DNA from: Macrostomum lignano | Taxonomy: Eukaryota | Assembly (NCBI GenBank): GCA_002269645.1 | Contig: NIVC01000035.1 | Span: 859,362 to 923,361, forward strand | Reading direction: 5' to 3' | DNA length: 64,000 nt | Part shown: piece after piece, positions 1 to 64,000 of the stretch | Numbering within the stretch: the stretch's first letter is position 1 | Layout: every line of letters begins with the position of its first letter | Program-made: the position numbers and the translations under genes | Notes under the pieces: generated by a model | What the model was told of the DNA's origin: nothing | The model's database searches: none | What the model saw: only the letters and a program-made list of their open reading frames with translations

Positions 1-430
1 TGGACACTCGCTTATGCCTTTCTCACCTTCCTCTCTCTCACTAATCCCTTCTCTTATCCACCTCGCTAATCCCCCAATCCCCTGTCTCTTATCCCCCATC
101 TCTAATCCCCTGTCTCTAATCCTCCTTCTCTAATCCCCTGTCTCTAATCCTCCTTTAATCCAATGTCTCTAATCCTCCTTCTTTAATCCCCTGTCTCTAA
201 TATTCCATCTCAAATTCCTCGTCTCCACTCCGCTGTCTCTAATTTCACTTTTTTTCATTCCCCGTCTCCAAGCTTCCCTCTTTCCCTTCTATCTGCCTAA
301 TTTTTCTCTTTAATCCCTTCTCTAGTCTCCCACTTTCTGTTTCTCTCTATGTCTAACTTGCCCCCTCCTATTTTCTCTCTCACTAATTATTGCTCTCTCA
401 TTCTTTTCTCGTCAATCTAGTCTTTCCTCT
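1..430. repeat. CT-rich low-complexity region with degenerate TCTAATCCCCTGTC repeats
   Basis: Pyrimidine-rich strand with recurring ctctaatcc(c)ctgtct motifs. Confidence 0.7.
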
Positions 431-440
431 CCGTCTCCGA

Positions 441-680
441 AAATGATTCGGAGTTTTCTTAGAAATGAGTCATCGTTTTCTTAAGAGTAAGTCGGATTTT
501 TTAGAAATAAGCGTAGTTTTCTTAGAAATAAGCCAGGGTTTTCTTAGAAATGATTCGGAGTTTTCTTAGAAATGAGTCATCGTTTTCTTAAGAGTAAGTC
601 GGATTTTTTAGAAATAAGCATAGTTTTCTTAGAAATAAGCCAGGGTTTTCTTAGAAATGATTCGGAGTTTCCTTAGAAAT
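441..680. repeat. 107-bp tandem repeat (~2.2 copies) built from TTTTCTTAGAAAT subunits
   Basis: aaatgattcgg recurs at 441, 548 and 655. Confidence 0.8.
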
Positions 681-841
681 GAGTTGGAGTTGGAGGTCGG
701 TAAGGAATGTATATTTGTTGTATCGCTAGCGTATTCTCGACCGAATTAGTCTATGGCATAAACCCAAATTCAGGGCTGCGCGTTCGTAGGATTGCATCTC
801 ATGCATTCTATCCATGAAAAAAACACTCGTAAGTTATCCGA

Positions 842-1200
842 GGGCCGTAGCCCAGTGGTCCTGCGCCGCGCTCTCACGTGCCAGCGGCCCAGGCTCGATT
901 CCAAGTGCAGTCACATTAATTTGAGGCTAAATTGGAATCTCGGCTTGGCTCTGCTCGTGCAATTAACAGTCTTGAGGACCAACCCCCAAGGCACAGTGAA
1001 GTGTACATGCCTAACAATAAATAAAGTTAGGGCCGCTGTACACTCCTGTGTGAGTATGTGCCTGCGTACGTATCCGCGCGCTTGTGTACCTGCTCAGGGG
1101 AGTCGGCGGAATGGGCAGCAATGCCTCTCGCCGGTTGTGTGAAATTGTCCACTACGCTAAATTAATTTCTAGCCCTGGAGTAATCACCTTCGTTTAAGGT
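842..1200 (+). mobile_element. Possible tRNA-derived SINE
   Basis: A-box-like tagcccagtgg (848-858) and B-box-like ggctcgattcc (892-902). An internal ~80-bp segment (1063-1141) recurs at ~30902-30981. The 3' end is uncertain. Confidence 0.35.
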
Positions 1201-1419
1201 CGAATCTTTTACAGGCTTCGGCTGTTTACTAATACGCTCGTAGGTAATAAAAAATCTGCTTGCTTAAAATAGCGCCGAGCTGTTGTTATTTTTCTTCGGG
1301 AAGAAATTTCGTAGACTATTGAGCTTCAAGGGGATAATTGTGGAGCGTAGGGCTTCTTTAGTCACATGCCCTGAGAGAAGGGGAGAGTGAGGAAGCTCAT
1401 AGTTTTCATTCCCCCTTCT

Positions 1420-2100
1420 CCCTCACTCTCTCTCCCCTTCTCCCTCTCTCATATTCTCCCTCACTCTCTCTCCCTCTCTTCCTCTCTCATATTCTCCCTC
1501 ACTCTCTCCCTCTCTCCCTCTCTAATACCCTCCCTCACTCTCTCTCCCTCTCTCCCTCTCTAATACCCTCCCTCACTCTCTCTCCCTCTCTCCCTCTCTA
1601 ATACCCTCCCTCACTCTCTCTCCCTCTCTCCCTCTCTAATACCCTCCCTCACTCTCTCTCCCTCTTTCCCTCTCTAATACCCTCCCTCACTCTCTCTCCC
1701 TCTCTCCCTCTCTAATACCCTCCCTCACTCTCTCTCCCTCTCTCCCTCTCTAATACCCTCCCTCACTCTCTCTCCCTCTCTCCCTCTCTAATACCCTCCC
1801 TCACTCTCTCTCCCTCTCTCCCTCTCTAATACCCTCCCTCACTCTCTCTCCCTCTCTCCCTCTCTAATACCCTCCCTCACTCTCTCTCCCTCTCTCCCTC
1901 TCTAATACCCTCCCTCACTCTCTCTCCCTCTCTCCCTCTCTAATACCCTCCCTCACTCTCTCTCCCTCTTTCCCTCTCTAATACCCTCCCTCACTCTCTC
2001 TCCCTCTCTCCCTCTCTCCCTCTCTCATACTCTCCCTCACTCTCTCTCCCCTTCTCCCTCTCTCATACTCTCCATCACTCTCTCCCCCTATTCCCTCCAT
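1420..2100. repeat. 38-bp CT-rich minisatellite
   Basis: Unit ccctctctaataccctccctcactctctctccctctct; taatacc recurs every 38 bp (e.g. 1561, 1599). Confidence 0.9.
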
Positions 2101-2596
2101 CTTCAGCAGAGACCGCATCCAATATTCGCCCTTCAAAAGTCCCCAGCAAAATCAGCTAATTCGATTCAACACGACAGTTCAATCCGGTGCGTGAATTTCC
2201 TCACTTCGCGTGCTAAATCAGAATTAGCCTCAACTAGCAGCATCATAATCTATCCAATAATATTGTCATGGGAATTTTTTCTAAACCCTAAATCTTCCTA
2301 AAGCTCAGTATCAAATACTTGGTATAAGATTAGCTTTATCTAACCCCTAATGGTGTACACTGTAAATCTAAATCAATATTGATACAGCAGCCAGCAGACG
2401 GTCAAGACTCAGCCTCATTATTTTTATTACTTTGGCTCAGGAAGAATAGTCAGGCAAGTCACTCTCGCATCTCTATCGGGCGATGGTTCATAATAGCCGG
2501 GTTGCGGGTCCATTGTCAACGGGCCAAGTAAAAAGCGGCTGTTCGCTTCCACGCGTCTATTCATTAGGGGCTACCTGCGCACAATCACGGCCTCTG

Positions 2597-3030
2597 TGTG
2601 GAATCTCACAGCTTCCTGTATTAAATCTCACTGTTTCCTGCATGAAATCTCACTGCTTCCACCGTGGAATCTCACAGCTTCCTGTATTAAATCTCACTGT
2701 TTCCTGCATGAAATCTCACTGCTTCCACCGTGGAATCTCACAGCTTCCTGTATTAAATCTCACTGATTCCTGCATGAAATCTCACTGCTTCTACCGTGGA
2801 ATCTCACAGCTTCCTGTATTAAATCTCACTGATTCATGCATGAAATCTCACTGCTTCCACCGTGGAATCTCACAGCTTCCTGTATTAAATCTCACTGATT
2901 CATGCATGAAATCTCACTGCTTGCACCGTTGAATCTCACTGCTGCTTCCACCGTGGAATCTCACTGCTTCCTGTGTGAAATCTCACTGATTCCTGCATGA
3001 AATCTAACTGTTTCCACCGTGGAATCACAC
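2597..3030. repeat. 66-bp tandem repeat (~5 copies plus a degenerate tail) with AATCTCAC subunits
   Basis: The ORF track repeats GISQLPVLNLT(V/D)SCMKSHCFHR with a 22-aa period. Confidence 0.9.
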
Positions 3031-3045
3031 TGTTTCTAATCTCGC

Positions 3046-3335
3046 TACTGAATCCCCTGACACCCTACTGAATCCGCTGACACCCTACTGAATCCGCTGA
3101 CACCCTACGGAATCCCCTGACACCCTATTGAATCCCCTGACACCCCACTGAATCCCCTGACATCCCACTGAATTTCCTGGCACCCTACTGAATCCCCTGA
3201 CACCCCACTGAATCCCCTGACATCCCACTGAATCCCCTGACACCCCACTGAATCCCCTGACACCCCATTAAATCCCCTGACACCCTACTGAATCCCCTGA
3301 CACCCTACTGAATCCCCGACACCCCACTGCAATTC
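3046..3335. repeat. 20-bp minisatellite (ctactgaatcccctgacacc)
   Basis: About 14 near-identical direct units. Confidence 0.9.
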
Positions 3336-4619
3336 CTGATACCATAATGCATCATTTATACGATGCATTCTAGAAGACACCTCTTTAGTATATTAGCGGG
3401 CGGGCAGTAAGTTCACATGTGGTGGGTGCATTTACTTAACTGTCATTATGGTGCATGCAAGCTGAAATGTCAAGGCAGCGCAATCTACGCTCGTACTGCA
3501 AACTTCTGAATAATTCATACATTAACTTCTGTTTTCCAATTTACAGTTGCGACAGGCCAGACCTTTTTTGCTGAATATATCAGCTAATTTGTTTCGTGTG
3601 TTAGTTAATCCAGGTCTCAGGAAATCAAGTCTGGATAAACCCAGGCCATGCTTATAGGCTAACGAGACCAATTTTTCCTCCGTGGAGAACTTTCTAGTGC
3701 GCTTGTGTTTGCATGAACGAAATTCGATTGCAGCACGAATACTTGGGGACACAGCCTAGCAACCAGCCCCAGGGGATTGGAGAGGCCGTAGAGAGCCTGA
3801 GATGAGGTCAAATATACTCACTGTACTGACAGGGACGCTAAAAATGCCACCCTTTTTACTACTTAGTAAGTAGGCAAAGTTGCTTTTTTGGCATTTCAGA
3901 TTTAAAAAACTTGAATGCTACGCACCTCGGCGATACAGCTCGTTTCTGCCCTCTGCAGCCCATCAATATTGGTGTAATTGGGAGACCAGAAGGTTAGCTA
4001 GACACCTCTCATTTTAGGCATTTGTTGAATTAAAAAAAACTAGAAAATATTAGCATCTCAGCAACATCCATGAGCCATAGCAGTTCAGTAATCTCCCAAT
4101 GAGTTTGCTCGCAAAGGCGTATTCAGCATGCCAGAGTGAAGTATGAGACAGACCAGGCCCAAGGGCTAAGTTCTGCGATGCCTGCCCCCATCTTCAGCAG
4201 GTAAAGGCCGGTGGGAGGTCTGCACCCTCTGTTTGCCTCTGGCAGCCGCAGACCCCCCCCCACGCTGTCTCGCAAGCCGACCCAGGGGTACCCGTCCCCG
4301 CGTGTGTTCAAGGCAGATCCTAGGGCTGCCGGACAGACTGGGCTCCGGCGCTGGTGACCCATCCAGTGGCTACGGCCGAACTTGGGTATGCGGGTCTGGC
4401 TCGCCAGTCCGCAGGCCGTGGTACTGCTCAACGTACCCTCTGATGCCTAAGATGTTCGACCGTGCCGATGGGCTGGAAGGCCGGGGAGTAGTCCGGTTGC
4501 AAGCGGTCCCCCTCCTGGTGTCGGGCCAGCTTTGAGGGTTCTTTTGGCCTACTGCCCGGTCAGGTGGAGCGGCCGGGTGGGTATCGCGCCCCTTCGAGGG
4601 TAGCCCACCAACCTTTATA

Positions 4620-5520
4620 ATGGCCTTCGAGCCGACTATGGATAAACAAACTTTACCTAAGGACGGGGATCCTTCTAAACCCCAACCTCAGTCCGAAGGA
4701 CCGGCCGGCCCTGCTGGCAGATCCCAACCGACTGATTCAACTGTGGCAAAGGGAGGATCGGCTGGCTCTGCCGGCAGATCCAACCAGAGCTGCCAAAACC
4801 AAAGTACCCAAAGACCTGCCAGCTCTGCTGGTGGATCAAAGGGAACCGCGAGCTCTGAGCCCAAAGGACCGGCCAAATCTGGCAGATCCGACGCAGCTCA
4901 GCGGGCTCGGCTTGAGCGCAAACGCGCTAAGCAACGCGCCAAGCGGCAGCTATGCGGTTTTTGTCCCTGCAGAGAGCACCGCAGCTGGACCAGACGTTAT
5001 CCGCCGGGTCCTACTGCGCCTGAATCCCGACCTCCCTGCTAGTGGACTGGCGTATCACCGCAATGTCCGCAGGGGGGAGACGGGTAAATCAATTGTCCTC
5101 GGCCTTTCCAACGCTTGGGCGAGTCGGTACCCTAATGGATCCTCTTTCCAGCTGGGTGCCCTCAAGCTCAAGTTGCGCCGAGGAAAGTCTGCCAAAGGGA
5201 AGGCTACTGCCAACCCCGGCATCTCCGGCAAGAGAGAGGCGCAGTCTGAGGCCCAAGGAAAGGCGCAAGCCAATCCTAAAGCCGATGCTGCACCTCGCCC
5301 CTCTGCTAGAAGTAATTCGGCGTCTGTGGCGACGGCTCCGGCCAAGCCCCGGGAACCAAACCTGCCAGCCGAAGAAGGAGTTGAGGATGAAACCGGGTCT
5401 TCGGAATCCGAGCTCTCCTCGGCCACTCTGATGGGGTCTGAGGGCAAAGATGCAGATGAGGAAACCTCCTCCATCCTGTCATCGGAGCCCGAGGACTCTG
5501 CCGGGGGGGGGGGGGGGTAG
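4620..5520 (+). pseudogene. ORF1 (gag-like) of the Loa-like element, frameshifted near 4945
   Basis: Overlapping ORFs 4620-5042 and 4831-5520. A low-complexity basic/acidic protein with VLLRLNPDL, lying directly upstream of the APE start. Confidence 0.5.
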
Positions 5521-5610
5521 GGGGCTGGTGGGGGCCTTGGACGAGGGCGAACTGTTGTCCAAGTCTCCTTGATGGCCCGGGGTTCGAGCCAGTCTTGCAT
5601 TTAGTACAGT

Positions 5611-7070
5611 ATGGCTAAGCTCCACGCTGCAAAAGGAGCGACATTCTGTCTGCAAATTAATTTACAGCATTGCGTATCTGCGTCAGTAAATCTGATGAAT
5701 ATTGCTGAGCTGTACAGGCCAGGCCTCATCCTGATCCAGGAACCCTGGTGCCCAACATTCCTTCTGGCTACTCTGATTTTTATGTGTGTGGCCCGGGCAA
5801 CAGCCGTCCATCTCCAGGCTTGGCTGAGGACTGATCTCTCAGACAGTCCTTGATGCTCAACTGACACGCCTTGATCTACACTTCCGTAATTAGACCTGCC
5901 ATTACATACGCCTCTGTTGTCTGGGTCAGCGCCACCCAGATCAAAACCCATGCAGAGATGCTCAACACGATCCAGGGTAGAGCGTGTAGGCTTATCTGCA
6001 ATGCCACTAGGTCCACGTCCTTTGCCGGCGTAAAATTCCTCTACATGAGAGCACCTGCTCCTTGTTCCACATAGCGACCGGTGCCTCAACATTCTCAGTG
6101 AGTGCGAGGCCAATCACATCTTCACCGATGGCATTTCTTCAACGCTCAACCTGAGACAACGCTACTCTGTAGCTATCGACCCGCGCGATACCATCAATGA
6201 CCACTGGAACCCTGGTGAGCTTCATTGCTACACCGACGGTTCTAAGCAGTCAGCCAACACCGGCTTTGGTGTTGGGATCTTCCTGAACGGTAGGGTCATC
6301 GCTACCCACGCTCAATACACTGGGGTCAACTCCAGTGTTTTCCAAAATGAAGTTATCGCCATCAGCTCCTGCACCGCAGAGCTCCTCACCACTGGCGTAA
6401 CCGGTAAGAGCATCATTTTCCATTCGGACAGCCAAGCTGCCTTGCACGCCATCTGTGGCTGCAGCGTCAACTCTGCTACAGTCCTTGACTGTATCAAACT
6501 TCTTAATATGTTAGGTTCCACCAACAAAACTACCCTAGTGGGTTCCGGGGCATGTAGGGATCCGATGGAATGAGTTAGCCGACGCCCTTGCAAAAGTTGG
6601 CGCCTCCGGCTCCTCTCTCGGGCCTGAACCTCTTGTCCCGATTCCCGGCTGTGTCATCGACTCGCGCATCAAAACGTGGATCAGGACCCAGCACCACTCA
6701 GCCTGGGCGAACTGCACTACTTGCAGGCAATTCAGAGGCGCTGTCCCTCAGCCCTCTCGCCAGCTCCTGAAGCTCCTCTTGCGCCTCTCGCGAAGAGACA
6801 TCAGGGCTGCCACCATGACCCTCTCTGGTCACGGCTGCTTCTCCAGGCACCAGTACCTGCAGGGCAACGCCACCAACGCCATCTGCAGTTTCTGTAACTC
6901 AGGTGACGAAACCGCTGAGCATTTCGTCAGCATCTGTCCCGCCTTCATGCGAGCCAGACTCACTTACCTCGGGCCACACACATATATTACTGAAGCGTGC
7001 AAACCCGAAAATTTTAATCAGCTCATGCGCTACCTCCAGGCCACCCGCAGGGCTGAACTCTCCCATTCAG
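5611..7070 (+). pseudogene. ORF2 remnant: APE start joined to thumb/RNase H/Zn-knuckle, with the RT core missing
   Basis: APE motif QEPW (~5735) is followed within ~130 bp by the post-RT motif. No YADD-type motif is present, and there are several frameshifts. Confidence 0.8.
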
Positions 7071-7535
7071 AGAGCATCATGGCTGCTGGCGACACTGGGA
7101 GACCTCCCTGGGCGGGCCAACCCTTCGCTCATAGCGATGCGTCGGCCGTTCAGGGATTAGCGGAATGGGCGTTCGCGCCTTCCCGCTGTGTCCCTTCTGG
7201 AACAGCCCTGCAGCTAAGTCAAGTAAGTCAAGGCCCAATGTGTCTTGCCATCTCAGCAATTCCTCCTATGCGTCTTGACATCTCGTTCAGATAAAACAGA
7301 ACTCGCATTAAATTTATCTAATTTAAACCTGGGTCCGTGAGTTAAAGTGTAATAACGAAACCTGTGAAACAGCTGCGGTTAACACTGTATTAAATTTGAA
7401 GGTGTTATCAAAAGAGTAAAGACTGACTGAGGCTTTAAAATCCGATAAAAATGACGAGCATTAGTTTTCAAACTGATTAACTCAGAGGCTGGTGTTGCCT
7501 TCTGATCTGACGGATCAGATTAATTTATCAGTGCG

Positions 7536-8276
7536 TCAGTTAAACGGCGACAGGCACTCGCACAGACCGGTTCTGACTGCGCCGCGACTGTCAGCGTCTC
7601 CAAGAAAGGTTCGGGCGGCCACCGCGTTCTCGGTACCTCTGTACCGGTTGTCGGGTTCTCCGCTGCCCCACAGGCTGTCGTCGAAGCTGATGTTGCAGGC
7701 CACCCAGCGCCAGCCTCCGCCGGGCTCCGCACTGCCCGGAGTCTGGAAGCCGCCGACCCACATGGAGACGCCGCCACCCTTCGTGTTGAAAACTTGTCCG
7801 ATGGCAGCCAGCTCGGCGCTGTCGATCACGTCCGCCATGATCACCAGACCGCTCTCCGACTCGCACCTCTGTCTCTGCACTGTCCAGGTGTTAATCGCAT
7901 TGAAGAGCTTGTACTTCACTCCGCAGTGGTCGTCTCCGAAGTCGGACGGACAAAGCGCACCCGGCTCGAGTCCCGGCTGCTGCTTCAAAAACACCCGGCC
8001 TCTCCTGGAGCAGCCGCAGTCCCTCACCGACTTGCTGCACTTGTCGAACACGAACAGCTGGCACGGACCGTCAGCCAGGCTGAACGCCTGACAGCGCGGC
8101 TCCATGCTGCAGAGCAGCGAGCACTCGACGCTCAACTTGGCCAGGGGCTCGTTTCTGACGAACTCGGGCCGGATGCAGAGCGAGCCGTTGATGGCGTGGA
8201 ACACCTGGCAAGGGGACACAGCGGGTGAGCTCAGAAGCAGTAGCAGCAGCAGCGACACAACTTTCATTGATGTCAT
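7536..8276 (-). CDS. Secreted PAN/apple + C-type lectin protein (paralogue A, 246 aa, intronless)
   Basis: MTSMKVVSLLLLLLLSS signal peptide; ECSLLCSMEPRCQAFSL..C PAN-like Cys pattern; CTLD motifs WVGG, WRW, W..GEPDN, LCE. Confidence 0.88.
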   Translation of the reverse strand: MTSMKVVSLLLLLLLSSPAVSPCQVFHAINGSLCIRPEFVRNEPLAKLSVECSLLCSMEPRCQAFSLADGPCQLFVFDKCSKSVRDCGCSRRGRVFLKQQPGLEPGALCPSDFGDDHCGVKYKLFNAINTWTVQRQRCESESGLVIMADVIDSAELAAIGQVFNTKGGGVSMWVGGFQTPGSAEPGGGWRWVACNISFDDSLWGSGEPDNRYRGTENAVAARTFLGDADSRGAVRTGLCECLSPFN

Positions 8277-8695
8277 GTTCGACGCTTTGAACCTTTTATG
8301 GGCTGTTTGGGCTGAGTTGAAAATAAACTGCAAAATATTTGCAGAAAGAGATGCACTTTATTGCCGCCCTGATGTTTGAAGCCTCAGTGAGCATCTCTGC
8401 TCTGGCCAATCCAAGGGATCTGTTATAATATTTGGACTTGGGAATTTCGCTGTGGAGCAATGCTACAAAAAACAATTGCTTACCGTTATATATATGCTTT
8501 TTATAACTTTCAGAGGCTCTCAATAAGCAAGCAAGGAAGGAGCTTAAAAGCAAGAAAGCAATCGACAGCGCAGGTCTGCAGAGGCTCGCAGCTGGTTTCA
8601 GGCATGAAAGCGCTTGAAGCAGAAAATCCTGCTTCTGATTGTTTCGTGCTCTTCTTGCCGCTCCGTTGCACCAGTCATTCCTATCCACGCTATGT

Positions 8696-9612
8696 GGGGG
8701 GTCTTACTGAAATTGCTGAGATGTCGAGGCTTACTTGGGGAATTGCTGAGATGTCAAGGCTTACTGGGGGAATTGCTGAGATGTCAAGGCTTACTGGGGG
8801 AATTGCTGAGATGTCAAGGCTTACTGGGGGAATTGCTGAGATGTCAAGGCTTACTGGGGGAATTGCTGAGATGTCGAGGCTTACTTGGGGAATTGCTGAG
8901 ATGTCAAGGCTTACTGGGGGAATTGCTGAGATGTCAAGGCTTACTGGGGGAATTGCTGAGATGTCAAGGCTTACTGGGGGAATTGCTGAGATGTCGAGGC
9001 TTACTTGGGGAATTGCTGAGATGTCAAGGCTTACTGGGGGAATTGCTGAGATGTCGAGGCTTACTTGGGGAATTGCTGAGATGTCAAGGCTTACTGGGGG
9101 AACTGCTGAGATGTCAAGGCTTACTGGGGGAATTGCTGAGATGTCAAGGCTTACTGGGGGAATTGCTGAGATGTCGAGGCTTACTTGGGGAATTGCTGAG
9201 ATGTCAAGGCTTACTGGGGGAATTGCTGAGATGTCAAGGCTTACTTGGGGAATTGCTGAGATGTCAAGGCTTACTGGGGGAATTGCTGAGATGTCAAGGC
9301 TTACTGGGGGAATTGCTGAGATGTCAAGGCTTACTGGGGGAATTGCTGAGATGTCAAGGCTTACTGGGGGAATTGCTGAGATGTCAAGGCTTACTGGGGG
9401 AATTGCTGAGATGTCAAGGCTTACTGGGGGAACTGCTGAGATGTCGAGGCTTACTTGGGGAATTGCTGAGATGTCAAGGTTTACTGGGGGAATTGCTGAG
9501 ATGTCAAGGCTTACTGGGGGAATTGCTGAGATGTCAAGGCTTACTGGGGGAATTGCTGAGATGTCAAGGCTTACTGGGGGAATTGCTGAGATGTCAAGGC
9601 TTACTGGGGGAA
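8696..9612. repeat. 30-bp minisatellite, ~30 copies (gaattgctgagatgtcaaggcttactgggg)
   Basis: Direct inspection; translates as GIAEMSRLT(G/W) repeats. Confidence 0.95.
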
Positions 9613-10508
9613 TAGTTAAAATATCAAGGCTGAGAGGTCAGAAGCTAAATGTCGTTTATTCAAAAATTTTCATTCCATTCTTTGAAAATTTTACTTGAAT
9701 TAGGTGATTTTGTTATGTCTGAGACTGTCATTGGTTTTGGAGTAGCAAGCTCGTAGCCGCTAAATGACATATTTTTGCTCAATCCTGAGCCGAGATTCAG
9801 GGCTCTATTTTTATAAACCTTGCTTTTTAACGTATGAGCATAGTAGTTCAACTTGAAAAAATAAAGAGCAGCCTGTGCTAAAATTCATATCTATGGCTAA
9901 GCCATACATAGCATCTCCTCCCTTTAGTTAGTTCCGTTCAGGTCAAGTCCCAGTCAGCCTTCCCCAATCAGATCACGAACTACTTAATTTTTGTTAACTT
10001 AAGTCTACTTAAGTAGTCCGTGAATCAGGTCCTGTAGAAAACTCTTGGTTTTTGTCTCAGTCTCTGACTGCGCCTTGGTTCGGGGCTGCGCTCCGGTGTT
10101 AGGGTTTCTGTTCTCCGGAGTTAAAGATCTCTGGCCGGGAGATCCAACACAAAATTACGCGAATGTGATAGGTAACTATTCACAATAAAAAGATTAGAAT
10201 TTATGACTAGATAAATATGGGAGAGATCGGTAACCAGAGATCCTGAATCAAACCTTAGTTTTTGCAGTCGTGATGGAGATCGGCAAACGGTGCAGAATCT
10301 CCGAGGGACAACATAATCTGGTTTAGGATCTCCGGATGGGGAGACCTGACCATGCCCTGAGATTCCACAACGGTTATCGATCTTCTACATGTAACGGTTT
10401 GTATTTTCCGATGGAGATCTTAAACCCTTTAAGGTCTCCGGTCGGAGATCCCAGCCCATTTGCAGCCTCTGAATCGGCGACCCAAAACTGGCCGGAGCCC
10501 TGGAGATT

Positions 10509-11945
10509 CTAATCCGGCAGTACAGGGGCATCGCAGTGCCGTGCCATGCCGTCCCTCACCTTGGCAACCAGGGTGTCCGACCCAGCGCAGTGCGGCACAA
10601 TCAGTGGGATCGCTAGATTGTGCAGCACCCCGGCCAGCTCGTTGGCGCCATGTGGGACCAGAGTCTTCAGGACCGCGATGAGCTTGGCTTCCCGGCGTTG
10701 ACGCCGTTCATTGGCCTTGGACCCAGAGCCGTCTCGCGTCCACACTCCAGTGAAGGCGAAGTCCTCGAGGCTGTGGCCATGGTTGCTGAAGTGGCGGGCC
10801 ACTGGAGTGTCGCGTGCGTGCCTGATGTCGCCGACGTGCGCTAGCATGCGGCCGCGGATGCTGTTGACCGTCTCGCCGACGTAGACCGTGCAGCCGCAGC
10901 GGCGGCAGAACACGGTGTAGACGGCGTTGATTGAGTTGCAGTCGATCCTCTGGTTGATGGTGATCGTGACGGTCGTGGACGCGGATCCCGGGCAGACAGA
11001 GGTGAACCTGGCGTGAAGGCAGCACTTGCACAGCCGGACCGGGTTGCAAGGCAGGAAGCCGAACTCCCACTGCCTTGTCGGGTAGAAGCCCAACTCCGCC
11101 AGCACCTTATACTTGACATCGCGTAGAAATCGCCTGTTGTAGCCCTGGTGCTGCGCCAGATTCGACATCAGCTCGGTACAGGCCGCGTTGAAGTCGACTA
11201 TCTGGGAGCACCTGCGGGCGTATCTGATGAGCTGGGACTTGACCACACCCTTGAAAGTCCGCCTTGGGTGAAATGAGTCGCGGTGGATAAGAGCTCGGCT
11301 GTCCGTGGGCTTGAAGAAGACTCTGGTCGCCAGACGCTTGGAGTCCCCCTCGCGGTCCCAGAAGACGGTGGTGTCCAGGAAGTTGACCTCGGTGCTGCTG
11401 TAGCTCAGCTGCAACCTGATGTTCGGGTCGAGGCCATCCAGGAGCTCTTGGAAGCGGACCAGCTCGTCTCTCGTTCCATGCCAGGCGCCAAAGATGTCGT
11501 CGATGTAGCAAAGCCACAGGGCAGGCTTCTGCGGGCTGAGCTCCAGGCCCCGCTGCTCCCAGTAGCCCATGTAGATGTTGCTGTAGCTGGGTGCAAACGA
11601 CTTCCCCATGGCCGTGCCTTTCACTTGCAGGAAAAGTTTCCCGTCGAACTCGAAGTCGTTGCGCTCCAGGTTCAGCTTGAGCAGACTGAGGAGGCTCGCG
11701 TCTGGGCGCCGGGCGTCCGGGTGCTCCCTGAAGGCCCTCCGCACGCACTCGAGTCCGTCCGCGGTCAGGATGTTGGTGTACAGGCTGGAGACGTCCATGG
11801 TGAACAGAAAGGTCTCACCCGGCGCCGGGCAGGTGATGTCTCTGATGGCCGCCTGGAAGTGGTCGGTATCCCTGATGACGATCGGCTGCAGGAAGCTGTC
11901 GATGAAGCGGCCGCTGGCATATGACTCGCTGTGCACGTCAGACAC
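10509..11945 (-). mobile_element. Penelope-like retroelement (RT + GIY-YIG endonuclease), 5'-truncated, Neptune-like
   Basis: RT motifs LFTMDVSSLYTNI, GTAMGKSFAP and YIDDIF. Cys linker PCNPVRLCKCC. GIY-YIG AVYTVFCRRC...YVGET...R...H...HF...E. Confidence 0.9.
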
Positions 11946-12899
11946 GATAGGCCGGCCTCGCTGGAAATGGCGTCTTTATACTCGTAAAGACAGGCTTTCA
12001 ATTGTTGAATCTCTGGCGTTCACAGCTGCAAACAAACTGCATTACGCAGGAGGCAGTTTCGCAAACTCTGCAGTCGCAACAACGCCATCGACCCGAATGA
12101 ATTATATTCGACAGTCTCCTACAATTCCTTCAGAGTCGGTTTATGAGCGTAAGCTCATGTCGTCTTGAAGTTGTCGCAGATTTTTTAATAACCTATTGAA
12201 AATCAAGGACTAATTATAAGTAAGTAAGTAAGTAATTAAGTAAGTAAGTGAGTGAGTAAGTAAGTGAAGAATAGATCGGGGATCTGGCATCTTGGATGTG
12301 TTTGGGTTGAGTTTTGGGTCGAGTTTGGGTCAACCCAAACTCAGCAGTATTGGCGACTGGCTCTCACCTGGGGTACGGGGTGGCAATACGGCTCGCAGTC
12401 CAGAGATGCAATCGATCTCACTGGTTGCCTATACAGCGGCCCTGCCTGAAGGGTAGTTTACGTCAGCCACGGACCCCTGAATAGTAGAAGGTCTGGACAG
12501 GAAACAGAAATTGGGGGTGTACGAGATGCGGCCCAAGATTTTCTACCCCCCAGGTTATTAATTTAGAAAATTTCCTAAAATAACTGAAGCTTAAAACCGC
12601 ACAGCGCTTTCTGGAAAATTGACATAGCTACTTTATGCTAGAGATGAGAAATTTCTTCTGAAGAGCAGGCAATTAAATATGTCTAAATTATTAGAACTTC
12701 GACTAAAATAAGATAAATTCTACATCTAAGTAGCATTTAATAGGGGCAAGAACAAGCTAGACAAATATTATTAAGAAGACACTAGAAACGCTGTTGAGAT
12801 GTCGAATACGATCGCTATGTAACAAATCCTCTAGCCACTTGGCAAATGTGGTACTATCTACTAAAAGAATACAAAATAATGTATTTGACAGCTCACCAG

Positions 12900-15761
12900 C
12901 TAATGCATTGCAGACGCTCCTGAAAGCTTAAGAATCTTTCGCTGGTTCGGACCGCTTTTAGACTGAGTAGCGCTTGACATGTCTTTTACGAAATTCTTGG
13001 CAAAGCAGTTAAAGCAGTTAAAAAGCCTACAAACTAGATGGTGCTGAATATTGTGACCGGCAGTGCACATGTTATTGCCGAAGAGTACGCTTGAAAACCG
13101 CTCATCGTCGGTGCACCGATCAAAAACTTTACAGAACAATTGTCGATGGCAAGATAACGTCAAAAACATGTTTTTAGTGGCTTCACTATTCCAAATTCCC
13201 AGAAATACTTTCCAACAGTGAACTGCGACCTGATAAGCAAAATCACTGGGCCTTACAAGGCCGCCTCTGTCGACGCTGTCCAGAAAAATTGAATGGCACA
13301 GGTTGGCTTCGTCAGTTCTTGAGCTCTCATCTGTGGCAATAAGCGAGTCAACACACTACTTGCACTTTGTTACCGCAACAGTAGAGCGAGCGACAGCACC
13401 AGTTACGTAGAAAATTATATTAAGATCATCAATCGATGGCTTTGTATCGAGTTGGATAGCCTCAGATACAGAGTCGGCGACATTTTCAAGTTCCGTTGTT
13501 TTTTCCGGTTGGCGTTCTTCCACTGAAAGTGCAGCTGCTTTTTCGATATCCAGCAGCGTTACATTTGAAAACTTCAGAAGCAAGACAGCGCGGATTTTTC
13601 TGTCATTCTCAAAAACTTGCTTCATTGACACGAAGTAATTTGCACCAGATAGCTGCCGCAGCCAGCCAAATCGAGATTCCAATGCATCTGATTGCAGTTG
13701 ACCTAGCAAAACATAATTGAATCCTAGATGATCAATCAAGAAACTAGCACAGACCGAAATAGCAAGACAAGCTTGCCTCAAAGCGAGGAACGTTTCCGCC
13801 GTTAATCCCAACCGGCCACTAGACTTCCAGCGTTGCAAAAAATTGGCAAAATCTCTAAGAAACACTAACTTCCAGTCCAAAGACGAGCGCACGGGGTCCA
13901 TACTTATGTCTCGCTTATGCTTACCTTTGACGGACGACTTTACGTTCAGCACATTCCAGAGCTTTAAAACAAGTGATATAAAAAGGGCCGCATCGTTCCA
14001 TTCAGGCTTTCCGCTGTGTCTAGAATAGCATATGAGCGCATCTCTCGTGGACTCCGAGAACACAGAAGTTGCCAGTTGTACAGAGACCCGTTCAATATTT
14101 TTTGGTTCCAGAACGGTGCGTGAAAGCTAGTGTGCCTTCTTAAGAGGCGCAGAGGACTCCATTTGAAACAGTTCCGCAATGTGGTTAAAATTAGCAAGGC
14201 AACCATTTGGCAAGTATGATAGAAATTCTGGACAGCGGGAAAGTTTTCGAGATTGAAAATTGTTGTAGACGTTTTTTAAGTCATGGACTGGGTCAAAAAT
14301 TAGAAAGATTGGCTGTCCAGACACAGGATCGGAAATACTAGTTGTTAACAAGCCATTGCAGAGATAAATATGGAAGAACTTACGATTAACTGTAGCATTG
14401 TCTACAGAAATCGCAACGATATTAAATCCAACGCTCCTCACTGTTCTCATGACTTCTTGGTAGCAGTGGTATTGCTTTTCGGCTGTTAGATTCGCCATAG
14501 GAAATATTGCTACGATGTCTTTGAACTTGCTCACCAGAGATTTTACCATAAAGCAAAGCAAAGTAGACACAACTGCACCATCAGCTGTAAGACCGTAGAC
14601 TTCCACGCTGCTATATTCTACACGTTTTGCTATGTATATTTCGTCAATAATCAGCAAACATGTTCTTTCGAAATTGTTTAGGTTAGAGATTCGAAGGTTT
14701 AAATAGGCCAGTCCATTATCCAGTCCAGACTCACCCTGTACGCGTTTAGTAATCTTCTGCAGAGTTTTTACGGATGGCAGGCATAGCACATCTTCTTCCA
14801 GTAGAACTCGGTAGGCTGCTGAACTCGACGCGTGGACAAGATAGGCGAAAATCGATAGCTCGGGCGAGTAATTCCGATGGTACTTTGTTGAAGAAGCCAA
14901 CTCGATTTGTTCAAGAATGAAGCTAAGCTTCCAATGTTTGTCACACCCCTCCACTAGAATTCCTATGTATCTTTTTAAGTTCGTGATAACGGAGTCCAAA
15001 AGTCGGTCTGACGCACACTTGTCATCACTACACCATGCTTTTAAGCGAGCCAAGAGATTCAATAATTGAGACAAAGTGCTTAGTCTATCTGGCAAGATGC
15101 CATGGTAAAGCCTAGGCGAAAGGACTTCCTTGCCACAACTTACCTGCACTTTAAAATCAGCGTAAACTGAGATTGAACCGGCCAAGTCTAGAACGCCACT
15201 GACATACGCTAAGAAATAGATCATTAAAATCAAGTCCATGATGACAACCTGAAATCCTTCAGGCTTTTTGCTCTCCTCAGCCAGTCGAACTTTCACCTCC
15301 GCCAGACTCAGAGAGCTGATGTTATCGTCATCTTCAAATGCCTCTTCCATGGCTTCTAAGCGTTGAACTTCTTTGTCTAGGCGACCGGAGACAGTTGCAA
15401 TCGAAGCGGAGTGTCGAACAGCGGCTGGCCTTGATGACAGATAAGACGGTGCGTTAGGAAAGATAGTTGGTACTGCGTCCTTCTTTAAGTACCTTTTCGT
15501 CAGCTTCTTCGTTTCAAAGTTCTTCGATCTGCGAAAATTGCTGTCGGAATGTTCCTCGATGAAGTCACTGGGCACGAAATGCAGGGAGCACATCCTCGAG
15601 TGCTTAGAAGGAACAAAATCTTTTCTTGGGTTGGCTTTCAACCATAAAGCTTTGAGAGCTTCATCTTTCGGAATAGAATGAAATGTCACCTTAGTATCGA
15701 CTTGTTGCGAATGATTTTTGTAGCCACTTGTGCAGCCAAATGCACAACACTTGTAACCCAT
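12900..15761 (-). pseudogene. THAP-domain P-superfamily (THAP9-like) transposase 1; one frame interrupted by two TAG codons
   Basis: THAP CCAFGC...W...CSLHF...AVPTIF; catalytic-region motifs IIDEI, SVDNA, FDPVHDLKN, QSDALESRFG and RGGL. ORFs 14127-15761, 13356-14063 and 12900-13169 are all in the same frame. No TIRs found. Confidence 0.88.
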
Positions 15762-15990
15762 GTTCTTTTAGTAATAGATTTTAGTATATAAGATTGGTGA
15801 AGTAAAAACTTGAATCAGTAAGGTAGATTGAGATTGCAGGGTTGCAGGTTTGCAGGAAGACTATATTCCTACCATTTTCTTACTGTATATAAGGACGGGA
15901 AGAATGAGAGAGTACATTTACGAACTAAAAGAAAGAAGAGTGGGATATGAACGGACATGCTAGGGTTGAGTCACACGAAGCCCAATCTGG

Positions 15991-18900
15991 GCTAGGGGCT
16001 GGAGCATGCTCCTGTGCTCCATAGCTAGCTATACCCGAAGCATGCTCCCAGTATAAACCAATAAAAATTGCGTACATAGGGGGTTGCAGCCACAGACCAA
16101 TATAACTAGACTGCGCATGAGGGTAAAAAAAGTTGTGCCTTTTTCCTAGTAGGAAAAGTGGCACCCCAGTGCCCACTCCCCCACGATCGATAATTGTGCC
16201 CGGGCCTTTCTTCTTACCCTCAGCCAACTCAGCTTGTCGGGGTCTCTTTTTTCTTTATGTTCGTAACTAGTGAAAATTCAGACTCAGTAAGAAATAGGAT
16301 TAACAAATCAACAACTACAGATTCATTTTTTATTTATCTAGAATTTTTTGCACGCATTTAATGGCAAATATATAGTTCATCACGGGAATAAGCTTAAACA
16401 GAATGCATTGAAGCCATAACTTACCAGCCTCCATATGCGAATACGCTGATTACAAATTAAGAAAAATCGCTGTTCGAAGCAGCCTTTGCCTCTTGCCGGG
16501 TTTTCTTCCAGCGCGTGAAAGATCCTTAGCCAGCTTCTTCATTCGAATATTTATAAAAAGCATAGCCATTACTCGAATCAAATGCAGCTTGTGAGACTCA
16601 ATGCTGATACTCGCGGATGCCGAATGAGAGTCCAGTTCAGGGAACAGATCGATTGACATGCGCAGAATCTCCTGAACAGCTACATCACTAGAGAATCCGC
16701 TGCTGTAGCTGGCACGCCGAACAACAGTCTCTGCATTGAGCAGCACCCGCAGGACATTGCTGCTAGGAAAAATCAGGCCGCCAGTTCCTTCCTTGTTCAA
16801 AACATTTTTTATGGCAACGAGTGAGCATGGTCCGCGTGAAGCTCCTGGCGTCTCAGAGCTTGCGATCAGAGCTGAACTGCACGGAGCACATTCAACTGCT
16901 TTCATCATTCTTCGGACGACCGCGCCTGCGATATAGCACACGATGGACTGGCAAATTTCACACACCGATGCATTCTTGCAGTGTTGGATTAAACCCAGAC
17001 TCAGTCCCATTTCATTTTGAGCTTTCATCTGCTTCCATGGCTGCTGTCCTGATGATGATGGCAGACAAGACAATGATAACTGAATAGTGGCATCCTGCTG
17101 CCTCACATTCGGACTCACGGACTGTAGAATTCCACCTCCGGCATGCACCAACAGCTGCCTGAATGCTGAGCGAAATTGCGTGGGCGTTGGGTTATGGTTC
17201 CAGCCATTTCGTAGCCTTACTGCATTAAAAAACAGTTCGAGAAAATCCTGCGAAAGCTTGTAAGTGCAAAGAAAGAAGAATTCGCCAGTCGAAAATAAAT
17301 ACTTAGCGAGCTCCATAATGCCATGGCAGTTGGTGATGAAGCCTAGGAAGCCAGTCTTCTTTGCGGTTTTACTATCTTACAGCCAGCCGGAGTTTCAAGG
17401 CTACGGAGAAGTTCGATCGAGCTAGAGAAGAAATCGATCCAATCCGACTGATTGTCAGCTCTAAGCGCCATTTTGGCGCCATAACTGACCAGCCGCTTGG
17501 AATTGAAAGCGTCGAACAAATCATTCATGTGCTCAACGAAATCTGCGGTGACTAGCACATCAGAGTGCTCAAATCCGATCACACCTTGCTGATGCACCCA
17601 TCGCAAAGAGTCGGCCACTGACTTGCTAAACAGTTGTGATGCCAAATAGACCTTCATCTTTAAATTAGCAAAGTTGATGTGATGCCTGCTTAACTTGTTT
17701 CCAAGTCGGAGTCCATGACTTTCTTGTACTTGCTGCAACATGGAAACATATTTCCATTCAATATTTCCTCTGTTCGGCCAAACAAATCTTCCCAGTGACT
17801 GCCACTGATTGCGAATCAGCTTTAACATGTGAGGCACATCCAGGAAGGCTGCAACCTGAATGCTAGGATCGCAGGGGTGCGGGAAGCAGGCGACGACCTC
17901 GTTCGGAGAACTTATCCTGGAGCCAAGGAGTTCGATCGCTCGAATGTTGTGCTGAGTTCCATCGCATGTGAATGATGTTGCTATGACGCCAACCTGGTAC
18001 AGTCGCTGAATGGATTCCTCTACAACGCTCGAAAGAAATTCGCCGTCAACTCCATTCACTAGAAAATACCCTAAAGGCAGCTTCCAATAGCTCTTAAGCC
18101 CCACTGCCATCACTACCAGTGCCGAAGACGCCTCCTGATCACTTGGTTTGCCATCACCTTTGTCAACGTAGCCAAAAAACATACCTTCGCTTGAATTCCA
18201 TTCAATCATCGACTCTAGCGACATTTCATCAGCAACAACGTTGCAGTAGTCAAAGGCTTGGCCGTCAGTGGAGCTGCGTCGCCGCGAAAGTTCCTGGAAA
18301 GCCTGATCGCAAAACCCTGGAAAGCACTTTGCATTTGAGAGCCATCTTCTAAGTGACGCAGGATGTGGAAGCTGAAAGTACTTTCGTACATACTCATAAG
18401 CCTTCGGACTATAGAAATGCAATGTAGAGGCGAATTTGCGCACTTCGTCAGAGAACCTCTTTGTCCTTTTTCTATTGCAAGGCACGATGCTGCTCAGCAG
18501 TGAATCGGAGGTCAAGAAATTCAATCGAGATGCCGCTGCTTCGTTTAACATGCACTTGGCCTTTAGATCCAGAATTGCGTCCTTCAATGTTTTGGCTCTA
18601 TGTTTAATTTGCCTGTGCTTTGAGCGCAGAGATCGAATTTTTCTGTACTTGCTCTGTACCGTCCGACGCAGGATTTCAATGGCCTTAGCACTTTTCTTAG
18701 ATCTCTTATGAGCAGCCAAAAGCCTTTTGTATCTGCGCCTCAGGTTTTTTAGGACTCTCACCTTTTCTTCGAATAGTTCTCTGGCCACACAGTTGGCATG
18801 CAGTTCTTGTAGGGGTTGTTCTGGTTCATCTGCCTCCGTGTCAGTTGGCTGAGCCTTCGTCTTGCTACATTCCGGCGCTTTCAAAAATGCAGCAAAGTCA

Positions 18901-19884
18901 ACTTCCTGAACAGCGGCGGCGGCGGCGGTGGCTGTTTTTCGCTTCTTTTCAACAGGCTGCAGGCGGTCAGGGAGCGTCGGGAAGATAGAAGGAACAGCAT
19001 TTGGATACAGCCGCCTTCTTGTGGTGGGCAGAAAGCCGGCTAGTTGTTCCTTGAAGCAAGACTCTGCAAAGTGGACCGAGCAGACTTGGGTGGTCGCCGA
19101 TGGTTTGAACTCCTTGCGTCGGAGCGCAACCAGCCACTTTCTCTTCATTTCAGTGTCTTTTGGAAAAAAATGGAAGGACACTGCCGGAGACATTGACGAG
19201 TTGTTCGAGCAGCCTAGAGCGCAGCAAAAGCTGCCGTGACTTTTTCTGCTAGGCAGTTTTGAAGAATTAGATTCTTTCATGGCAGTTCGATTTGGTGAGG
19301 ATTGATTTAGATTAGACTGAAGCAGCTTGCTTTGTATTTCAAGTATGTGTTTTATAAGTTTATATTTTTGGCCCCAGACCACTTTAATATATAGCTACAT
19401 ATCAACGCATGCGGAAAGAAAAGCAGGCCTGTACCCTAACTTCTTGCCCAAGCACAATTATCGATCGTTTTCGAGTAGGGAGAGAGGGACCATTTTTTCC
19501 ACTGTCATTTGGTCAAAAACAAGCCCAAGCAAGAAATGCGGGATGCGCAGTCTAGTTATATTTCTTGGTCTGTGGTTGCAGCAAATTTATTGCAAAAATA
19601 TAGCACAAAGAAAAACTTGTGTTATGTTGTAATGAGTACTGGTGTGTTGGCACTACCGTTGTATTTCTAATTAAATAAAGGTCTAAGTACATAAGGATAG
19701 GCCTAGGTTGGCCTAATGTTTTTATTAATGTAAAGTCTAAATAAGACAAGCAACAAATTTAAAAGGACGCACTTTTATTGGTCTTTTCTTCCGTGTTACT
19801 CCATTGGCTGTCATCAGGGAGCATGCTCCACAATTAACTAGCTACACTTTACTGGGAGCACGGGAGCATGCTCCAACCCCTAGC
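15991..19884 (-). mobile_element. P-superfamily DNA transposon 2 with patchy long inverted termini
   Basis: 30-bp inverted repeat (15991-16020 vs 19855-19884, 2 mismatches) plus nested inverted blocks 16086-16119/19545-19583 and 16185-16201/19453-19469. Encloses a THAP transposase. TSD ambiguous (TA/CTAG context). Confidence 0.75.
16450..19280 (-). pseudogene. THAP9-like transposase 2 with a single frameshift near 17370
   Basis: THAP CCALGC...CSVHF...NAVPSIF; motifs VADEM, FTCDG, LDVPHMLKLIRN, SQDFLELFFNAVR and GGL. The frameshift lies in an A-run (KTAKKTGFLGF is restored by a 1-nt shift). Confidence 0.88.
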
Positions 19885-20571
19885 GGACTACCCAAGTTAG
19901 AGCGTGCTCCAAGCTAGCTAGCTATCTGAATCTAGGTGCCCTAGCCAGGGAATACTCTACATATGGAAGTGACACTCCCCAATGGGGGCGGACCAACCCG
20001 GGCCAACTCGTCCCCAAAACCCACCCAGATGAGAGTGGAAAGGTGAGGGAATGGGGGGAGAGAGAAGAATAAAGAGGAGATGAGACATCGATGAGAGGAG
20101 AAAAAAGGAGAGAAATGAGAGAGACAGAAGAGAATATCGATGAAAGGAGAAAAGAAAGGAGAGAAATAAGAGAGAGAAAAGAGAGAAGATCGATGAGAGG
20201 AGAAAAGAAAGGAGAGAAGACAGAAGATAAGAAAAGCGAGGAGATGAAAGAATAGAGGTGATAAGAAAGGTGAGGAGAGGAGAGAGGAGAGGAGAGAACT
20301 TAGAAGGGACAGCAACTTTGTGCGGGCCGAGCCGAATTGCCATTGAAGTTTGCCATTGCCATCAATTGCCATTGATAGAGAGACTTCGTGGACGGAGTTT
20401 GCCGGCCTCTGATCTAAATTTTCAGTTGGGACTAGCAATCTTCGCCCCCCGATGGGGGACATCTGGATAGAATCTCTGTTTTCTAAAGTAACAAAAAGAC
20501 AGCCAAAAATCCTTCAAAAAGACAACAGACAAACTGCTCAAATGAAGTGCATTGCAAAAAGAAATCATCCC

Positions 20572-21210
20572 AAGACTGCAAGCATCCCCCAGATAGCAAG
20601 CATCCCCTAGATAGCAAGCATCCCCAAGATGGCAAGCATCCCCCAGATAGCAAGCATCCCCCAGATTGCAAGCATCCCCCAGATAGCAAGCATCCCCAAG
20701 ATAGCAAGCATCCCTCAGATAGCAAGCATCCCCCAGATAGCAAGCATCCCCCAGATAGCAAGCATCCCCCAGATAGCAAGCATCCCCCAGATAGCAAGCA
20801 TCCCCCAGATAGCAAGCATCCCCCAGAAAGCAAGCATCCCTCAGATAGCAAGCATCCCCCAGATAGCAAGCATCCCCCAGATAGCAAGCATCCCCCAGAT
20901 AGCAAGCATCCCCCAGATAGCAAGCATCCCCCAGATAGCAAGCATCCCCCAGATAGCAAGCATCCCCCAGATAGCAAGCATCCCCCAGATAGCAAGCATC
21001 CCCCAGAAAGCAAGCATCCCTCAGATAGCAAGCATCCCCCAGATAGCAAGCATCCCCCAGATAGCAAGCATCCCCCAGATAGCAAGCATCCCCCAGATAG
21101 CAAGCATCCCCCAGATAGCAAGCATCCCCCAGATAGCAAGCATCCCCCAGATAGCAAGCATCCCCCAGATAGCAAGCATCCCCAAGATAGATAGCATCCC
21201 CAAATAGCAA
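20572..21210. repeat. 18-bp minisatellite (ccccagatagcaagcatc), ~35 copies
   Basis: Direct inspection; gives GDACYL / DSKHPP ORF repeats. Confidence 0.95.
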
Positions 21211-21349
21211 GCATCCACCAGACAATAAGTAGCTAGTGCGACAATTTCCTTAGCATTATAGCGGCTCCTTTAAAATTCGCTTACTTTTACGTTTGAAATT
21301 GTGTGTCTTTTTATGTTTAACAGGGTGGCTCTTTTATGTTCTACGCTCG

Positions 21350-23370
21350 TACATGGTAACTCTTTTATGTTTGATACGGTGGCTTTTCAATGTCTGACAT
21401 AGTGGCTCTTCTATGTTTGACATGGGGGCTCTTCTATGTTTGACATGGGGGCTCTTCTATGTTTGACATGGGGGCTCTTCTATGTTTGACATGGGGGCTC
21501 TTCTATGTTTGACATGGGGGCTCTTCTATGTTTGACAAAGTGGCTTTTTAATGTTCAAAAAGGTGGCTCTTTTATGTTTGACATGGTGGCTCTTTAATGT
21601 TTGACATGGTGGCTCTTTAATGTTTGACATGGTGGCTCTTTAATGTTAGACAAAGTAGCTCTTTAATGTTTGACATGGTGGCTCTTTAATGTTAGACAAA
21701 GTAGCTCTTTAATGTTTGACATGATGGCTCTTTAATGATAGACATGGTGGCTCTTTAATTTTTGACATGGTGGCTCTTTAATGTTGGACATGGTGGCTCT
21801 TTAATGTTAGACATGGTGGCTCTTTAATGTTCGACATAAAGTCACTTATATGTTTGACATGATGGCTCTTTTATGTTTAACATGGTGGCTCTTTAATGTT
21901 TGACATGGTAGCTCTTTTATGTTCGACATGGTGGCTCTTTAATGTTCGACATGGTGGCTCTTTTATGTTCGACATGGTGTCGCTTCAATGTTTGACATGG
22001 AGTTACGTATATGTTTTACATGGTGGCTCTTTTATGTTCGACGTGGTGGCTCTTTAATGTTTGACATGGGGTCTCTTCAATGTTTGACATGGAGTTACGT
22101 ATATGTTTGACGTGGTGGCTCTTTAATGTTTTACATGGTGGCACTTTCATGTTTGACCTGGTGGCTCTTAAATGTTTGAAATGGTGGCTCTGTAATGTTT
22201 GACATGGTGTCTCTTTAACGTTTGACATAGAGTCATGTATATGTTTGACATGGTGGCTCTTAAATGTTTGACATGGTGGCTCTTTAATATTTGACATGGT
22301 GGCCCTTTTATGTTCGACATGGTGGCTCTTTAATGTTTGACATGGAGTCATATATATGTTTGACCTGGTGGCTCTTGTATTTTTAACACGTTGGCTCTTT
22401 AATGTTCGACATGGTGGCTCTTAAATGTCTAACATGGAGTCACGTATATGTTTGACATGGAGTCATGTATATGTCTGGTATGGTAGCTCTTTAATGTTTT
22501 ACATGGAGTCACCTATATGTTTCACATGGTGGCTATTTTATGTTTGACATGGTGCTTCTTAAATGTTCGACATGGTGGCTCTTTAATGTTTTACATGGTG
22601 GCACTTTCATGTTTGACCTGGTGGCTCTTTAATGTTTGACCTGGTGGCTCTTTAATATTTGACATGGTGGCTCTTTAATGTTCGACATGGTGGCTCTTTA
22701 ATGTTCTTAATGGTGTCTGTTTTATGTTTGACCTGGCGGCTCTTTAATGTTTGACATGGTAACTCTTTTAGGTTTGACCTGGTGGCTCTTTAATGTTTGA
22801 CATGGTGGCCCTTTTATGTTCGACATGGTGGCTCTTTAATGTTTGACATGGAGTCATGTATATGTTTGACCTGGTGGCACTTTCATGTTTGACCTGGTGG
22901 CTCTTTAATGTTTGACATGGTGGCTTTTTAATATTTGACATGGTGGCACTTTCATGTTTGACCTGGTGGGTCTTTAATGTTTGACATTGTGGCTCTTTAA
23001 TGTTTTACATGGTGGCTCTTTAATGTTTGACATGGTGGCTCTTTAATGTTTGATAAGGTGGCTCTTTAATGTTTGACATGGTGGCTTTTTAATGTTTGCC
23101 ATTGTGGCTCTTTAATGTTCGACATGGTGGCTCTTTAATGTTTGACATGGTGGCTTTTTAATGTTCGACATGGTGGCTCTTTTAGGTTTGAAATGGTGGC
23201 TCTTTAATGTTTGACATTGTGGCTCTTTAATGTTCGACATGGTGGCTCTTTAATGTTTGACATGGTAACTCTTGTATGTTTGATATGGTGGCTCTTTTAT
23301 GTTCGACATGGTGGCTCTTTAATGTTTGAAATGGTGGCTCTTTAATGTTTTGACATGGTGGCTCTTTAAT
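21350..23370. repeat. 23-bp minisatellite (atgtttgacatggtggctcttta), ~85 diverged copies
   Basis: ttgacat has a 23-bp period (21601, 21624). Confidence 0.95.
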
Positions 23371-23759
23371 GTTGAGAATTTTGTGTTTTTTAACGTGTTT
23401 TAATAACATTTTTCACCACTAAGATTCGAACCAAGGTCGCTACATTAGCATTCCAGTCTGTTTGCATCCGGCTATCTCTTTTCAATTGGAGAACATGACT
23501 TGTGGCCCTTATAATTCAATACTTATAGCAAGTCGGTTAGAGTAAAAAGTTATGACATAATCAATTTCTCAGTCAGCCAGTATCAGTCTCAATTCAAGTT
23601 AGCAATATGGTTACGCAATTTCAATGAAGTCTTGTGTGCGTTTCTGTGGCACTGTTTTCACCTTGTTGTGATGCAATCTTTATCACAATCGTAATTCAGC
23701 CAGTCAGTTTTTTCTCTAGCATTCTTACAATGCATTTCAAGTCAAAAATTTGGCTTGAC

Positions 23760-23951
23760 CTTTGCAAAAAAGCATGTTTTTCGAATATTTAATCCCTTTA
23801 ACATTGAGCAATTTCTTAGCCAAGATACATGTACCGTCCCAGGAACATTTCTGATCGAATGGTGCAAGTTTGAAGAAAATCGGTTGAGCCATTTTTTCTG
23901 AAATCTATCGCATAGCTAGTTAGTTACAGACATTTCATTTTTAGTATATAG
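23760..23951 (-). mobile_element. Possible 5' end of a non-autonomous Helitron-like element
   Basis: The minus strand reads tcctatatactaaaaatgaaatgtctg...ctcaaccgattttcttcaaacttg, resembling 5' ends of invertebrate non-autonomous Helitrons. This is recalled similarity only. Confidence 0.3.
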
Positions 23952-24099
23952 GACTAGCAATCTTCGCCCCCCGATGGGGGACATCTAGATAGAATCTCTG
24001 TTCTCTACAAGAATCAATAAGATGGCCAAACAAAGCCTTCACATAGTCAATAGAAAAACTGCTCAGATGAAGTGCAATGCAAAAAGAAAACATCCTAAG

Positions 24100-24330
24100 A
24101 CAGCAAGCATCCCCCCAGATAGCAAGCACCTCTAGATAGCAAGCACCACCAGATAGCAAGCACCCCCAGATAGCAAGCACCCCCAGATAGCAAGCACCCC
24201 CAGATAGCAAGCACCCCCAGATAGCGAGCACCCCAGATAGCAAGCACCCCCAGATAGCAAGCACCCCAGATAGCAAGCAACCAATTGATAGCAAGTATTG
24301 ATCCTATACTAAATAGCAAGCATCCACTGG
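24100..24330. repeat. 17-bp variant of the 18-bp minisatellite (gcaagcacccccagata)
   Basis: 17-bp period at 24181/24198; part of a module duplicated from 20425. Confidence 0.85.
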
Positions 24331-24419
24331 ACAATAAGTAGCAAGTGCAACAATTTCCTTAGCTTTATAATGGCTCCTTTGTGATTGGCATGACGCTTCT
24401 TTTTACGTTTGAAATTGCG

Positions 24420-25445
24420 TCTCCTATGTTTGACTTGGTGGCTCTTTAATGTTCGACATGCTGGCTTTTTACTGTTAGACATGGTGGCTCTTCTATGTTT
24501 GACATGGTGGCTCTTCTATTTTTGACATGGTGGCTCTTCAATGCTTAAAATGGTGGCTCTTTTATGTTTGACATGATGGCTCTTAAATGTTTGACATGGT
24601 GGCTCTTAAATCTTTGACATGGTGGCTTCTAAATGTTTGACATGGTGGCTTTTTAATGTTCTTCATGGTGGCTTTTTAATATTCTACATGGTGGCTCTTT
24701 AATTTTCGACATGGTGGATCTTTAATGTTCTACATGGTAACTCTTTTATGTTTGATACGGTGGCTTTTTAATGTCTGACATGTTGTCTCTTTTATGTTTG
24801 ACATGGTGGCTCTTTAGTGTTCGACAAAGTGGCTCTTTTATGTTTGACATGCTGGCTTTTAATTGTTTGACATGGTGGCTCTTCAATGTTCGAAATGGTG
24901 GCTCTTCAATGTTGGAAATGGTGGCTCTTAAATGTTTGACATGGTGGCTCTTAAATCTTTGACATGGTGGCTTCTAAATGTTTGACATGGTGGCTCTTTA
25001 ATGTTCTTCATGGTGGCTCTTTAATATTCTACATGGTGGCTCTTTAATTTTCGACATGGTGGATCTTTAATGTTCTACGTGGTAACTCTTTTATGTTTGA
25101 TACGGTGGCTTTTTAATATCTGACATGTTTTCTCTTTTATGTTTGACATGGTGGCTCTTAAGTGTTCGACAAAGTGGCTCTTTTATGTTTGACATGCAGG
25201 CTTTTAATTGTTTGACATGGTGGCTCTTCAATGTTCGAAATGGTGGCTCTTCAATGTTTAAAATGGTGGCTCTTTTATGTTTGACATGGTGGCTCTTGAA
25301 TGTTTGACATGGTGGCTCTTAAATCTTTGACATGGTGGCTTCTAAATGTTTGACATGGTGGCTCTTTAATGTTCTTCATGGTGGCTTTTTAATATTCTAC
25401 ATGGTGGCTCTTTAATTTTCGACATGGTGGATCTTTAATGTTCTA
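24420..25445. repeat. Second 23-bp minisatellite array
   Basis: Same unit as 21350-23370, with an internal higher-order repeat. Confidence 0.93.
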
Positions 25446-26133
25446 CATTCAAAATGCTGATGCAGATTTTTGTTCAGAATGGCATGTAGCCGTCGCTGCA
25501 GCAATGAAGTGTCCTTTGAAAAGGAATAAAAGCGAATTTTCTTCTCTGTCGGTGTGGATCGCATTCGCATAGCCGGAACCAGGAATTGCAGTCAATAACA
25601 CAGCAGGAAAATGGGATTTTTCGTTACTCGAAACTTTGTTGGAGTTTATATAATAATCACAACTGAAAGGACAGGGAAAAGGCAGATGTACGTTCATGGT
25701 TCATCCCCAGAGCGCCAACTATTGTATACAGGATGTACATTAAGTGTCTTTATTTTTGTTAAGTCAGTGTTTTCCTCTCTAACATTATTTTTTTCTCACT
25801 GTCCTCTCTGCCCCTGCTCTTCTGCTCCTTTCGAAATAAGGGAGTCGGGACAGAGTGGACAGTGTTTGAAACCCCCCTCCAAGCAAGAAGTAACAAAGCT
25901 TTTTTCAAGTCATGCTTTTTCGTTCGAAAAAAACCTTGGCCTGGGTTGGTCCGCCCTGAGAGGCCTGAATCGGGGAGTGTCACTTCCATATGTAGAGTAT
26001 TCCCTGCCCTAGCGGACTTGTTAAGTTAGAGCGTGCTCCAAGCTAGCTAGCTAGGCACCCTTAACTGACTTCGTCTCTTCCCTACCCCACCCCACATAAA
26101 GACCAGAGGAACGAATTCCTGGCTTGAACAGTC

Positions 26134-29100
26134 CATAGAAATCTAGAATACTAACTGGAAGTGAAGGCTTTCGCGGGGGCGTGCATACCTCGGCCGGGAT
26201 AAAAAGCTCCTCTTCCCCAAAAGTTTTATTTCCCCCAAAATTTTAATGTTTATTTATCATTCTTTCCATTGAAACAATTTTATTTAAGGTATATTGCTCA
26301 CCAAGAGTACACAAGCTATATTTCTCAAGCAGTGCAGTGAATGCAAAACTTACCATCAGTGGGCGCCAAACTTTGCAACTTTTCTTACAGTCGGTCCAGT
26401 CGCTGATGCGGACAGGTGTTTAGTCCAGTTCTTTGCAGCAGTGTTAAACATCTTCCTGCACACCAGCTGCAAGATTGGATGCTGATACTCACAATGCGTT
26501 TGGAATCGCAACTGTGGGAGTTGTTCAAAAATCTTGGAACAAACTGCTTCAAACAGACTGATGTGTCTGTACCTCGATTTCAGAAATCGCTGACAGCGCT
26601 GCAGTTGCATGATTATCACCCAAGCCTCTTTGCAGCTGGTGAACACCAGGTCAGAAGGGTTCGTTAGACCACCGCGGTCTAGCTGTCGCAGAAAGTCAGA
26701 TGGCGCTTCGGCTGCAGATTCGTCTGGAGTGGCAACTAGTAGCTGGTTGCATGCAGTGCAGCTTCTTTGCGCTGTGATGGACTTGGCGATTTTTCCAGCC
26801 ACATAGTAGGTTACGTTGGCATCAGCTGCTTCGATCTCCCCAATTAGGTTTAGTTGGTCTGCAATTTGCCCGGCTTCTTCCATTAAGTCGCTGCTCTCGC
26901 TGTGCAGGTCCTTTGCAGCTGCAAGTGACTGAATTGCCTGTGGTGCAGCATGTCTGAACTTCAGAACTGAAACAGAACGGATTGCCTTCTCACCATCCAG
27001 AACATCTTTGCACGAAACATAGTAGTTTAATCCTTTTCGGTGACGGTACCATCCAAATCTTCCTTCCAGTGGATCCGACTGGAAAGCTCCGACCAGAGCA
27101 TATTCAAACATAAGACTATGAGTAAGTACCTGCAGACTTCAACTAGAGCATCCAGCGTGTGACTGAGGGCCAGAAAGGTTTCGTCACTAAGACCTTTGCT
27201 TCTGCAGGCCTTCCATTCGCGCAGATAATTAGCGACGTCCGCGAGGTAGGTAAGCTTCCAATCTGTGTCTGACCTGACTGGATCTCAGCAACAGTCTCTT
27301 TTATGTTTGCCAATTGAGCTCGTCTTGACATTTAAAACTTTCCAAAGTTGCGTCACCGCATGGACAAAAGTCGCAGTGTCGCCCCACGGCTTTCCTTGAT
27401 TCGCCGAGTAATATTCCAAGGCGTGCGCGGTAGACTCAGAAAACACAGCTAGTGCCAACTTTGGTGAGGTCTTCTGAATACTTTTTGGATCGATGACGCT
27501 TGAGTTGAGTTTTGGGGCCAGTTTGAGTGGCTTGTCCTGTTCCAGATTGTACAGCTCTTTGATGTTCTCAAATTTTGCTACAATTAAGGAATTAGCCGTT
27601 CTCTTCTCATGTGGTAGCGGGACATTAAAAAAGGCGCTATCTTTTGCTGGGAGCTCCAGAGACTGCCTTTTCTGAAAATTGTTATAGACGTTTTTAATTG
27701 TGTGCGTTGGGTCAAACAGAAGGAAAATCTTCTTTTCTCGATGGAACGGATGGGGTACGCATGTTTGCAGAATGCCACCGCAAAGCTTGTGGACAAAAAA
27801 CGCACGGTTTGCGGAATGGTTGTCAACCAAGATGGTCACTACATTAAGGTTTGTGCGCTGCAGCATCCCCATGACGCTCGTGTAGTGCTCGTGCAATATT
27901 TCGGCAGTCAACACTACATTAAGGTTTGTGCGCTGCAGCATCCCCATGACGCTGTAGTGCTCGTGCAATATTTCGGCAGTCAACTTGCTGAGGCGGAAAA
28001 GTGCGACGACATCGCGGTACTTTCCGGCGATTGACTTGACCATGAAGCAGAGCAGTGTTGAAGCCGGGTTGGCCTCCTGCATGCCAACAATAGACCCGGA
28101 AGAGTAGTCTATTCTTCGATTTAGGTGTAGTAATATTAGGCGATCTCATGAATAATCAGGTTGACATTACTCTCCATTATTGACAGATTTTGAGTCCGTA
28201 GATGAAGGTAATTTTCGTCCGAGACGCCAGGGCTGACAGACAGAGGACTAGAAATCGCCGTTAGTCGTCTAACTGATGGCAGAACAAGCAGGTCTTGATC
28301 CAGCAGCACCTGGTAGCAAGCTGAACTGGTGGACTTCAGCACCATGGCAAACACTATCAAACCAGGGGAGTACCGTCAAGCCTCCTTTGCCTGGCAACGA
28401 AGCCTAAGCTGCTCCACTATAAACTGGACTTGCTGCATCAGTGGCGTGGCAGAGTCATTCGATTCCTCCAGCAAGTTGCACAGGCAATCGATGGCAGCTT
28501 CAATCCATTTAGCTTCTGCGCTTCTCGGATTGGGATCAGGGATGCCCCACGATTTTGCTAAAGCTAATAAGTTTTGAATCTGCGAAAACAAGGTGATCTT
28601 TCCAAGAAGCAATCATATCGCGTTGAATTTTTACAGAGCAGACCAGATTCGGGACATCCTCCACATCAATCAGGCAGAACGCAATGGAGTCGGCGCCAAA
28701 CACAGGAACGAATCCAACAGGAATCGGATTGCTCTCTAGCATGGTCTTGATTTCCTCCAGCGATCCCACTTTATCCAACGACAGAAACTCCGATGCCGCT
28801 GTTTCTAGCCTGTCACTTTCGGCTTGGTGTCGTAGCTCAGCTGTGGCTGATTCGGTCCGGGAAGTAGAAGCCATTGGCTGCAGTCTTTCCGGAAGTTGAG
28901 GGAAAACAGAGGGGATGGCTCCCTTTCGTAAAACGCGCAGGCTCAGTTGCGCATTTCTCTTGCGCTTTCGACGAGTGTTGGAGTCTTGCGATGTGCTGAT
29001 GAAGTCCGACTCCAAAAAGTGCGCAGAGCACAACCGAGACTCCTTAGTTGGGGCATAGTGCTCTCTGCGAATTCTTCGGAGCCACTCAGTCATCAGTTGT

Positions 29101-29643
29101 GGATCATTTAACGGAAAGGCATGGAAAGATGTTTTTACATTCGAATCATTGTTCGAAGTCCTTCTTGCGTAGGCAAATTATATTCAGTTATGATATTCAG
29201 TTTTGGCTGGATTTGGGTGCTAACAGCCGGTTGCCTCTTTGTTATATATATTATTTTCCTGTGCAGAATACTGTTTGATGTACATTTCCCTCCTCTCATT
29301 TCCCATATCCTTTCCTTCCTCCCAAGAATATCCCCACTCCTATTCAATTGATCGTGCACCACTGTAAAGAGCTCTCTGTTTTGCTCCAGTCCAGGGTTTG
29401 CTATCACTGTACAGCATTTACAGTGTACATCTGGGTGCTGTCTGAGCTTGAAGGGAATGAAAGATGAAGGCATGAGCAACAAGAAAGAGTTTTAAAGGGC
29501 TGGGGGGTTTTTGGGAGGGTCTTTTGGATGCGGGTTTAGTCACTATAACATTTTCAAGCTAAAAAGAATCGGCCCGGGTAGGAACGACTTGAACTCCCCG
29601 ACAAAGAAGCCTTCACTTCCAGTTAGTATTCTAGATTTCTATG
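26134..29643 (-). mobile_element. P-superfamily DNA transposon 3 with perfect 37-bp TIRs
   Basis: catagaaatctagaatactaactggaagtgaaggctt at 26134-26170 and its exact reverse complement at 29607-29643. The flanks do not form a TSD. Confidence 0.9.
26356..29150 (-). pseudogene. Degenerate THAP/P transposase 3
   Basis: Fragments RLCSAHF...AIPSVF, LVDNHSAN, FDPTHTIKNVYNNF, QSDPLEGRFG and RGGL. Multiple frameshifts and an internal ~75-bp tandem duplication (~27835-27985). Confidence 0.85.
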
Positions 29644-31189
29644 GCTGGCCTTGGAATAAAAATTGAGCTTCGCAGTTAGGACCCCCAAAATTTTCGCCCC
29701 TGAAGGCGCCCAATCTTGCCTCTTATGGCTCTGGCTCTCCGGCCTCTCCAATAGTCTGCGAAACTTTGTGCGCAGCCCAAAAAACTAGCTTTGTGCTCTA
29801 TGAACAGGAGGAATCCAATTTTCAGGTGACCTGGGTCTAGTACCCTTGGTGGACCCACCCCTCTACACACCTCTGCCGCAGAGCCCCGCAGAGCCCCCTC
29901 CTAGGGCTGATCCGCGTCTAGCCTAGCTGAACCCGCGTTGGACAACAGGTGAGGATAGATGTTCAACCATCGAGGTATTTATAATAAATTTCCCCCACGC
30001 AACCCCTTCAAAAATTTGCATCATCAGATAACGCGCCGTTCCCAGGCTCGCAACGTTCCGGCCGATTCAAAGGACCTTCCTCGCTTGTGGGTCATCTGAT
30101 ACAACTTGTATAGTATTAGATGTAGTTGAATCCCCGCCTCACATAAAATGCATAAATAATCTTTAAAGTGGAAATAAGTGAAGTTAAGGCGGCCTGCACT
30201 CGCCCTTTACAATGCCGTTATCAAACACTTGTGGCTTTTTGTAAGAGTGCAGCTGTCCACAACTGCTACGAGCGTACACTCCACCACGCTCTGATAACAA
30301 CAGTTTTCTAATTTCCAAACCTAACCTAACCTAAATCCTATTCTTAATAGTCCCTACAATAGTCGATTAAATATGATCCTTATACTACTCAAGTGTGACG
30401 GAAGCTGTTTCTTGGAAAATTTTAGGAGGCAGGTTTTACCGAAAAAAGCATTACGGAGATGGGTTTTCATTATTTCAGAACAAAAATGGTTATTTCCTTT
30501 GATAGGAGGCAGACCCAATGTTCATCTTTTGATATAACTTGCCTTCCTTAGAGCTCTGTTCGTTAGGAGGTTCAGCCCAAATTTTCAAAGCTTACAGCGA
30601 ACCACGGGGGCATGGGGGATGGGGGAGAATTTTCATCAGGATTCATTTCAAGTACCAAAACGTGGATAGAAGCTTGGAGACCTATTGATTTACTCCTGAC
30701 TTATAACTCTGCTACTAGTGCCTATGGTATGGCAAACAATTGTAAATAACAAATACACACCATTAACAAAATGTTCAGCAGTAGTAAGCAACTCGCTCTA
30801 TTAGTCGTCTTGAGATATAGATATTAGAAGGCAAGCAGTTAAAAATTGGTTGGAGTCAGTCGTTACAGTTGCAGTTTGTTAGAAGTGTTGGTACAGTATG
30901 ACTGCGTACGTATCCGCGCGCCTGTTTGCCTGCTCAGGGGATTCGATGGAATAAGCAGTAATGCCTCTCGCCGGTTGTGTGGCAATGTCGCTTAAAGTGC
31001 GCCAGAGTGCACACAGCCCCCTGCCACTAATTCACCCCATTCAAACGCTGAGTCGAATAGCAAATTGTGAAATCCGTTTAAAAAACACAATAAAATAATT
31101 TTTTCAATCTTGTTCTTGGCAATACTTGCACATGACTAGGAACTTGCAACTTGCTTAGGGTTTAGGTTTAGCGTTAGGGTCGGCATCGA

Positions 31190-31500
31190 TTTTCATGGAC
31201 CCGCTGACACCTGCTCGCATTGGAGAAGCTCAGCCACCTGCTCACCAGACTGGAGCAGACATTCAAAACTGCACATTAGGTCTACAAGCGACTGCAGCTC
31301 ATGCAGCTCATCCGTTTGGCCAATTGGCGAAATTCCCAAGTCCAAATATTATAACAGATCCCTTGGATTGGCCAGAGCAGAGATGCTCACTGAGGCTTCA
31401 AACATCAGGGCGGCCATAAAGTGCATCTCTTTCTGCAAATATTTTGCAGTTTATTTTCAACTCAGCCCAAACAGCCCATAAAAAGTTGAGAGCGTCGAAC
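31190..31500 (+). promoter_or_regulatory. Conserved ~310-330-bp upstream block shared by lectin paralogues B, F and H, and in part by A and C
   Basis: Homologous to 47459-47810, 61650-61990, 33452-33725 and 8277-8452. Contains GGGCGG-CCATAAAG, a CCAATTGG palindrome and a GG(G/A)AATTTCG motif. Confidence 0.55.
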
Positions 31501-32100
31501 ATGACATCAATGAAAGTTGTGTCCCTGCTGCTGCTGCTGCTGAGCTCACCCGGTGTGTCCCCAGGCCAGGTGTTCCACGCCATCAACGGCTCGCTCTGCA
31601 CCCGGCCTGAGTTCATAAGAACCTATTCACACGCTAAATCGAGCATCCAGTGCTCTTCATTCTGCAGCAGGGAGACGCACTGCCAGGCGTTCAGCCTGGC
31701 TGACGGTCCGTGCCAGCTGTTCGTTTTCGAAAAATGCAGCAAGTCGGTGAGGAACTGCGGCTGCTCCAGGAGAGGCCGGGTGTTCGTGAAGCAGCAGCCG
31801 GGACTCGAGCCGGGTGCGCTGTGTCCGTCCGACTACGGAGACGACCACTGCGGAGTGAAGTACAAGCTCTTCAATACGATCAACACCTGGGCAGTGCAGA
31901 GACAGGTGCGAGTCGGAGAGCGGTCTGGTGATCATGGCGGACGTGATCGACGGCAATGAGCTGGCTCATGTGCAGCAAATTTACAACACGAAGGGTGGCG
32001 GCGTCTCCATGTGGGTCGGCGGCTTCCAGACTCCGGGCAGTGCGGAGCCGACGGCTTCGACGCCAGCCTGTGGGGCAGCGGAGAGCCCAGCAACGGTGGG
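31501..32100 (+). pseudogene. PAN + C-type lectin paralogue B (disrupted)
   Basis: Intact signal peptide and a diverged PAN. A 2-nt deletion at gagacag^gtgc (~31905), a ~30-nt deletion at ~32050, and truncation after EPSNGG at ~32100. Confidence 0.85.
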
Positions 32101-32710
32101 AGGTCAGTGCAAGGGGCAGAGGAGGCAGTGGGGTGTCCCAATTTAGGAGAGGCAGCGCAAAGTTAATTTTTTGGCTGACTGCGGGGCTCAAGGTCTCATT
32201 TTTGCTGTGTCTCATTATCTAAAACCTACCTGCTTGTCGTAGATCTGACATTATTTTACGATCAGAAAAATGCAGTCTCTGCTTTAGCTCCAAATACAAT
32301 GGATTTTAAATTGCTTTGCCGCTTCCAGTTATTTTAGCCTGCCTTCAATGTCAGTAGATTGCTAGTTCCGATGCTAAAGTTGATGTCCGTCTTTAAGCGG
32401 CCAAGAAGCCAATCCGTTTGTGATTGCTACGAACATTGAACTAGTCGGTTTCCTGTAGGTTAAACTATAGCGTAGCCGCTTGGCAGTTTAGTCGAAAGAC
32501 GGCAACTAAAATGTGTTGAAAATCGCATTTAAAATCAACAAAAAGTTCTTACATTTTTTGTTTGGATATTTATCTCGCTAAACTGCCTCAATGCTGTCTC
32601 AATGCTATTCTACTTAAAGTTTGTGCAGCAGTAACCAAAACAGTCTGAGACGTCAACGCTGCATAATAATCAAAGATCAGATCCAAAATTCTTTTAAGTC
32701 CTTTCAACAG

Positions 32711-33451
32711 TCAGTTGAACGGCGACAGGCACTCGCACAGACCGGTTCTGACTGCGCCGCGACTGTCAGCGTCTCCCAGAAAGGTTCGGGAGGCCACCGC
32801 GTTCTCGGTACCTCCGTTCCGGTTGTCGGGTTCTCCGCTGCCCCACAGGCTGGCGTCGAAGCTGATGTTGCAGGCCACCCAGCGCCAGCCTCCGTTGGGC
32901 TCCGCACTGCCCGAAGTCTGGAAGCCGCCGACCCACATGGAGACGCCGCCACCCTTCGTGTTGAAAACTTGTCCGATGGCAGCCAGCTCGGCGCTGTCGA
33001 TCACGTCCGCCATGATCACCAGACCGCTCTTCGACTCGCACCTCTGTCTCTGCACTGCCCAGGTGTTAATCGCATTGAACAGCTTGTACTTCACTCCGCA
33101 GTGGTCGTCTCCGAAGTCGGACGGACACAGCGCACCCGGCTCGAGTCCCGGCTGCTGCTTCACGAACACCCGGCCTCTCCTGGAGCAGCCGCAGTCCCTC
33201 ACCGACTTGCTGCACTTGTCGAACACGAACAGCTGGCACGGACCGTCAGCCAGGCTGAACGCCTGACAGCGCGGCTCCATGCTGCAGAGCAGCGAGCACT
33301 CGACGCTCAACTTGGCCAGAGGCTCGTTTCTGACGAACTCTGGCCGGATGCAGAGCGAGCCGTTGATGGCGTGGAACACCTGGCCTGAAGACACACCGGG
33401 TGAGCTCAGCAGCAGCAGCAGCAGCAGGGACACAACTTTCATTGATGTCAT
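32711..33451 (-). CDS. PAN + C-type lectin paralogue C (246 aa)
   Basis: Uninterrupted ORF near-identical to A; loop EPDNRNGGTENAV. Confidence 0.88.
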   Translation of the reverse strand: MTSMKVVSLLLLLLLSSPGVSSGQVFHAINGSLCIRPEFVRNEPLAKLSVECSLLCSMEPRCQAFSLADGPCQLFVFDKCSKSVRDCGCSRRGRVFVKQQPGLEPGALCPSDFGDDHCGVKYKLFNAINTWAVQRQRCESKSGLVIMADVIDSAELAAIGQVFNTKGGGVSMWVGGFQTSGSAEPNGGWRWVACNISFDASLWGSGEPDNRNGGTENAVASRTFLGDADSRGAVRTGLCECLSPFN

Positions 33452-33891
33452 GTTCGACACTCTCAGTTTCTATGTGGCTTGGAATTTGTTAGCTGCAGTT
33501 TTGGGGCTGAGTTGAAAATGATGGCAAAATCTTTTTGCACAAAGAGACGCACTTTATGGCCGCCCTGATGTTTACAGCCTCATTGAGCAGCTCTGCTCTG
33601 GCCAATCGAAGGGCTCTGCTTTAATTTTTGGACCTGGAAATTTCGCCAATTGGCCAAACGGATGAGCTGCATGAGCTGCAGTCGCCTACAGACCAAATGT
33701 ACAGTGTTGAATGTCTGCTCCAGTCTGGTGAGCAGCTAAATAAATTAATTGACTTTATTTAGTCGCGTCTGGAGAACAGAAAGCCAGCCGGGACCCTTGC
33801 GCTTGCAGAGGCCTCTGCAATTTTCAGCGTTATGTGCTGCAAAACCTGTGAAATTGAGAGCTTGGAAACTGGATCGAAGAAACTACAGCGA

Positions 33892-34164
33892 ATGGCATCG
33901 GCAAACATCGCGCCACCGCTGCTTCTGCTGCTGCTGCTGAGCTCACCCGGTGTGTCTTCAGGCCAGGTGTTCCAAGCCGTGTCTGGATTTCTCTGCCAGA
34001 GTTCGTCAGAAACAAGCCTCGAGCCAGGTCGGACATCGAGTGCTCAAACCTCTGCAGCATGGAGCCGCGCTATCAGGCGTTCAGCCTGGCTGACGGTTCG
34101 TGCCAGCTGTTCGTGTTCGACAAGTGCAGCAAGTCGGTGAGGGACTGCGGCTGTTCCAGGAGGG
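33892..34164 (+). pseudogene. 5' fragment of a lectin paralogue (C2, MASANIAP-type N-terminus)
   Basis: Signal peptide MASANIAPPLLLLLLLSS, a frameshifting deletion in the PAN module, and an end after CSKSVRDCGCSRR. Confidence 0.8.
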
Positions 34165-34262
34165 GAGAGGAGAGGCAGATGAAGTTCAGAAACTCAGCAG
34201 CAAAGTCTGCTGTTTGGCTTATGAATATCAACGCCCAACTGCAGCCGAACTTTCACTTAGAC

Positions 34263-34782
34263 TGTAATAGTCCTGTAAAATAATCCATGCACATGTGAGC
34301 TACCAGTGAGATGCTGGAGCTGAGTAGTCCTGTAAAATAATCCATGCACATGTGAGCTACCAGTGAGATGCTGGAGCTGAGTAGTCCTGTAAAATAATCC
34401 ATGCACATGTGAGCTACCAGTGAGATACTGGAGCTGAGTAGTCCTGTAAAATAATCCATGCACATGTGAGCTACCAGTGAGATACTGGAGCTGAGTAGTC
34501 CTGTAAAATAATCCATGCACATGTGAGCTACCAGTGAGATACTGGAGCTGAGTAGTCCTGTAAAATAATCCATGCACATGTGAGCTACCAGTGAGATACT
34601 GAAGCTGAGTAGCCCTGTAAAATAATCCATGCACATGTGAGCTACCAGTGAGATACTGGAGCTGAGTAGTCCTGTAAAATAATCCATGCACATGTGAGCT
34701 ACCAGTGAGATACTGGAGCTGAGTAGCCCTGTAAAATAATCCATGCATATGTAAGCTACCAGTGAGATACTGGAGCTGAGTC
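34263..34782. repeat. 57-bp minisatellite, ~9 copies
   Basis: tgagtagtcc recurs at 34321 and 34378; 19-aa ORF period. Confidence 0.95.
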
Positions 34783-35579
34783 GCCTGAGACCAAATGATC
34801 AGACACATAAGATTTCAAATTATATCAAACTCTATCAGCGGTGTGCCAGTGTGTCGGCTGCTTTTAACACAAACGTTTCCAGCACTATCAATCCAATTTC
34901 TCAAAAGATGCTGGAGCTCCTCTCCAACTCTCTCTCCGCGATCTTCTAGCAGATGTTCCTCTCCGAGAGATGTGTTGTATACCGATTCGAATCCAATGTA
35001 CTTTTATTTTCAGTCGTTGCCCCAGCGTTAATTATTTTGTCTGTGTCCCAAGCAGCTATACCAACTGACTCTATTAAGGCTTGCCTCGAGTTATATCGTT
35101 AAACAAAATATACATGCAACTTAAGCCATGCTCTTCTGATAACAGCCTTCGGCTCAACGCAGTGTCAACGCATAAAACACAACAATGGCGTCGAAAGCAG
35201 GATTCTATTTTATTTTATCCTATTCGCAATAGAATCGATGAAAATTTCTCGCCTACTTAAAAATCAATCAAGCGAGCACTTGATGAGAGTTGAAGCTGAA
35301 TTGTCGATGGCTTGGGATGCAAGGCAGGTGCTGCAGACTCAGACAGCCTGTCAGTCGTATTACTCAAGCTGACAGCAGCAGACGAACAGGTGTAAAATTT
35401 CTTATTCAAAACTCAATATTTACTGCGACAATCCAGCTGTCGTCTTGTTGGTTTAGAAGCCGAGTTTCCCATTTGACTTTATTTAGTCGCGTCTGGCAAA
35501 CAGCTTTAAGCCAGGACTTCATTCGCTTGTAGAGCCCGCTGCAGTTCTGTGCTTGCCGAAGGTCTGAAGAAGCTCCCCA

Positions 35580-36323
35580 ATGGTATCGGCAAACATCGCG
35601 CCGCAGCTGCTTCTGCTGCTGCTGCTGAGCTCACCCGGTGTGTCTTCAGGTCAGGTGTACCAAGCCATGTCTGGCTTTCTCTGCATCCGGCCAGATTTCG
35701 TCAGAAACGAGCCTCAAGCCAGGTCGGACATCGAGTGCTCAAACCTCTGCAGCATGGAGCCGCGCTGTCAGGCGTTCAGCCTGGCTGACGGTCCGTGCCA
35801 GCTGTTCGTGTTTGACAAGTGCAGCAAGTCGGTGAGGGACTGCGGCTGCTCAAGGAGAGGCCGAGTGTTCGTGAAGCGGCAGACGGGACTCGAGCCGGGT
35901 GCGCTGTGTCCGTCCGACTTCGGAGACGACCACTGCGGAGTGAAGTACAAGCTGTTCAATGCGATTAACACCTGGGCAGTGCAGAGACAGAGGTGCGAGT
36001 CGGAGAGCGGTCTGGTGATCATGGCGGACGTGATCGACAGCGCCGAGCTGGCTGCCATCGGACAAGTTTTCAACACGAAGGGTGGCGGCGTCTCCATGTG
36101 GGTCGGCGGCTTCCAGACTCCGGGCAGTGCGGAGCCCGACGGAGGCTGGCGCTGGGTGGCCTGCAACATCAGCTTCGACGCCAGCCTGTGGGGCAGCGGA
36201 GAACCCGACAACCGGTACAGAGGTACCGAGAACGCGGTGGCCGCCCGAACCTTTCTGGGAGACGCTGACAGTCGCGGCGCAGTCAGAACCGGTCTGTGCG
36301 AGTGCCTGTCGCCGTTCAACTGA
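35580..36323 (+). CDS. PAN + C-type lectin paralogue D (247 aa)
   Basis: Intact ORF with an MVSANIAP-type N-terminus and an A/C-type lectin domain. Confidence 0.88.
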   Translation: MVSANIAPQLLLLLLLSSPGVSSGQVYQAMSGFLCIRPDFVRNEPQARSDIECSNLCSMEPRCQAFSLADGPCQLFVFDKCSKSVRDCGCSRRGRVFVKRQTGLEPGALCPSDFGDDHCGVKYKLFNAINTWAVQRQRCESESGLVIMADVIDSAELAAIGQVFNTKGGGVSMWVGGFQTPGSAEPDGGWRWVACNISFDASLWGSGEPDNRYRGTENAVAARTFLGDADSRGAVRTGLCECLSPFN

Positions 36324-37367
36324 CTGTTGAAAGGACTTAAGAGAATTTTCGATCTGACCTTTGATTATTATGCAGCGTTGACGTCTCAGACTGTTATGGT
36401 TACTGCTGCACAAACTTTAAGTAGAATAGCATTGAGACAGCATTGAGGCAGTTTAGCGAGATAAATATCCAAACAAAAAATGTAACGACTTTATTTTATT
36501 TTTTATTTTATTTTATTTATTTTTATTTTCAACACATTTTAGTTGCCGTCTTTCGACTAAACTGCCAAACGGCTACGCTATAGTTTAACCTACAGGAAAC
36601 CGACTTGTACAATGTTCGTAGCAATCACAAGCGGATTGGCTTCTTGGCCGCTTAAAGACGGACATCAACTTTAGCATCGGGACTAGCAATCTACTGACAT
36701 TGAAGGCAGGCTAAAATAACTGGAAGCGGCAAAGCAATTTAAAATCCATTGTATTTGGAGCTAAAGCAGAGACTGTAATTACGAGCGCATTTTTCTGATC
36801 GAAAAGAATGTCGTCAGTTCTACGACAAGCAGGTAGGTTTTAGATAATGAGACACACAGCAAATATGAGACCTTCAGCCCTGCAGTCAGCCAAAAAAATT
36901 AACTTTGCGCTGCCTCTCCTAAACTGGGACACCCCACTGCCTCCTCTGCCCCTTGCACTGACCTCCCACTGTGCGCCTGTCAACTAACCTGAGACCAAAG
37001 CAACCATATCTAACAATAAATAAATTAATAGTAGTAAGCATTATAAGCCTGTTTTTTTCGAAAAGTGCCATTTCATTGTGACGATAATAAATAGTTCCTT
37101 TTATTTGTTCAAAAGAGACATTACAGCGTCGTCTTTCGACTAGCTAGGATAGTTTAATTGTGATACTTAAGGACTGTGTAGTTCCGCAACATTCGTCAGA
37201 AGAGTTGAACAAAGCCAGAGGGCAGTAGCAAAAGAAGCACGGGAATATTGACGAGAAAAGTTTCGGCGGATCCATCGCCCAGACTCACGTGAGTACACGT
37301 CGGGTGATAAAGGGCCTACGAAAATTTAGCCTGCATTCACAACAAACATCTTGAGCTCATCGGTGCG

Positions 37368-37577
37368 TCATTCGAACGGCGACACGCACTCGCACAGCCC
37401 GTTCCTTGACCCTTGTTGGTAGGCCTCACCGAGACCAAAGTAAGCAAATACTGCGTCCTCTTTGCCTCCTCTGTTGTCGGGCTCTTCGCTGTTCCACAGG
37501 CTGGCGTCCAAGCTGATGTCGCAGGCCACCCAGCGCCAGCCTCCGTCGGGCTCCGCACTGCTCGGAGTCTGGAGGCC
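37368..37577 (-). pseudogene. 3'-only lectin fragment E
   Basis: Reads QTPSSAEPDGGWRWVACDISLDASLWNSEEPDNRGGKEDAVFAYFGLGEAYQQGSRNGLCECVSPFE*. No upstream homology beyond ~37577. Confidence 0.82.
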
Positions 37578-38697
37578 AGCTCACTGGGCAATGAAGTAAA
37601 AGGTAACCTGCCACTAATTAGACAGGCTAAAGTGGCAGCAGGTTCAATAGCCACAGCAGTAAAAGGGGGGAATTGATGCAGCCAAATCTGCAGGAGAGCT
37701 CAGACGAATGCGAGAGTTTAACAAGACTTTAGAATTGATACGAGCTAGAAGTGGTCAAAGACCTGAAAAATTCAATACCATCTGCTCTACAATTGGAATA
37801 GAATAGAATTCATAGAGGTCGAAATGTTGAACAGTATGTTGGTTCGTTTACATTCATAGACTCAATCGAGACTCAAATTGCTGCGAATTAAACTATTCAA
37901 ACCTTTAACAATGTCAGCAATATTTGGTGCCAAGAACAAACCCTGTTTGTAAACTTTTGCGTCATTGTACCATGTGTTGTTTTTTAAGCTTAATCTCAGC
38001 GTCCTTATGAACTTGTAGGACCAATCTCATCACAATGACATCATAGGTTAGTTTAACAGGAATTTTTTTGTTGTCGTAAAACATTTTCCAAGAAGTAATC
38101 ATAAGTATCTCAACACCCTGTGTTCCTACGGTAAATGGAAATTGCCTCAGCTGCCTCACCTTTTTATTTGTAGTAGAACTTGTTATTAGCTAGGATCAGG
38201 GTCACAGTAGGGCCATTCGACCAACCTGTAAAGTCATTAAGATAAACATGATAATTCGCCTCAGCATCCAATTGAATAGGCTGTTCTATTTTTTTCTATG
38301 AAAATTCCGTTTGATTTAGTAATTCTTCCAATAACAGTAACTGGAATGCGTGTCTTTGCGTGGGAGACAACATTATTTATTATTCTTTCGATTATAGCTT
38401 CCATTTTTCTAACCTACTATTTAGTTTTCTTTTTTTAACCCAAACTTTACTTGACGAGTTGTTGATCATATTTAGCTTTATTTTCCTCTCATATTGACCA
38501 GCCTTGTATGGTCAGCTCAGCTCCTGTTCAAATTCCTTGATCTCAATTTACTCTAGTGAACCTAAATGTGTAGCTAACGAATTGTCAACAGAATAAAACT
38601 ATTACAGAAACAACTCATAAATCTCAAAGGTAAAAAATGTCTACAGACCTAAACTGTGGGTTCTTAGCAGCATCGTTTGCACCTGCAAGAGGATAGT

Positions 38698-43293
<4,596 letters not shown>

Positions 43294-44134
43294 TACATCT
43301 TTCTTTTTTTGTAACTGCGGTCATTCACATTTCCCTTTTGCTCATTGGGATTAAGCCAGCTCCACTCCCCAACTGGACGAAATCTGGGTTCTCAAAGTTG
43401 ACAAAGTTAGCTATTCTCTCCATCTCTTTGCTTCCATTCGACACGCTAAACTCTTTGAACATGTACACATAGAAATTACTGATCAGTGCGAAATATGCAT
43501 TGTGCTTATTTTCTTCTTCTTCTGCCTTTTTTATCGCCTTGTGGCGTAGGTCCCTAAGATTTCATCCCGTCTTTCCGTGCGCAGCCTCTCGTGACGCGCA
43601 ATATTCGTCGCCGACAGCATTCTGTCGCAGTATTTGCATCGCGCTTGTTTGCCCTTGTAAATTCTCGCCTTTCGGTGTCACACCTTCCTCTCTGTTGATG
43701 TTTTTCTCTTCTTTCCTTCCGCCACAGGTCCTCGTGGGCAGTGCAAAGTTCGACTTTGAAATTTAGCTACCGCACCGCTTACCTTCTTTTTTGGTGCTGT
43801 TCATGCCGCCTCCCTGACACCATTTCTCGTGGTTCTTTCTCGTGGCTTTGCTCTTGAAGACATCGCTCCCGCACTTCCCACAGCTCATTCTGAACGTCGA
43901 CTCCCTATGGCATCTCTTTTGATGAATCGCGAGTCCACCACGTAACCTGCATATCTTGTCGCACTCTGGGTAACGGCATCTGTAGCCGGTCAGTTTGTTC
44001 TCAACTTCGGCCACATGTTCAGCTATTTCTGCTCGCCTTCTTTCCGTGCTTTTCCTCGCTTTCGAACTACCTGTCTCTTCTTTTGAAGACTTCCTTCCAT
44101 CCCAGTCTGTCCTTCACAAGGTTGCCTACTTCCA
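43294..44134 (+). repeat. 841-bp direct repeat, copy 2
   Basis: See copy 1. Confidence 0.92.
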
Positions 44135-44420
44135 GTGTATCCATCTTCCCCGATCGTAGCAGTTTATTCCAGTAAGCGATGAGTGTCTGTATCTTCTTCT
44201 TCGCTTTACGTACTCCTTCTTCGTTTTTTTCGTTTTGCTACTCCACACATATCTGTACTGACGGTCCATTGCCTTCTGCTCTGCCTGGTTATTTTCAGCA
44301 TTCTTCTGACGCTCGTCCATGCCTTTGTTCCTCCTTTGCAACCTTTGCAGTCAGTCTAGGCGCCTGCAGCAGAATCCTCCGTATTTTACTATGGGTACAT
44401 GCTGTTAGCCATGACAAAAT
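43500..44420 (-). mobile_element. Decayed 3' remnant of an older retroelement with tandem C2H2/C2HC-like zinc fingers (partly duplicated at 38900-39538)
   Basis: YRCRYPECDKIC...LAIHQKRCH, CGKC...NHEKWC and CKYC...RHE in broken frames. The RTE-like assignment is tentative. Confidence 0.4.
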
Positions 44421-44621
44421 TGAGTCATTTTTGTAAGCAAAGGAGAATAGACACAGAAATAGAAATAGACCTAAGTGACGAAAGTATTTATTACACGAAG
44501 CTACGTACAAAAATAGACTAACGCCATCTGATTGGCGGGGTCTAAAACCATAGCACACTGGCAAGTGCCAATAAACAAACGGGCAGGGGTAAAGCGATAG
44601 CGCTAAAGAATGATTAGTCAC

Positions 44622-44654
<33 letters not shown>

Positions 44655-45408
44655 GGAGGGAGAGAGCGAGAGAGAAAGATTTATGTATGTAAGAAAGATT
44701 TATGTATGGTGTCCAAACGGACAAACTCCCACTTCCAGACCGCAAGTCTGGGAACAAAATTTAGTCATCACTTACTGTCGCGGGCTCTTCTTCTTTATTG
44801 GACAGACTCTTCGAGCTCGTTTCCTCCGGAGTTTCTTGAATTTTGAAGTCGGCCGAGTATGATAGCACCTTAGTGAACGTAACAGTTTAATTTTTCGACG
44901 TCAATGTATTCCTCGAGATCAGTAATCAAAATCAGAGATGCGCTCTAATAATAAAATCAATTAGCTAACAAGAATGGTCCTCCGGAAAGGGCGTCTTCTT
45001 GTAGAAATAACGGAATCGGAGTCTGCCGAAAATGCTTGCGTTACCTTACTTAACAGTAGCATTTTATGAATGAATGAAGAATGAACCTCTACACAATTTA
45101 CCGCTAGACCGTAGCTAGATCCAATGACGACCGTAAAGCCGATCTGTAAATCTCTTTAGTTCTAATTGATCGGCGACCGCCCTGGCGCATCGAAAAAGCA
45201 AGGACAACTTAAGTAGAAGGACGCAACACTCGAAATGTTTTGAAGGCAATCGATACAATTTTCTAATATTGATACAATCAATTTTTTAGAATTAATACAA
45301 TTTTTTTATTTCGGATGCTTGTCTTATTCAACTGTCTCGCAGTCAGAGACGCGAGCGAGGCATGCCAATCAAATTCTGATCCAAGATTCCTTCAAGTGCT
45401 TTTAACTG

Positions 45409-45547
45409 TCAGCTGAACGGAGACAGGCACTCGCACAGGCCGGTTTTGACTGCATTGAACCAGCAAGCGTCTCCCAGAAAGGTTCGGGCGGAAACCGCGT
45501 CCTCGGTGCCTCCGTAGCGGTTGTCGGGCTCTCCGCTGCCCTACAGG
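45409..45547 (-). pseudogene. 3'-only lectin fragment F0
   Basis: Translates L*GSGEPDNRYGGTEDAVSARTFLGDACWFNAVKTGLCECLSPFS*. Confidence 0.82.
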
Positions 45548-46717
45548 TCAATTGGAAATGGTTGGTAGGCCCAAGCCAAAGGTAGATCGAGGTGAGAGTT
45601 AGGGTTAAGCCACATGGCTTAAATGGAGGCTTCGATGCCAAAGCTCACCAGAACTGCTGATATCTTAGGCTAAAATCGATAGCTGGCTTTCAGGGTTGAT
45701 GCTCTTTTTGCTTTAAAAGTCTCAGTTTCGATAGGATACTTACAACAGCGAATGTACTCGGTGAAAAGCTCTAACTCGTATAGTTTTCATTCCTTTCTTT
45801 GTTGCCAACTAAGGGAGCAGATTGATGGTTAATTAATGCTACTAAAATTGGATCAATGGCCAAGGGGTATCAGAGATGCCTTCCAGATGAAGATATCCAC
45901 TGGATGTACGAGTAAGTGGCTTGTGTCTGCTTAGTGAGAACTATTTTACCAACAGCCAGTTGGCTCACAGCTGGAGGTTCCGAAACATCCCTAGCTAATT
46001 GAATAGCTTACTGATATGCCTGCACGGATGGGAAAAACTAGACAATCTATGCAGAGAATATTCAGAATAGCCTTTGCATATCTCTTGTTCTACTTATGTC
46101 TTTATGGTAAAAGAAAAAATGGATATGCCTTTGTCGTTCGCTTTCAGTTTGGCAATAGCTTTTGAGTTCTAAATATTGCCAAAGGGTTATAAAAGAAAAA
46201 TCGATAGTCAGCTCATTAAATATGCGGCATGAGGTTCCCTCTCTGCAGCCTGTTGCTGTGACAGATGAAGCTACGCATTTTATCATCCGTAAATTTTCTC
46301 ACACATGAAACTTCATGAGCCTTCTAAGATGAGAATAAGTCGTATTGAAAGCTAAATTATCTGGTTTTAACATGCTGGTTTGAAGCATGCATTAAATCTC
46401 GTCGGCTGGGGTGCCACGCAGAATGACACGCAGAGTTTGGGATTGCTAAGAACATTGAGCTAGTCAGTATCCTGTAGGTTAGACTATAGTGTTGCCGCTT
46501 GGCAGTTCAGTCGAGAGCCGGCGGCCATGTTGAAAATCGCATTTAAAATCAAGAAAAATCGATATCATTTTTTTCATTTTGGATACTTGTCTCATTACAC
46601 TGTCCACTATATTTAAAGTTTGTGGAGTAGTAATCATAACAATTTAGGACGCCAACGGTGCTTAGGTCGTAGTAATCATAAAGTCCGATCTAAAATTCTT
46701 TTAAAGTTTTTTAACAG

Positions 46718-47458
46718 TCAATTGAAGGGCGACAGGCACTCGCACAGGCCGGTTCTGATTGCATCAAAGCTGGCAGCGTCTCCCAGAAAGGTTCGGGCAG
46801 AAACCGCGTCCTCGGAGCTTCTGAACCGGTTGTCGGGCTCTGCGCTGTCCCACAGGCTGGCATCAATGCTGATGTTGCAGGCCACCCAGCGCCAGCCTCC
46901 GTCGGGCTCCGCACTGCCCGGAGTCTGGAAACCGCCGACCCACATGGCGACGCCACCAGCCTTCGTGCTGTAAACTTGTCCGATGGCAGCCAGCTCGGCG
47001 CTGTCGATCACGTCCGCCATGATCACCAGACCGCTCTCCGACTCGCACCTCTGTCTCTGCACTGTCCAGGTGTTGGTCGTATTGAAGAGCTTGTACTTCA
47101 CTCCGCAGTGGTCGTCTCCGAAGTCGGACGGACACAGCGCACCCGGCTCGAGTCCCGGCTGCTGCTTCACGAACACTCGGCCTCTCCTGGAGCAGCCGCA
47201 GTCCCTCACCGACTTGCTGCACTTGTCGAACACGAACAGCTGGCACGGACCGTCAGCCAGGCTGAACGCCTGACAGCGCGGCTCCATGCTGCAGAGCAGC
47301 GAGCACTCGACGCTCAACTTTGCCAGGGGCTCGTTTCTGACGAACTCTGGCCGGATGCAGAGCGAGCCGTTGATGGCGTGGAACACCTGGCCTGGGGACA
47401 CAGCGGGTGAGCTCAGCAGCAGCAGCAGCAGCAGCGACACAACTTTCATTGATGTCAT
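46718..47458 (-). CDS. PAN + C-type lectin paralogue F (246 aa)
   Basis: Intact ORF; loop EPDNRFRSSEDAVSARTFLGDAASFDAIRT. Confidence 0.88.
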   Translation of the reverse strand: MTSMKVVSLLLLLLLSSPAVSPGQVFHAINGSLCIRPEFVRNEPLAKLSVECSLLCSMEPRCQAFSLADGPCQLFVFDKCSKSVRDCGCSRRGRVFVKQQPGLEPGALCPSDFGDDHCGVKYKLFNTTNTWTVQRQRCESESGLVIMADVIDSAELAAIGQVYSTKAGGVAMWVGGFQTPGSAEPDGGWRWVACNISIDASLWDSAEPDNRFRSSEDAVSARTFLGDAASFDAIRTGLCECLSPFN

Positions 47459-47824
47459 GTTCGACGCTCTCAGTTTCTATGTGGCTTGGAATTTGTTAGC
47501 TGCAGTTTTGGAGCTGAGTTGAAAATGATGGAAAAAATCTTTTTGCACAAAGAGACGCACTTTATGGCCGCCCTGATGTTTACAGCCTCATTGAGCAGCT
47601 CTGCTCTGGCCAATCGAAGGGCTCTGCTTTAATTTTTGGACCTGGAAATTTCGCCAATTGGCCAAACGGATGAGCTGCATGAGCTGCAGTCGCCTACAGA
47701 CCAAATGTACAGTGTTGAATGCCTGCTCCAGTCTGGCGAGCAGGTGGCTGAGACCGAGCTTCTTCAATGCCAGCAATGGTCACTGGGTCCATGAAAATTG
47801 ACTGCCTACCTTAATCTTAATTAA

Positions 47825-49143
47825 CCTCTTCCTGACGAATTGAAAACAAGTCATCTGAATTGCGAACGGGTGGCCTGCATTGCAGGCCATAGAAGAAATT
47901 CTAATTTTGTGAACCTTCTGATCTCCTCACTTAAAGACGGATGGCCTGCTATGCAGGCCATGGCTGCAGGCAACAACGATTTTGTCTATGGGCGTGTTTG
48001 TACTCAGTGTCACAGCTCCTGACTGAAAATTGTACTGGAGTTCTCACTGCATTGACAGGTTGAATAATTTTATAGTTATGTCATATACAGTTGGTTGGAC
48101 TGTCCGCTAAAGACCTGGAGTTTTAGGAAATCTTATGAATGTGGTTAGGAAATTCACTGTAAAAACCTAGCATAAGAGCTTGGATTTTGTAAGAGTTGGC
48201 ATACAGATGCGAGTAGTTATACATGGCATCACTCAACGAAGAACCAAATTTTGAGCAGTTGATGTCTGATGACGAGGATCAAGATAGCAGCGATTCCACT
48301 ACTGACTCGTCCGATGAGGCTTCCGATCTAGACAATGCATCCGTGGATGAAGAAATAGGTGGCTGGCAACGCGTCGTACCCGGAGAGAATGGTTTGCAGG
48401 AGCCAGATTCGGAATTCATGGCGACCTCTGGCTTGCATCCGGATTTGGTGGCGCCAGCTGATCCAGACAACAATATTCAATGGTTTTTCGACCTATTTTT
48501 AACTGACGCGCTGATGAAAAATCTGTGCGAGAGGACCAACAAGAAAGCTTGGTTTGAGTTAGAAAGGTTTCAAGCTGAAGAGCCAGCTGAGGTGCCACCA
48601 ATCTTGAAGACTTGGAAGAATTGCACATTGAACGAGATCAGGAAGGTGATAGCGACCAACTTTTTCATTGGGCTGAGCAAGAAGCCGGAATTGGACCTTT
48701 ACTGGTCTACGGACCCGTTCGACCAGTGCCCTTTCATGCAGCAACCTTCAAGCTTGTCAAGAGATCGATATAAACAAATCATGCACTTCCTGCGCTTCTA
48801 CGACTGCACCGCAATCGCAGACTTGAACGACATTCTAAGAAAGATTCGACCGTTTCTTAGAATTGTGCAGCTGGCAATGCAGAATACTTATTTGCCAGAG
48901 CAGAACATCTGCATTGACGAATCGCTAGTGCTGTACAAAGGACGCCTGATTTTTCGTCAGTACATACCAAGCAAGCGAAACAAGTTTGGCATCAAAATGT
49001 ACCGTCTATGCGAATCCCAGACAGGGTACATGTGGAACTTTTTAATTCACAAGTACGGATGCGGAAAACGGAAAATTTGGACAAGGGCTCCCCAAGGCTT
49101 AGTAAGTCTTAAGAAAGATATTTACCCGATGAAAACGTTTTGA
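47825..49143 (+). mobile_element. Truncated piggyBac-family transposon
   Basis: TTAA (47821-47824) followed by cctcttcc. ORF 48223-49143 has an acidic N-terminus, FFDLFLTD, SRDRY, and CIDESLVLYKGR...FRQYIPSKRNKFGIK. The C-terminal half and right TIR are absent. Confidence 0.88.
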
Positions 49144-49212
49144 TAGTAACTGCATATCAAATGCATATTTTTTTGAACGGGGGGGCAATGAAGACAGAAT
49201 CTAGCTACCAAA

Positions 49213-50565
49213 TCAGTCAGTCAGTCAGTCAGTCAGTCAGTCAGTCAGTCAGTCAGTCAGTCAGTCAGTCAGTCAGTCAGTCAGTCAGTCAGTCAGTCAG
49301 TCAGTCAGTCAGTCAGTCAGCCAGTCAGTCAGTCAGTCAGTCAGTCAGTCAGTCAGTCAGCCAGTCAGTCAGTCAGTCAGTCAGTCAGTCAGTCAGTCAG
49401 TCAGTCAGTCAGTCAGTCAGTCAGTCAGTCAGTCAGTCAGTCAGTCAGTCAGTCAGTCAGTCAGTCAGTCAGTCAGTCAGTCAGTCAGTCAGTCAGTCAG
49501 TCAGTCAGTCAGTCAGTCAGTCAGTCAGTCAGTCAGTCAGTCAGTCAGTCAGTCAGTCAGTCAGTCAGTCAGTCAGTCAGTCAGTCAGTCAGTCAGTCAG
49601 TCAGTCAGTCAGTCAGTCAGTCAGTCAGTCAGTCAGTCAGTCAGTCAGTCAGTCAGTCAGTCAGTCAGTCAGTCAGTCAGTCAGTCAGTCAGTCAGTCAG
49701 TCAGCAGTCAGTCAGTCAGTCAGTCAGTCAGTCAGTCAGTCAGTCAGTCAGTCAGTCAGTCAGTCAGTCAGTCAGTCAGTCAGTCAGTCAGTCAGTCAGT
49801 CAGTCAGCCAGTCAGTCAGTCAGTCAGTCAGTCAGTCAGTCAGTCAGTCAGTCAGTCAGTCAGTCAGTCAGTCAGTCAGTCAGTCAGTCAGTCAGTCAGT
49901 CAGTCAGTCAGTCAGTCAGTCAGTCAGTCAGTCAGTCAGTCAGTCAGTCAGTCAGTCAGTCAGTCAGTCAGTCAGTCAGTCAGTCAGTCAGTCAGTCAGT
50001 CAGTCAGTCAGTCAGTCAGTCAGTCAGTCAGTCAGTCAGTCAGTCAGTCAGTCAGTCAGTCAGTCAGTCAGTCAGTCAGTCAGTCAGTCAGTCAGTCAGT
50101 CAGTCAGTCAGTCAGTCAGTCAGTCAGTCAGTCAGTCAGTCAGTCAGTCAGTCAGTCAGTCAGTCAGTCAGTCAGTCAGTCAGTCAGTCAGTCAGTCAGT
50201 CAGTCAGTCAGTCAGTCAGTCAGTCAGTCAGTCAGTCAGTCAGTCAGTCAGTCAGTCAGTCAGTCAGTCAGTCAGTCAGTCAGTCAGTCAGTCAGTCAGT
50301 CAGTCAGTCAGTCAGTCAGTCAGTCAGTCAGTCAGTCAGTCAGTCAGTCAGTCAGTCAGTCAGTCAGTCAGTCAGTCAGTCAGTCAGTCAGTCAGTCAGT
50401 CAGTCAGTCAGTCAGTCAGTCAGTCAGTCAGTCAGTCAGTCAGTCAGTCAGTCAGTCAGTCAGTCAGTCAGTCAGTCAGTCAGTCAGTCAGTCAGTCAGT
50501 CAGTCAGTCAGTCAGTCAGTCAGTCAGTCAGTCAGTCAGTCAGTCAGTCAGTCAGTCAGCCAGTC
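49213..50565. repeat. (CAGT)n microsatellite, ~1.35 kb
   Basis: Nearly pure tetranucleotide array with only a few interruptions. Confidence 0.98.
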
Positions 50566-50606
50566 TACCACCAGTTTTCACCAATCCACAAGTGTACTCA
50601 TTTTAG

Positions 50607-51293
50607 TCAAACGGCGACACACTCGCACAGCCCGTTCTTTGTCCTGGGATGGTAGGCGTCACCAAGACCAAAGTGAGCAAAGATTGCGTCCTCTTTGCCT
50701 CCTCCGTTGCTGGGCTCCGCTCCGCCCCACAGGCTGGCGTCGAATCTGATGTTGCAGGCCACCCAGCGCCAGCCTCCGTCGGGCTCCGCACTGCCCGGAG
50801 TCTGGAAGCCGCCGACCCACATGGAGACGCCGCCAGCCTTCGTGTTGAAAACTTGTCCGATGGCAGCCAGCTCGGCGCTGTCGATCACGTCCGCCATGAT
50901 CACCAGACCGCTCTCCGACTCGCACCTCTGTCTCTGCACTGCCCAGGTGTTGATCGCATTGAACAGCTTGTACTTCACTCCGCAGTGGTCGTCTCCGAAG
51001 TCGGACGGACACAGCGCACCCGGCTCGAGTCCCGGCTGCTGCTTCACGAACACTCGGCCTCTCCTGGAGCAGCCGCAGTCCCTCACCGACTTGCTGCACT
51101 TGTCGAACACCGTCAGCCAGGCTAAACGCCTGACAGCGCGGCTCCATGCTGCAAAGGTTCGAGCACTCGATGTCCGACCTGGCTCGAGGCTCGTTTCTGA
51201 CAAACTCTGGCCGGATGCAGAGAAAGCCAGACACGGCTTGGAACACCTGGCCCGAAGACACACCGGGTGAGCTCAGCAGCAGCAGCAGCAGCA
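50607..51293 (-). pseudogene. Lectin paralogue G, 3' part (split by a retrotransposon)
   Basis: LLLLLLSSPGVSSGQVFQAVSGFLC..., a ~17-nt frameshifting deletion at ~51110 and a 2-nt deletion near the end; loop EPSNGGGKEDAIFAHFGLGDAYHPRTKN. Confidence 0.87.
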
Positions 51294-54200
51294 CGACCTC
51301 CTACCCGCCAAGTGGGGTGCTGTGGATACGCGATGGCCCGACACCAATCGCGGAACGAAAGGAGGTGTTCTGTTCAACTACAAAGACAGCGCACGCTACG
51401 CTGTCAGCGCCAGGATGATCACCTTGTCTGGTGATGTCGAATCTAACCCCGGCCCACCATCGCCGGGGAGGAACCTGTGCGGAGTTTGCGGCGGAAGGCA
51501 TACTCACAGAGGGCCAAAATGCTCGGAGTGCTCTGGCCAGCTGCATCTTAAGTGCAGTGGGCTGAACAGAGGGAGTTTCTACGCGCAGAAGGTTACCAGC
51601 ATAGAATGGATCGGGCCGTGCTGTAGGAAGGAGCCATTGCAGCCAGCTGGGCCCATTACTCCTGGTGAACGCCGGCCGCCTACCAGCAGTGCGAAATCCG
51701 ATGCAGCCAACCAGGCTGCTGGCCAGTTGCATCTGTCGGAGCAGAAAGTTGTGTGGGCCAAGCTGAGCGGCTGGGGCTGGTGGCCAGTCAGGATGAAGGC
51801 TGAAGACTGGCCATGTGTCGGCAACGAAGTGGTGGTTTGGTGGTTTGGATGCAATGATAAGACTTTTTTTAAAAAAGCCAATAAAAATAACGAATTCACC
51901 ACCTCCGAGACTGACCGCTTTGCGCAGCAGAAAGCAGGTTGGAAGAAAGCCGTAGCGGAAGCCACTGAGTTCGTTCAAAGTGAACAAACGAAAGGAGCCA
52001 GCCAGCCGCCAGGAGAGGTCGAGGAGTATGGTAGGACAGAGCCAAAAGGCTCAGCTAGCGTCAGCCAAGCCTGCGGAGGGAGATGTTCCATCTGTAAAGC
52101 AAATATGAAGTTCGGTATCAGCGGAATTCAGTGCACGGGATGCGGAGTTAGAGTGCACCGCAGCTGTAGCGGATGCAGCAGGTACAACACCCAAGCCCAG
52201 TCCAGCTGGAGATGCGCCAGATGCGGCAGCAGCCCCCGGGGACGACGTCGCGGAGGCTGAGCAGCACCGCAGCAGCGGCGCCTATGACGGTGACCAGCAA
52301 TGCGCTACCAAGGACAGTGGTGGACACTGTGCGGAGTGTCACAAGTACAGAAGGCGAGGCACCGGGGTCAGCTGCGGCGGCTGCGGGAAGACCGTGCACT
52401 GGACCTGCGCGGGCATTGAAAGCCGCGCCTGCAGAGAGAGGTTCAAAAAATATGGTGGATGGGAATGCAGCCTGTGCAGGGCGACCAAGGGGAAGGCCGC
52501 GGAGGTTCAGCGCTTGATTATGCCACCAGTCCGGCAGGGACGGTCGGCAACGAAAGCATCAGAGTCGCGCAGTGGAACTGCGACCACCTCAGAGCCAAAC
52601 TGCCGCTGCTTGAGAAGTTCCTGGACGACCACAACGTTGACGTTATGCTGCTCCAAGAGACCAAGTTGAGGGAGGAAGACGGTACCCTATCTATACCAGG
52701 CTACGAGATTGTCAGAAAAGACCGGCACAGGAAACTCCTCAGTACATTCGGTAGGGGAGGAGGCGTAGCCACGCTCATCAAAGCAGGAATCAAATACGAA
52801 GAGGTGGAATGCAACCTATGCCAGAAGGACGGCATCGAAATGATCGCTACTAAGATCTGGCTGAGAAGAGACCGCTCCAGCAACGGCAACGGCAACAGTG
52901 TCCAGATAGCGAATGTGTACATCCCGCCTGAAGGGTCCAGAGCGGTGAGCAGCGAGGCCATCAACAAACTCCCAGCAGGCAGGAATTGGCTAATCGCTGG
53001 CGACTTTAACGCCCACCACTCCCTCTGGGACAACATCTGTCCAGGTGACGACAGAGGTACAGCGCTCGTTGAGTGGCTGGACAACAATGAATTAGCTGTG
53101 CTCAATGATGGCAGCGTCACTAGGGTTGATCCCACCGGGAGCATCAAATCATCGCCAGATATCACCTTCTGTAGCAGAGAGGACGAACCCATATGGTCCT
53201 GGGAAACAGCTCAGCTGCACGGGTCGGACCACCACCCCATCATCATGCAGCTAGGGCATGGCTGCAGCAACAGAGAGCCAGCCAGAAAGATCATCAGCTG
53301 GAATTGGAAAGCCGCTGACTGGACAGCCTACAGAGACAACATCGAAGCCGGCCTGGCAGAATCGATTTGCGGCGCTGGATGCGTTAAGGAGAATGAGAAA
53401 AAGATCAGGGATATCATCATCAATGCTGCGAGAGCGTCGGTCGGTACCATTGCGCGCACAACCCGGAACCGGTCCTCCATCAACGACGAGGTGAGGGAAG
53501 CCCTGGAGGAACTTGGCAAGTGCGACGCCTCAGCTGAACCGGAGCTATGGGCCGAAAAAGAACAACGGCTCAAGTCTGAGATTAGGAAAAGCAAGGAGGA
53601 GGATGGGCGAAACCACCTGAGTAACAACGCGAGCAGTGCAAAAATGTGGTCAGTAGTCAAACGCCTCAATGGCAAAAGCTGCCCTGCAGCTGCCCTGCGT
53701 GAGATGGAAACTTCAGCGGAAGCAGAAATGGACCAGCCCATCCTCATGTCCGAAGTCGTGAGTGCGCTTGAAGCCATGGATGGTAACTATAGGAGGTTGC
53801 GCGCCTGTCGAGTTAAGCGGCTAAATATGTTTGCTTGCGCCTCCTTTTGATTTCAATTAGCCTTTCAACTTTACTGGCTTTACTGTTCAATCGAAAGTTT
53901 AGAACACAAGTTTTTGTTCGAACGATAGTTGTTAGGCCGCCAGTTTGCTCGCTCGCAAGTTGGCCCATTTCTACTTTTCCGCACTTATATTTATACAACA
54001 AAATTTGCCTCAGTCAGCGTTATTTCAAACCAATAGCAATTGCAAGAAAGTCTGGGAATTATTTTTTTGGTGCGAAAGTTTGGATGTCTGCGTGCCAGTT
54101 TCATGTGAACAGCGAAATCGGACACCGCCGTTGTGCGTCATTCGGCGGCTCCACCAGTGTTGCAGCTGTATCGATGTCGCAGATTTTGGGCGCTGATCTC

Positions 54201-56992
54201 AGCAGTTTTCGTGAGAACCAGACGTTCAGGCGTTCTTAGTGCAAGCCAAGTTCAGCCGGCTAAACTTTTCTAACTTTCACTTGTGCAACAATTGAGCGTT
54301 GGGAAGCACAATGAACTCCTGCTGAACTGGTCTTGCTGTCCTGAGCCGATCGGCTGATTGTTGCGTACTGCTGAGATCGTTGATGCTGCTGCTGCTGATG
54401 GTGCAAGCCGAGCTACGTTGGGTGTCTTAGACAAAAGCTAGCGTCCGCAACGTTGGGGCCTACTTCATAACTTTGGTCCCCTCGCTCCAGGCTCACATTG
54501 GGTCCTCTCGTTGCCGTCCAGCCTCGCCAGGTGACTCGACCAGGTGACACGACCAGGTGACCTAGCCTATCCCCGTTCCTAGACTTATGAGCATTTTCTT
54601 ATGGCTCTTAGTAACAAAGCGGCCGGCGAAGACCTTATCCACCCCAGGCTCCTCAAGGAATTGCCATCCAACAGCCTACCTGTCATCACTAGCCTCTTCA
54701 ACGACTCCTACAGGCAGGCCGAAGTGCCCCAGAGCTGGCGCACGGCTAGAATCATCCCGCTCCTGAAGCATGGCAAAGATGCTGAATGCATACCCTCATA
54801 CAGGCCGATCAGCCTCACATCCTGCCTAGGCAAATGGCTTGAAAGAGTTATCACCAACAGAATTAGTTACCACCTCGAGAGCAAAGGGCTCCTTAGCGAC
54901 TGCCAGGCTGGGTTTAGGGCTGGCAGATCCACGGAGGACCAACTACTCAGGCTCGCGCAGGACGCCGATGACGGCTTTCAGAAGAAAATCTGTACGCTTT
55001 TGCTACTGGTGGATTTCGAGCGAGCGTTCGACAAAGTGCTCCGCACCGGCCTCATCTGGAAACTGATCAGCAAAGGAGTGGGCAGGCTCTCGATCAGATG
55101 GATACAAGCGTGGCTGAGTCACAGATTAGCTAAAGTCAACTTCAATGGCAAGGACAGCAAGCTTAAAGTGCTCGAGCAAGGCCTGCCGCAAGGCTCCGTC
55201 CTGTCGCCGCTGCTGTTCCTGGTCTACATTGACGACCTCCTAGAAGGTCTCAGCGCGGTCGAGGGGGTCAAAGTTAGCGGCTTCGCGGACGACCTCGCCA
55301 TCTGGACCTCTGGCAGGCAAGACCAGATGCGCGCGAGTATGGATAAAGCCATCCAGCTCACGGAGACTTGGAGCAATAACTGGCTTATGCCGATTGCAGT
55401 AAGCAAGTGTTCCCTCACGCTTCTGTCCACGACTAGCACTAGAACCAGCCTAGAAGACACCACCTTCACGATGTACGGCAGCACTATCAGCTGGGCCCCA
55501 ACCGCGAAGTTCCTGGGGCTCACCTTCGACAGAACGCTGAAGTTCGAGACGCTCGTTAACAACATCAAAGAGGCATGCCTTAAGAAAGTTAACATATTAA
55601 GGAAACTGGCTGGCAGTGACTGGGGCTGGAGCCTGGAGCTAATTAAAATCACGTACGAAGCTCTTATTAAGAGCAAGATCCTGTACGGCGCTCCAGCATG
55701 GATGCCTTGGATCAGCGAAAGCAGCTGGCACAAGCTCGAAGTGATACAGCGCTCAGCTGAAAGGATCATGACTGGTCTCATGGCTACTACCCCGGTTGAA
55801 GCGCTCAGTATGGAAAGCGGCCTTGAGCCCCTCAAAGTGTGCAGCAAGGCCAGATGGGCCGAGAAATTCGACCGCCTCAGACGACAGCCCCCGGTAGCAT
55901 CAGAAGAGAGCTGGTTGGCGAAGGGCCAAAGCAGAGGCTTAAAAGAAAAGGCTGGAGAGCCCGAGCTAAAGAGTTGCTTGATGACCATGGTCTGCTCAAC
56001 ATCACAGTGGAGAAGGATGAACAACCTGCCACGCTGGCCCCATGGGAGGAAAGGAAATTCACGATTCACATGGAAGGCCGGCGCAAGCTTTGCGAAGCTG
56101 ACAACAGGAACCTGGCCGAGAACATCATCCAAAGCTGCGCAGCCGACGCAGACCTCATCCTCTACACGGACGGATCAGTTAGCAGTGACGGTAAAGGTGG
56201 TGGCGGAGTCGTTGTGACAGCCAAAGGGATCGACGGCTGGGACACACAAACCCGTATTGAGGTCGACGCCGGCAAGCCCTGCAGCTCACTCCAGGCTGAG
56301 CTGCACGCACTGCAAGCAGCCACTGATTGGATCCGTCACCATGGCCGGGGAAAAAGCACCTGCATTGCCACGGACAGCCTCAGCAGCCTCCAGCTCCTCC
56401 ACAGCAGGAGAAGTAATCCGATAGCCAATAGAATCACCAACAACTTGCAGGCAGCCAGTGAGACCAACGGCCGGCTCATCATTTGCTGGGTCCCGGCCCA
56501 CTGTGGCCTCAGCGGGATCGAAGAGGCCGACACCACGGCAAAGGCCGCAGCCGGCAGACCAGCTGGAGGAGCCGGTGTGCTTGCCAACCCGGTTAAGAGA
56601 TCCATCTACCGAGACCTGACCAGAGCGAAGGAATGGAGCCACCAACGCAGCAAAGAGACCTACAGCAAAGGCCCCAAAAGCAACTGGAAGAAGGACTATG
56701 CAGACCGCAGCGAAGCAGTGAGCTTCAGACGCTTCCGTACCGGACACTCCCTCGAACTGAACCAGTTCCGCAAGAGACTTGGCAACCAGGACAGTGACAG
56801 CTGCAGGCTATGTGGAGATGGCGAAGAATCCAACTCGCACTTAATGGATTGCCCGGCTACGTGGAAAAGGAGGCAGGAGTACAACATCACCGGCCTGTGC
56901 GATCTGTGGAACCAACCAGACGCTGCCTACAGGTTCTGGAACTGGATCAAAGAAGCGCATGAGTTGAGCGGCACACACACACACACACACAC
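51294..56992 (+). mobile_element. Ingi-like non-LTR retrotransposon: 2A-like peptide, PHD-PWWP-PHD-PHD, APE, RT, RNase H, Zn finger; (CA)n tail
   Basis: GDVESNPGP (51430-51456); three C4HC3-like fingers; VVWAKLSGWGWWP...WWFG...WKKAVAEA; QWNC...LLQETK...GDFNAH...GSDH; YRPISL...GLPQG...FADD; YTDGS...QAEL...TDS...WVPAHC; CRLC...H...C. About three frameshifts and one nested insertion. (CA)n at 56972-56992. Confidence 0.88.
53788..54610. mobile_element. 823-bp unclassified non-coding insertion with a 5-bp direct repeat GTAAC
   Basis: gtaac at 53783-53787 and 54611-54615. Removing the insert and one repeat copy restores ...EAMDGNKAAGED... in frame. No TIR seen. Confidence 0.8.
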
Positions 56993-57050
56993 GCAGCAGC
57001 AGCAGCAGCAGCAGCAGAAGCAGCCGCGGCGCGATGTTTGCGGATGCCAT
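56993..57050 (-). pseudogene. Lectin paralogue G, 5' part (start codon and signal peptide)
   Basis: MASANIAPRLLLL...; the upstream sequence is homologous to that of D and C2. Confidence 0.87.
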
Positions 57051-57672
57051 TCACTGCAGTTTCTTCGATTCAGTTTCCAAGCTCTCAATTTCACAGGTTC
57101 TTCAAGCACAGAATGCTGAAAAATTACAGAGGGCTCTGCAAGCGCAAGAGTCCCGGCTGGCTTGCTGTTTGCCAGACGCGACTAAATAAAGTCAATTTGA
57201 GAACCTCGTGCTCCTCCAGAATCAACAAGACGACAGAGCTGTATTGCCAGAATAAATATTGAGTTTTGAATGAACGATCTTGCACCTGTTTGTCTGTTGG
57301 TGTCAGATTGAATAACTACTGACAGGGCTGTCTGAGTCTGCAGCACCTGCCTTGCGTCCCAAGCCATGCAACTTCAAGTCTCTTTAAGTGCTCGCTTGTT
57401 TGACTTTTAAGTGGGTGAGAAACTTTCATTGACTCTGCTGGGTTGCGGGTTGAGTATAAAGTATAAGTACAAGTCATCTCGAGAGCTCAATGAGAAATGT
57501 CTGCTACAAAATCGCGGACGCGAAGAGAGAGTTAGATAAGAGCTTCAGCATCTCTTGAGAAATTGAATTGATGGTGCTGAGAACGTTTGTGCTAATCAGC
57601 GGACGCACTGGCACACTGCTGATAGAGTTTGATATAATTTGAAGTGTCATGAGTCTCATTTGGTCTCTGACG

Positions 57673-57962
57673 ACTCAGCTCCAGTATCTCACTGGTAGCT
57701 CACATGCACATGGATTATTTTACAGGACTACTCAGCTCCAGTATCTCACTGGTAGCTTACATGCACATGGATTATTTTACAGGGCTACTCAGCTCCAGTA
57801 TCTCACTGGTAGCTTACATGCACATGGATTATTTTACAGGGCTACTCAGCTCCAGTATCTCACTGGTAGCTTACATGCACATGGATTATTTTACAGGGCT
57901 ACTCAGCTCCAGTATCTCACTGGTAGCTCACATGCACATGGATTATTTTACAGGACTACTAC
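57673..57962. repeat. 57-bp minisatellite, ~5 copies, reverse orientation relative to 34263-34782
   Basis: Reverse complement of the same unit, in a paralogous upstream block. Confidence 0.93.
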
Positions 57963-60914
57963 TTCAGTCCAAATGAGAGTTCGGCTGCAGTTGGGTGTTA
58001 ATGTTCATGGGCCAAAAAGCAGACTTTACTGCTGAGTTTCTGGACTTCATATGATGTCAGACGGAGAGAAAATCTCTCTTACTCTCTTGAAGAGAGAGAG
58101 AGAGAATTAAGTCGAGTGTCTAAACGCACGAACTCCCACTTCCAGACGTCAAGCCTAGTAACAAAATTCAGTGATCACTTACTGGTGCGGGCTCCTCTTC
58201 TTTGTCGGGCAGGTTCTCCGAGCTCGTTTCTTCAATTCTTCTTCATCCGGAACAGTCTTCTTGAGTTCTAAAATCGGCCGAATATGAGAGCTTAACAGTT
58301 TAATCCGTCGACGTCGAAGTAGTCCTCAAGTGCAGAAATCAAAGATGCGCCCAAATAATTGAGGTCCTCCAGAAAGGCCGTCTTCTTCTAGAAATAACGG
58401 AATCGGAGTCGTGTGCCCCTATCGGTTACTCTAGGGTACCAAAATCAATTAATCGATAATCCTCTAAGGGTATCGGAATCAGTCCGCAGATCCTATCCAA
58501 TCCCTTAGGAATAGGGAGGCCTCAAATTCAATAACCCAGTAAATTAAGCCTCTTGCAAAGCCCAAGATCTCTTGAGGCTTATCCGAGTCTGAGATATCAG
58601 CTAGGATTTTCGCTTGTATTTGTACACAATTTGTCGGCCTTGTTCACGATGAGTTGCGCGCTCAACCTCATCCGTCTGCTGCTGGCCTCCGTTCTCATCT
58701 ACTGCGACGGCTCAGCGTCAGCTACTGGTCGCTCCACTAACGGTGAGCCCTCCGCACCGGTATTGGGGCAGCGCATCACTGTCGCCGGTGTTACACTTTA
58801 AACTATCCGGGTTTTTTTGTCTGGCCCGGATATCCGAACGCACTTACAATATCCGCCCGGATACTGCCAAGCAAAAAACCTGCTTTTTTTCTCCTTCCCG
58901 GATTTCTTGAGCTGCTTTGCATTGTCTGGGCACTTTGAGATGTCTCTTCCGGACATCGTACGGCACTGACTCTGCTATCCGGCCCGGAGATCACAAGAAG
59001 GGGAAGTTGTCTTGGGACATCCGACTGTAGGTTGAAAGAGAGTGGTCAGTCTGCGGAGACAAAGGTTTGCTTTAGGACATCCGGCTACTGATATCCGGGG
59101 CTAGAAATAGCTAAATTTCTAGATCAATTTTCGCAAAGTACGCTAGTAGAAAATCACTTTTTGCTACTTTTCAATCGGAAACATCTACGTCATGCTTATT
59201 TAACTGCATGTGTATATTTCAATAACAGTTTCGCATTTCACACGCTCCAAAAGAATTAAAGTTAAAGCTACTACTGTCAACCGAAAAGTTACTCCCCTCC
59301 CCAATCTGATTCGATAAATCAAAAACTGGCGATCCGCCGAATGAAGCGTGAATTTTTTTCCAAAACGTAGGACTTGGACAAGAAATATATTCCAACTATC
59401 TGAAAAGAATGGGTGTATTATAATTTGCGCAACACATTCTTTTGCGGGCTATTAGCTCGTACACTGATATTCATGGCATGTACGCTTGTGCGGGTGCTTT
59501 TAACGGCAGTCTATTATCGATTTATTCTTAGACTGTATGATTGCATCTTATCCGCCCCTCCCAAGCACTCTGAGTCAGTCCCATTCTCGCTTAATGGTGT
59601 CCTTCTGCCCCACGCATTCGCATGCGCCTGCCGCCTCTGGCCCACTCGATCCCTCTTCCGTCTTGCCAGGTCCCTCTGCTCTGGATCCCCGGGCACGCGG
59701 GCATCAAAGTCAACGATTTTTCGACCTACGCGCGGACGCCGCTGCCTCTCCCGTCTTCTGGGCTCCTTTTTAGCTCCGCCTGAGGCAAACATCGTCTCAG
59801 AAAGTTTTATTTTATGACTATAGTCTTTAGTAGCTCTCTGCTCAAGCTAATCGTGGAGCCTTCAATTGCAACCTGTAGTAGTTTTACTAAAGCTTTTGTG
59901 GTGTCGCAAGTACATCGATTTTAGTACGAGAAGTAGCATTTTCCTAACGTGTGCATAATATTTTTCTGCTAATACTAAAAGTAGTCCAATGTGCTGCTAA
60001 CAAACTGCTAACGAACGACATACTTATGTCTTTCAGGTATGGGATAATATAATGAAGCACTGTTCAATTATTTATTGTCTTCATAGCCAACTGTGGAGCT
60101 ATTGATGCCGATTCCCATGCCCTCCGAAATTGAAGACAGGCTTAAATAACTGGAAGCGGTACAGCAATTTAACATCAATCATAGTTGGAGCTAATTAGCA
60201 GGCTGCAATTAAAAATGTTCGTAAAAATGTCAGATCTACGACAAGCAGGAACTTGCCGCTTCTACGGGCAGGTAGGTTTTAGGTAATGATCAACACACAG
60301 CAAATGTGGGACCTTGAGCCCCGCAGTCAGTCAAAAAATTAACGGTGCGCTGCCTCCCTAAACTGGGACACACACTGCTTCCTCTGCCGTCCTTTGACGT
60401 CCCACTGGTGCGCCTGTTGGGTCGCCTCATCATAACTCCGAAAACCAAAATAGTGTTGGATATTGCTAACACTTTCGGAGTTATGATATTTCGGGTTTAT
60501 GATGCCACCCCGCCTGCCGACTAAGCTAAGACCAAAGCAACCGAATATAGCAATGAATAAATTATCAATAGTAAGCACTTTTTCTCGAAAAGTGCCATTT
60601 CATAGGAATGATAATAAATAGGTCTTTTACTTTGTTTAAAAGGAGCCATTACAGCTTTTCTCTTTCGACTAGCGTTCCGTTTCAATGATACTTCAAGTAC
60701 TGCATACGAGCGTTTTTCGTAAGATAGTTACAGATCTCTAAAACTTCCAAACTGCAAAATTGAACAAAACCCAAAAATGTTGGAAAAATAAGCACGGGAA
60801 TATTGATGAGAAGAGCTCCGGCGGAACAATCGTACAGACTCATGTGACTACACGCCGGATGCCTACGAAAGTTTAGCCTGAATTCAAAGCAAACACCTTG
60901 AGTTCATTTTTTCG

Positions 60915-61649
60915 TCATTCGAAGGGCGACACGCACTCGCACAGCCCGTTCCTTGACTCTTGTTGGTAGGCGTCACCAAGAACAAAGCGAGCAAAGACTG
61001 CGCCCTCGCTGCCTCCTCTGTTGTCGGGCTCTGCGCTGGCCCACAGGCTGGCGTCGAAGCTGATGTTGCAGGCCACCCAGCGCCAGCCTCCGTCGGGCTC
61101 CGCACTGCCCGGAGTCTGGAAGCCGCCGACCCACATGGCGACGCCGCCAGCCTTCGTGCTGTAAACTTGTCCGATGGCAGCCAGCTCGGCGCTGTCGATC
61201 ACGTCCGCCATGATCACCAGACCGCTCTCCGACTCGCACCTCTGTCTCTGCACTGTCCAGGTGTTGGTCGTATTGAAGAGCTTGTACTTCACTCCGCAGT
61301 GGTCGTCTCCGAAGTCGGACGGACCCAGCGCACCCGGCTCGAGTCCCGGCTGCTGCTTCACGAACACCCGGCCTCTCCTGGAGCAGCCGCAGTCCCTCAC
61401 CGACTTGCTGCACTTGTCGAACACGAACAGCTGGCACGGACCGTCAGCCAGGCTGAACGCCTGACAGCGCGGCTCCATGCTGCAGAGGTTTGAGCACTCG
61501 ATGTCCGACCTGGCTCGAGGCTCGTTTCTGGTAAACTCGGGCCGGATGCAGAGCGAGCCGTTGATGACGTGGAACACCTGGCCTGGGGACACACCGGGTG
61601 AGCTCATCAGCATCAGCAGCAGCAGCGACACAACTTTTATTGATGTCAT
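60915..61649 (-). CDS. PAN + C-type lectin paralogue H (244 aa)
   Basis: Intact ORF from MTSIKVV; loop EPDNRGGSEGAVFARFVLGDAYQQESRN. Confidence 0.88.
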   Translation of the reverse strand: MTSIKVVSLLLLMLMSSPGVSPGQVFHVINGSLCIRPEFTRNEPRARSDIECSNLCSMEPRCQAFSLADGPCQLFVFDKCSKSVRDCGCSRRGRVFVKQQPGLEPGALGPSDFGDDHCGVKYKLFNTTNTWTVQRQRCESESGLVIMADVIDSAELAAIGQVYSTKAGGVAMWVGGFQTPGSAEPDGGWRWVACNISFDASLWASAEPDNRGGSEGAVFARFVLGDAYQQESRNGLCECVSPFE

Positions 61650-61991
61650 GCTCGACGCTCTCAAGTTTCTAAGGGACCTGGAGTTTCTTAGATGCTGTTT
61701 TGGGAGCTTATTTTGAAAAAAAGGCAAAAATGTTTTGCAGAAGAGACGCACTTTATGGCCGCCCTGATGTTTGAATCCTCATTGAGCAGCTCTGCTCTGA
61801 CCAATCCAAGGGATCTGTTTTAATCTTTGGACTTGAGAATTTCGCCAATTGGCCAAACGGATGAGCTGCAGGAGTTGCAGTCGCTTGCAGACCAAATGTG
61901 CAGTTTTGAATGTCTGCTCCAGTCTGGCGAGTAGGTGACTGAGCTTCTCCAATGCCAGCAATGGTCATTGGGTCCATGAAAATTGACTGCC

Positions 61992-62266
61992 CTAGCTTTC
62001 AGGACGGGCACAACTAACTCGGCTCAAACCCGGACCTCTCCGACACTTTCACGCCCAAGAATCTCTGCCAGCTCGTCTGCTACCTAAGGGCTACCGGGAG
62101 AGCGACAATCCGTGCACTTCCTGGACTCTCCAGAGGGGGGCCGCGTTGCGGACACTGGCACCACCGGATCTCCCTGCTTGACACCGCAGCACCAGCTGCC
62201 CGTGGTCGGAATGGGCGGCGACGCCTCCCCGCTGCATCCGGATGCCCGGAACCCCCTGCAAGTAAG
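61992..62266 (+). mobile_element. Short 3' fragment of the Loa-like family
   Basis: Encodes KNLCQLVCYLRATGR (compare ENFNQLMRYLQATRR of the 4163 element), shares the 3' UTR hairpin, and ends ccctgcaagtaag. Confidence 0.7.
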
Positions 62267-63439
62267 AACCGCCGACAGTGTGCGAGAGTGGTCTTCTGCC
62301 TGTCTGCTCCGCGACATTTCTGGCCCCTCATCTGGCCGGCATAATGAATTCAATTGTCATCGGTCTTGAGCGACCACAAGACCACAGTTCCAGCTGACCA
62401 CAAGGTTATCGCTGGAAGCCACTTTGACCAGCCTGCCGATCTGATGTTGGGCGCCTTCAAGGAGGGCGATGTCGTCGTTGTCAGCTGAGGGAGTGCGTTC
62501 ACGTCTGTCTACATGAATCACCAGAGCGTCCCAATGTCCGAAGAATCGTTTATATTGATGGCCAGGACGCCCTAACGCCTGGTTCATACATATTGTAGCT
62601 TCTTTACTTTAAGCACTGGGACTGGGAAACCCAATCCGAATTAATACAATATCAAGACAATACCTAACTCTCTACTGTGAGTAGAGAATTACGAAAAAAA
62701 AACAATTCTTCGTTACGGAGAGCATCGATTATCAGCTTGGAATTCTATCAGTTCTATTGTATATAGCTTACTAATATCGAAATATTATAAATTGGTAACA
62801 AAGTCAGCGATGTAGAAGACCAATTTAGGGTTCTGCAGGCAACTACTTTTATGATACAAAACCATTTTCCATGTTCATCTATCCAACTTATAGAGAGTTG
62901 AGCGCACGATTGCAAAAAAACTGGCTTATCGATTTGAGTTTACACAAACGATATTTCAATATTTATACAGAAGAGTCGAGGAAACAATGAGGAAGTCCTT
63001 ATTGGTTGCATTGCTACATCGGAGGCTTGGCCAAACTGTGTTTTTCCTCCTTTTATACCCAAAGGTGAATTGCATGAAAATATGCAGCAAGGGGACAGAG
63101 AGAAACGCTTGCGAACGGCCGCTATGCCAGAAATTATTGACAGCGCTATTGGCAGGAAATAGAAACGGAGAGACAGAGGGAGAGAGGGAGAGTTGGGCAG
63201 AGTGGCCAAACAAATGAGCTCAATGCTGAAGGCTGGTGGCACTGAGGACTCAGATTGCCGGCAGTGCAGGACACAGTTCAGCATGGAGTGGCTTTGGTGG
63301 AGGGCAAACAGGGCAAGACTGTATTTTCTAGCGTTTCAACTGTGTGTGAGTGTGTGATATGTGACATGCAGCTGAGGGGCTGGATGGCGAATATGCGCCT
63401 CGTTTGGCACTTCTTTTCCGATTGTGACGTCTCTTCCAC

Positions 63440-64000
63440 CAATTTTGGTGTCTTTCCCCGATTGTGGCGTCTCTTTCCCAGATTGTGGCGTCTCTTTCCC
63501 CGATTGTGGCGTCTCTTTCTCCGATTGTGGCGTCTCTTTCCCCGATTGTGGCGTCTCTTTCCCCGATTGTGACGTCTCTTTCCCCGATTGTGGCGTCTCT
63601 TTCCCCGATTGTGGCGTCTCTTTCCCCGATTGTGACGTCTCTTTCCCCGATTGTGGCGTCTCTTTCCCCGATTGTGACGTCTCTTTCCCCGATTGTGGCG
63701 TCTCTTTCCCCGATTGTGGCGTCTCTTTCCCCGATTGTGGCGTCTCTTTCCCCGATTGTGGCGTCTCTTTCCCCGATTGTGACGTCTCTTTCCCCGATTG
63801 TGGCGTCTCTTTCTCCGATTGTGGCGTCTCTTTCCCCGATTGTGACGTCTCTTTTCCCGATTGTTGTGTCTCTTTTCCCGATTGTGGCGTCTCTTTCCCC
63901 GATTGTGGCGTCTCTTTCTCGATTGTGGCATCTCTTTCCCCGATTGTGGCATCTCTTTCTCGATTGTGGCGTCTCTTTCCCCGATTGTGACGTCTCTTTC
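63440..64000. repeat. 21-bp minisatellite (cgattgtggcgtctctttccc), running off the window edge
   Basis: Direct inspection; SFPDCGV 7-aa period. Confidence 0.95.

Follow-up and report, generated by a model that had tools for sequence, protein, structure and literature searches.

Copies of a PAN and C-Type Lectin Gene Family

The window analyzed here, a stretch of 64,000 nucleotides from contig NIVC01000035.1 of Macrostomum lignano, contains, between 7.5 and 61.7 kb, 10 loci that belong to one PAN and C-type lectin family, as identified by tblastn of the window (Table 1). Five of these loci (A, C, D, F, and H) are intact, two (B and G) are pseudogenes, and three (X34, E, and F0) are fragments. 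The intact genes are uninterrupted ORFs encoding proteins of 244–247 aa; the term "intronless", used for the cluster in the original prediction, holds for this coding part only. Antisense ORFs of 183–199 aa lie over every copy. The PAN-CTLD proteins of the window were absent from the public protein collection. The surroundings of the cluster are highly repetitive and rich in transposons and satellites. Pseudogene B and gene C are arranged tail-to-tail, and the three fragments are located about 0.5–1.2 kb from intact genes (X34/C, E/D, and F0/F). X34 stops ~100 bp short of a 57-bp satellite, the 5′ cut of G at ~51300 adjoins a LINE, and a (TCAG)n repeat starts ~40 bp past the G stop.

Table 1. 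Coordinates of the gene copies and flanking blocks in the window.
Feature	Positions	Strand	Description
Gene A	7536..8276	-	Intact ORF, 246 aa; signal peptide, PAN, CTLD; N1, middle 1, tail 1a
Upstream block of A	8277..8450	-	Conserved; ATTGG, GGGCGG, and CATAAAG motifs at about -134 to -85; 97.7% identical to B upstream region
Upstream block of B	31174..31500	+	Conserved, promoter-like
Pseudogene B	31501..~32200	+	2-bp deletion (alignment column ~410) and 31-bp deletion; 3′ end decayed, EPSNGG-type
Downstream flank of C	32093..32710	-	Homologous to D downstream flank
Gene C	32711..33451	-	Intact ORF, 246 aa; N1, middle 1, tail 1a
Upstream block of C	33452..33735	-	Conserved; 97.9% identical to F block; doubles as head-to-head intergenic region C/X34
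Fragment X34	33876..34170	+	5′ part, N2-type (MASANIAP...), codons ~1-93; 7-bp deletion; Cys>Tyr
Gene D	35580..36323	+	Intact ORF, 247 aa; N2, middle 1, tail 1a
Downstream flank of D	36324..36972	+	Homologous to C flank; abuts E downstream flank (tail-to-tail pair)
Fragment E	37367..37577	-	Codons ~176-246 (3′ part only); tail class 2 (VSPFE)
Fragment F0	45412..45547	-	~42 terminal codons; tail class 1b; in-frame stop immediately upstream
Gene F	46718..47458	-	Intact ORF, 246 aa; N1, middle 2 (NTTN/VYST), tail 1b
Upstream block of F	47459..47814	-	Conserved, promoter-like
Pseudogene G	50607..51297	-	5′-truncated, without ATG; 17-bp and 2-bp deletions; N2-like, middle 1, tail class 2 (EPS)
Downstream flank of H	60126..60914	-	60511-60914 homologous to E downstream flank (76%)
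Gene H	60915..61649	-	Intact ORF, 244 aa; mosaic N end, middle 2, tail class 2
Upstream block of H	61650..61991	-	Conserved, promoter-like

Segment Types and Flanks

The peptides and segment types quoted in the original prediction are all present in the sequence. The first N-terminal type was found as MTSMKVV in A, B, C, and F and as MTSIKVV in H, and the second as MVSANIAP in D and MASANIAP in X34; the two middle types (NAIN/VFNT versus NTTN/VYST) and the two C-terminal types (LSPFN versus VSPFE) were found as well. All four N × C and all four middle × C combinations occur, as had been stated, but the N2-C2 combination exists only in the truncated pseudogene G, and H is a mosaic within its N-terminal part, with an N1 signal peptide followed by an N2 block (alignment columns 131–170). 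H also carries a Cys109>Gly replacement at a cysteine that is otherwise nearly invariant. Ten loci had been said to share a nearly invariant central segment; while there are 10 loci, this segment is present in only seven, with the B copy 87–95% identical. Of the seven tail variants that had been quoted, three (F0, G, and E) belong to dead copies.

The core (alignment columns 171–610) of A, C, D, F, G, and H shows 83–100% identity by segment, mostly 96–100%; the lowest identities represent the two short patches that define the middle types. Across the final ~140 nt, by comparison, identity between tail classes is only 58–85%. Three such classes can be distinguished, A/C/D (1a), F/F0 (1b), and H/G/E (2), with small differences inside each; the tail of C differs from those of A and D by YRG>NGG and AA>AS, and the final 50 nt of E and H are 96% identical.

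Upstream of the genes, identity is ~85% between copies, except for the A-B and C-F pairs (98%); D lacks the conserved N1 upstream block. No canonical polyA signal was found within 500 nt of any intact gene (A, C, D, F, and H). Downstream identity is 68–76% between classes and 91–93% for C-D; together with their flanks, C and D share 93.4% identity across 1367 bp, in inverted order and 2 kb apart. The downstream flank of H is collinear with the E downstream flank followed by the D distal flank; its segment 60126–60417 shows homology to the distal part of the C and D downstream flanks and represents the remnant of a tail-to-tail partner.

Recombination among the Copies

The proposal that recombination or gene conversion took place among the copies was supported by PHI, GENECONV-like tracts, incompatible site-pattern blocks, segment identities, and flanks. 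The PHI permutation test yielded p ≤ 0.0005 in three sequence sets, and eight of 21 pairs (B-F, A-D, B-C, B-D, D-H, C-D, A-B, and F-H) passed Bonferroni correction in a GENECONV-like run test. Site patterns fall into consecutive blocks that support mutually conflicting bipartitions ({D,G}, {D,G,H}, {C,D,G}, {F,H}, {F,G,H}, and {G,H}) over the length of the gene, and the segment identities repeat the mosaic pattern of the tract test. The mosaic is beyond chance and statistically solid. With a recombination signal, discordant segments, and a depressed core dS, the cluster is a multigene family under concerted evolution through interlocus gene conversion. The individual conversion-like tracts, all observed in one haplotype, would fit gene conversion or unequal crossing-over, with either donor direction.

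Domain Architecture and the Putative Ca2+/Sugar Site

The predicted protein layout comprises a signal peptide, a PAN/apple domain, an invariant Cys-rich linker (CSKSVRDCGCSRRGR), and a long-form CTLD. Of the PAN and C-type lectin identity already assigned in the original prediction, the C-type lectin part is upheld by profile matches (PDB, and Pfam in relatives) as well as by the AlphaFold/Foldseek fold, and the PAN part, which is putative, by profile matches. In PDB, the family profile matched the CTLDs of codakine (5.9e-6) and CEL-I (3.7e-5) and the PAN domain of MIC5 (8.1e-5). The AlphaFold model, computed for the protein encoded by F, had a pLDDT of 90.2 and a pTM of 0.83, and Foldseek aligned it with probability 1.0 and a TM (target) of 0.77–0.84 to 1jzn, 1wmy, 2vuv, DC-SIGN, and mincle, matches that include galactose- and mannose-binding CTLDs. 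As modeled, the protein has the CTLD fold (two helices, two sheets, and a long loop region); its putative PAN region contains strands at 26–32, 40–43, 62–66, and 72–76 and a helix at 49–58, with pLDDT >95. Among 22 family members, Pfam Lectin_C was matched by eight at E ≤ 0.01 (best 1.3e-9) and PAN_1 by six (best 2.1e-7). The window proteins themselves had no match to Lectin_C (PF00059) even at E ≤ 10, and the homologues P0001 and P0004 scored 16.8 and 18.5 bits, under the gathering cut-off of 22.6; Lectin_C membership of the window proteins would thus be transitive only, via relatives. PAN_4 scores were 16–17 bits, with a cut-off of 27.

As had been predicted, profile alignment and model secondary structure place the variable tail at that end of the CTLD where the canonical Ca2+/sugar site is found; the tail covers the loop after EPD, strand β3, and the β4-β5 loop. 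The conserved Ca2+-ligand positions E207, D209, E216, and D227 are kept, while residues 212–215, 220–224, and 229–236 are variable. At the position of EPN/QPD, A, C, D, F, H, E, and F0 carry EPD, and B and G carry EPS; the Glu and Pro of the tripeptide are conserved, with Asp or Ser in third place. In the alignment with CEL-I, the WND motif is absent and L-G-D (LGE in fragment E) is found in its place; Asp is kept, Trp is lost, and, because LGD stands for WND, the Asn ligand is replaced by Gly. Cysteines suited to C0-C0′ (109 and 118), C1 (138), and C4 (239 or 241) are present, but those at the "EDC" (C2) position and after the WND equivalent (C3) are missing, leaving the domain without the C2-C3 disulfide cysteines; an additional Cys194 is present in the window proteins. 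With this non-canonical Ca2+ site (EPD/EPS, LGD, and no C2-C3 cysteines), the proteins may have changed or lost the predicted sugar binding. By analogy with other invertebrate lectin expansions, we infer that the paralogues are secreted, glycan-binding proteins that may differ in fine specificity. No functional or expression data for the window genes were found in the literature.

Divergence and Selection

Synonymous divergence (dS) is 0.02–0.09 in the core, 0.40–1.2 in the tail, and 0.09–0.58 in the first 57 codons; pS and pN climb together toward both gene ends, and the flanks have diverged to a degree similar to that of the gene ends. Because synonymous divergence is high in the ends and low in the core, the ends and flanks are old; dS in the tail exceeds that in the core 5- to 50-fold, and the divergence of the tail is therefore old rather than fast. 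Among the intact genes, dN/dS was 0.24–0.5 in the tail, 0.13–0.25 in the framework, and 0.33–0.95 in the loops, with none >1; these are pairwise estimates from five intact sequences with saturated dS and recombination, which have low power and are weak for selection at few sites. Values of 0.66–1.36 (one of them >1) were obtained only in comparisons that involve pseudogenes or fragments. Pairwise dN/dS indicates that purifying selection maintains each of the three tail classes. The tail dS and the intact-gene values for tail and loops do not support the positive selection that had been proposed for the binding end, and the end called "hypervariable" consists of three old tail classes with little variation inside each.

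A putative immune or gamete recognition family, in which positive selection diverges the binding end while conversion reshuffles N-terminal, middle, and C-terminal cassettes and selection favors the new combinations, is unlikely. Although the loops do show higher dN/dS than the framework, and the recent differences between the C and D tails are three non-synonymous and zero synonymous, no intact-gene comparison exceeded 1, all higher values involve dead copies, and the excess of tail over core dS points to old divergence. In favor of such a family, the variable residues flank retained Ca2+-ligand positions, and the change from NAIN to NTTN in the middle segment creates an N-glycosylation sequon; only three tail classes exist, however. 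All four combinations are seen, but one of them is confined to a truncated pseudogene, and five of the 10 loci are dead.

Origin of the Cluster

The cluster is probably a lineage-restricted family of small, secreted lectins, with a core homogenized by interlocus gene conversion and with old, diverged ends that were retained. The family would have grown through DNA-level duplication of units of ~1.3–1.4 kb, each consisting of a promoter-like block, an uninterrupted CDS, and a 3′ flank; at least some of this duplication may have involved a class-1 gene paired tail-to-tail with a class-2 gene. A birth-and-death course would then have led to the five intact genes, two pseudogenes, and three fragments, while repeated ectopic conversion between dispersed and inverted copies would have homogenized the ~440-bp core, synonymous sites included. 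Conversion tracts of unequal extent would have left a patchwork at the core edges, with both gene ends and the flanks retaining their old divergence, and the surviving tail classes would encode alternative versions of the loops and strands that surround the canonical Ca2+/sugar site. The "combinatorial segment shuffling" system that had been suggested finds no support, the mosaic being the residue of ectopic conversion among paralogues. The history of the cluster is one of ordinary lectin gene family evolution and not that of a special diversity-generating system.

It is very unlikely that the core owes its invariance to constraint acting on the nucleotides themselves (through an antisense ORF, RNA structure, or extreme codon bias) instead of homogenization. 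The core protein, the linker CSKSVRDCGCSRRGR above all, is invariant in M. lignano relatives too, and antisense ORFs are found over every copy; these ORFs, however, extend over the divergent 3′ end as well as the core and therefore cannot explain the contrast between core and ends. Such constraint would yield neither incompatible site-pattern blocks nor significant pairwise tracts, and the non-coding upstream blocks are discordantly near-identical as well.

Programmed or somatic diversification, with B, G, X34, E, and F0 as donor cassettes copied into expressed genes, by analogy with chicken Ig and, as proposed, snail FREPs, is scarcely credible. Partial copies with only a 5′ or a 3′ variable part do lie close to intact genes, but they are decayed (frameshift, in-frame stop, and Cys losses) and adjoin satellites and a LINE, as debris would; neither recombination signal sequences nor dedicated enzymes were found in the window, and germline conversion accounts for all observations. 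That X34, E, and F0 serve as donor cassettes in ongoing, possibly somatic, conversion, such that variants in the worm exceed the germline set, is extremely unlikely; if true, it would represent a flatworm analogue of pseudogene-templated receptor diversification. Macrostomum genomes are duplicated and difficult to assemble, and the region is highly repetitive, but an assembly or haplotype artefact, in which alleles of one or two genes were collapsed or duplicated to give the copies, deserves almost no weight, as every copy has its own flanks, orientation, and lesions, and no two copies are identical (the inverted C/D pair being the closest).

Comparison with Known Systems

Full-length relatives (~250 aa) of these lectin genes are nearly all from M. 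lignano, with 45–57% identity. These proteins, annotated as "C-type lectin / Apple domain-containing" (UniRef A0A1I8..., PAA63283.1, PAA58610.1; P0001–P0010 and P0076), have the same architecture and size as the window genes, including a signal peptide, a PAN domain, a CSKSVRDCGCSRRGR-type linker, and a CTLD with a terminal CEC-SPF, and their C-terminal part is likewise the least conserved. Because one fused model contains four units, the relatives appear to be clustered as well. In distant M. lignano members, the motifs are EPN and ND, and each gene has a single intron, at a position that differs between them, whereas the window genes have EPD/LGD and an uninterrupted CDS. Annotations of the relatives are automatic, and no functional study of them was found in the literature.

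CEL-I, codakine, and the rattlesnake galactose lectin, which belong to the Ca2+-dependent, carbohydrate-recognizing CTLDs of invertebrates and snake venoms, share with the window proteins the same fold and the long-form N-terminal hairpin cysteines, and the EPx tripeptide and the next Glu of the window proteins align with the Ca2+ site-2 ligands of these CTLDs. Unlike these lectins, the window CTLD has LGD for WND, lacks the C2-C3 cysteines, contains the extra Cys194 and a CEC motif, and has an N-terminal PAN domain as its fusion partner; the sequences share only about 20% identity.

The sea urchin Sp185/333 (SpTransformer) genes are clustered, small, and located among repeats, and they look like mosaics of shared elements, features in which they resemble the window cluster. 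Sp185/333 diversity involves presence or absence of elements, many variants per animal, and changes at the RNA level; the window, on the other hand, has two or three versions per segment, five intact genes, and a simple conversion signature. The dN/dS >1 in the binding region that would be expected of positively selected or somatically diversified immune-type families (FREP, Sp185/333, VLR, and Ig-type) was not found for the window cluster, in a low-power test with five sequences, saturated dS, and recombination. Primate SIGLEC11/16, a lectin/receptor cluster (PMC5701461), and the Entamoeba Gal/GalNAc lectin genes (PMC3125142) are reported to have been shaped by interlocus gene conversion; although they represent other protein families in other organisms, there too paralogues, pseudogenes included, swap tracts, resulting in mosaics and locally discordant trees as seen in the window.

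Loci and Segment Types of the Lectin Cluster

A tblastn search of the window with one copy as query identified ten loci of the PAN + C-type-lectin family between 7.5 and 61.7 kb; their status, assigned by reading all frames and by DNA alignment, is listed in the table. All peptides quoted in the original prediction were found in the window sequence, and the two N-terminal types (N1, MTSMKVV; N2, MxSANIAP), two middle types (NAIN/VFNT and NTTN/VYST), and two C-terminal types (LSPFN and VSPFE) occur as it described; three of the seven quoted variants of the tail (i.e., the divergent 3′ coding end) are supplied by dead copies (F0, G, and E). Each of the four pairwise combinations also occurs, although N2-C2 is present solely in pseudogene G. 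The coding sequences are uninterrupted, as predicted.

With the change from NAIN to NTTN in the middle type, genes F and H gain an N-glycosylation sequon at codons 127–130. In gene H, Gly replaces Cys109, a cysteine of the CTLD N-terminal hairpin that is kept in at least 90% of relatives, suggesting that this gene may be functionally impaired although its frame is open. Long antisense ORFs (150–200 aa, Pro/Ser/Arg-rich) overlie each of the lectin copies and probably arise incidentally from GC-rich codon usage.

Features of the lectin cluster and its surroundings (window coordinates)
Feature	Position	Strand	Remarks
Gene A	7536–8276	-	intact, 246 aa
Gene C	32711–33451	-	intact, 246 aa
Gene D	35580–36323	+	intact, 247 aa
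Gene F	46718–47458	-	intact, 246 aa
Gene H	60915–61649	-	intact, 244 aa
Pseudogene B	31501–~32200	+	2-bp and 31-bp deletions; 3′ end decayed
Pseudogene G	50607–51297	-	no start, cut at LINE; 17-bp and 2-bp deletions
Fragment X34	33876–34170	+	5′ part, frameshifted
Fragment E	37367–37577	-	~70 final codons
Fragment F0	45412–45547	-	~42 final codons; stop codon just upstream
Antisense ORF (among others)	7492–8091	+	
Antisense ORF (among others)	32715–33266	+	
Antisense ORF (among others)	35768–36319	-	
Antisense ORF (among others)	60960–61493	+	
P-element/THAP9-like DNA transposon, first copy	16450–19382	-	ORFs of 679 aa and 288 aa
P-element/THAP9-like DNA transposon, second copy	13356–15761	-	
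P-element/THAP9-like DNA transposon, third copy	26356–29093	-	degraded
LINE between fragments E and F0	39737–43204	+	one ORF of 1155 aa, apparently intact, encoding endonuclease, reverse transcriptase, and RNase H
Second LINE	51322–57119	+	broken: endonuclease, RT, RNase H on three separate ORFs
478-aa ORF	10509–11945	-	YIDD reverse-transcriptase-like and GIY-YIG-like motifs by eye
Shortened piggyBac-type transposase ORF, then (TCAG)n	48223–50565		DDE_Tnp_1_7, 7e-39
57-bp satellite	34268–34781 and 57669–57960		opposite orientations
30-bp array, x31	8711–9631		about 260 bp past upstream block of gene A
18-bp array, x36	20578–21222		
23-bp array, x88	21351–23373		
23-bp array, x44	24426–25442		

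Protein Identity and Relatives

None of the window proteins matched Pfam Lectin_C, and PAN_4 scored about 16–17 bits, below its cut-off of 27; because these direct matches were weak, profile, fold, and transitive evidence was used instead, which together confirms the predicted CTLD and supports the predicted PAN domain. The family profile matched solved CTLDs (codakine, 5.9e-6; CEL-I, 3.7e-5) and the PAN domain of MIC5 (8.1e-5), while 22 aligned family members included eight with a Pfam Lectin_C match (best 1.3e-9) and six with PAN_1 (best 2.1e-7). The AlphaFold model of the gene F protein, obtained with this 22-sequence alignment including distant relatives, reached a pLDDT of 90.2 and a pTM of 0.83 (a nine-sequence alignment gave a pLDDT of 33), and the C-terminal 140 residues superposed on sugar-binding CTLDs with TM 0.77–0.84 (Foldseek). 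In the window proteins, EPD (EPS in pseudogenes B and G) aligns with EPN and the following Glu is retained, LGD stands where WND is expected, and both C2–C3 disulfide cysteines are missing; more distant family members retain EPN and ND. Judged by these residues, the putative Ca2+/sugar site of the window lectins is non-canonical. We infer that the proteins are secreted, two-domain, and glycan-binding, with class-specific fine specificity.

The nearest public relatives are Macrostomum lignano predicted proteins (45–57% identity); no entry for the window's own proteins was found in public protein collections. Word-indexed homologue searches returned six relatives, and the wider family came from an exhaustive HMM search, in which about twenty of 1189 proteins at E ≤ 0.001 were full-length relatives (~250 aa) and the remainder multi-CTLD proteins. 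The named full-length relatives are all Macrostomum lignano “C-type lectin” or “Apple domain-containing” predictions, one relative from this species being a fused model with four units; the family has so far been seen essentially only in macrostomid flatworms. Two distant Macrostomum lignano paralogues (GCA_002269645.1), P0010 (L003, 10001–11386) and P0076 (L004, 10001–12308), have a single intron each, which interrupts the CTLD in the former and follows the signal peptide in the latter, so that the uninterrupted coding sequence in the window is a subfamily trait; their neighbours are ordinary housekeeping-type genes, with no lectin cluster. Our literature search found no publication on this family, and for Macrostomum or flatworm PAN or C-type lectins it yielded nothing beyond adhesion proteins and one intestine gene that is unrelated.

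Location and Age of the Variation

With residues numbered as in gene F, the AlphaFold model places β3 at 216–221, β4 at 225–229, and β5 at 235–242. The putative Ca2+-ligand positions (E207, D209, E216, and D227) are all conserved; variable positions are 212–215 (the loop after EPDN), 217, 220–224 (end of β3 and turn), 229–236 (the β4–β5 loop), 242, and 246. Classical CTLDs have Ca2+ site 2 and the bound sugar on this face. Alignment and model together bear out the original prediction in placing the variable end at the face of the Ca2+/sugar site.

Nei-Gojobori estimates for the five intact genes (own script) presented a dS of 0.02–0.09 in the core, the near-uniform central segment (codons 58–204), as compared to 0.09–0.58 in the first 57 codons and, between tail classes, 0.40–1.2 in the last 43 codons (dN 0.13–0.30; dN/dS 0.24–0.45). 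Synonymous divergence is 5 to 50 times lower in the core than in the ends and flanks of the same genes, and in sliding windows pS and pN climb in parallel toward both gene ends. The end that had been called hypervariable is instead old, since its dS is high alongside dN. Three classes of tail sequence are distinguished, namely 1a (A, C, and D), 1b (F and F0), and 2 (H, G, and E), with small differences within each; A and D encode the same tail protein sequence, and the C and D tails differ by three residues, all non-synonymous and too few to interpret. Purifying selection acts on each tail class.

Diversifying selection with adaptive shuffling is possible at a few sites, as the tail loops alone presented a dN/dS of 0.33–0.95 and evolve faster than the remaining framework of the tail (0.13–0.25); however, no value above 1 was found among the intact genes, and this reading gained no positive support. 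The comparisons with ratios of 0.66–1.36 (a single value >1, the others near 1) all include F0, E, or G, as expected of neutral decay in dead copies. The statistics back the mosaic, but the diversified recognition system originally proposed is not supported.

Recombination among Copies

The proposed recombination or gene conversion among copies was upheld. Informative sites form successive, mutually incompatible blocks along the gene, with splits {D,G} at DNA alignment columns 4–99, {D,G,H} at 135–165, {C,D,G} at 375 and 397, {F,H} at 382–514, and {F,G,H} and {G,H} at 620–748. In permutation tests (own scripts), PHI was well under the permutation mean in three sequence sets (p ≤ 0.0005), and the longest concordant run was significant in eight pairs (GENECONV-like run-length test, Bonferroni). 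The N-terminal part of gene H is itself a mosaic, with an N1-like signal peptide followed by columns 131–170 that match D and X34 at 97.5–100%, versus only 70% identity to A, C, and F. The flanks concur: most N1 genes share ~85% identity in an upstream block of ~200–350 bp that carries CCAAT/ATTGG, GGGCGG, and CATAAAG motifs, but A-B and C-F reach 98%, groupings that are absent throughout the coding region, while D and X34 have a common 5′ end unlike that of N1 genes. Taken with their flanks, C and D match at 93.4% identity across 1367 bp, in inverted order; downstream identity is 68–73% between F and C/D and 76% between H and E.

An assembly artefact is an unlikely source of these copies, as flanks, orientations, and lesions are distinct for each. 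There is no support for the fragments acting as donors in somatic cells, since they are decayed and adjoin repeats. Nucleotide-level constraint from the antisense ORFs fails to explain the uniform core, because the same ORFs extend across the divergent tail and such constraint does not generate incompatible blocks.

Mobile Elements and Satellites around the Cluster

The window is animal DNA dense in mobile elements, satellites, and many tandem arrays; Rfam returned no family at threshold over its whole length. In the first P-element/THAP9-like copy, the 679-aa ORF contains THAP, Tnp_P_element, TNP RNaseH_N, and GTP-binding insertion domains and the 288-aa ORF contains RNaseH_C and THAP9_C; from its sequence, this copy may have been recently active. 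The endonuclease encoded by both LINEs is of the APE type. The ORF1-like protein of the second LINE presented weak PHD and PWWP matches, and the 5′ end of this element adjoins and truncates pseudogene G at ~51300. The 478-aa ORF had no significant Pfam match; its motifs suggest a Penelope-like retroelement. The (TCAG)n tract is a perfect 1.35-kb microsatellite of 338 copies ending about 40 bp from the pseudogene G stop codon, and the 57-bp satellite lies about 100 bp after X34 and 3 kb from gene H.

Cluster Origin and Comparison with Known Systems

Two tail-to-tail pairs (B> <C and D> <E) each combine a class-2-like gene with a class-1 gene, and X34 and C are arranged head-to-head. On the 3′ side of gene H comes an E-type flank and, beyond it, 290 bp left over from a C/D-type distal flank, indicating that gene H formerly had a convergent partner. 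The ancestral unit was likely a convergent pair of both tail classes, which would have been duplicated several times and later disrupted by LINE, satellite, and microsatellite insertions. A recent retrogene burst was rejected: there are no polyA tracts 3′ of the ORFs and the duplicated unit includes the promoter-like upstream block, so the duplications occurred at the DNA level. Older retroposition of the founder gene is possible, the distant paralogues carrying introns. The lectin genes were also considered as cargo of a transposable element, which was rejected because unit boundaries vary between copies and share no common termini. AATAAA or ATTAAA was absent within 500 nt of any intact gene, which is uninformative for a flatworm.

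The cluster presents DNA-level duplication, tract exchange among copies, and decay of half of the copies. Its inverted and dispersed repeats are of a kind that naturally serves as substrate for ectopic gene conversion, repeated interlocus rounds of which would have homogenised the core; the ends may have escaped because poor homology blocks conversion or because selection purges converted ends as the classes differ functionally. The cluster is a clean case of partial concerted evolution, with a homogenised core and old binding-end classes kept; alone, it reveals no new diversity-generating mechanism. For sequence scanning, it cautions that strong local divergence in amino acids beside an invariant segment can mean a conversion-young invariant part, not a fast variable one. 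The A/C/D-type, F-type, and H-type proteins are candidate secreted lectins with which mucosal immunity, reproduction, or adhesion in flatworms could be studied.

The window lectins share their fold with classical sugar-binding CTLDs and differ in their modified Ca2+ site. Their evolutionary mode, a paralogue cluster with pseudogenes and interlocus conversion, is familiar from other lectin and receptor families, among them SIGLEC11/16 (PMC5701461) and the Entamoeba Gal/GalNAc lectins (PMC3125142).

What the first reader, a model, noticed from the sequence alone, without database searches (positions are those of the whole stretch)
51415..52480. Ingi-like retrotransposon carrying a PHD-PWWP-PHD-PHD chromatin-reader array behind a 2A-like peptide
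Seen: ITLSGDVESNPGP; PHD1 (CGVC...CSEC...HLKC...WIGPCC); a convincing PWWP-like domain at ~51730-51975 (VVWAKLSGWGWWP...VVVWWFG...WKKAVAEATEF); PHD2 (CSIC...CTGC...HRSC...WRCARC); and PHD3 in the +1 frame (CAEC...CGGC...HWTC...WECSLC). These lead into APE-RT-RNase H as one apparent polyprotein (compensating +1/-1 shifts near 52230 and 52480). Established: 2A-like motifs and PHD fingers occur in Ingi and CR1-group elements, and PWWP domains read H3K36me2/3 on gene bodies and tether HIV integration via LEDGF. I do not recall PWWP being described in a non-LTR element; this needs a database check. Inference: an element-encoded histone-mark targeting module, consistent with this copy landing in a coding exon.
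Basis: partly seen in the sequence, partly recalled or inferred. Interest (0 to 1): 0.85.

Follow-up and report, generated by a model that had tools for sequence, protein, structure and literature searches.

The report
Retrotransposon carrying its own PWWP reader
A dead but full-length copy of a jumping gene (a non-LTR retrotransposon) encodes, ahead of its enzymes, a 2A "skipping" peptide and four chromatin-reader modules; one is a genuine PWWP domain, which I found described in no paper on such elements, though one flatworm relative carries it too.

Summary
On the + strand, in order, lie MITLSGDVESNPGP, PHD1, a PWWP domain, PHD2, PHD3 (in the +1 frame), then APE, RT, RNase H and a CCHC knuckle.

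A paralogous empty site bounds the insertion at about 51286-56993.

The PWWP is real:
- It scores below Pfam's cut-off here (21.4 bits against 25.6).
- Its best matches among solved structures are all PWWP domains.
- A predicted model matches only PWWP folds.
- The three aromatic-cage positions are all Trp.

The closest relative, Macrostomum lignano A0A1I8J844, has the same 2A-PHD-PWWP-PHD-PHD-APE order, and its PWWP passes the Pfam cut-off. About 55 other relatives are 2A-PHD(2-3)-APE without PWWP. The PWWP therefore marks a sublineage and is not a capture at this locus.

2A-PHD-APE elements are already published. I found no paper describing PWWP in a retrotransposon.

The exon hit is also real: the element sits in the poly-Leu (CTG)n of a secreted-protein gene. 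However, it is antisense and lies inside a CAG repeat that matches the element's own ends. It therefore says nothing about chromatin targeting. "Ingi-like" could not be tested. Chromatin tethering is inferred, not shown.

Verdict: a new variant of a known kind, of moderate to high interest.

The parts
51286..56993 (+). Whole retrotransposon copy. The ends are ambiguous within CAG repeats: outer limits 51274-57017, core 51292-56993. About 5.7 kb including an 825-bp nested insertion.
   Evidence: The paralogous empty site at window 36201->34176 (minus strand) is colinear with 50715-51293 plus 57003-58053. There is no second copy in the window.
51286..51414 (+). 5' end and leader: CAGCAGCAC, about 15 nt, then the conserved motif AAGTGGGGTGCTGTGGA (51310-51326). 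The frame is open up to the 2A, but the only in-frame ATG is at 51415.
   Evidence: The same CAGCAGCAC...AAGTGGnGTGCTGyGG motif sits at the 5' junction of metagenomic relatives L010 and L001. The insertion is therefore not 5'-truncated. The in-frame stop at 51268-51270 lies in the host flank.
51415..51456 (+). 2A / StopGo-like peptide MITLSGDVESNPGP
   Evidence: Exact match to -GD(V/I)ExNPGP- (PMC3708506). It is conserved at the same position in 23 of the 48 related proteins scanned and in the metagenomic loci L001-L009 and L010.
51478..51624 (+). PHD1, a C4HC3 finger whose last ligand pair is an adjacent CC
   Evidence: Seven ligand columns (six Cys, one His) are invariant in the 21-sequence alignment A6. 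The AF2 model has pLDDT 80.7. The best Foldseek matches, including every match with TMq of 0.55 or more, are PHD fingers (PPS, Pygo, DIDO, MLL, BPTF), with TMq 0.65-0.70 among the best. The homologous finger in P0009 passes the Pfam PHD cut-off (49.6 bits).
51742..51972 (+). PWWP domain: VVWAKLSGWGWWP...VVVWWFG...WKKAVAEATEF
   Evidence: Pfam PF00855 E = 3.6e-4, 21.4 bits, below the 25.6 cut-off. phmmer against PDB: PWWP2B 9.4e-6, ZMYND11 1.1e-4, NSD2 1.2e-3; nearly all of the 30 listed matches are PWWP proteins. AF2 model pLDDT 73.5, five strands plus helices. The top 50 Foldseek hits are all PWWP domains.
52084..52224 (+). PHD2 (canonical C4HC3)
   Evidence: Pfam PHD_2 E = 3.6e-6 and PHD 1.4e-4. 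Both reach the cut-off in the frame-repaired protein.
52233..52241 (+). Frameshift 1, at the homopolymer run CCCCCGGGG
   Evidence: The reading frame changes from 1 to 2 here. P0001 reads through the equivalent region in a single frame.
52328..52477 (+). PHD3 (C4HC3), in the +1 frame
   Evidence: Pfam PHD E = 1.1e-3. Weak PDB matches to the TAF3, Pygopus and ZMYND11 PHD fingers. It is colinear with the third finger of P0001.
52480..52560 (+). Frameshift 2, which returns to frame 1; not localised more precisely
   Evidence: Three-frame translation.
52567..53244 (+). AP-endonuclease (APE) domain
   Evidence: Pfam Exo_endo_phos_2 E = 1.5e-20 and Exo_endo_phos 9.2e-14.
53780..54603 (.). Nested 825-bp insertion that interrupts ...SEVVSALEAM|ALSNKAAGEDL..., flanked by ATGG on each side
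   Evidence: No in-frame GT-AG splice removes it, and the window holds no other copy.
54790..55527 (+). Reverse transcriptase domain
   Evidence: Pfam RVT_1 E = 1.4e-35.
55887..55893 (+). Frameshift 3 between RT and RNase H, at a CCCCC run
   Evidence: The P0001 sequence, compared by eye with the window's frames, places the shift at ...EGSIRRRL...
56151..56552 (+). RNase H domain
   Evidence: Pfam RNase_H E = 8e-11.
56802..56852 (+). C-terminal CCHC knuckle CRLCGDGEESNSHLMDC
   Evidence: Weak Pfam zf-RVT hit, E = 5.4e-3; sequence. The same motif is present in L001, L010 and P0001.
56972..57017 (+). 3' simple-repeat tail: (CA)11 G (CAG)8. The CAG part is shared with, or duplicated from, the target.
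   Evidence: junction alignment.
50607..51291 (-). Host exon, downstream part: the mature part of a secreted PAN/CTLD-like protein, which also carries a frameshift
   Evidence: At least 8 paralogous copies in the window. Four have intact ORFs of about 245 aa at 88-91% identity.
57003..57050 (-). Host exon, upstream part: start codon and signal peptide MASANIAPRLLLLLLLL, cut off from the rest by the insertion
   Evidence: The paralog consensus reads MKVVSLLLLLLLSSPG....

Best explanation
This is one full-length but inactivated copy of a single-ORF, APE-type, RNase-H-bearing non-LTR retrotransposon.

Its polyprotein begins with a short leader that ends in a canonical 2A (StopGo) peptide. After the NPG|P skip, the released protein reads PHD1, PWWP, PHD2, PHD3, AP endonuclease, reverse transcriptase, RNase H, CCHC.

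The PWWP is a bona fide domain with a Trp/Trp/Trp aromatic cage. It was inserted between PHD1 and PHD2 in a sublineage of a much larger 2A-PHD(2-3)-APE group. It is retained in the only other sublineage member found, in the flatworm Macrostomum lignano.

Most likely mechanism (inferred, not shown): the N-terminal array is an element-encoded chromatin tether. The PWWP would dock the RNP on H3K36me2/3-marked nucleosomes and DNA. The PHD fingers would bind the H3 tail; their closest folds are H3K4me-reading PHDs. The attached endonuclease would then nick, and target-primed reverse transcription would start, in transcribed chromatin. The exact nick site would be set locally by base-pairing between the element's simple-repeat ends and the target, here a CAG run.

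I put about 0.9 on the anatomy and the lineage-conserved PWWP, and about 0.45 on the chromatin-targeting function.
For: Anatomy:
- Domains and their order.
- Boundaries from a paralogous empty site.
- Complete 5' end shared with relatives L001 and L010.

PWWP is real:
- PDB sequence matches are PWWP2B (9.4e-6), ZMYND11 and NSD2.
- The predicted fold matches only PWWP structures, including LEDGF/PSIP1, HRP-2/3, DNMT3A and BS69.
- In the ZMYND11 alignment, cage residues F291, W294 and F310 align with W, W, W. F291A+W294A abolishes H3K36me3 binding (PMC12636335).

Conservation:
- P0001 (UniRef100_A0A1I8J844, M. lignano) aligns colinearly over 785 columns at 36% identity, E = 1.4e-141.
- Its PWWP scores 40.4 bits, above the Pfam cut-off.
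- In an APE-based NJ tree, the window element and P0001 are sisters (92% bootstrap). PWWP-less P0049 is the next branch out (93%).

PHD fingers:
- PHD1's fold is closest to the H3K4me readers PPS, Pygo, DIDO and BPTF.

Precedent:
- TE-encoded readers that direct integration are known, such as the chromodomain of MAGGY. Retrotransposon fusions to PYGO-like PHD fingers are also reported (bioRxiv 10.1101/2021.11.30.470311).
Against: - No binding or insertion-profile data exist.
- Only one copy is in the window, and only two PWWP-bearing members are known.
- The window's PWWP is below Pfam's curated cut-off.
- Taken alone, the two TE PWWPs score lower to each other (33.5 bits) than to cestode host PWWP proteins (40-48 bits). 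Independent capture is therefore not fully excluded.
- Single PHD fingers match solved PHD and C1 domains only weakly (E = 0.01-0.2), so their ligands are unknown.
- The one visible insertion is explained by CAG microhomology and is antisense to the gene.
- PWWP and PHD domains also bind nucleic acids, so an ORF1-like role is possible.
Confidence: 0.5

Rival explanations
1. The PHD-PWWP-PHD-PHD array replaces ORF1p. It would be a nucleic-acid-binding, chaperone or nuclear-import module needed for RNP assembly in a single-ORF element, with no role in choosing chromatin.
For: - The element has no ORF1.
- Odon et al. note that PHD domains occur in ORF1p of CR1-type elements, and that 2A elements mostly lack ORF1 (PMC3708506).
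- PWWP domains bind DNA, as in the HRP3-DNA complexes among the fold hits.
- Single PHD fingers match both PHD and C1 zinc fingers only weakly.
Against: - The methyl-lysine cage is fully aromatic in both TE PWWPs. A pure nucleic-acid binder would not need that.
- PWWP-less sister elements manage without it.
- PHD1's nearest folds are histone-tail readers.
Confidence: 0.22
2. Site choice in this family is driven by sequence. The simple-repeat ends of the element pair with (CAG)n or (AAC)n at the nick. The exon hit is a by-product of CAG/CTG codon repeats, and the reader array matters little for targeting.
For: - The insertion lies inside (CAG)n. The empty site reads (CAG)5AAGCAGC. After insertion there are (CAG)6 on the left and (CAG)8 on the right.
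- The element's 5' end starts CAGCAGCAC in the window, L010 and L001.
- L001 and L010 are head-to-tail tandems joined by (AAC)n(AGC)2, as expected if new copies land in the tails of older ones.
Against: - This explains local site choice but not why a cage-intact PWWP is retained at the protein's N-terminus.
- It is compatible with, not exclusive of, chromatin tethering.
- Only three junctions were seen.
Confidence: 0.5
3. The PWWP is a neutral passenger: a host exon transduced or captured into the element, possibly twice independently, and not used by it.
For: - Each TE PWWP is slightly closer to cestode host PWWP proteins than to the other TE PWWP.
- Only 2 of about 57 related elements carry it.
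Against: - It sits in the identical slot (PHD1 | PWWP | PHD2), in frame, in two elements whose APE domains are only 42% identical and which group as sisters.
- The cage and core motifs are conserved, and the window's PWWP coding region has no stop or frameshift.
Confidence: 0.1
4. Artefact: an assembly or gene-model chimera that joins a host PWWP/PHD gene to a LINE.
For: [quoted passage not shown]
- P0001 is an automatic gene model with an internal RT deletion.
Against: - In the window, the whole array lies inside one insertion that is bounded by an empty-site paralog, with a family-typical 5' end and 3' tail.
- The array reads continuously with 2A and APE, broken only by homopolymer frameshifts.
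Confidence: 0.03

Closest known systems
2A-PHD-APE non-LTR retrotransposons of Odon et al. 2013 (Crack-17_BF, CR1-1/17/26_BF, STR-24/25/34/35_SP; PMC3708506)
   Same: A canonical GD(V/I)ExNPGP 2A lies near the N-terminus of the single long ORF, and PHD finger(s) sit between the 2A and the APE domain. They occur in aquatic invertebrates.
   Different: Those elements belong to the CR1/Crack clades, which (from my own knowledge) lack RNase H. None is reported with a PWWP; the paper mentions PWWP zero times. Here there are three PHD fingers plus a PWWP, and an RNase H.
Ingi / L1Tc (trypanosomes) and Ingi-1_AC (Aplysia)
   Same: Single ORF, an N-terminal active 2A, and APE-RT-RNase H order (PMC3708506).
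   Different: In L1Tc and Ingi the 2A lies immediately upstream of APE with no reader domains; the paper does not describe what follows the 2A in Ingi-1_AC. Clade membership of the window element was not testable here.
Macrostomum lignano UniRef100_A0A1I8J844, 'PWWP domain-containing protein' (P0001)
   Same: Same order: 2A, PHD, PWWP, PHD, PHD, APE, (RT), RNase H, CCHC. It aligns at 36% identity over 785 columns and is the sister in the APE tree.
   Different: It is a different, deeply diverged family. It is an automatic gene model with 195 extra N-terminal residues and most of the RT deleted. It is named only by its Pfam hit, and I found no paper that describes it as a transposon.
Chromoviruses (Ty3/gypsy LTR retrotransposons with a chromodomain on integrase, e.g. 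MAGGY)
   Same: The element encodes its own methyl-lysine reader of the Royal superfamily, fused to the integration machinery.
   Different: LTR elements using integrase rather than non-LTR elements using TPRT. It sits at the C-terminus rather than the N-terminus.
HIV-1 integrase with host LEDGF/p75 (PSIP1) PWWP tether
   Same: A PWWP domain reading H3K36me2/3 steers retroelement integration into active gene bodies (my own knowledge). The PSIP1 PWWP (4fu6) is among the fold matches.
   Different: HIV borrows a host protein. Here the PWWP is encoded in cis by the element. No functional data exist for the element.
Cnidarian retrotransposon fusions with PYGO-like PHD fingers (Grau-Bove et al., bioRxiv 10.1101/2021.11.30.470311)
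   Same: Retrotransposon ORFs that carry PHD fingers of the Pygo (H3K4me-reading) type. Pygo PHD is among the best fold matches for PHD1 and among the sequence matches for PHD3.
   Different: In the part of their table that is held, the only PWWP entry alongside LINE domains is a likely host ZCWPW-LINE chimera. A 2A-PHD-PWWP architecture is not described.

Membership tests
APE-type non-LTR (LINE) retrotransposon | AP-endonuclease domain N-terminal to a reverse transcriptase in one ORF | tested here: met
   Exo_endo_phos_2 E = 1.5e-20 and RVT_1 E = 1.4e-35, on the same strand and in order.
APE-type non-LTR (LINE) retrotransposon | Discrete insertion without LTRs or TIRs, ending in a 3' simple-repeat or A-rich tail | tested here: met
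   An empty-site paralog bounds the insertion. The 3' end is (CA)11G(CAG)n. The window self-comparison shows no repeat of either end of the element.
APE-type non-LTR (LINE) retrotransposon | Target-site duplication | tested here: inconclusive
   Both junctions lie in (CAG)n, so a duplication of up to about 15 bp can be neither delimited nor excluded.
Ingi clade | RT domain groups with Ingi/L1Tc reference sequences in an RTclass1-type phylogeny | not testable with these tools
   No Repbase, Dfam or reference RT set was reachable. The supplement of PMC3708506 that holds such sequences is not held.
Ingi clade | RNase H downstream of RT, a single ORF without ORF1, and a 2A near the N-terminus | tested here: met
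   These features are also compatible with other RNase-H-bearing clades such as I and Nimb, so they do not prove membership.
PWWP domain (Pfam PF00855) | Score at or above Pfam's gathering cut-off (25.6 bits) | tested here: not met
   The window copy scores 21.4 bits, or 22.1 bits with frames repaired. The homologous domain in P0001 scores 40.4 bits and passes.
PWWP domain (Pfam PF00855) | Five-stranded beta-barrel followed by helices, matching solved PWWP structures | tested here: met
   The AF2 model has strands E10-16, 22-28, 39-43, 49-52 and 57-60 plus two helices, pLDDT 73.5. The top 50 Foldseek PDB hits are all PWWP, with TMq up to 0.62. Most sequence matches are PWWP domains.
PWWP domain (Pfam PF00855) | Aromatic cage for methyl-lysine (three aromatic positions) | tested here: met
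   In the ZMYND11 alignment, F291, W294 and F310 align with W, W, W (SGW-G-W-W-P ... VW-W-FG). The first two positions are Trp in P0001 (TGWPWWP) and the third aligns to W of VKWLG. The role of F291 and W294 is from PMC12636335. F310 is from my own knowledge.
PWWP domain (Pfam PF00855) | Binds methylated histone (H3K36me2/3 or other) and DNA | not testable with these tools
   This needs peptide or nucleosome binding assays.
PHD finger | C4HC3 zinc-ligand pattern with canonical spacing | tested here: met
   PHD2 and PHD3 are canonical. PHD1 has all seven ligand columns invariant but ends in CC where some relatives have CxxC.
PHD finger | Pfam gathering cut-off and PHD fold | tested here: met
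   Single ORF fragments fall just below the cut-off. The frame-repaired protein reaches PHD_2 28.9 of 28 and PHD 24.1 of 24. The PHD1 model's best Foldseek matches are all PHD fingers, with TMq 0.65-0.70 among the best. The homologous fingers in P0009 score 49.6 bits.
2A / StopGo recoding peptide | C-terminal signature -GD(V/I)ExNPGP- | tested here: met
   GDVESNPGP at 51430-51456; signature as given in PMC3708506.
2A / StopGo recoding peptide | A suitable upstream tract and an upstream start codon (published elements have the 2A about 40-80 aa from the N-terminus) | tested here: inconclusive
   The only in-frame ATG is five codons before GDVESNPGP. Relatives have L-rich tracts (RLLLLGGDVE...) and Met-initiated leaders of 30-50 aa. 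Here the tract reads ARMITLS, and the ATG at 51333 is in another frame. The leader of this copy is probably damaged.
2A / StopGo recoding peptide | Ribosome-skipping activity | not testable with these tools
   This needs a dual-reporter translation assay.

The most novel reading that the evidence does not exclude
A lineage of single-ORF non-LTR retrotransposons has built its own LEDGF-like tether. A cage-intact, H3K36me-type PWWP is combined with H3K4me-type PHD fingers and fused directly to the endonuclease and RT, so that target-primed reverse transcription is steered into transcribed genes. This would be the first self-encoded PWWP targeting module in any mobile element. The N-terminal 2A would free the enzyme from whatever is translated upstream.
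Probability: 0.35. Interest if true: 0.8.

Novelty: new variant of a known kind. Interest (0 to 1): 0.62.

Why it matters
**Known background.** Mobile elements are known to choose chromatin in two ways. Some encode a reader themselves, as with the chromodomains of chromoviruses. Others borrow a host reader, as HIV integrase borrows the PWWP of LEDGF.

**What would be new.** A non-LTR element that carries a PWWP in cis would show that the same H3K36me solution arose inside a LINE-type element. For LINEs, target choice is usually put down to endonuclease sequence preference and 3'-end pairing.

**Why it is testable.** There is a natural comparison between PWWP-bearing and PWWP-less sister families. 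One carrier genome, Macrostomum lignano, is a tractable laboratory animal. Whether histone marks guide LINE integration could therefore be tested directly.

**Possible use.** A compact PHD-PWWP array that evolved to work when fused to a reverse transcriptase may interest those who engineer targeted retroelement insertion.

**If it has no targeting role.** The finding would still add PWWP to the list of domains recruited by non-LTR elements.

Tried and rejected
- **Protein searches with limited return.** The word-indexed search with the N-terminal ORF alone found nothing. The two-sequence profile found only host PWWP proteins and one PWWP-less element. The frame-repaired 2A-to-APE protein found five relatives, none with a PWWP.
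- **Exhaustive HMMER search.** This was the productive one, but it yielded only one PWWP-bearing relative.
- **Metagenome scan.** It returned 9 loci, all without PWWP.
- **Source organism.** Exact-sequence look-ups of ten window ORFs and of the APE ORF were not on record. The P0001 contig look-up also failed. The organism therefore remains unidentified.
- **Rfam.** A scan of the window gave no hits, so there is no SINE or RNA clue for the nested insertion.
- **Nested insertion as an intron.** Rejected: no GT-AG pair restores the frame.
- **Exon-trap idea.** I considered that the element relies on in-frame read-through from the host gene, with the 2A releasing the TE protein. I rejected it for this copy because the element is antisense to the gene and an in-frame TGA lies just upstream in the host flank, within about 20 nt of the 5' junction. 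Relatives also have their own Met-initiated leaders.
- **Flanking repeat as another transposon.** Rejected in favour of a multi-copy secreted-protein gene family, because four paralogs keep intact ORFs of about 245 aa with a signal peptide. Pfam support is only a weak PAN_4 hit, and the C-type-lectin resemblance is by eye only.
- **Clade assignment.** Literature and supplement searches failed to supply reference sequences.
Full report
**1.

Reading the + strand from 51415 gives MITLSGDVESNPGP, followed by:
- a C4HC3 finger, PHD1 (51478-51624);
- a PWWP-like stretch (about 51742-51972);
- a second finger, PHD2 (52084-52224);
- a third finger, PHD3 (52328-52477), after a +1 shift;
- after a -1 shift, AP endonuclease, reverse transcriptase and RNase H.

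Pfam gives Exo_endo_phos_2 E = 1.5e-20, RVT_1 E = 1.4e-35 and RNase_H E = 8e-11. A six-frame motif scan of the whole 64-kb window finds the 2A signature, the [FWY]x[FWY]WP motif and C4HC3 patterns nowhere else. The array is therefore not a chance pile-up.

**2. It is a discrete, full-length insertion**

- **Flanks.** The sequence up to about 51293 and from about 57003 belongs to a roughly 600-bp unit present at least eight times in the window.
- **Empty site.** One paralog (36201->34176, minus strand) is colinear with both flanks and lacks the element, so it serves as an empty site.
- **5' end.** CAGCAGCAC, about 15 nt, then AAGTGGGGTGCTGTGGA. This is shared with the 5' junctions of two metagenomic relatives, L010 and L001. 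The copy is therefore not 5'-truncated.
- **3' end.** (CA)11 G (CAG)8.
- **Damage.** There are frameshifts at 52233-52241 and 55887-55893, both at CCCCC runs, and one more within 52480-52560. An 825-bp nested insertion lies at 53780-54603, flanked by ATGG. The homopolymer context means some of the shifts could be assembly errors.

**3. The PWWP is genuine**

- **Pfam.** The window's domain scores 21.4 bits against a cut-off of 25.6 (E = 3.6e-4).
- **Solved structures, by sequence.** The significant matches are all PWWP domains: PWWP2B 9.4e-6, ZMYND11 1.1e-4 and NSD2 1.2e-3. MSH6, HDGF and DNMT3A/B follow at weaker scores.
- **Fold.** An AlphaFold2 model (pLDDT 73.5) has the five-strand barrel plus helices. 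Its top 50 Foldseek hits in the PDB are all PWWP structures, including BS69/ZMYND11, HRP-2/3, HDGF, DNMT3A and LEDGF/PSIP1.
- **Aromatic cage.** In the ZMYND11 alignment, cage residues F291, W294 and F310 align with Trp, Trp, Trp. F291A+W294A abolishes H3K36me3 binding (PMC12636335).

**4. The PHD fingers**

- PHD2 and PHD3 are canonical C4HC3 fingers.
- With frames repaired, the protein reaches Pfam's cut-offs (PHD_2 28.9 of 28; PHD 24.1 of 24).
- PHD1 keeps seven invariant ligand columns across 21 relatives. In this sublineage it ends in CC, where some relatives have CxxC.
- The PHD1 model (pLDDT 80.7) matches PHD fingers, best those of PPS, Pygo, DIDO, MLL and BPTF, with TMq 0.65-0.70 among the best.
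- Taken one at a time, the fingers match solved PHD and C1 domains only weakly. Their ligands cannot be assigned.

**5. The 2A peptide**

- GDVESNPGP matches the published signature exactly (PMC3708506). It is conserved at the same position in most relatives.
- The only in-frame ATG lies five codons upstream of the motif.
- Relatives have a Leu-rich tract before the motif and Met-initiated leaders of 30-50 residues, often hydrophobic.
- The leader of this copy looks damaged. StopGo activity cannot be judged from sequence.

**6. Relatives**

- **Closest relative.** An exhaustive HMMER search gave 45 hits. The best, P0001, is UniRef100_A0A1I8J844 from the flatworm Macrostomum lignano, auto-named 'PWWP domain-containing protein'.
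- **Same architecture.** P0001 aligns colinearly with the window's 2A-to-APE region over 785 columns (36% identity, E = 1.4e-141). It has the same 2A-PHD-PWWP-PHD-PHD-APE order, and its PWWP scores 40.4 bits, above the cut-off.
- **Relatives without PWWP.** Every other relative seen is 2A-PHD(2-3)-APE. This covers the other hits of the exhaustive search, P0048, P0049-P0053, and loci L001-L010.
- **Tree.** In an NJ tree of the APE region, the window element and P0001 are sisters (92% bootstrap). PWWP-less P0049 is the next branch out (93%).
- **Reading.** The simplest explanation is one acquisition of a PWWP between PHD1 and PHD2, retained through deep divergence (APE identity 42%).
- **Caveat.** Domain alone, each TE PWWP scores a little higher to cestode host PWWP proteins than to the other TE PWWP. 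Two fast-evolving copies of one ancestor would give this pattern, but so would two independent captures.

**7. What is already known**

- Odon et al. 2013 already describe PHD domains between the 2A and APE in Crack, CR1 and STR elements. They describe 2A directly before APE in Ingi and L1Tc. They never mention PWWP.
- Grau-Bove et al. catalogue 823 chromatin-TE fusions, dominated by Chromo and PHD, including PYGO-like PHD fusions to cnidarian retrotransposons.
[quoted passage not shown] It looks like a host ZCWPW-LINE chimera.
- Five further full-text searches found no description of a PWWP in a retrotransposon.
- Repbase and Dfam could not be consulted. 'Ingi-like' therefore stays untested.

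**8. The exon hit**

- **The host gene.** The flanking unit encodes a secreted protein of about 245 aa on the minus strand. It has a signal peptide (MKVVSLLLLLLLSSPG), a weak PAN hit and a lectin-like C-terminal half. Four paralogs have intact ORFs.
- **The insertion point.** The element sits inside the (CTG)n poly-Leu codons of the signal peptide, antisense to the gene.
- **A simpler explanation.** The site is a (CAG)n run, and the element's own 5' end starts CAGCAGCAC. Relatives L001 and L010 are head-to-tail tandems joined by (AAC)n(AGC)2. End-to-target microhomology therefore explains this site.
- **Conclusion.** One insertion cannot speak to chromatin bias.

**9. Mechanism**

- **Shown.** The anatomy, the fold, the aromatic cage and the conservation of the PWWP in a second, diverged element.
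- **Inferred.** After StopGo, the polyprotein's N-terminal reader array docks on nucleosomes. The PWWP would bind H3K36me2/3 and DNA. The PHD fingers would bind the H3 tail. The endonuclease and RT would then act in transcribed chromatin, and the simple-repeat ends would fix the exact site.
- **Rivals.** An ORF1-like nucleic-acid-binding role, purely sequence-driven targeting, a neutral passenger domain, and an artefact. Each is weighed in its own section.

**10. Verdict**

This is a real feature. It is a new variant of a known kind: a transposon-encoded chromatin reader of a type not previously described in such elements. It rests on two diverged elements and no functional data. I score interest at 0.62.

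Noticed in passing
window 7536-8333(-), 32711-33460(-), 46718-47458(-), 60915-61751(-); partial copies at 31525-32054, 33920-34162, 35608-36201, 50607-51291: A multi-copy, single-exon gene family for a secreted protein of about 245 aa. It has a poly-Leu signal peptide, a weak PAN_4 hit and a C-type-lectin-like WVGG...GGWRWV...EPDN half. Paralogs are 88-91% identical and lie in both orientations across the window.
   Followed up: partly
window 52233-52241 and 55887-55893: Two of the three frameshifts in the element sit in the same context, agCCCCCgg. They could be homopolymer indel errors of the assembly rather than mutations, so the copy may be less decayed than it looks.
   Followed up: no
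window 53780-54603: An 825-bp sequence interrupts the start of the RT, flanked by ATGG on each side. It has no coding similarity, no other copy in the window and no Rfam hit, and it cannot be spliced out in frame.
   Followed up: partly
L001 1-700; L010 1-760; proteins P0003 and P0010: Metagenomic relatives occur as head-to-tail tandems joined by (AAC)n AGCAGCAC. In L010 and P0003, an ATG inside the upstream copy's 3' end (MVEAG...) opens a frame that runs through the repeat and 5' UTR into the 2A of the next copy. This may be coincidence, or a tandem-dependent way of starting translation.
   Followed up: no
proteins P0002, P0004, P0006, P0007; L010 about 560-690: The leaders upstream of the 2A in relatives are 30-50 residues long and strongly hydrophobic, like a signal peptide or membrane segment. 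This recalls the published '2A-like signal sequences' (PMC4981915; title and abstract only seen).
   Followed up: no
window 39737-43204 (+): A second, unrelated non-LTR element with an intact 1155-aa ORF (APE, RT, RNase H; 29% RT identity to the studied element). It has no 2A, PHD or PWWP.
   Followed up: partly
window 14127-19382(-), 26356-28082(-), 48223-49143(+): P-element/THAP9-like transposase ORFs (THAP, Tnp_P_element and TNP-like RNase H/GBD domains) and a piggyBac-like (DDE_Tnp_1_7) fragment. The window is very rich in transposons.
   Followed up: partly
window 49213-50565; 57669-57960 and 34268-34785: A 1.35-kb pure (TCAG)338 microsatellite lies immediately upstream of the disrupted host gene. 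A 57-bp tandem repeat (5 copies) lies downstream and is repeated at the paralogous locus.
   Followed up: partly
proteins P0046, P0047 (cestode host proteins): The host PWWP domains nearest to both TE PWWPs are from tapeworm proteins (Anoplocephala perfoliata and a Logan assembly). This hints that the domain was captured from a flatworm-type host gene, and that the window may come from a flatworm or a related invertebrate.
   Followed up: no
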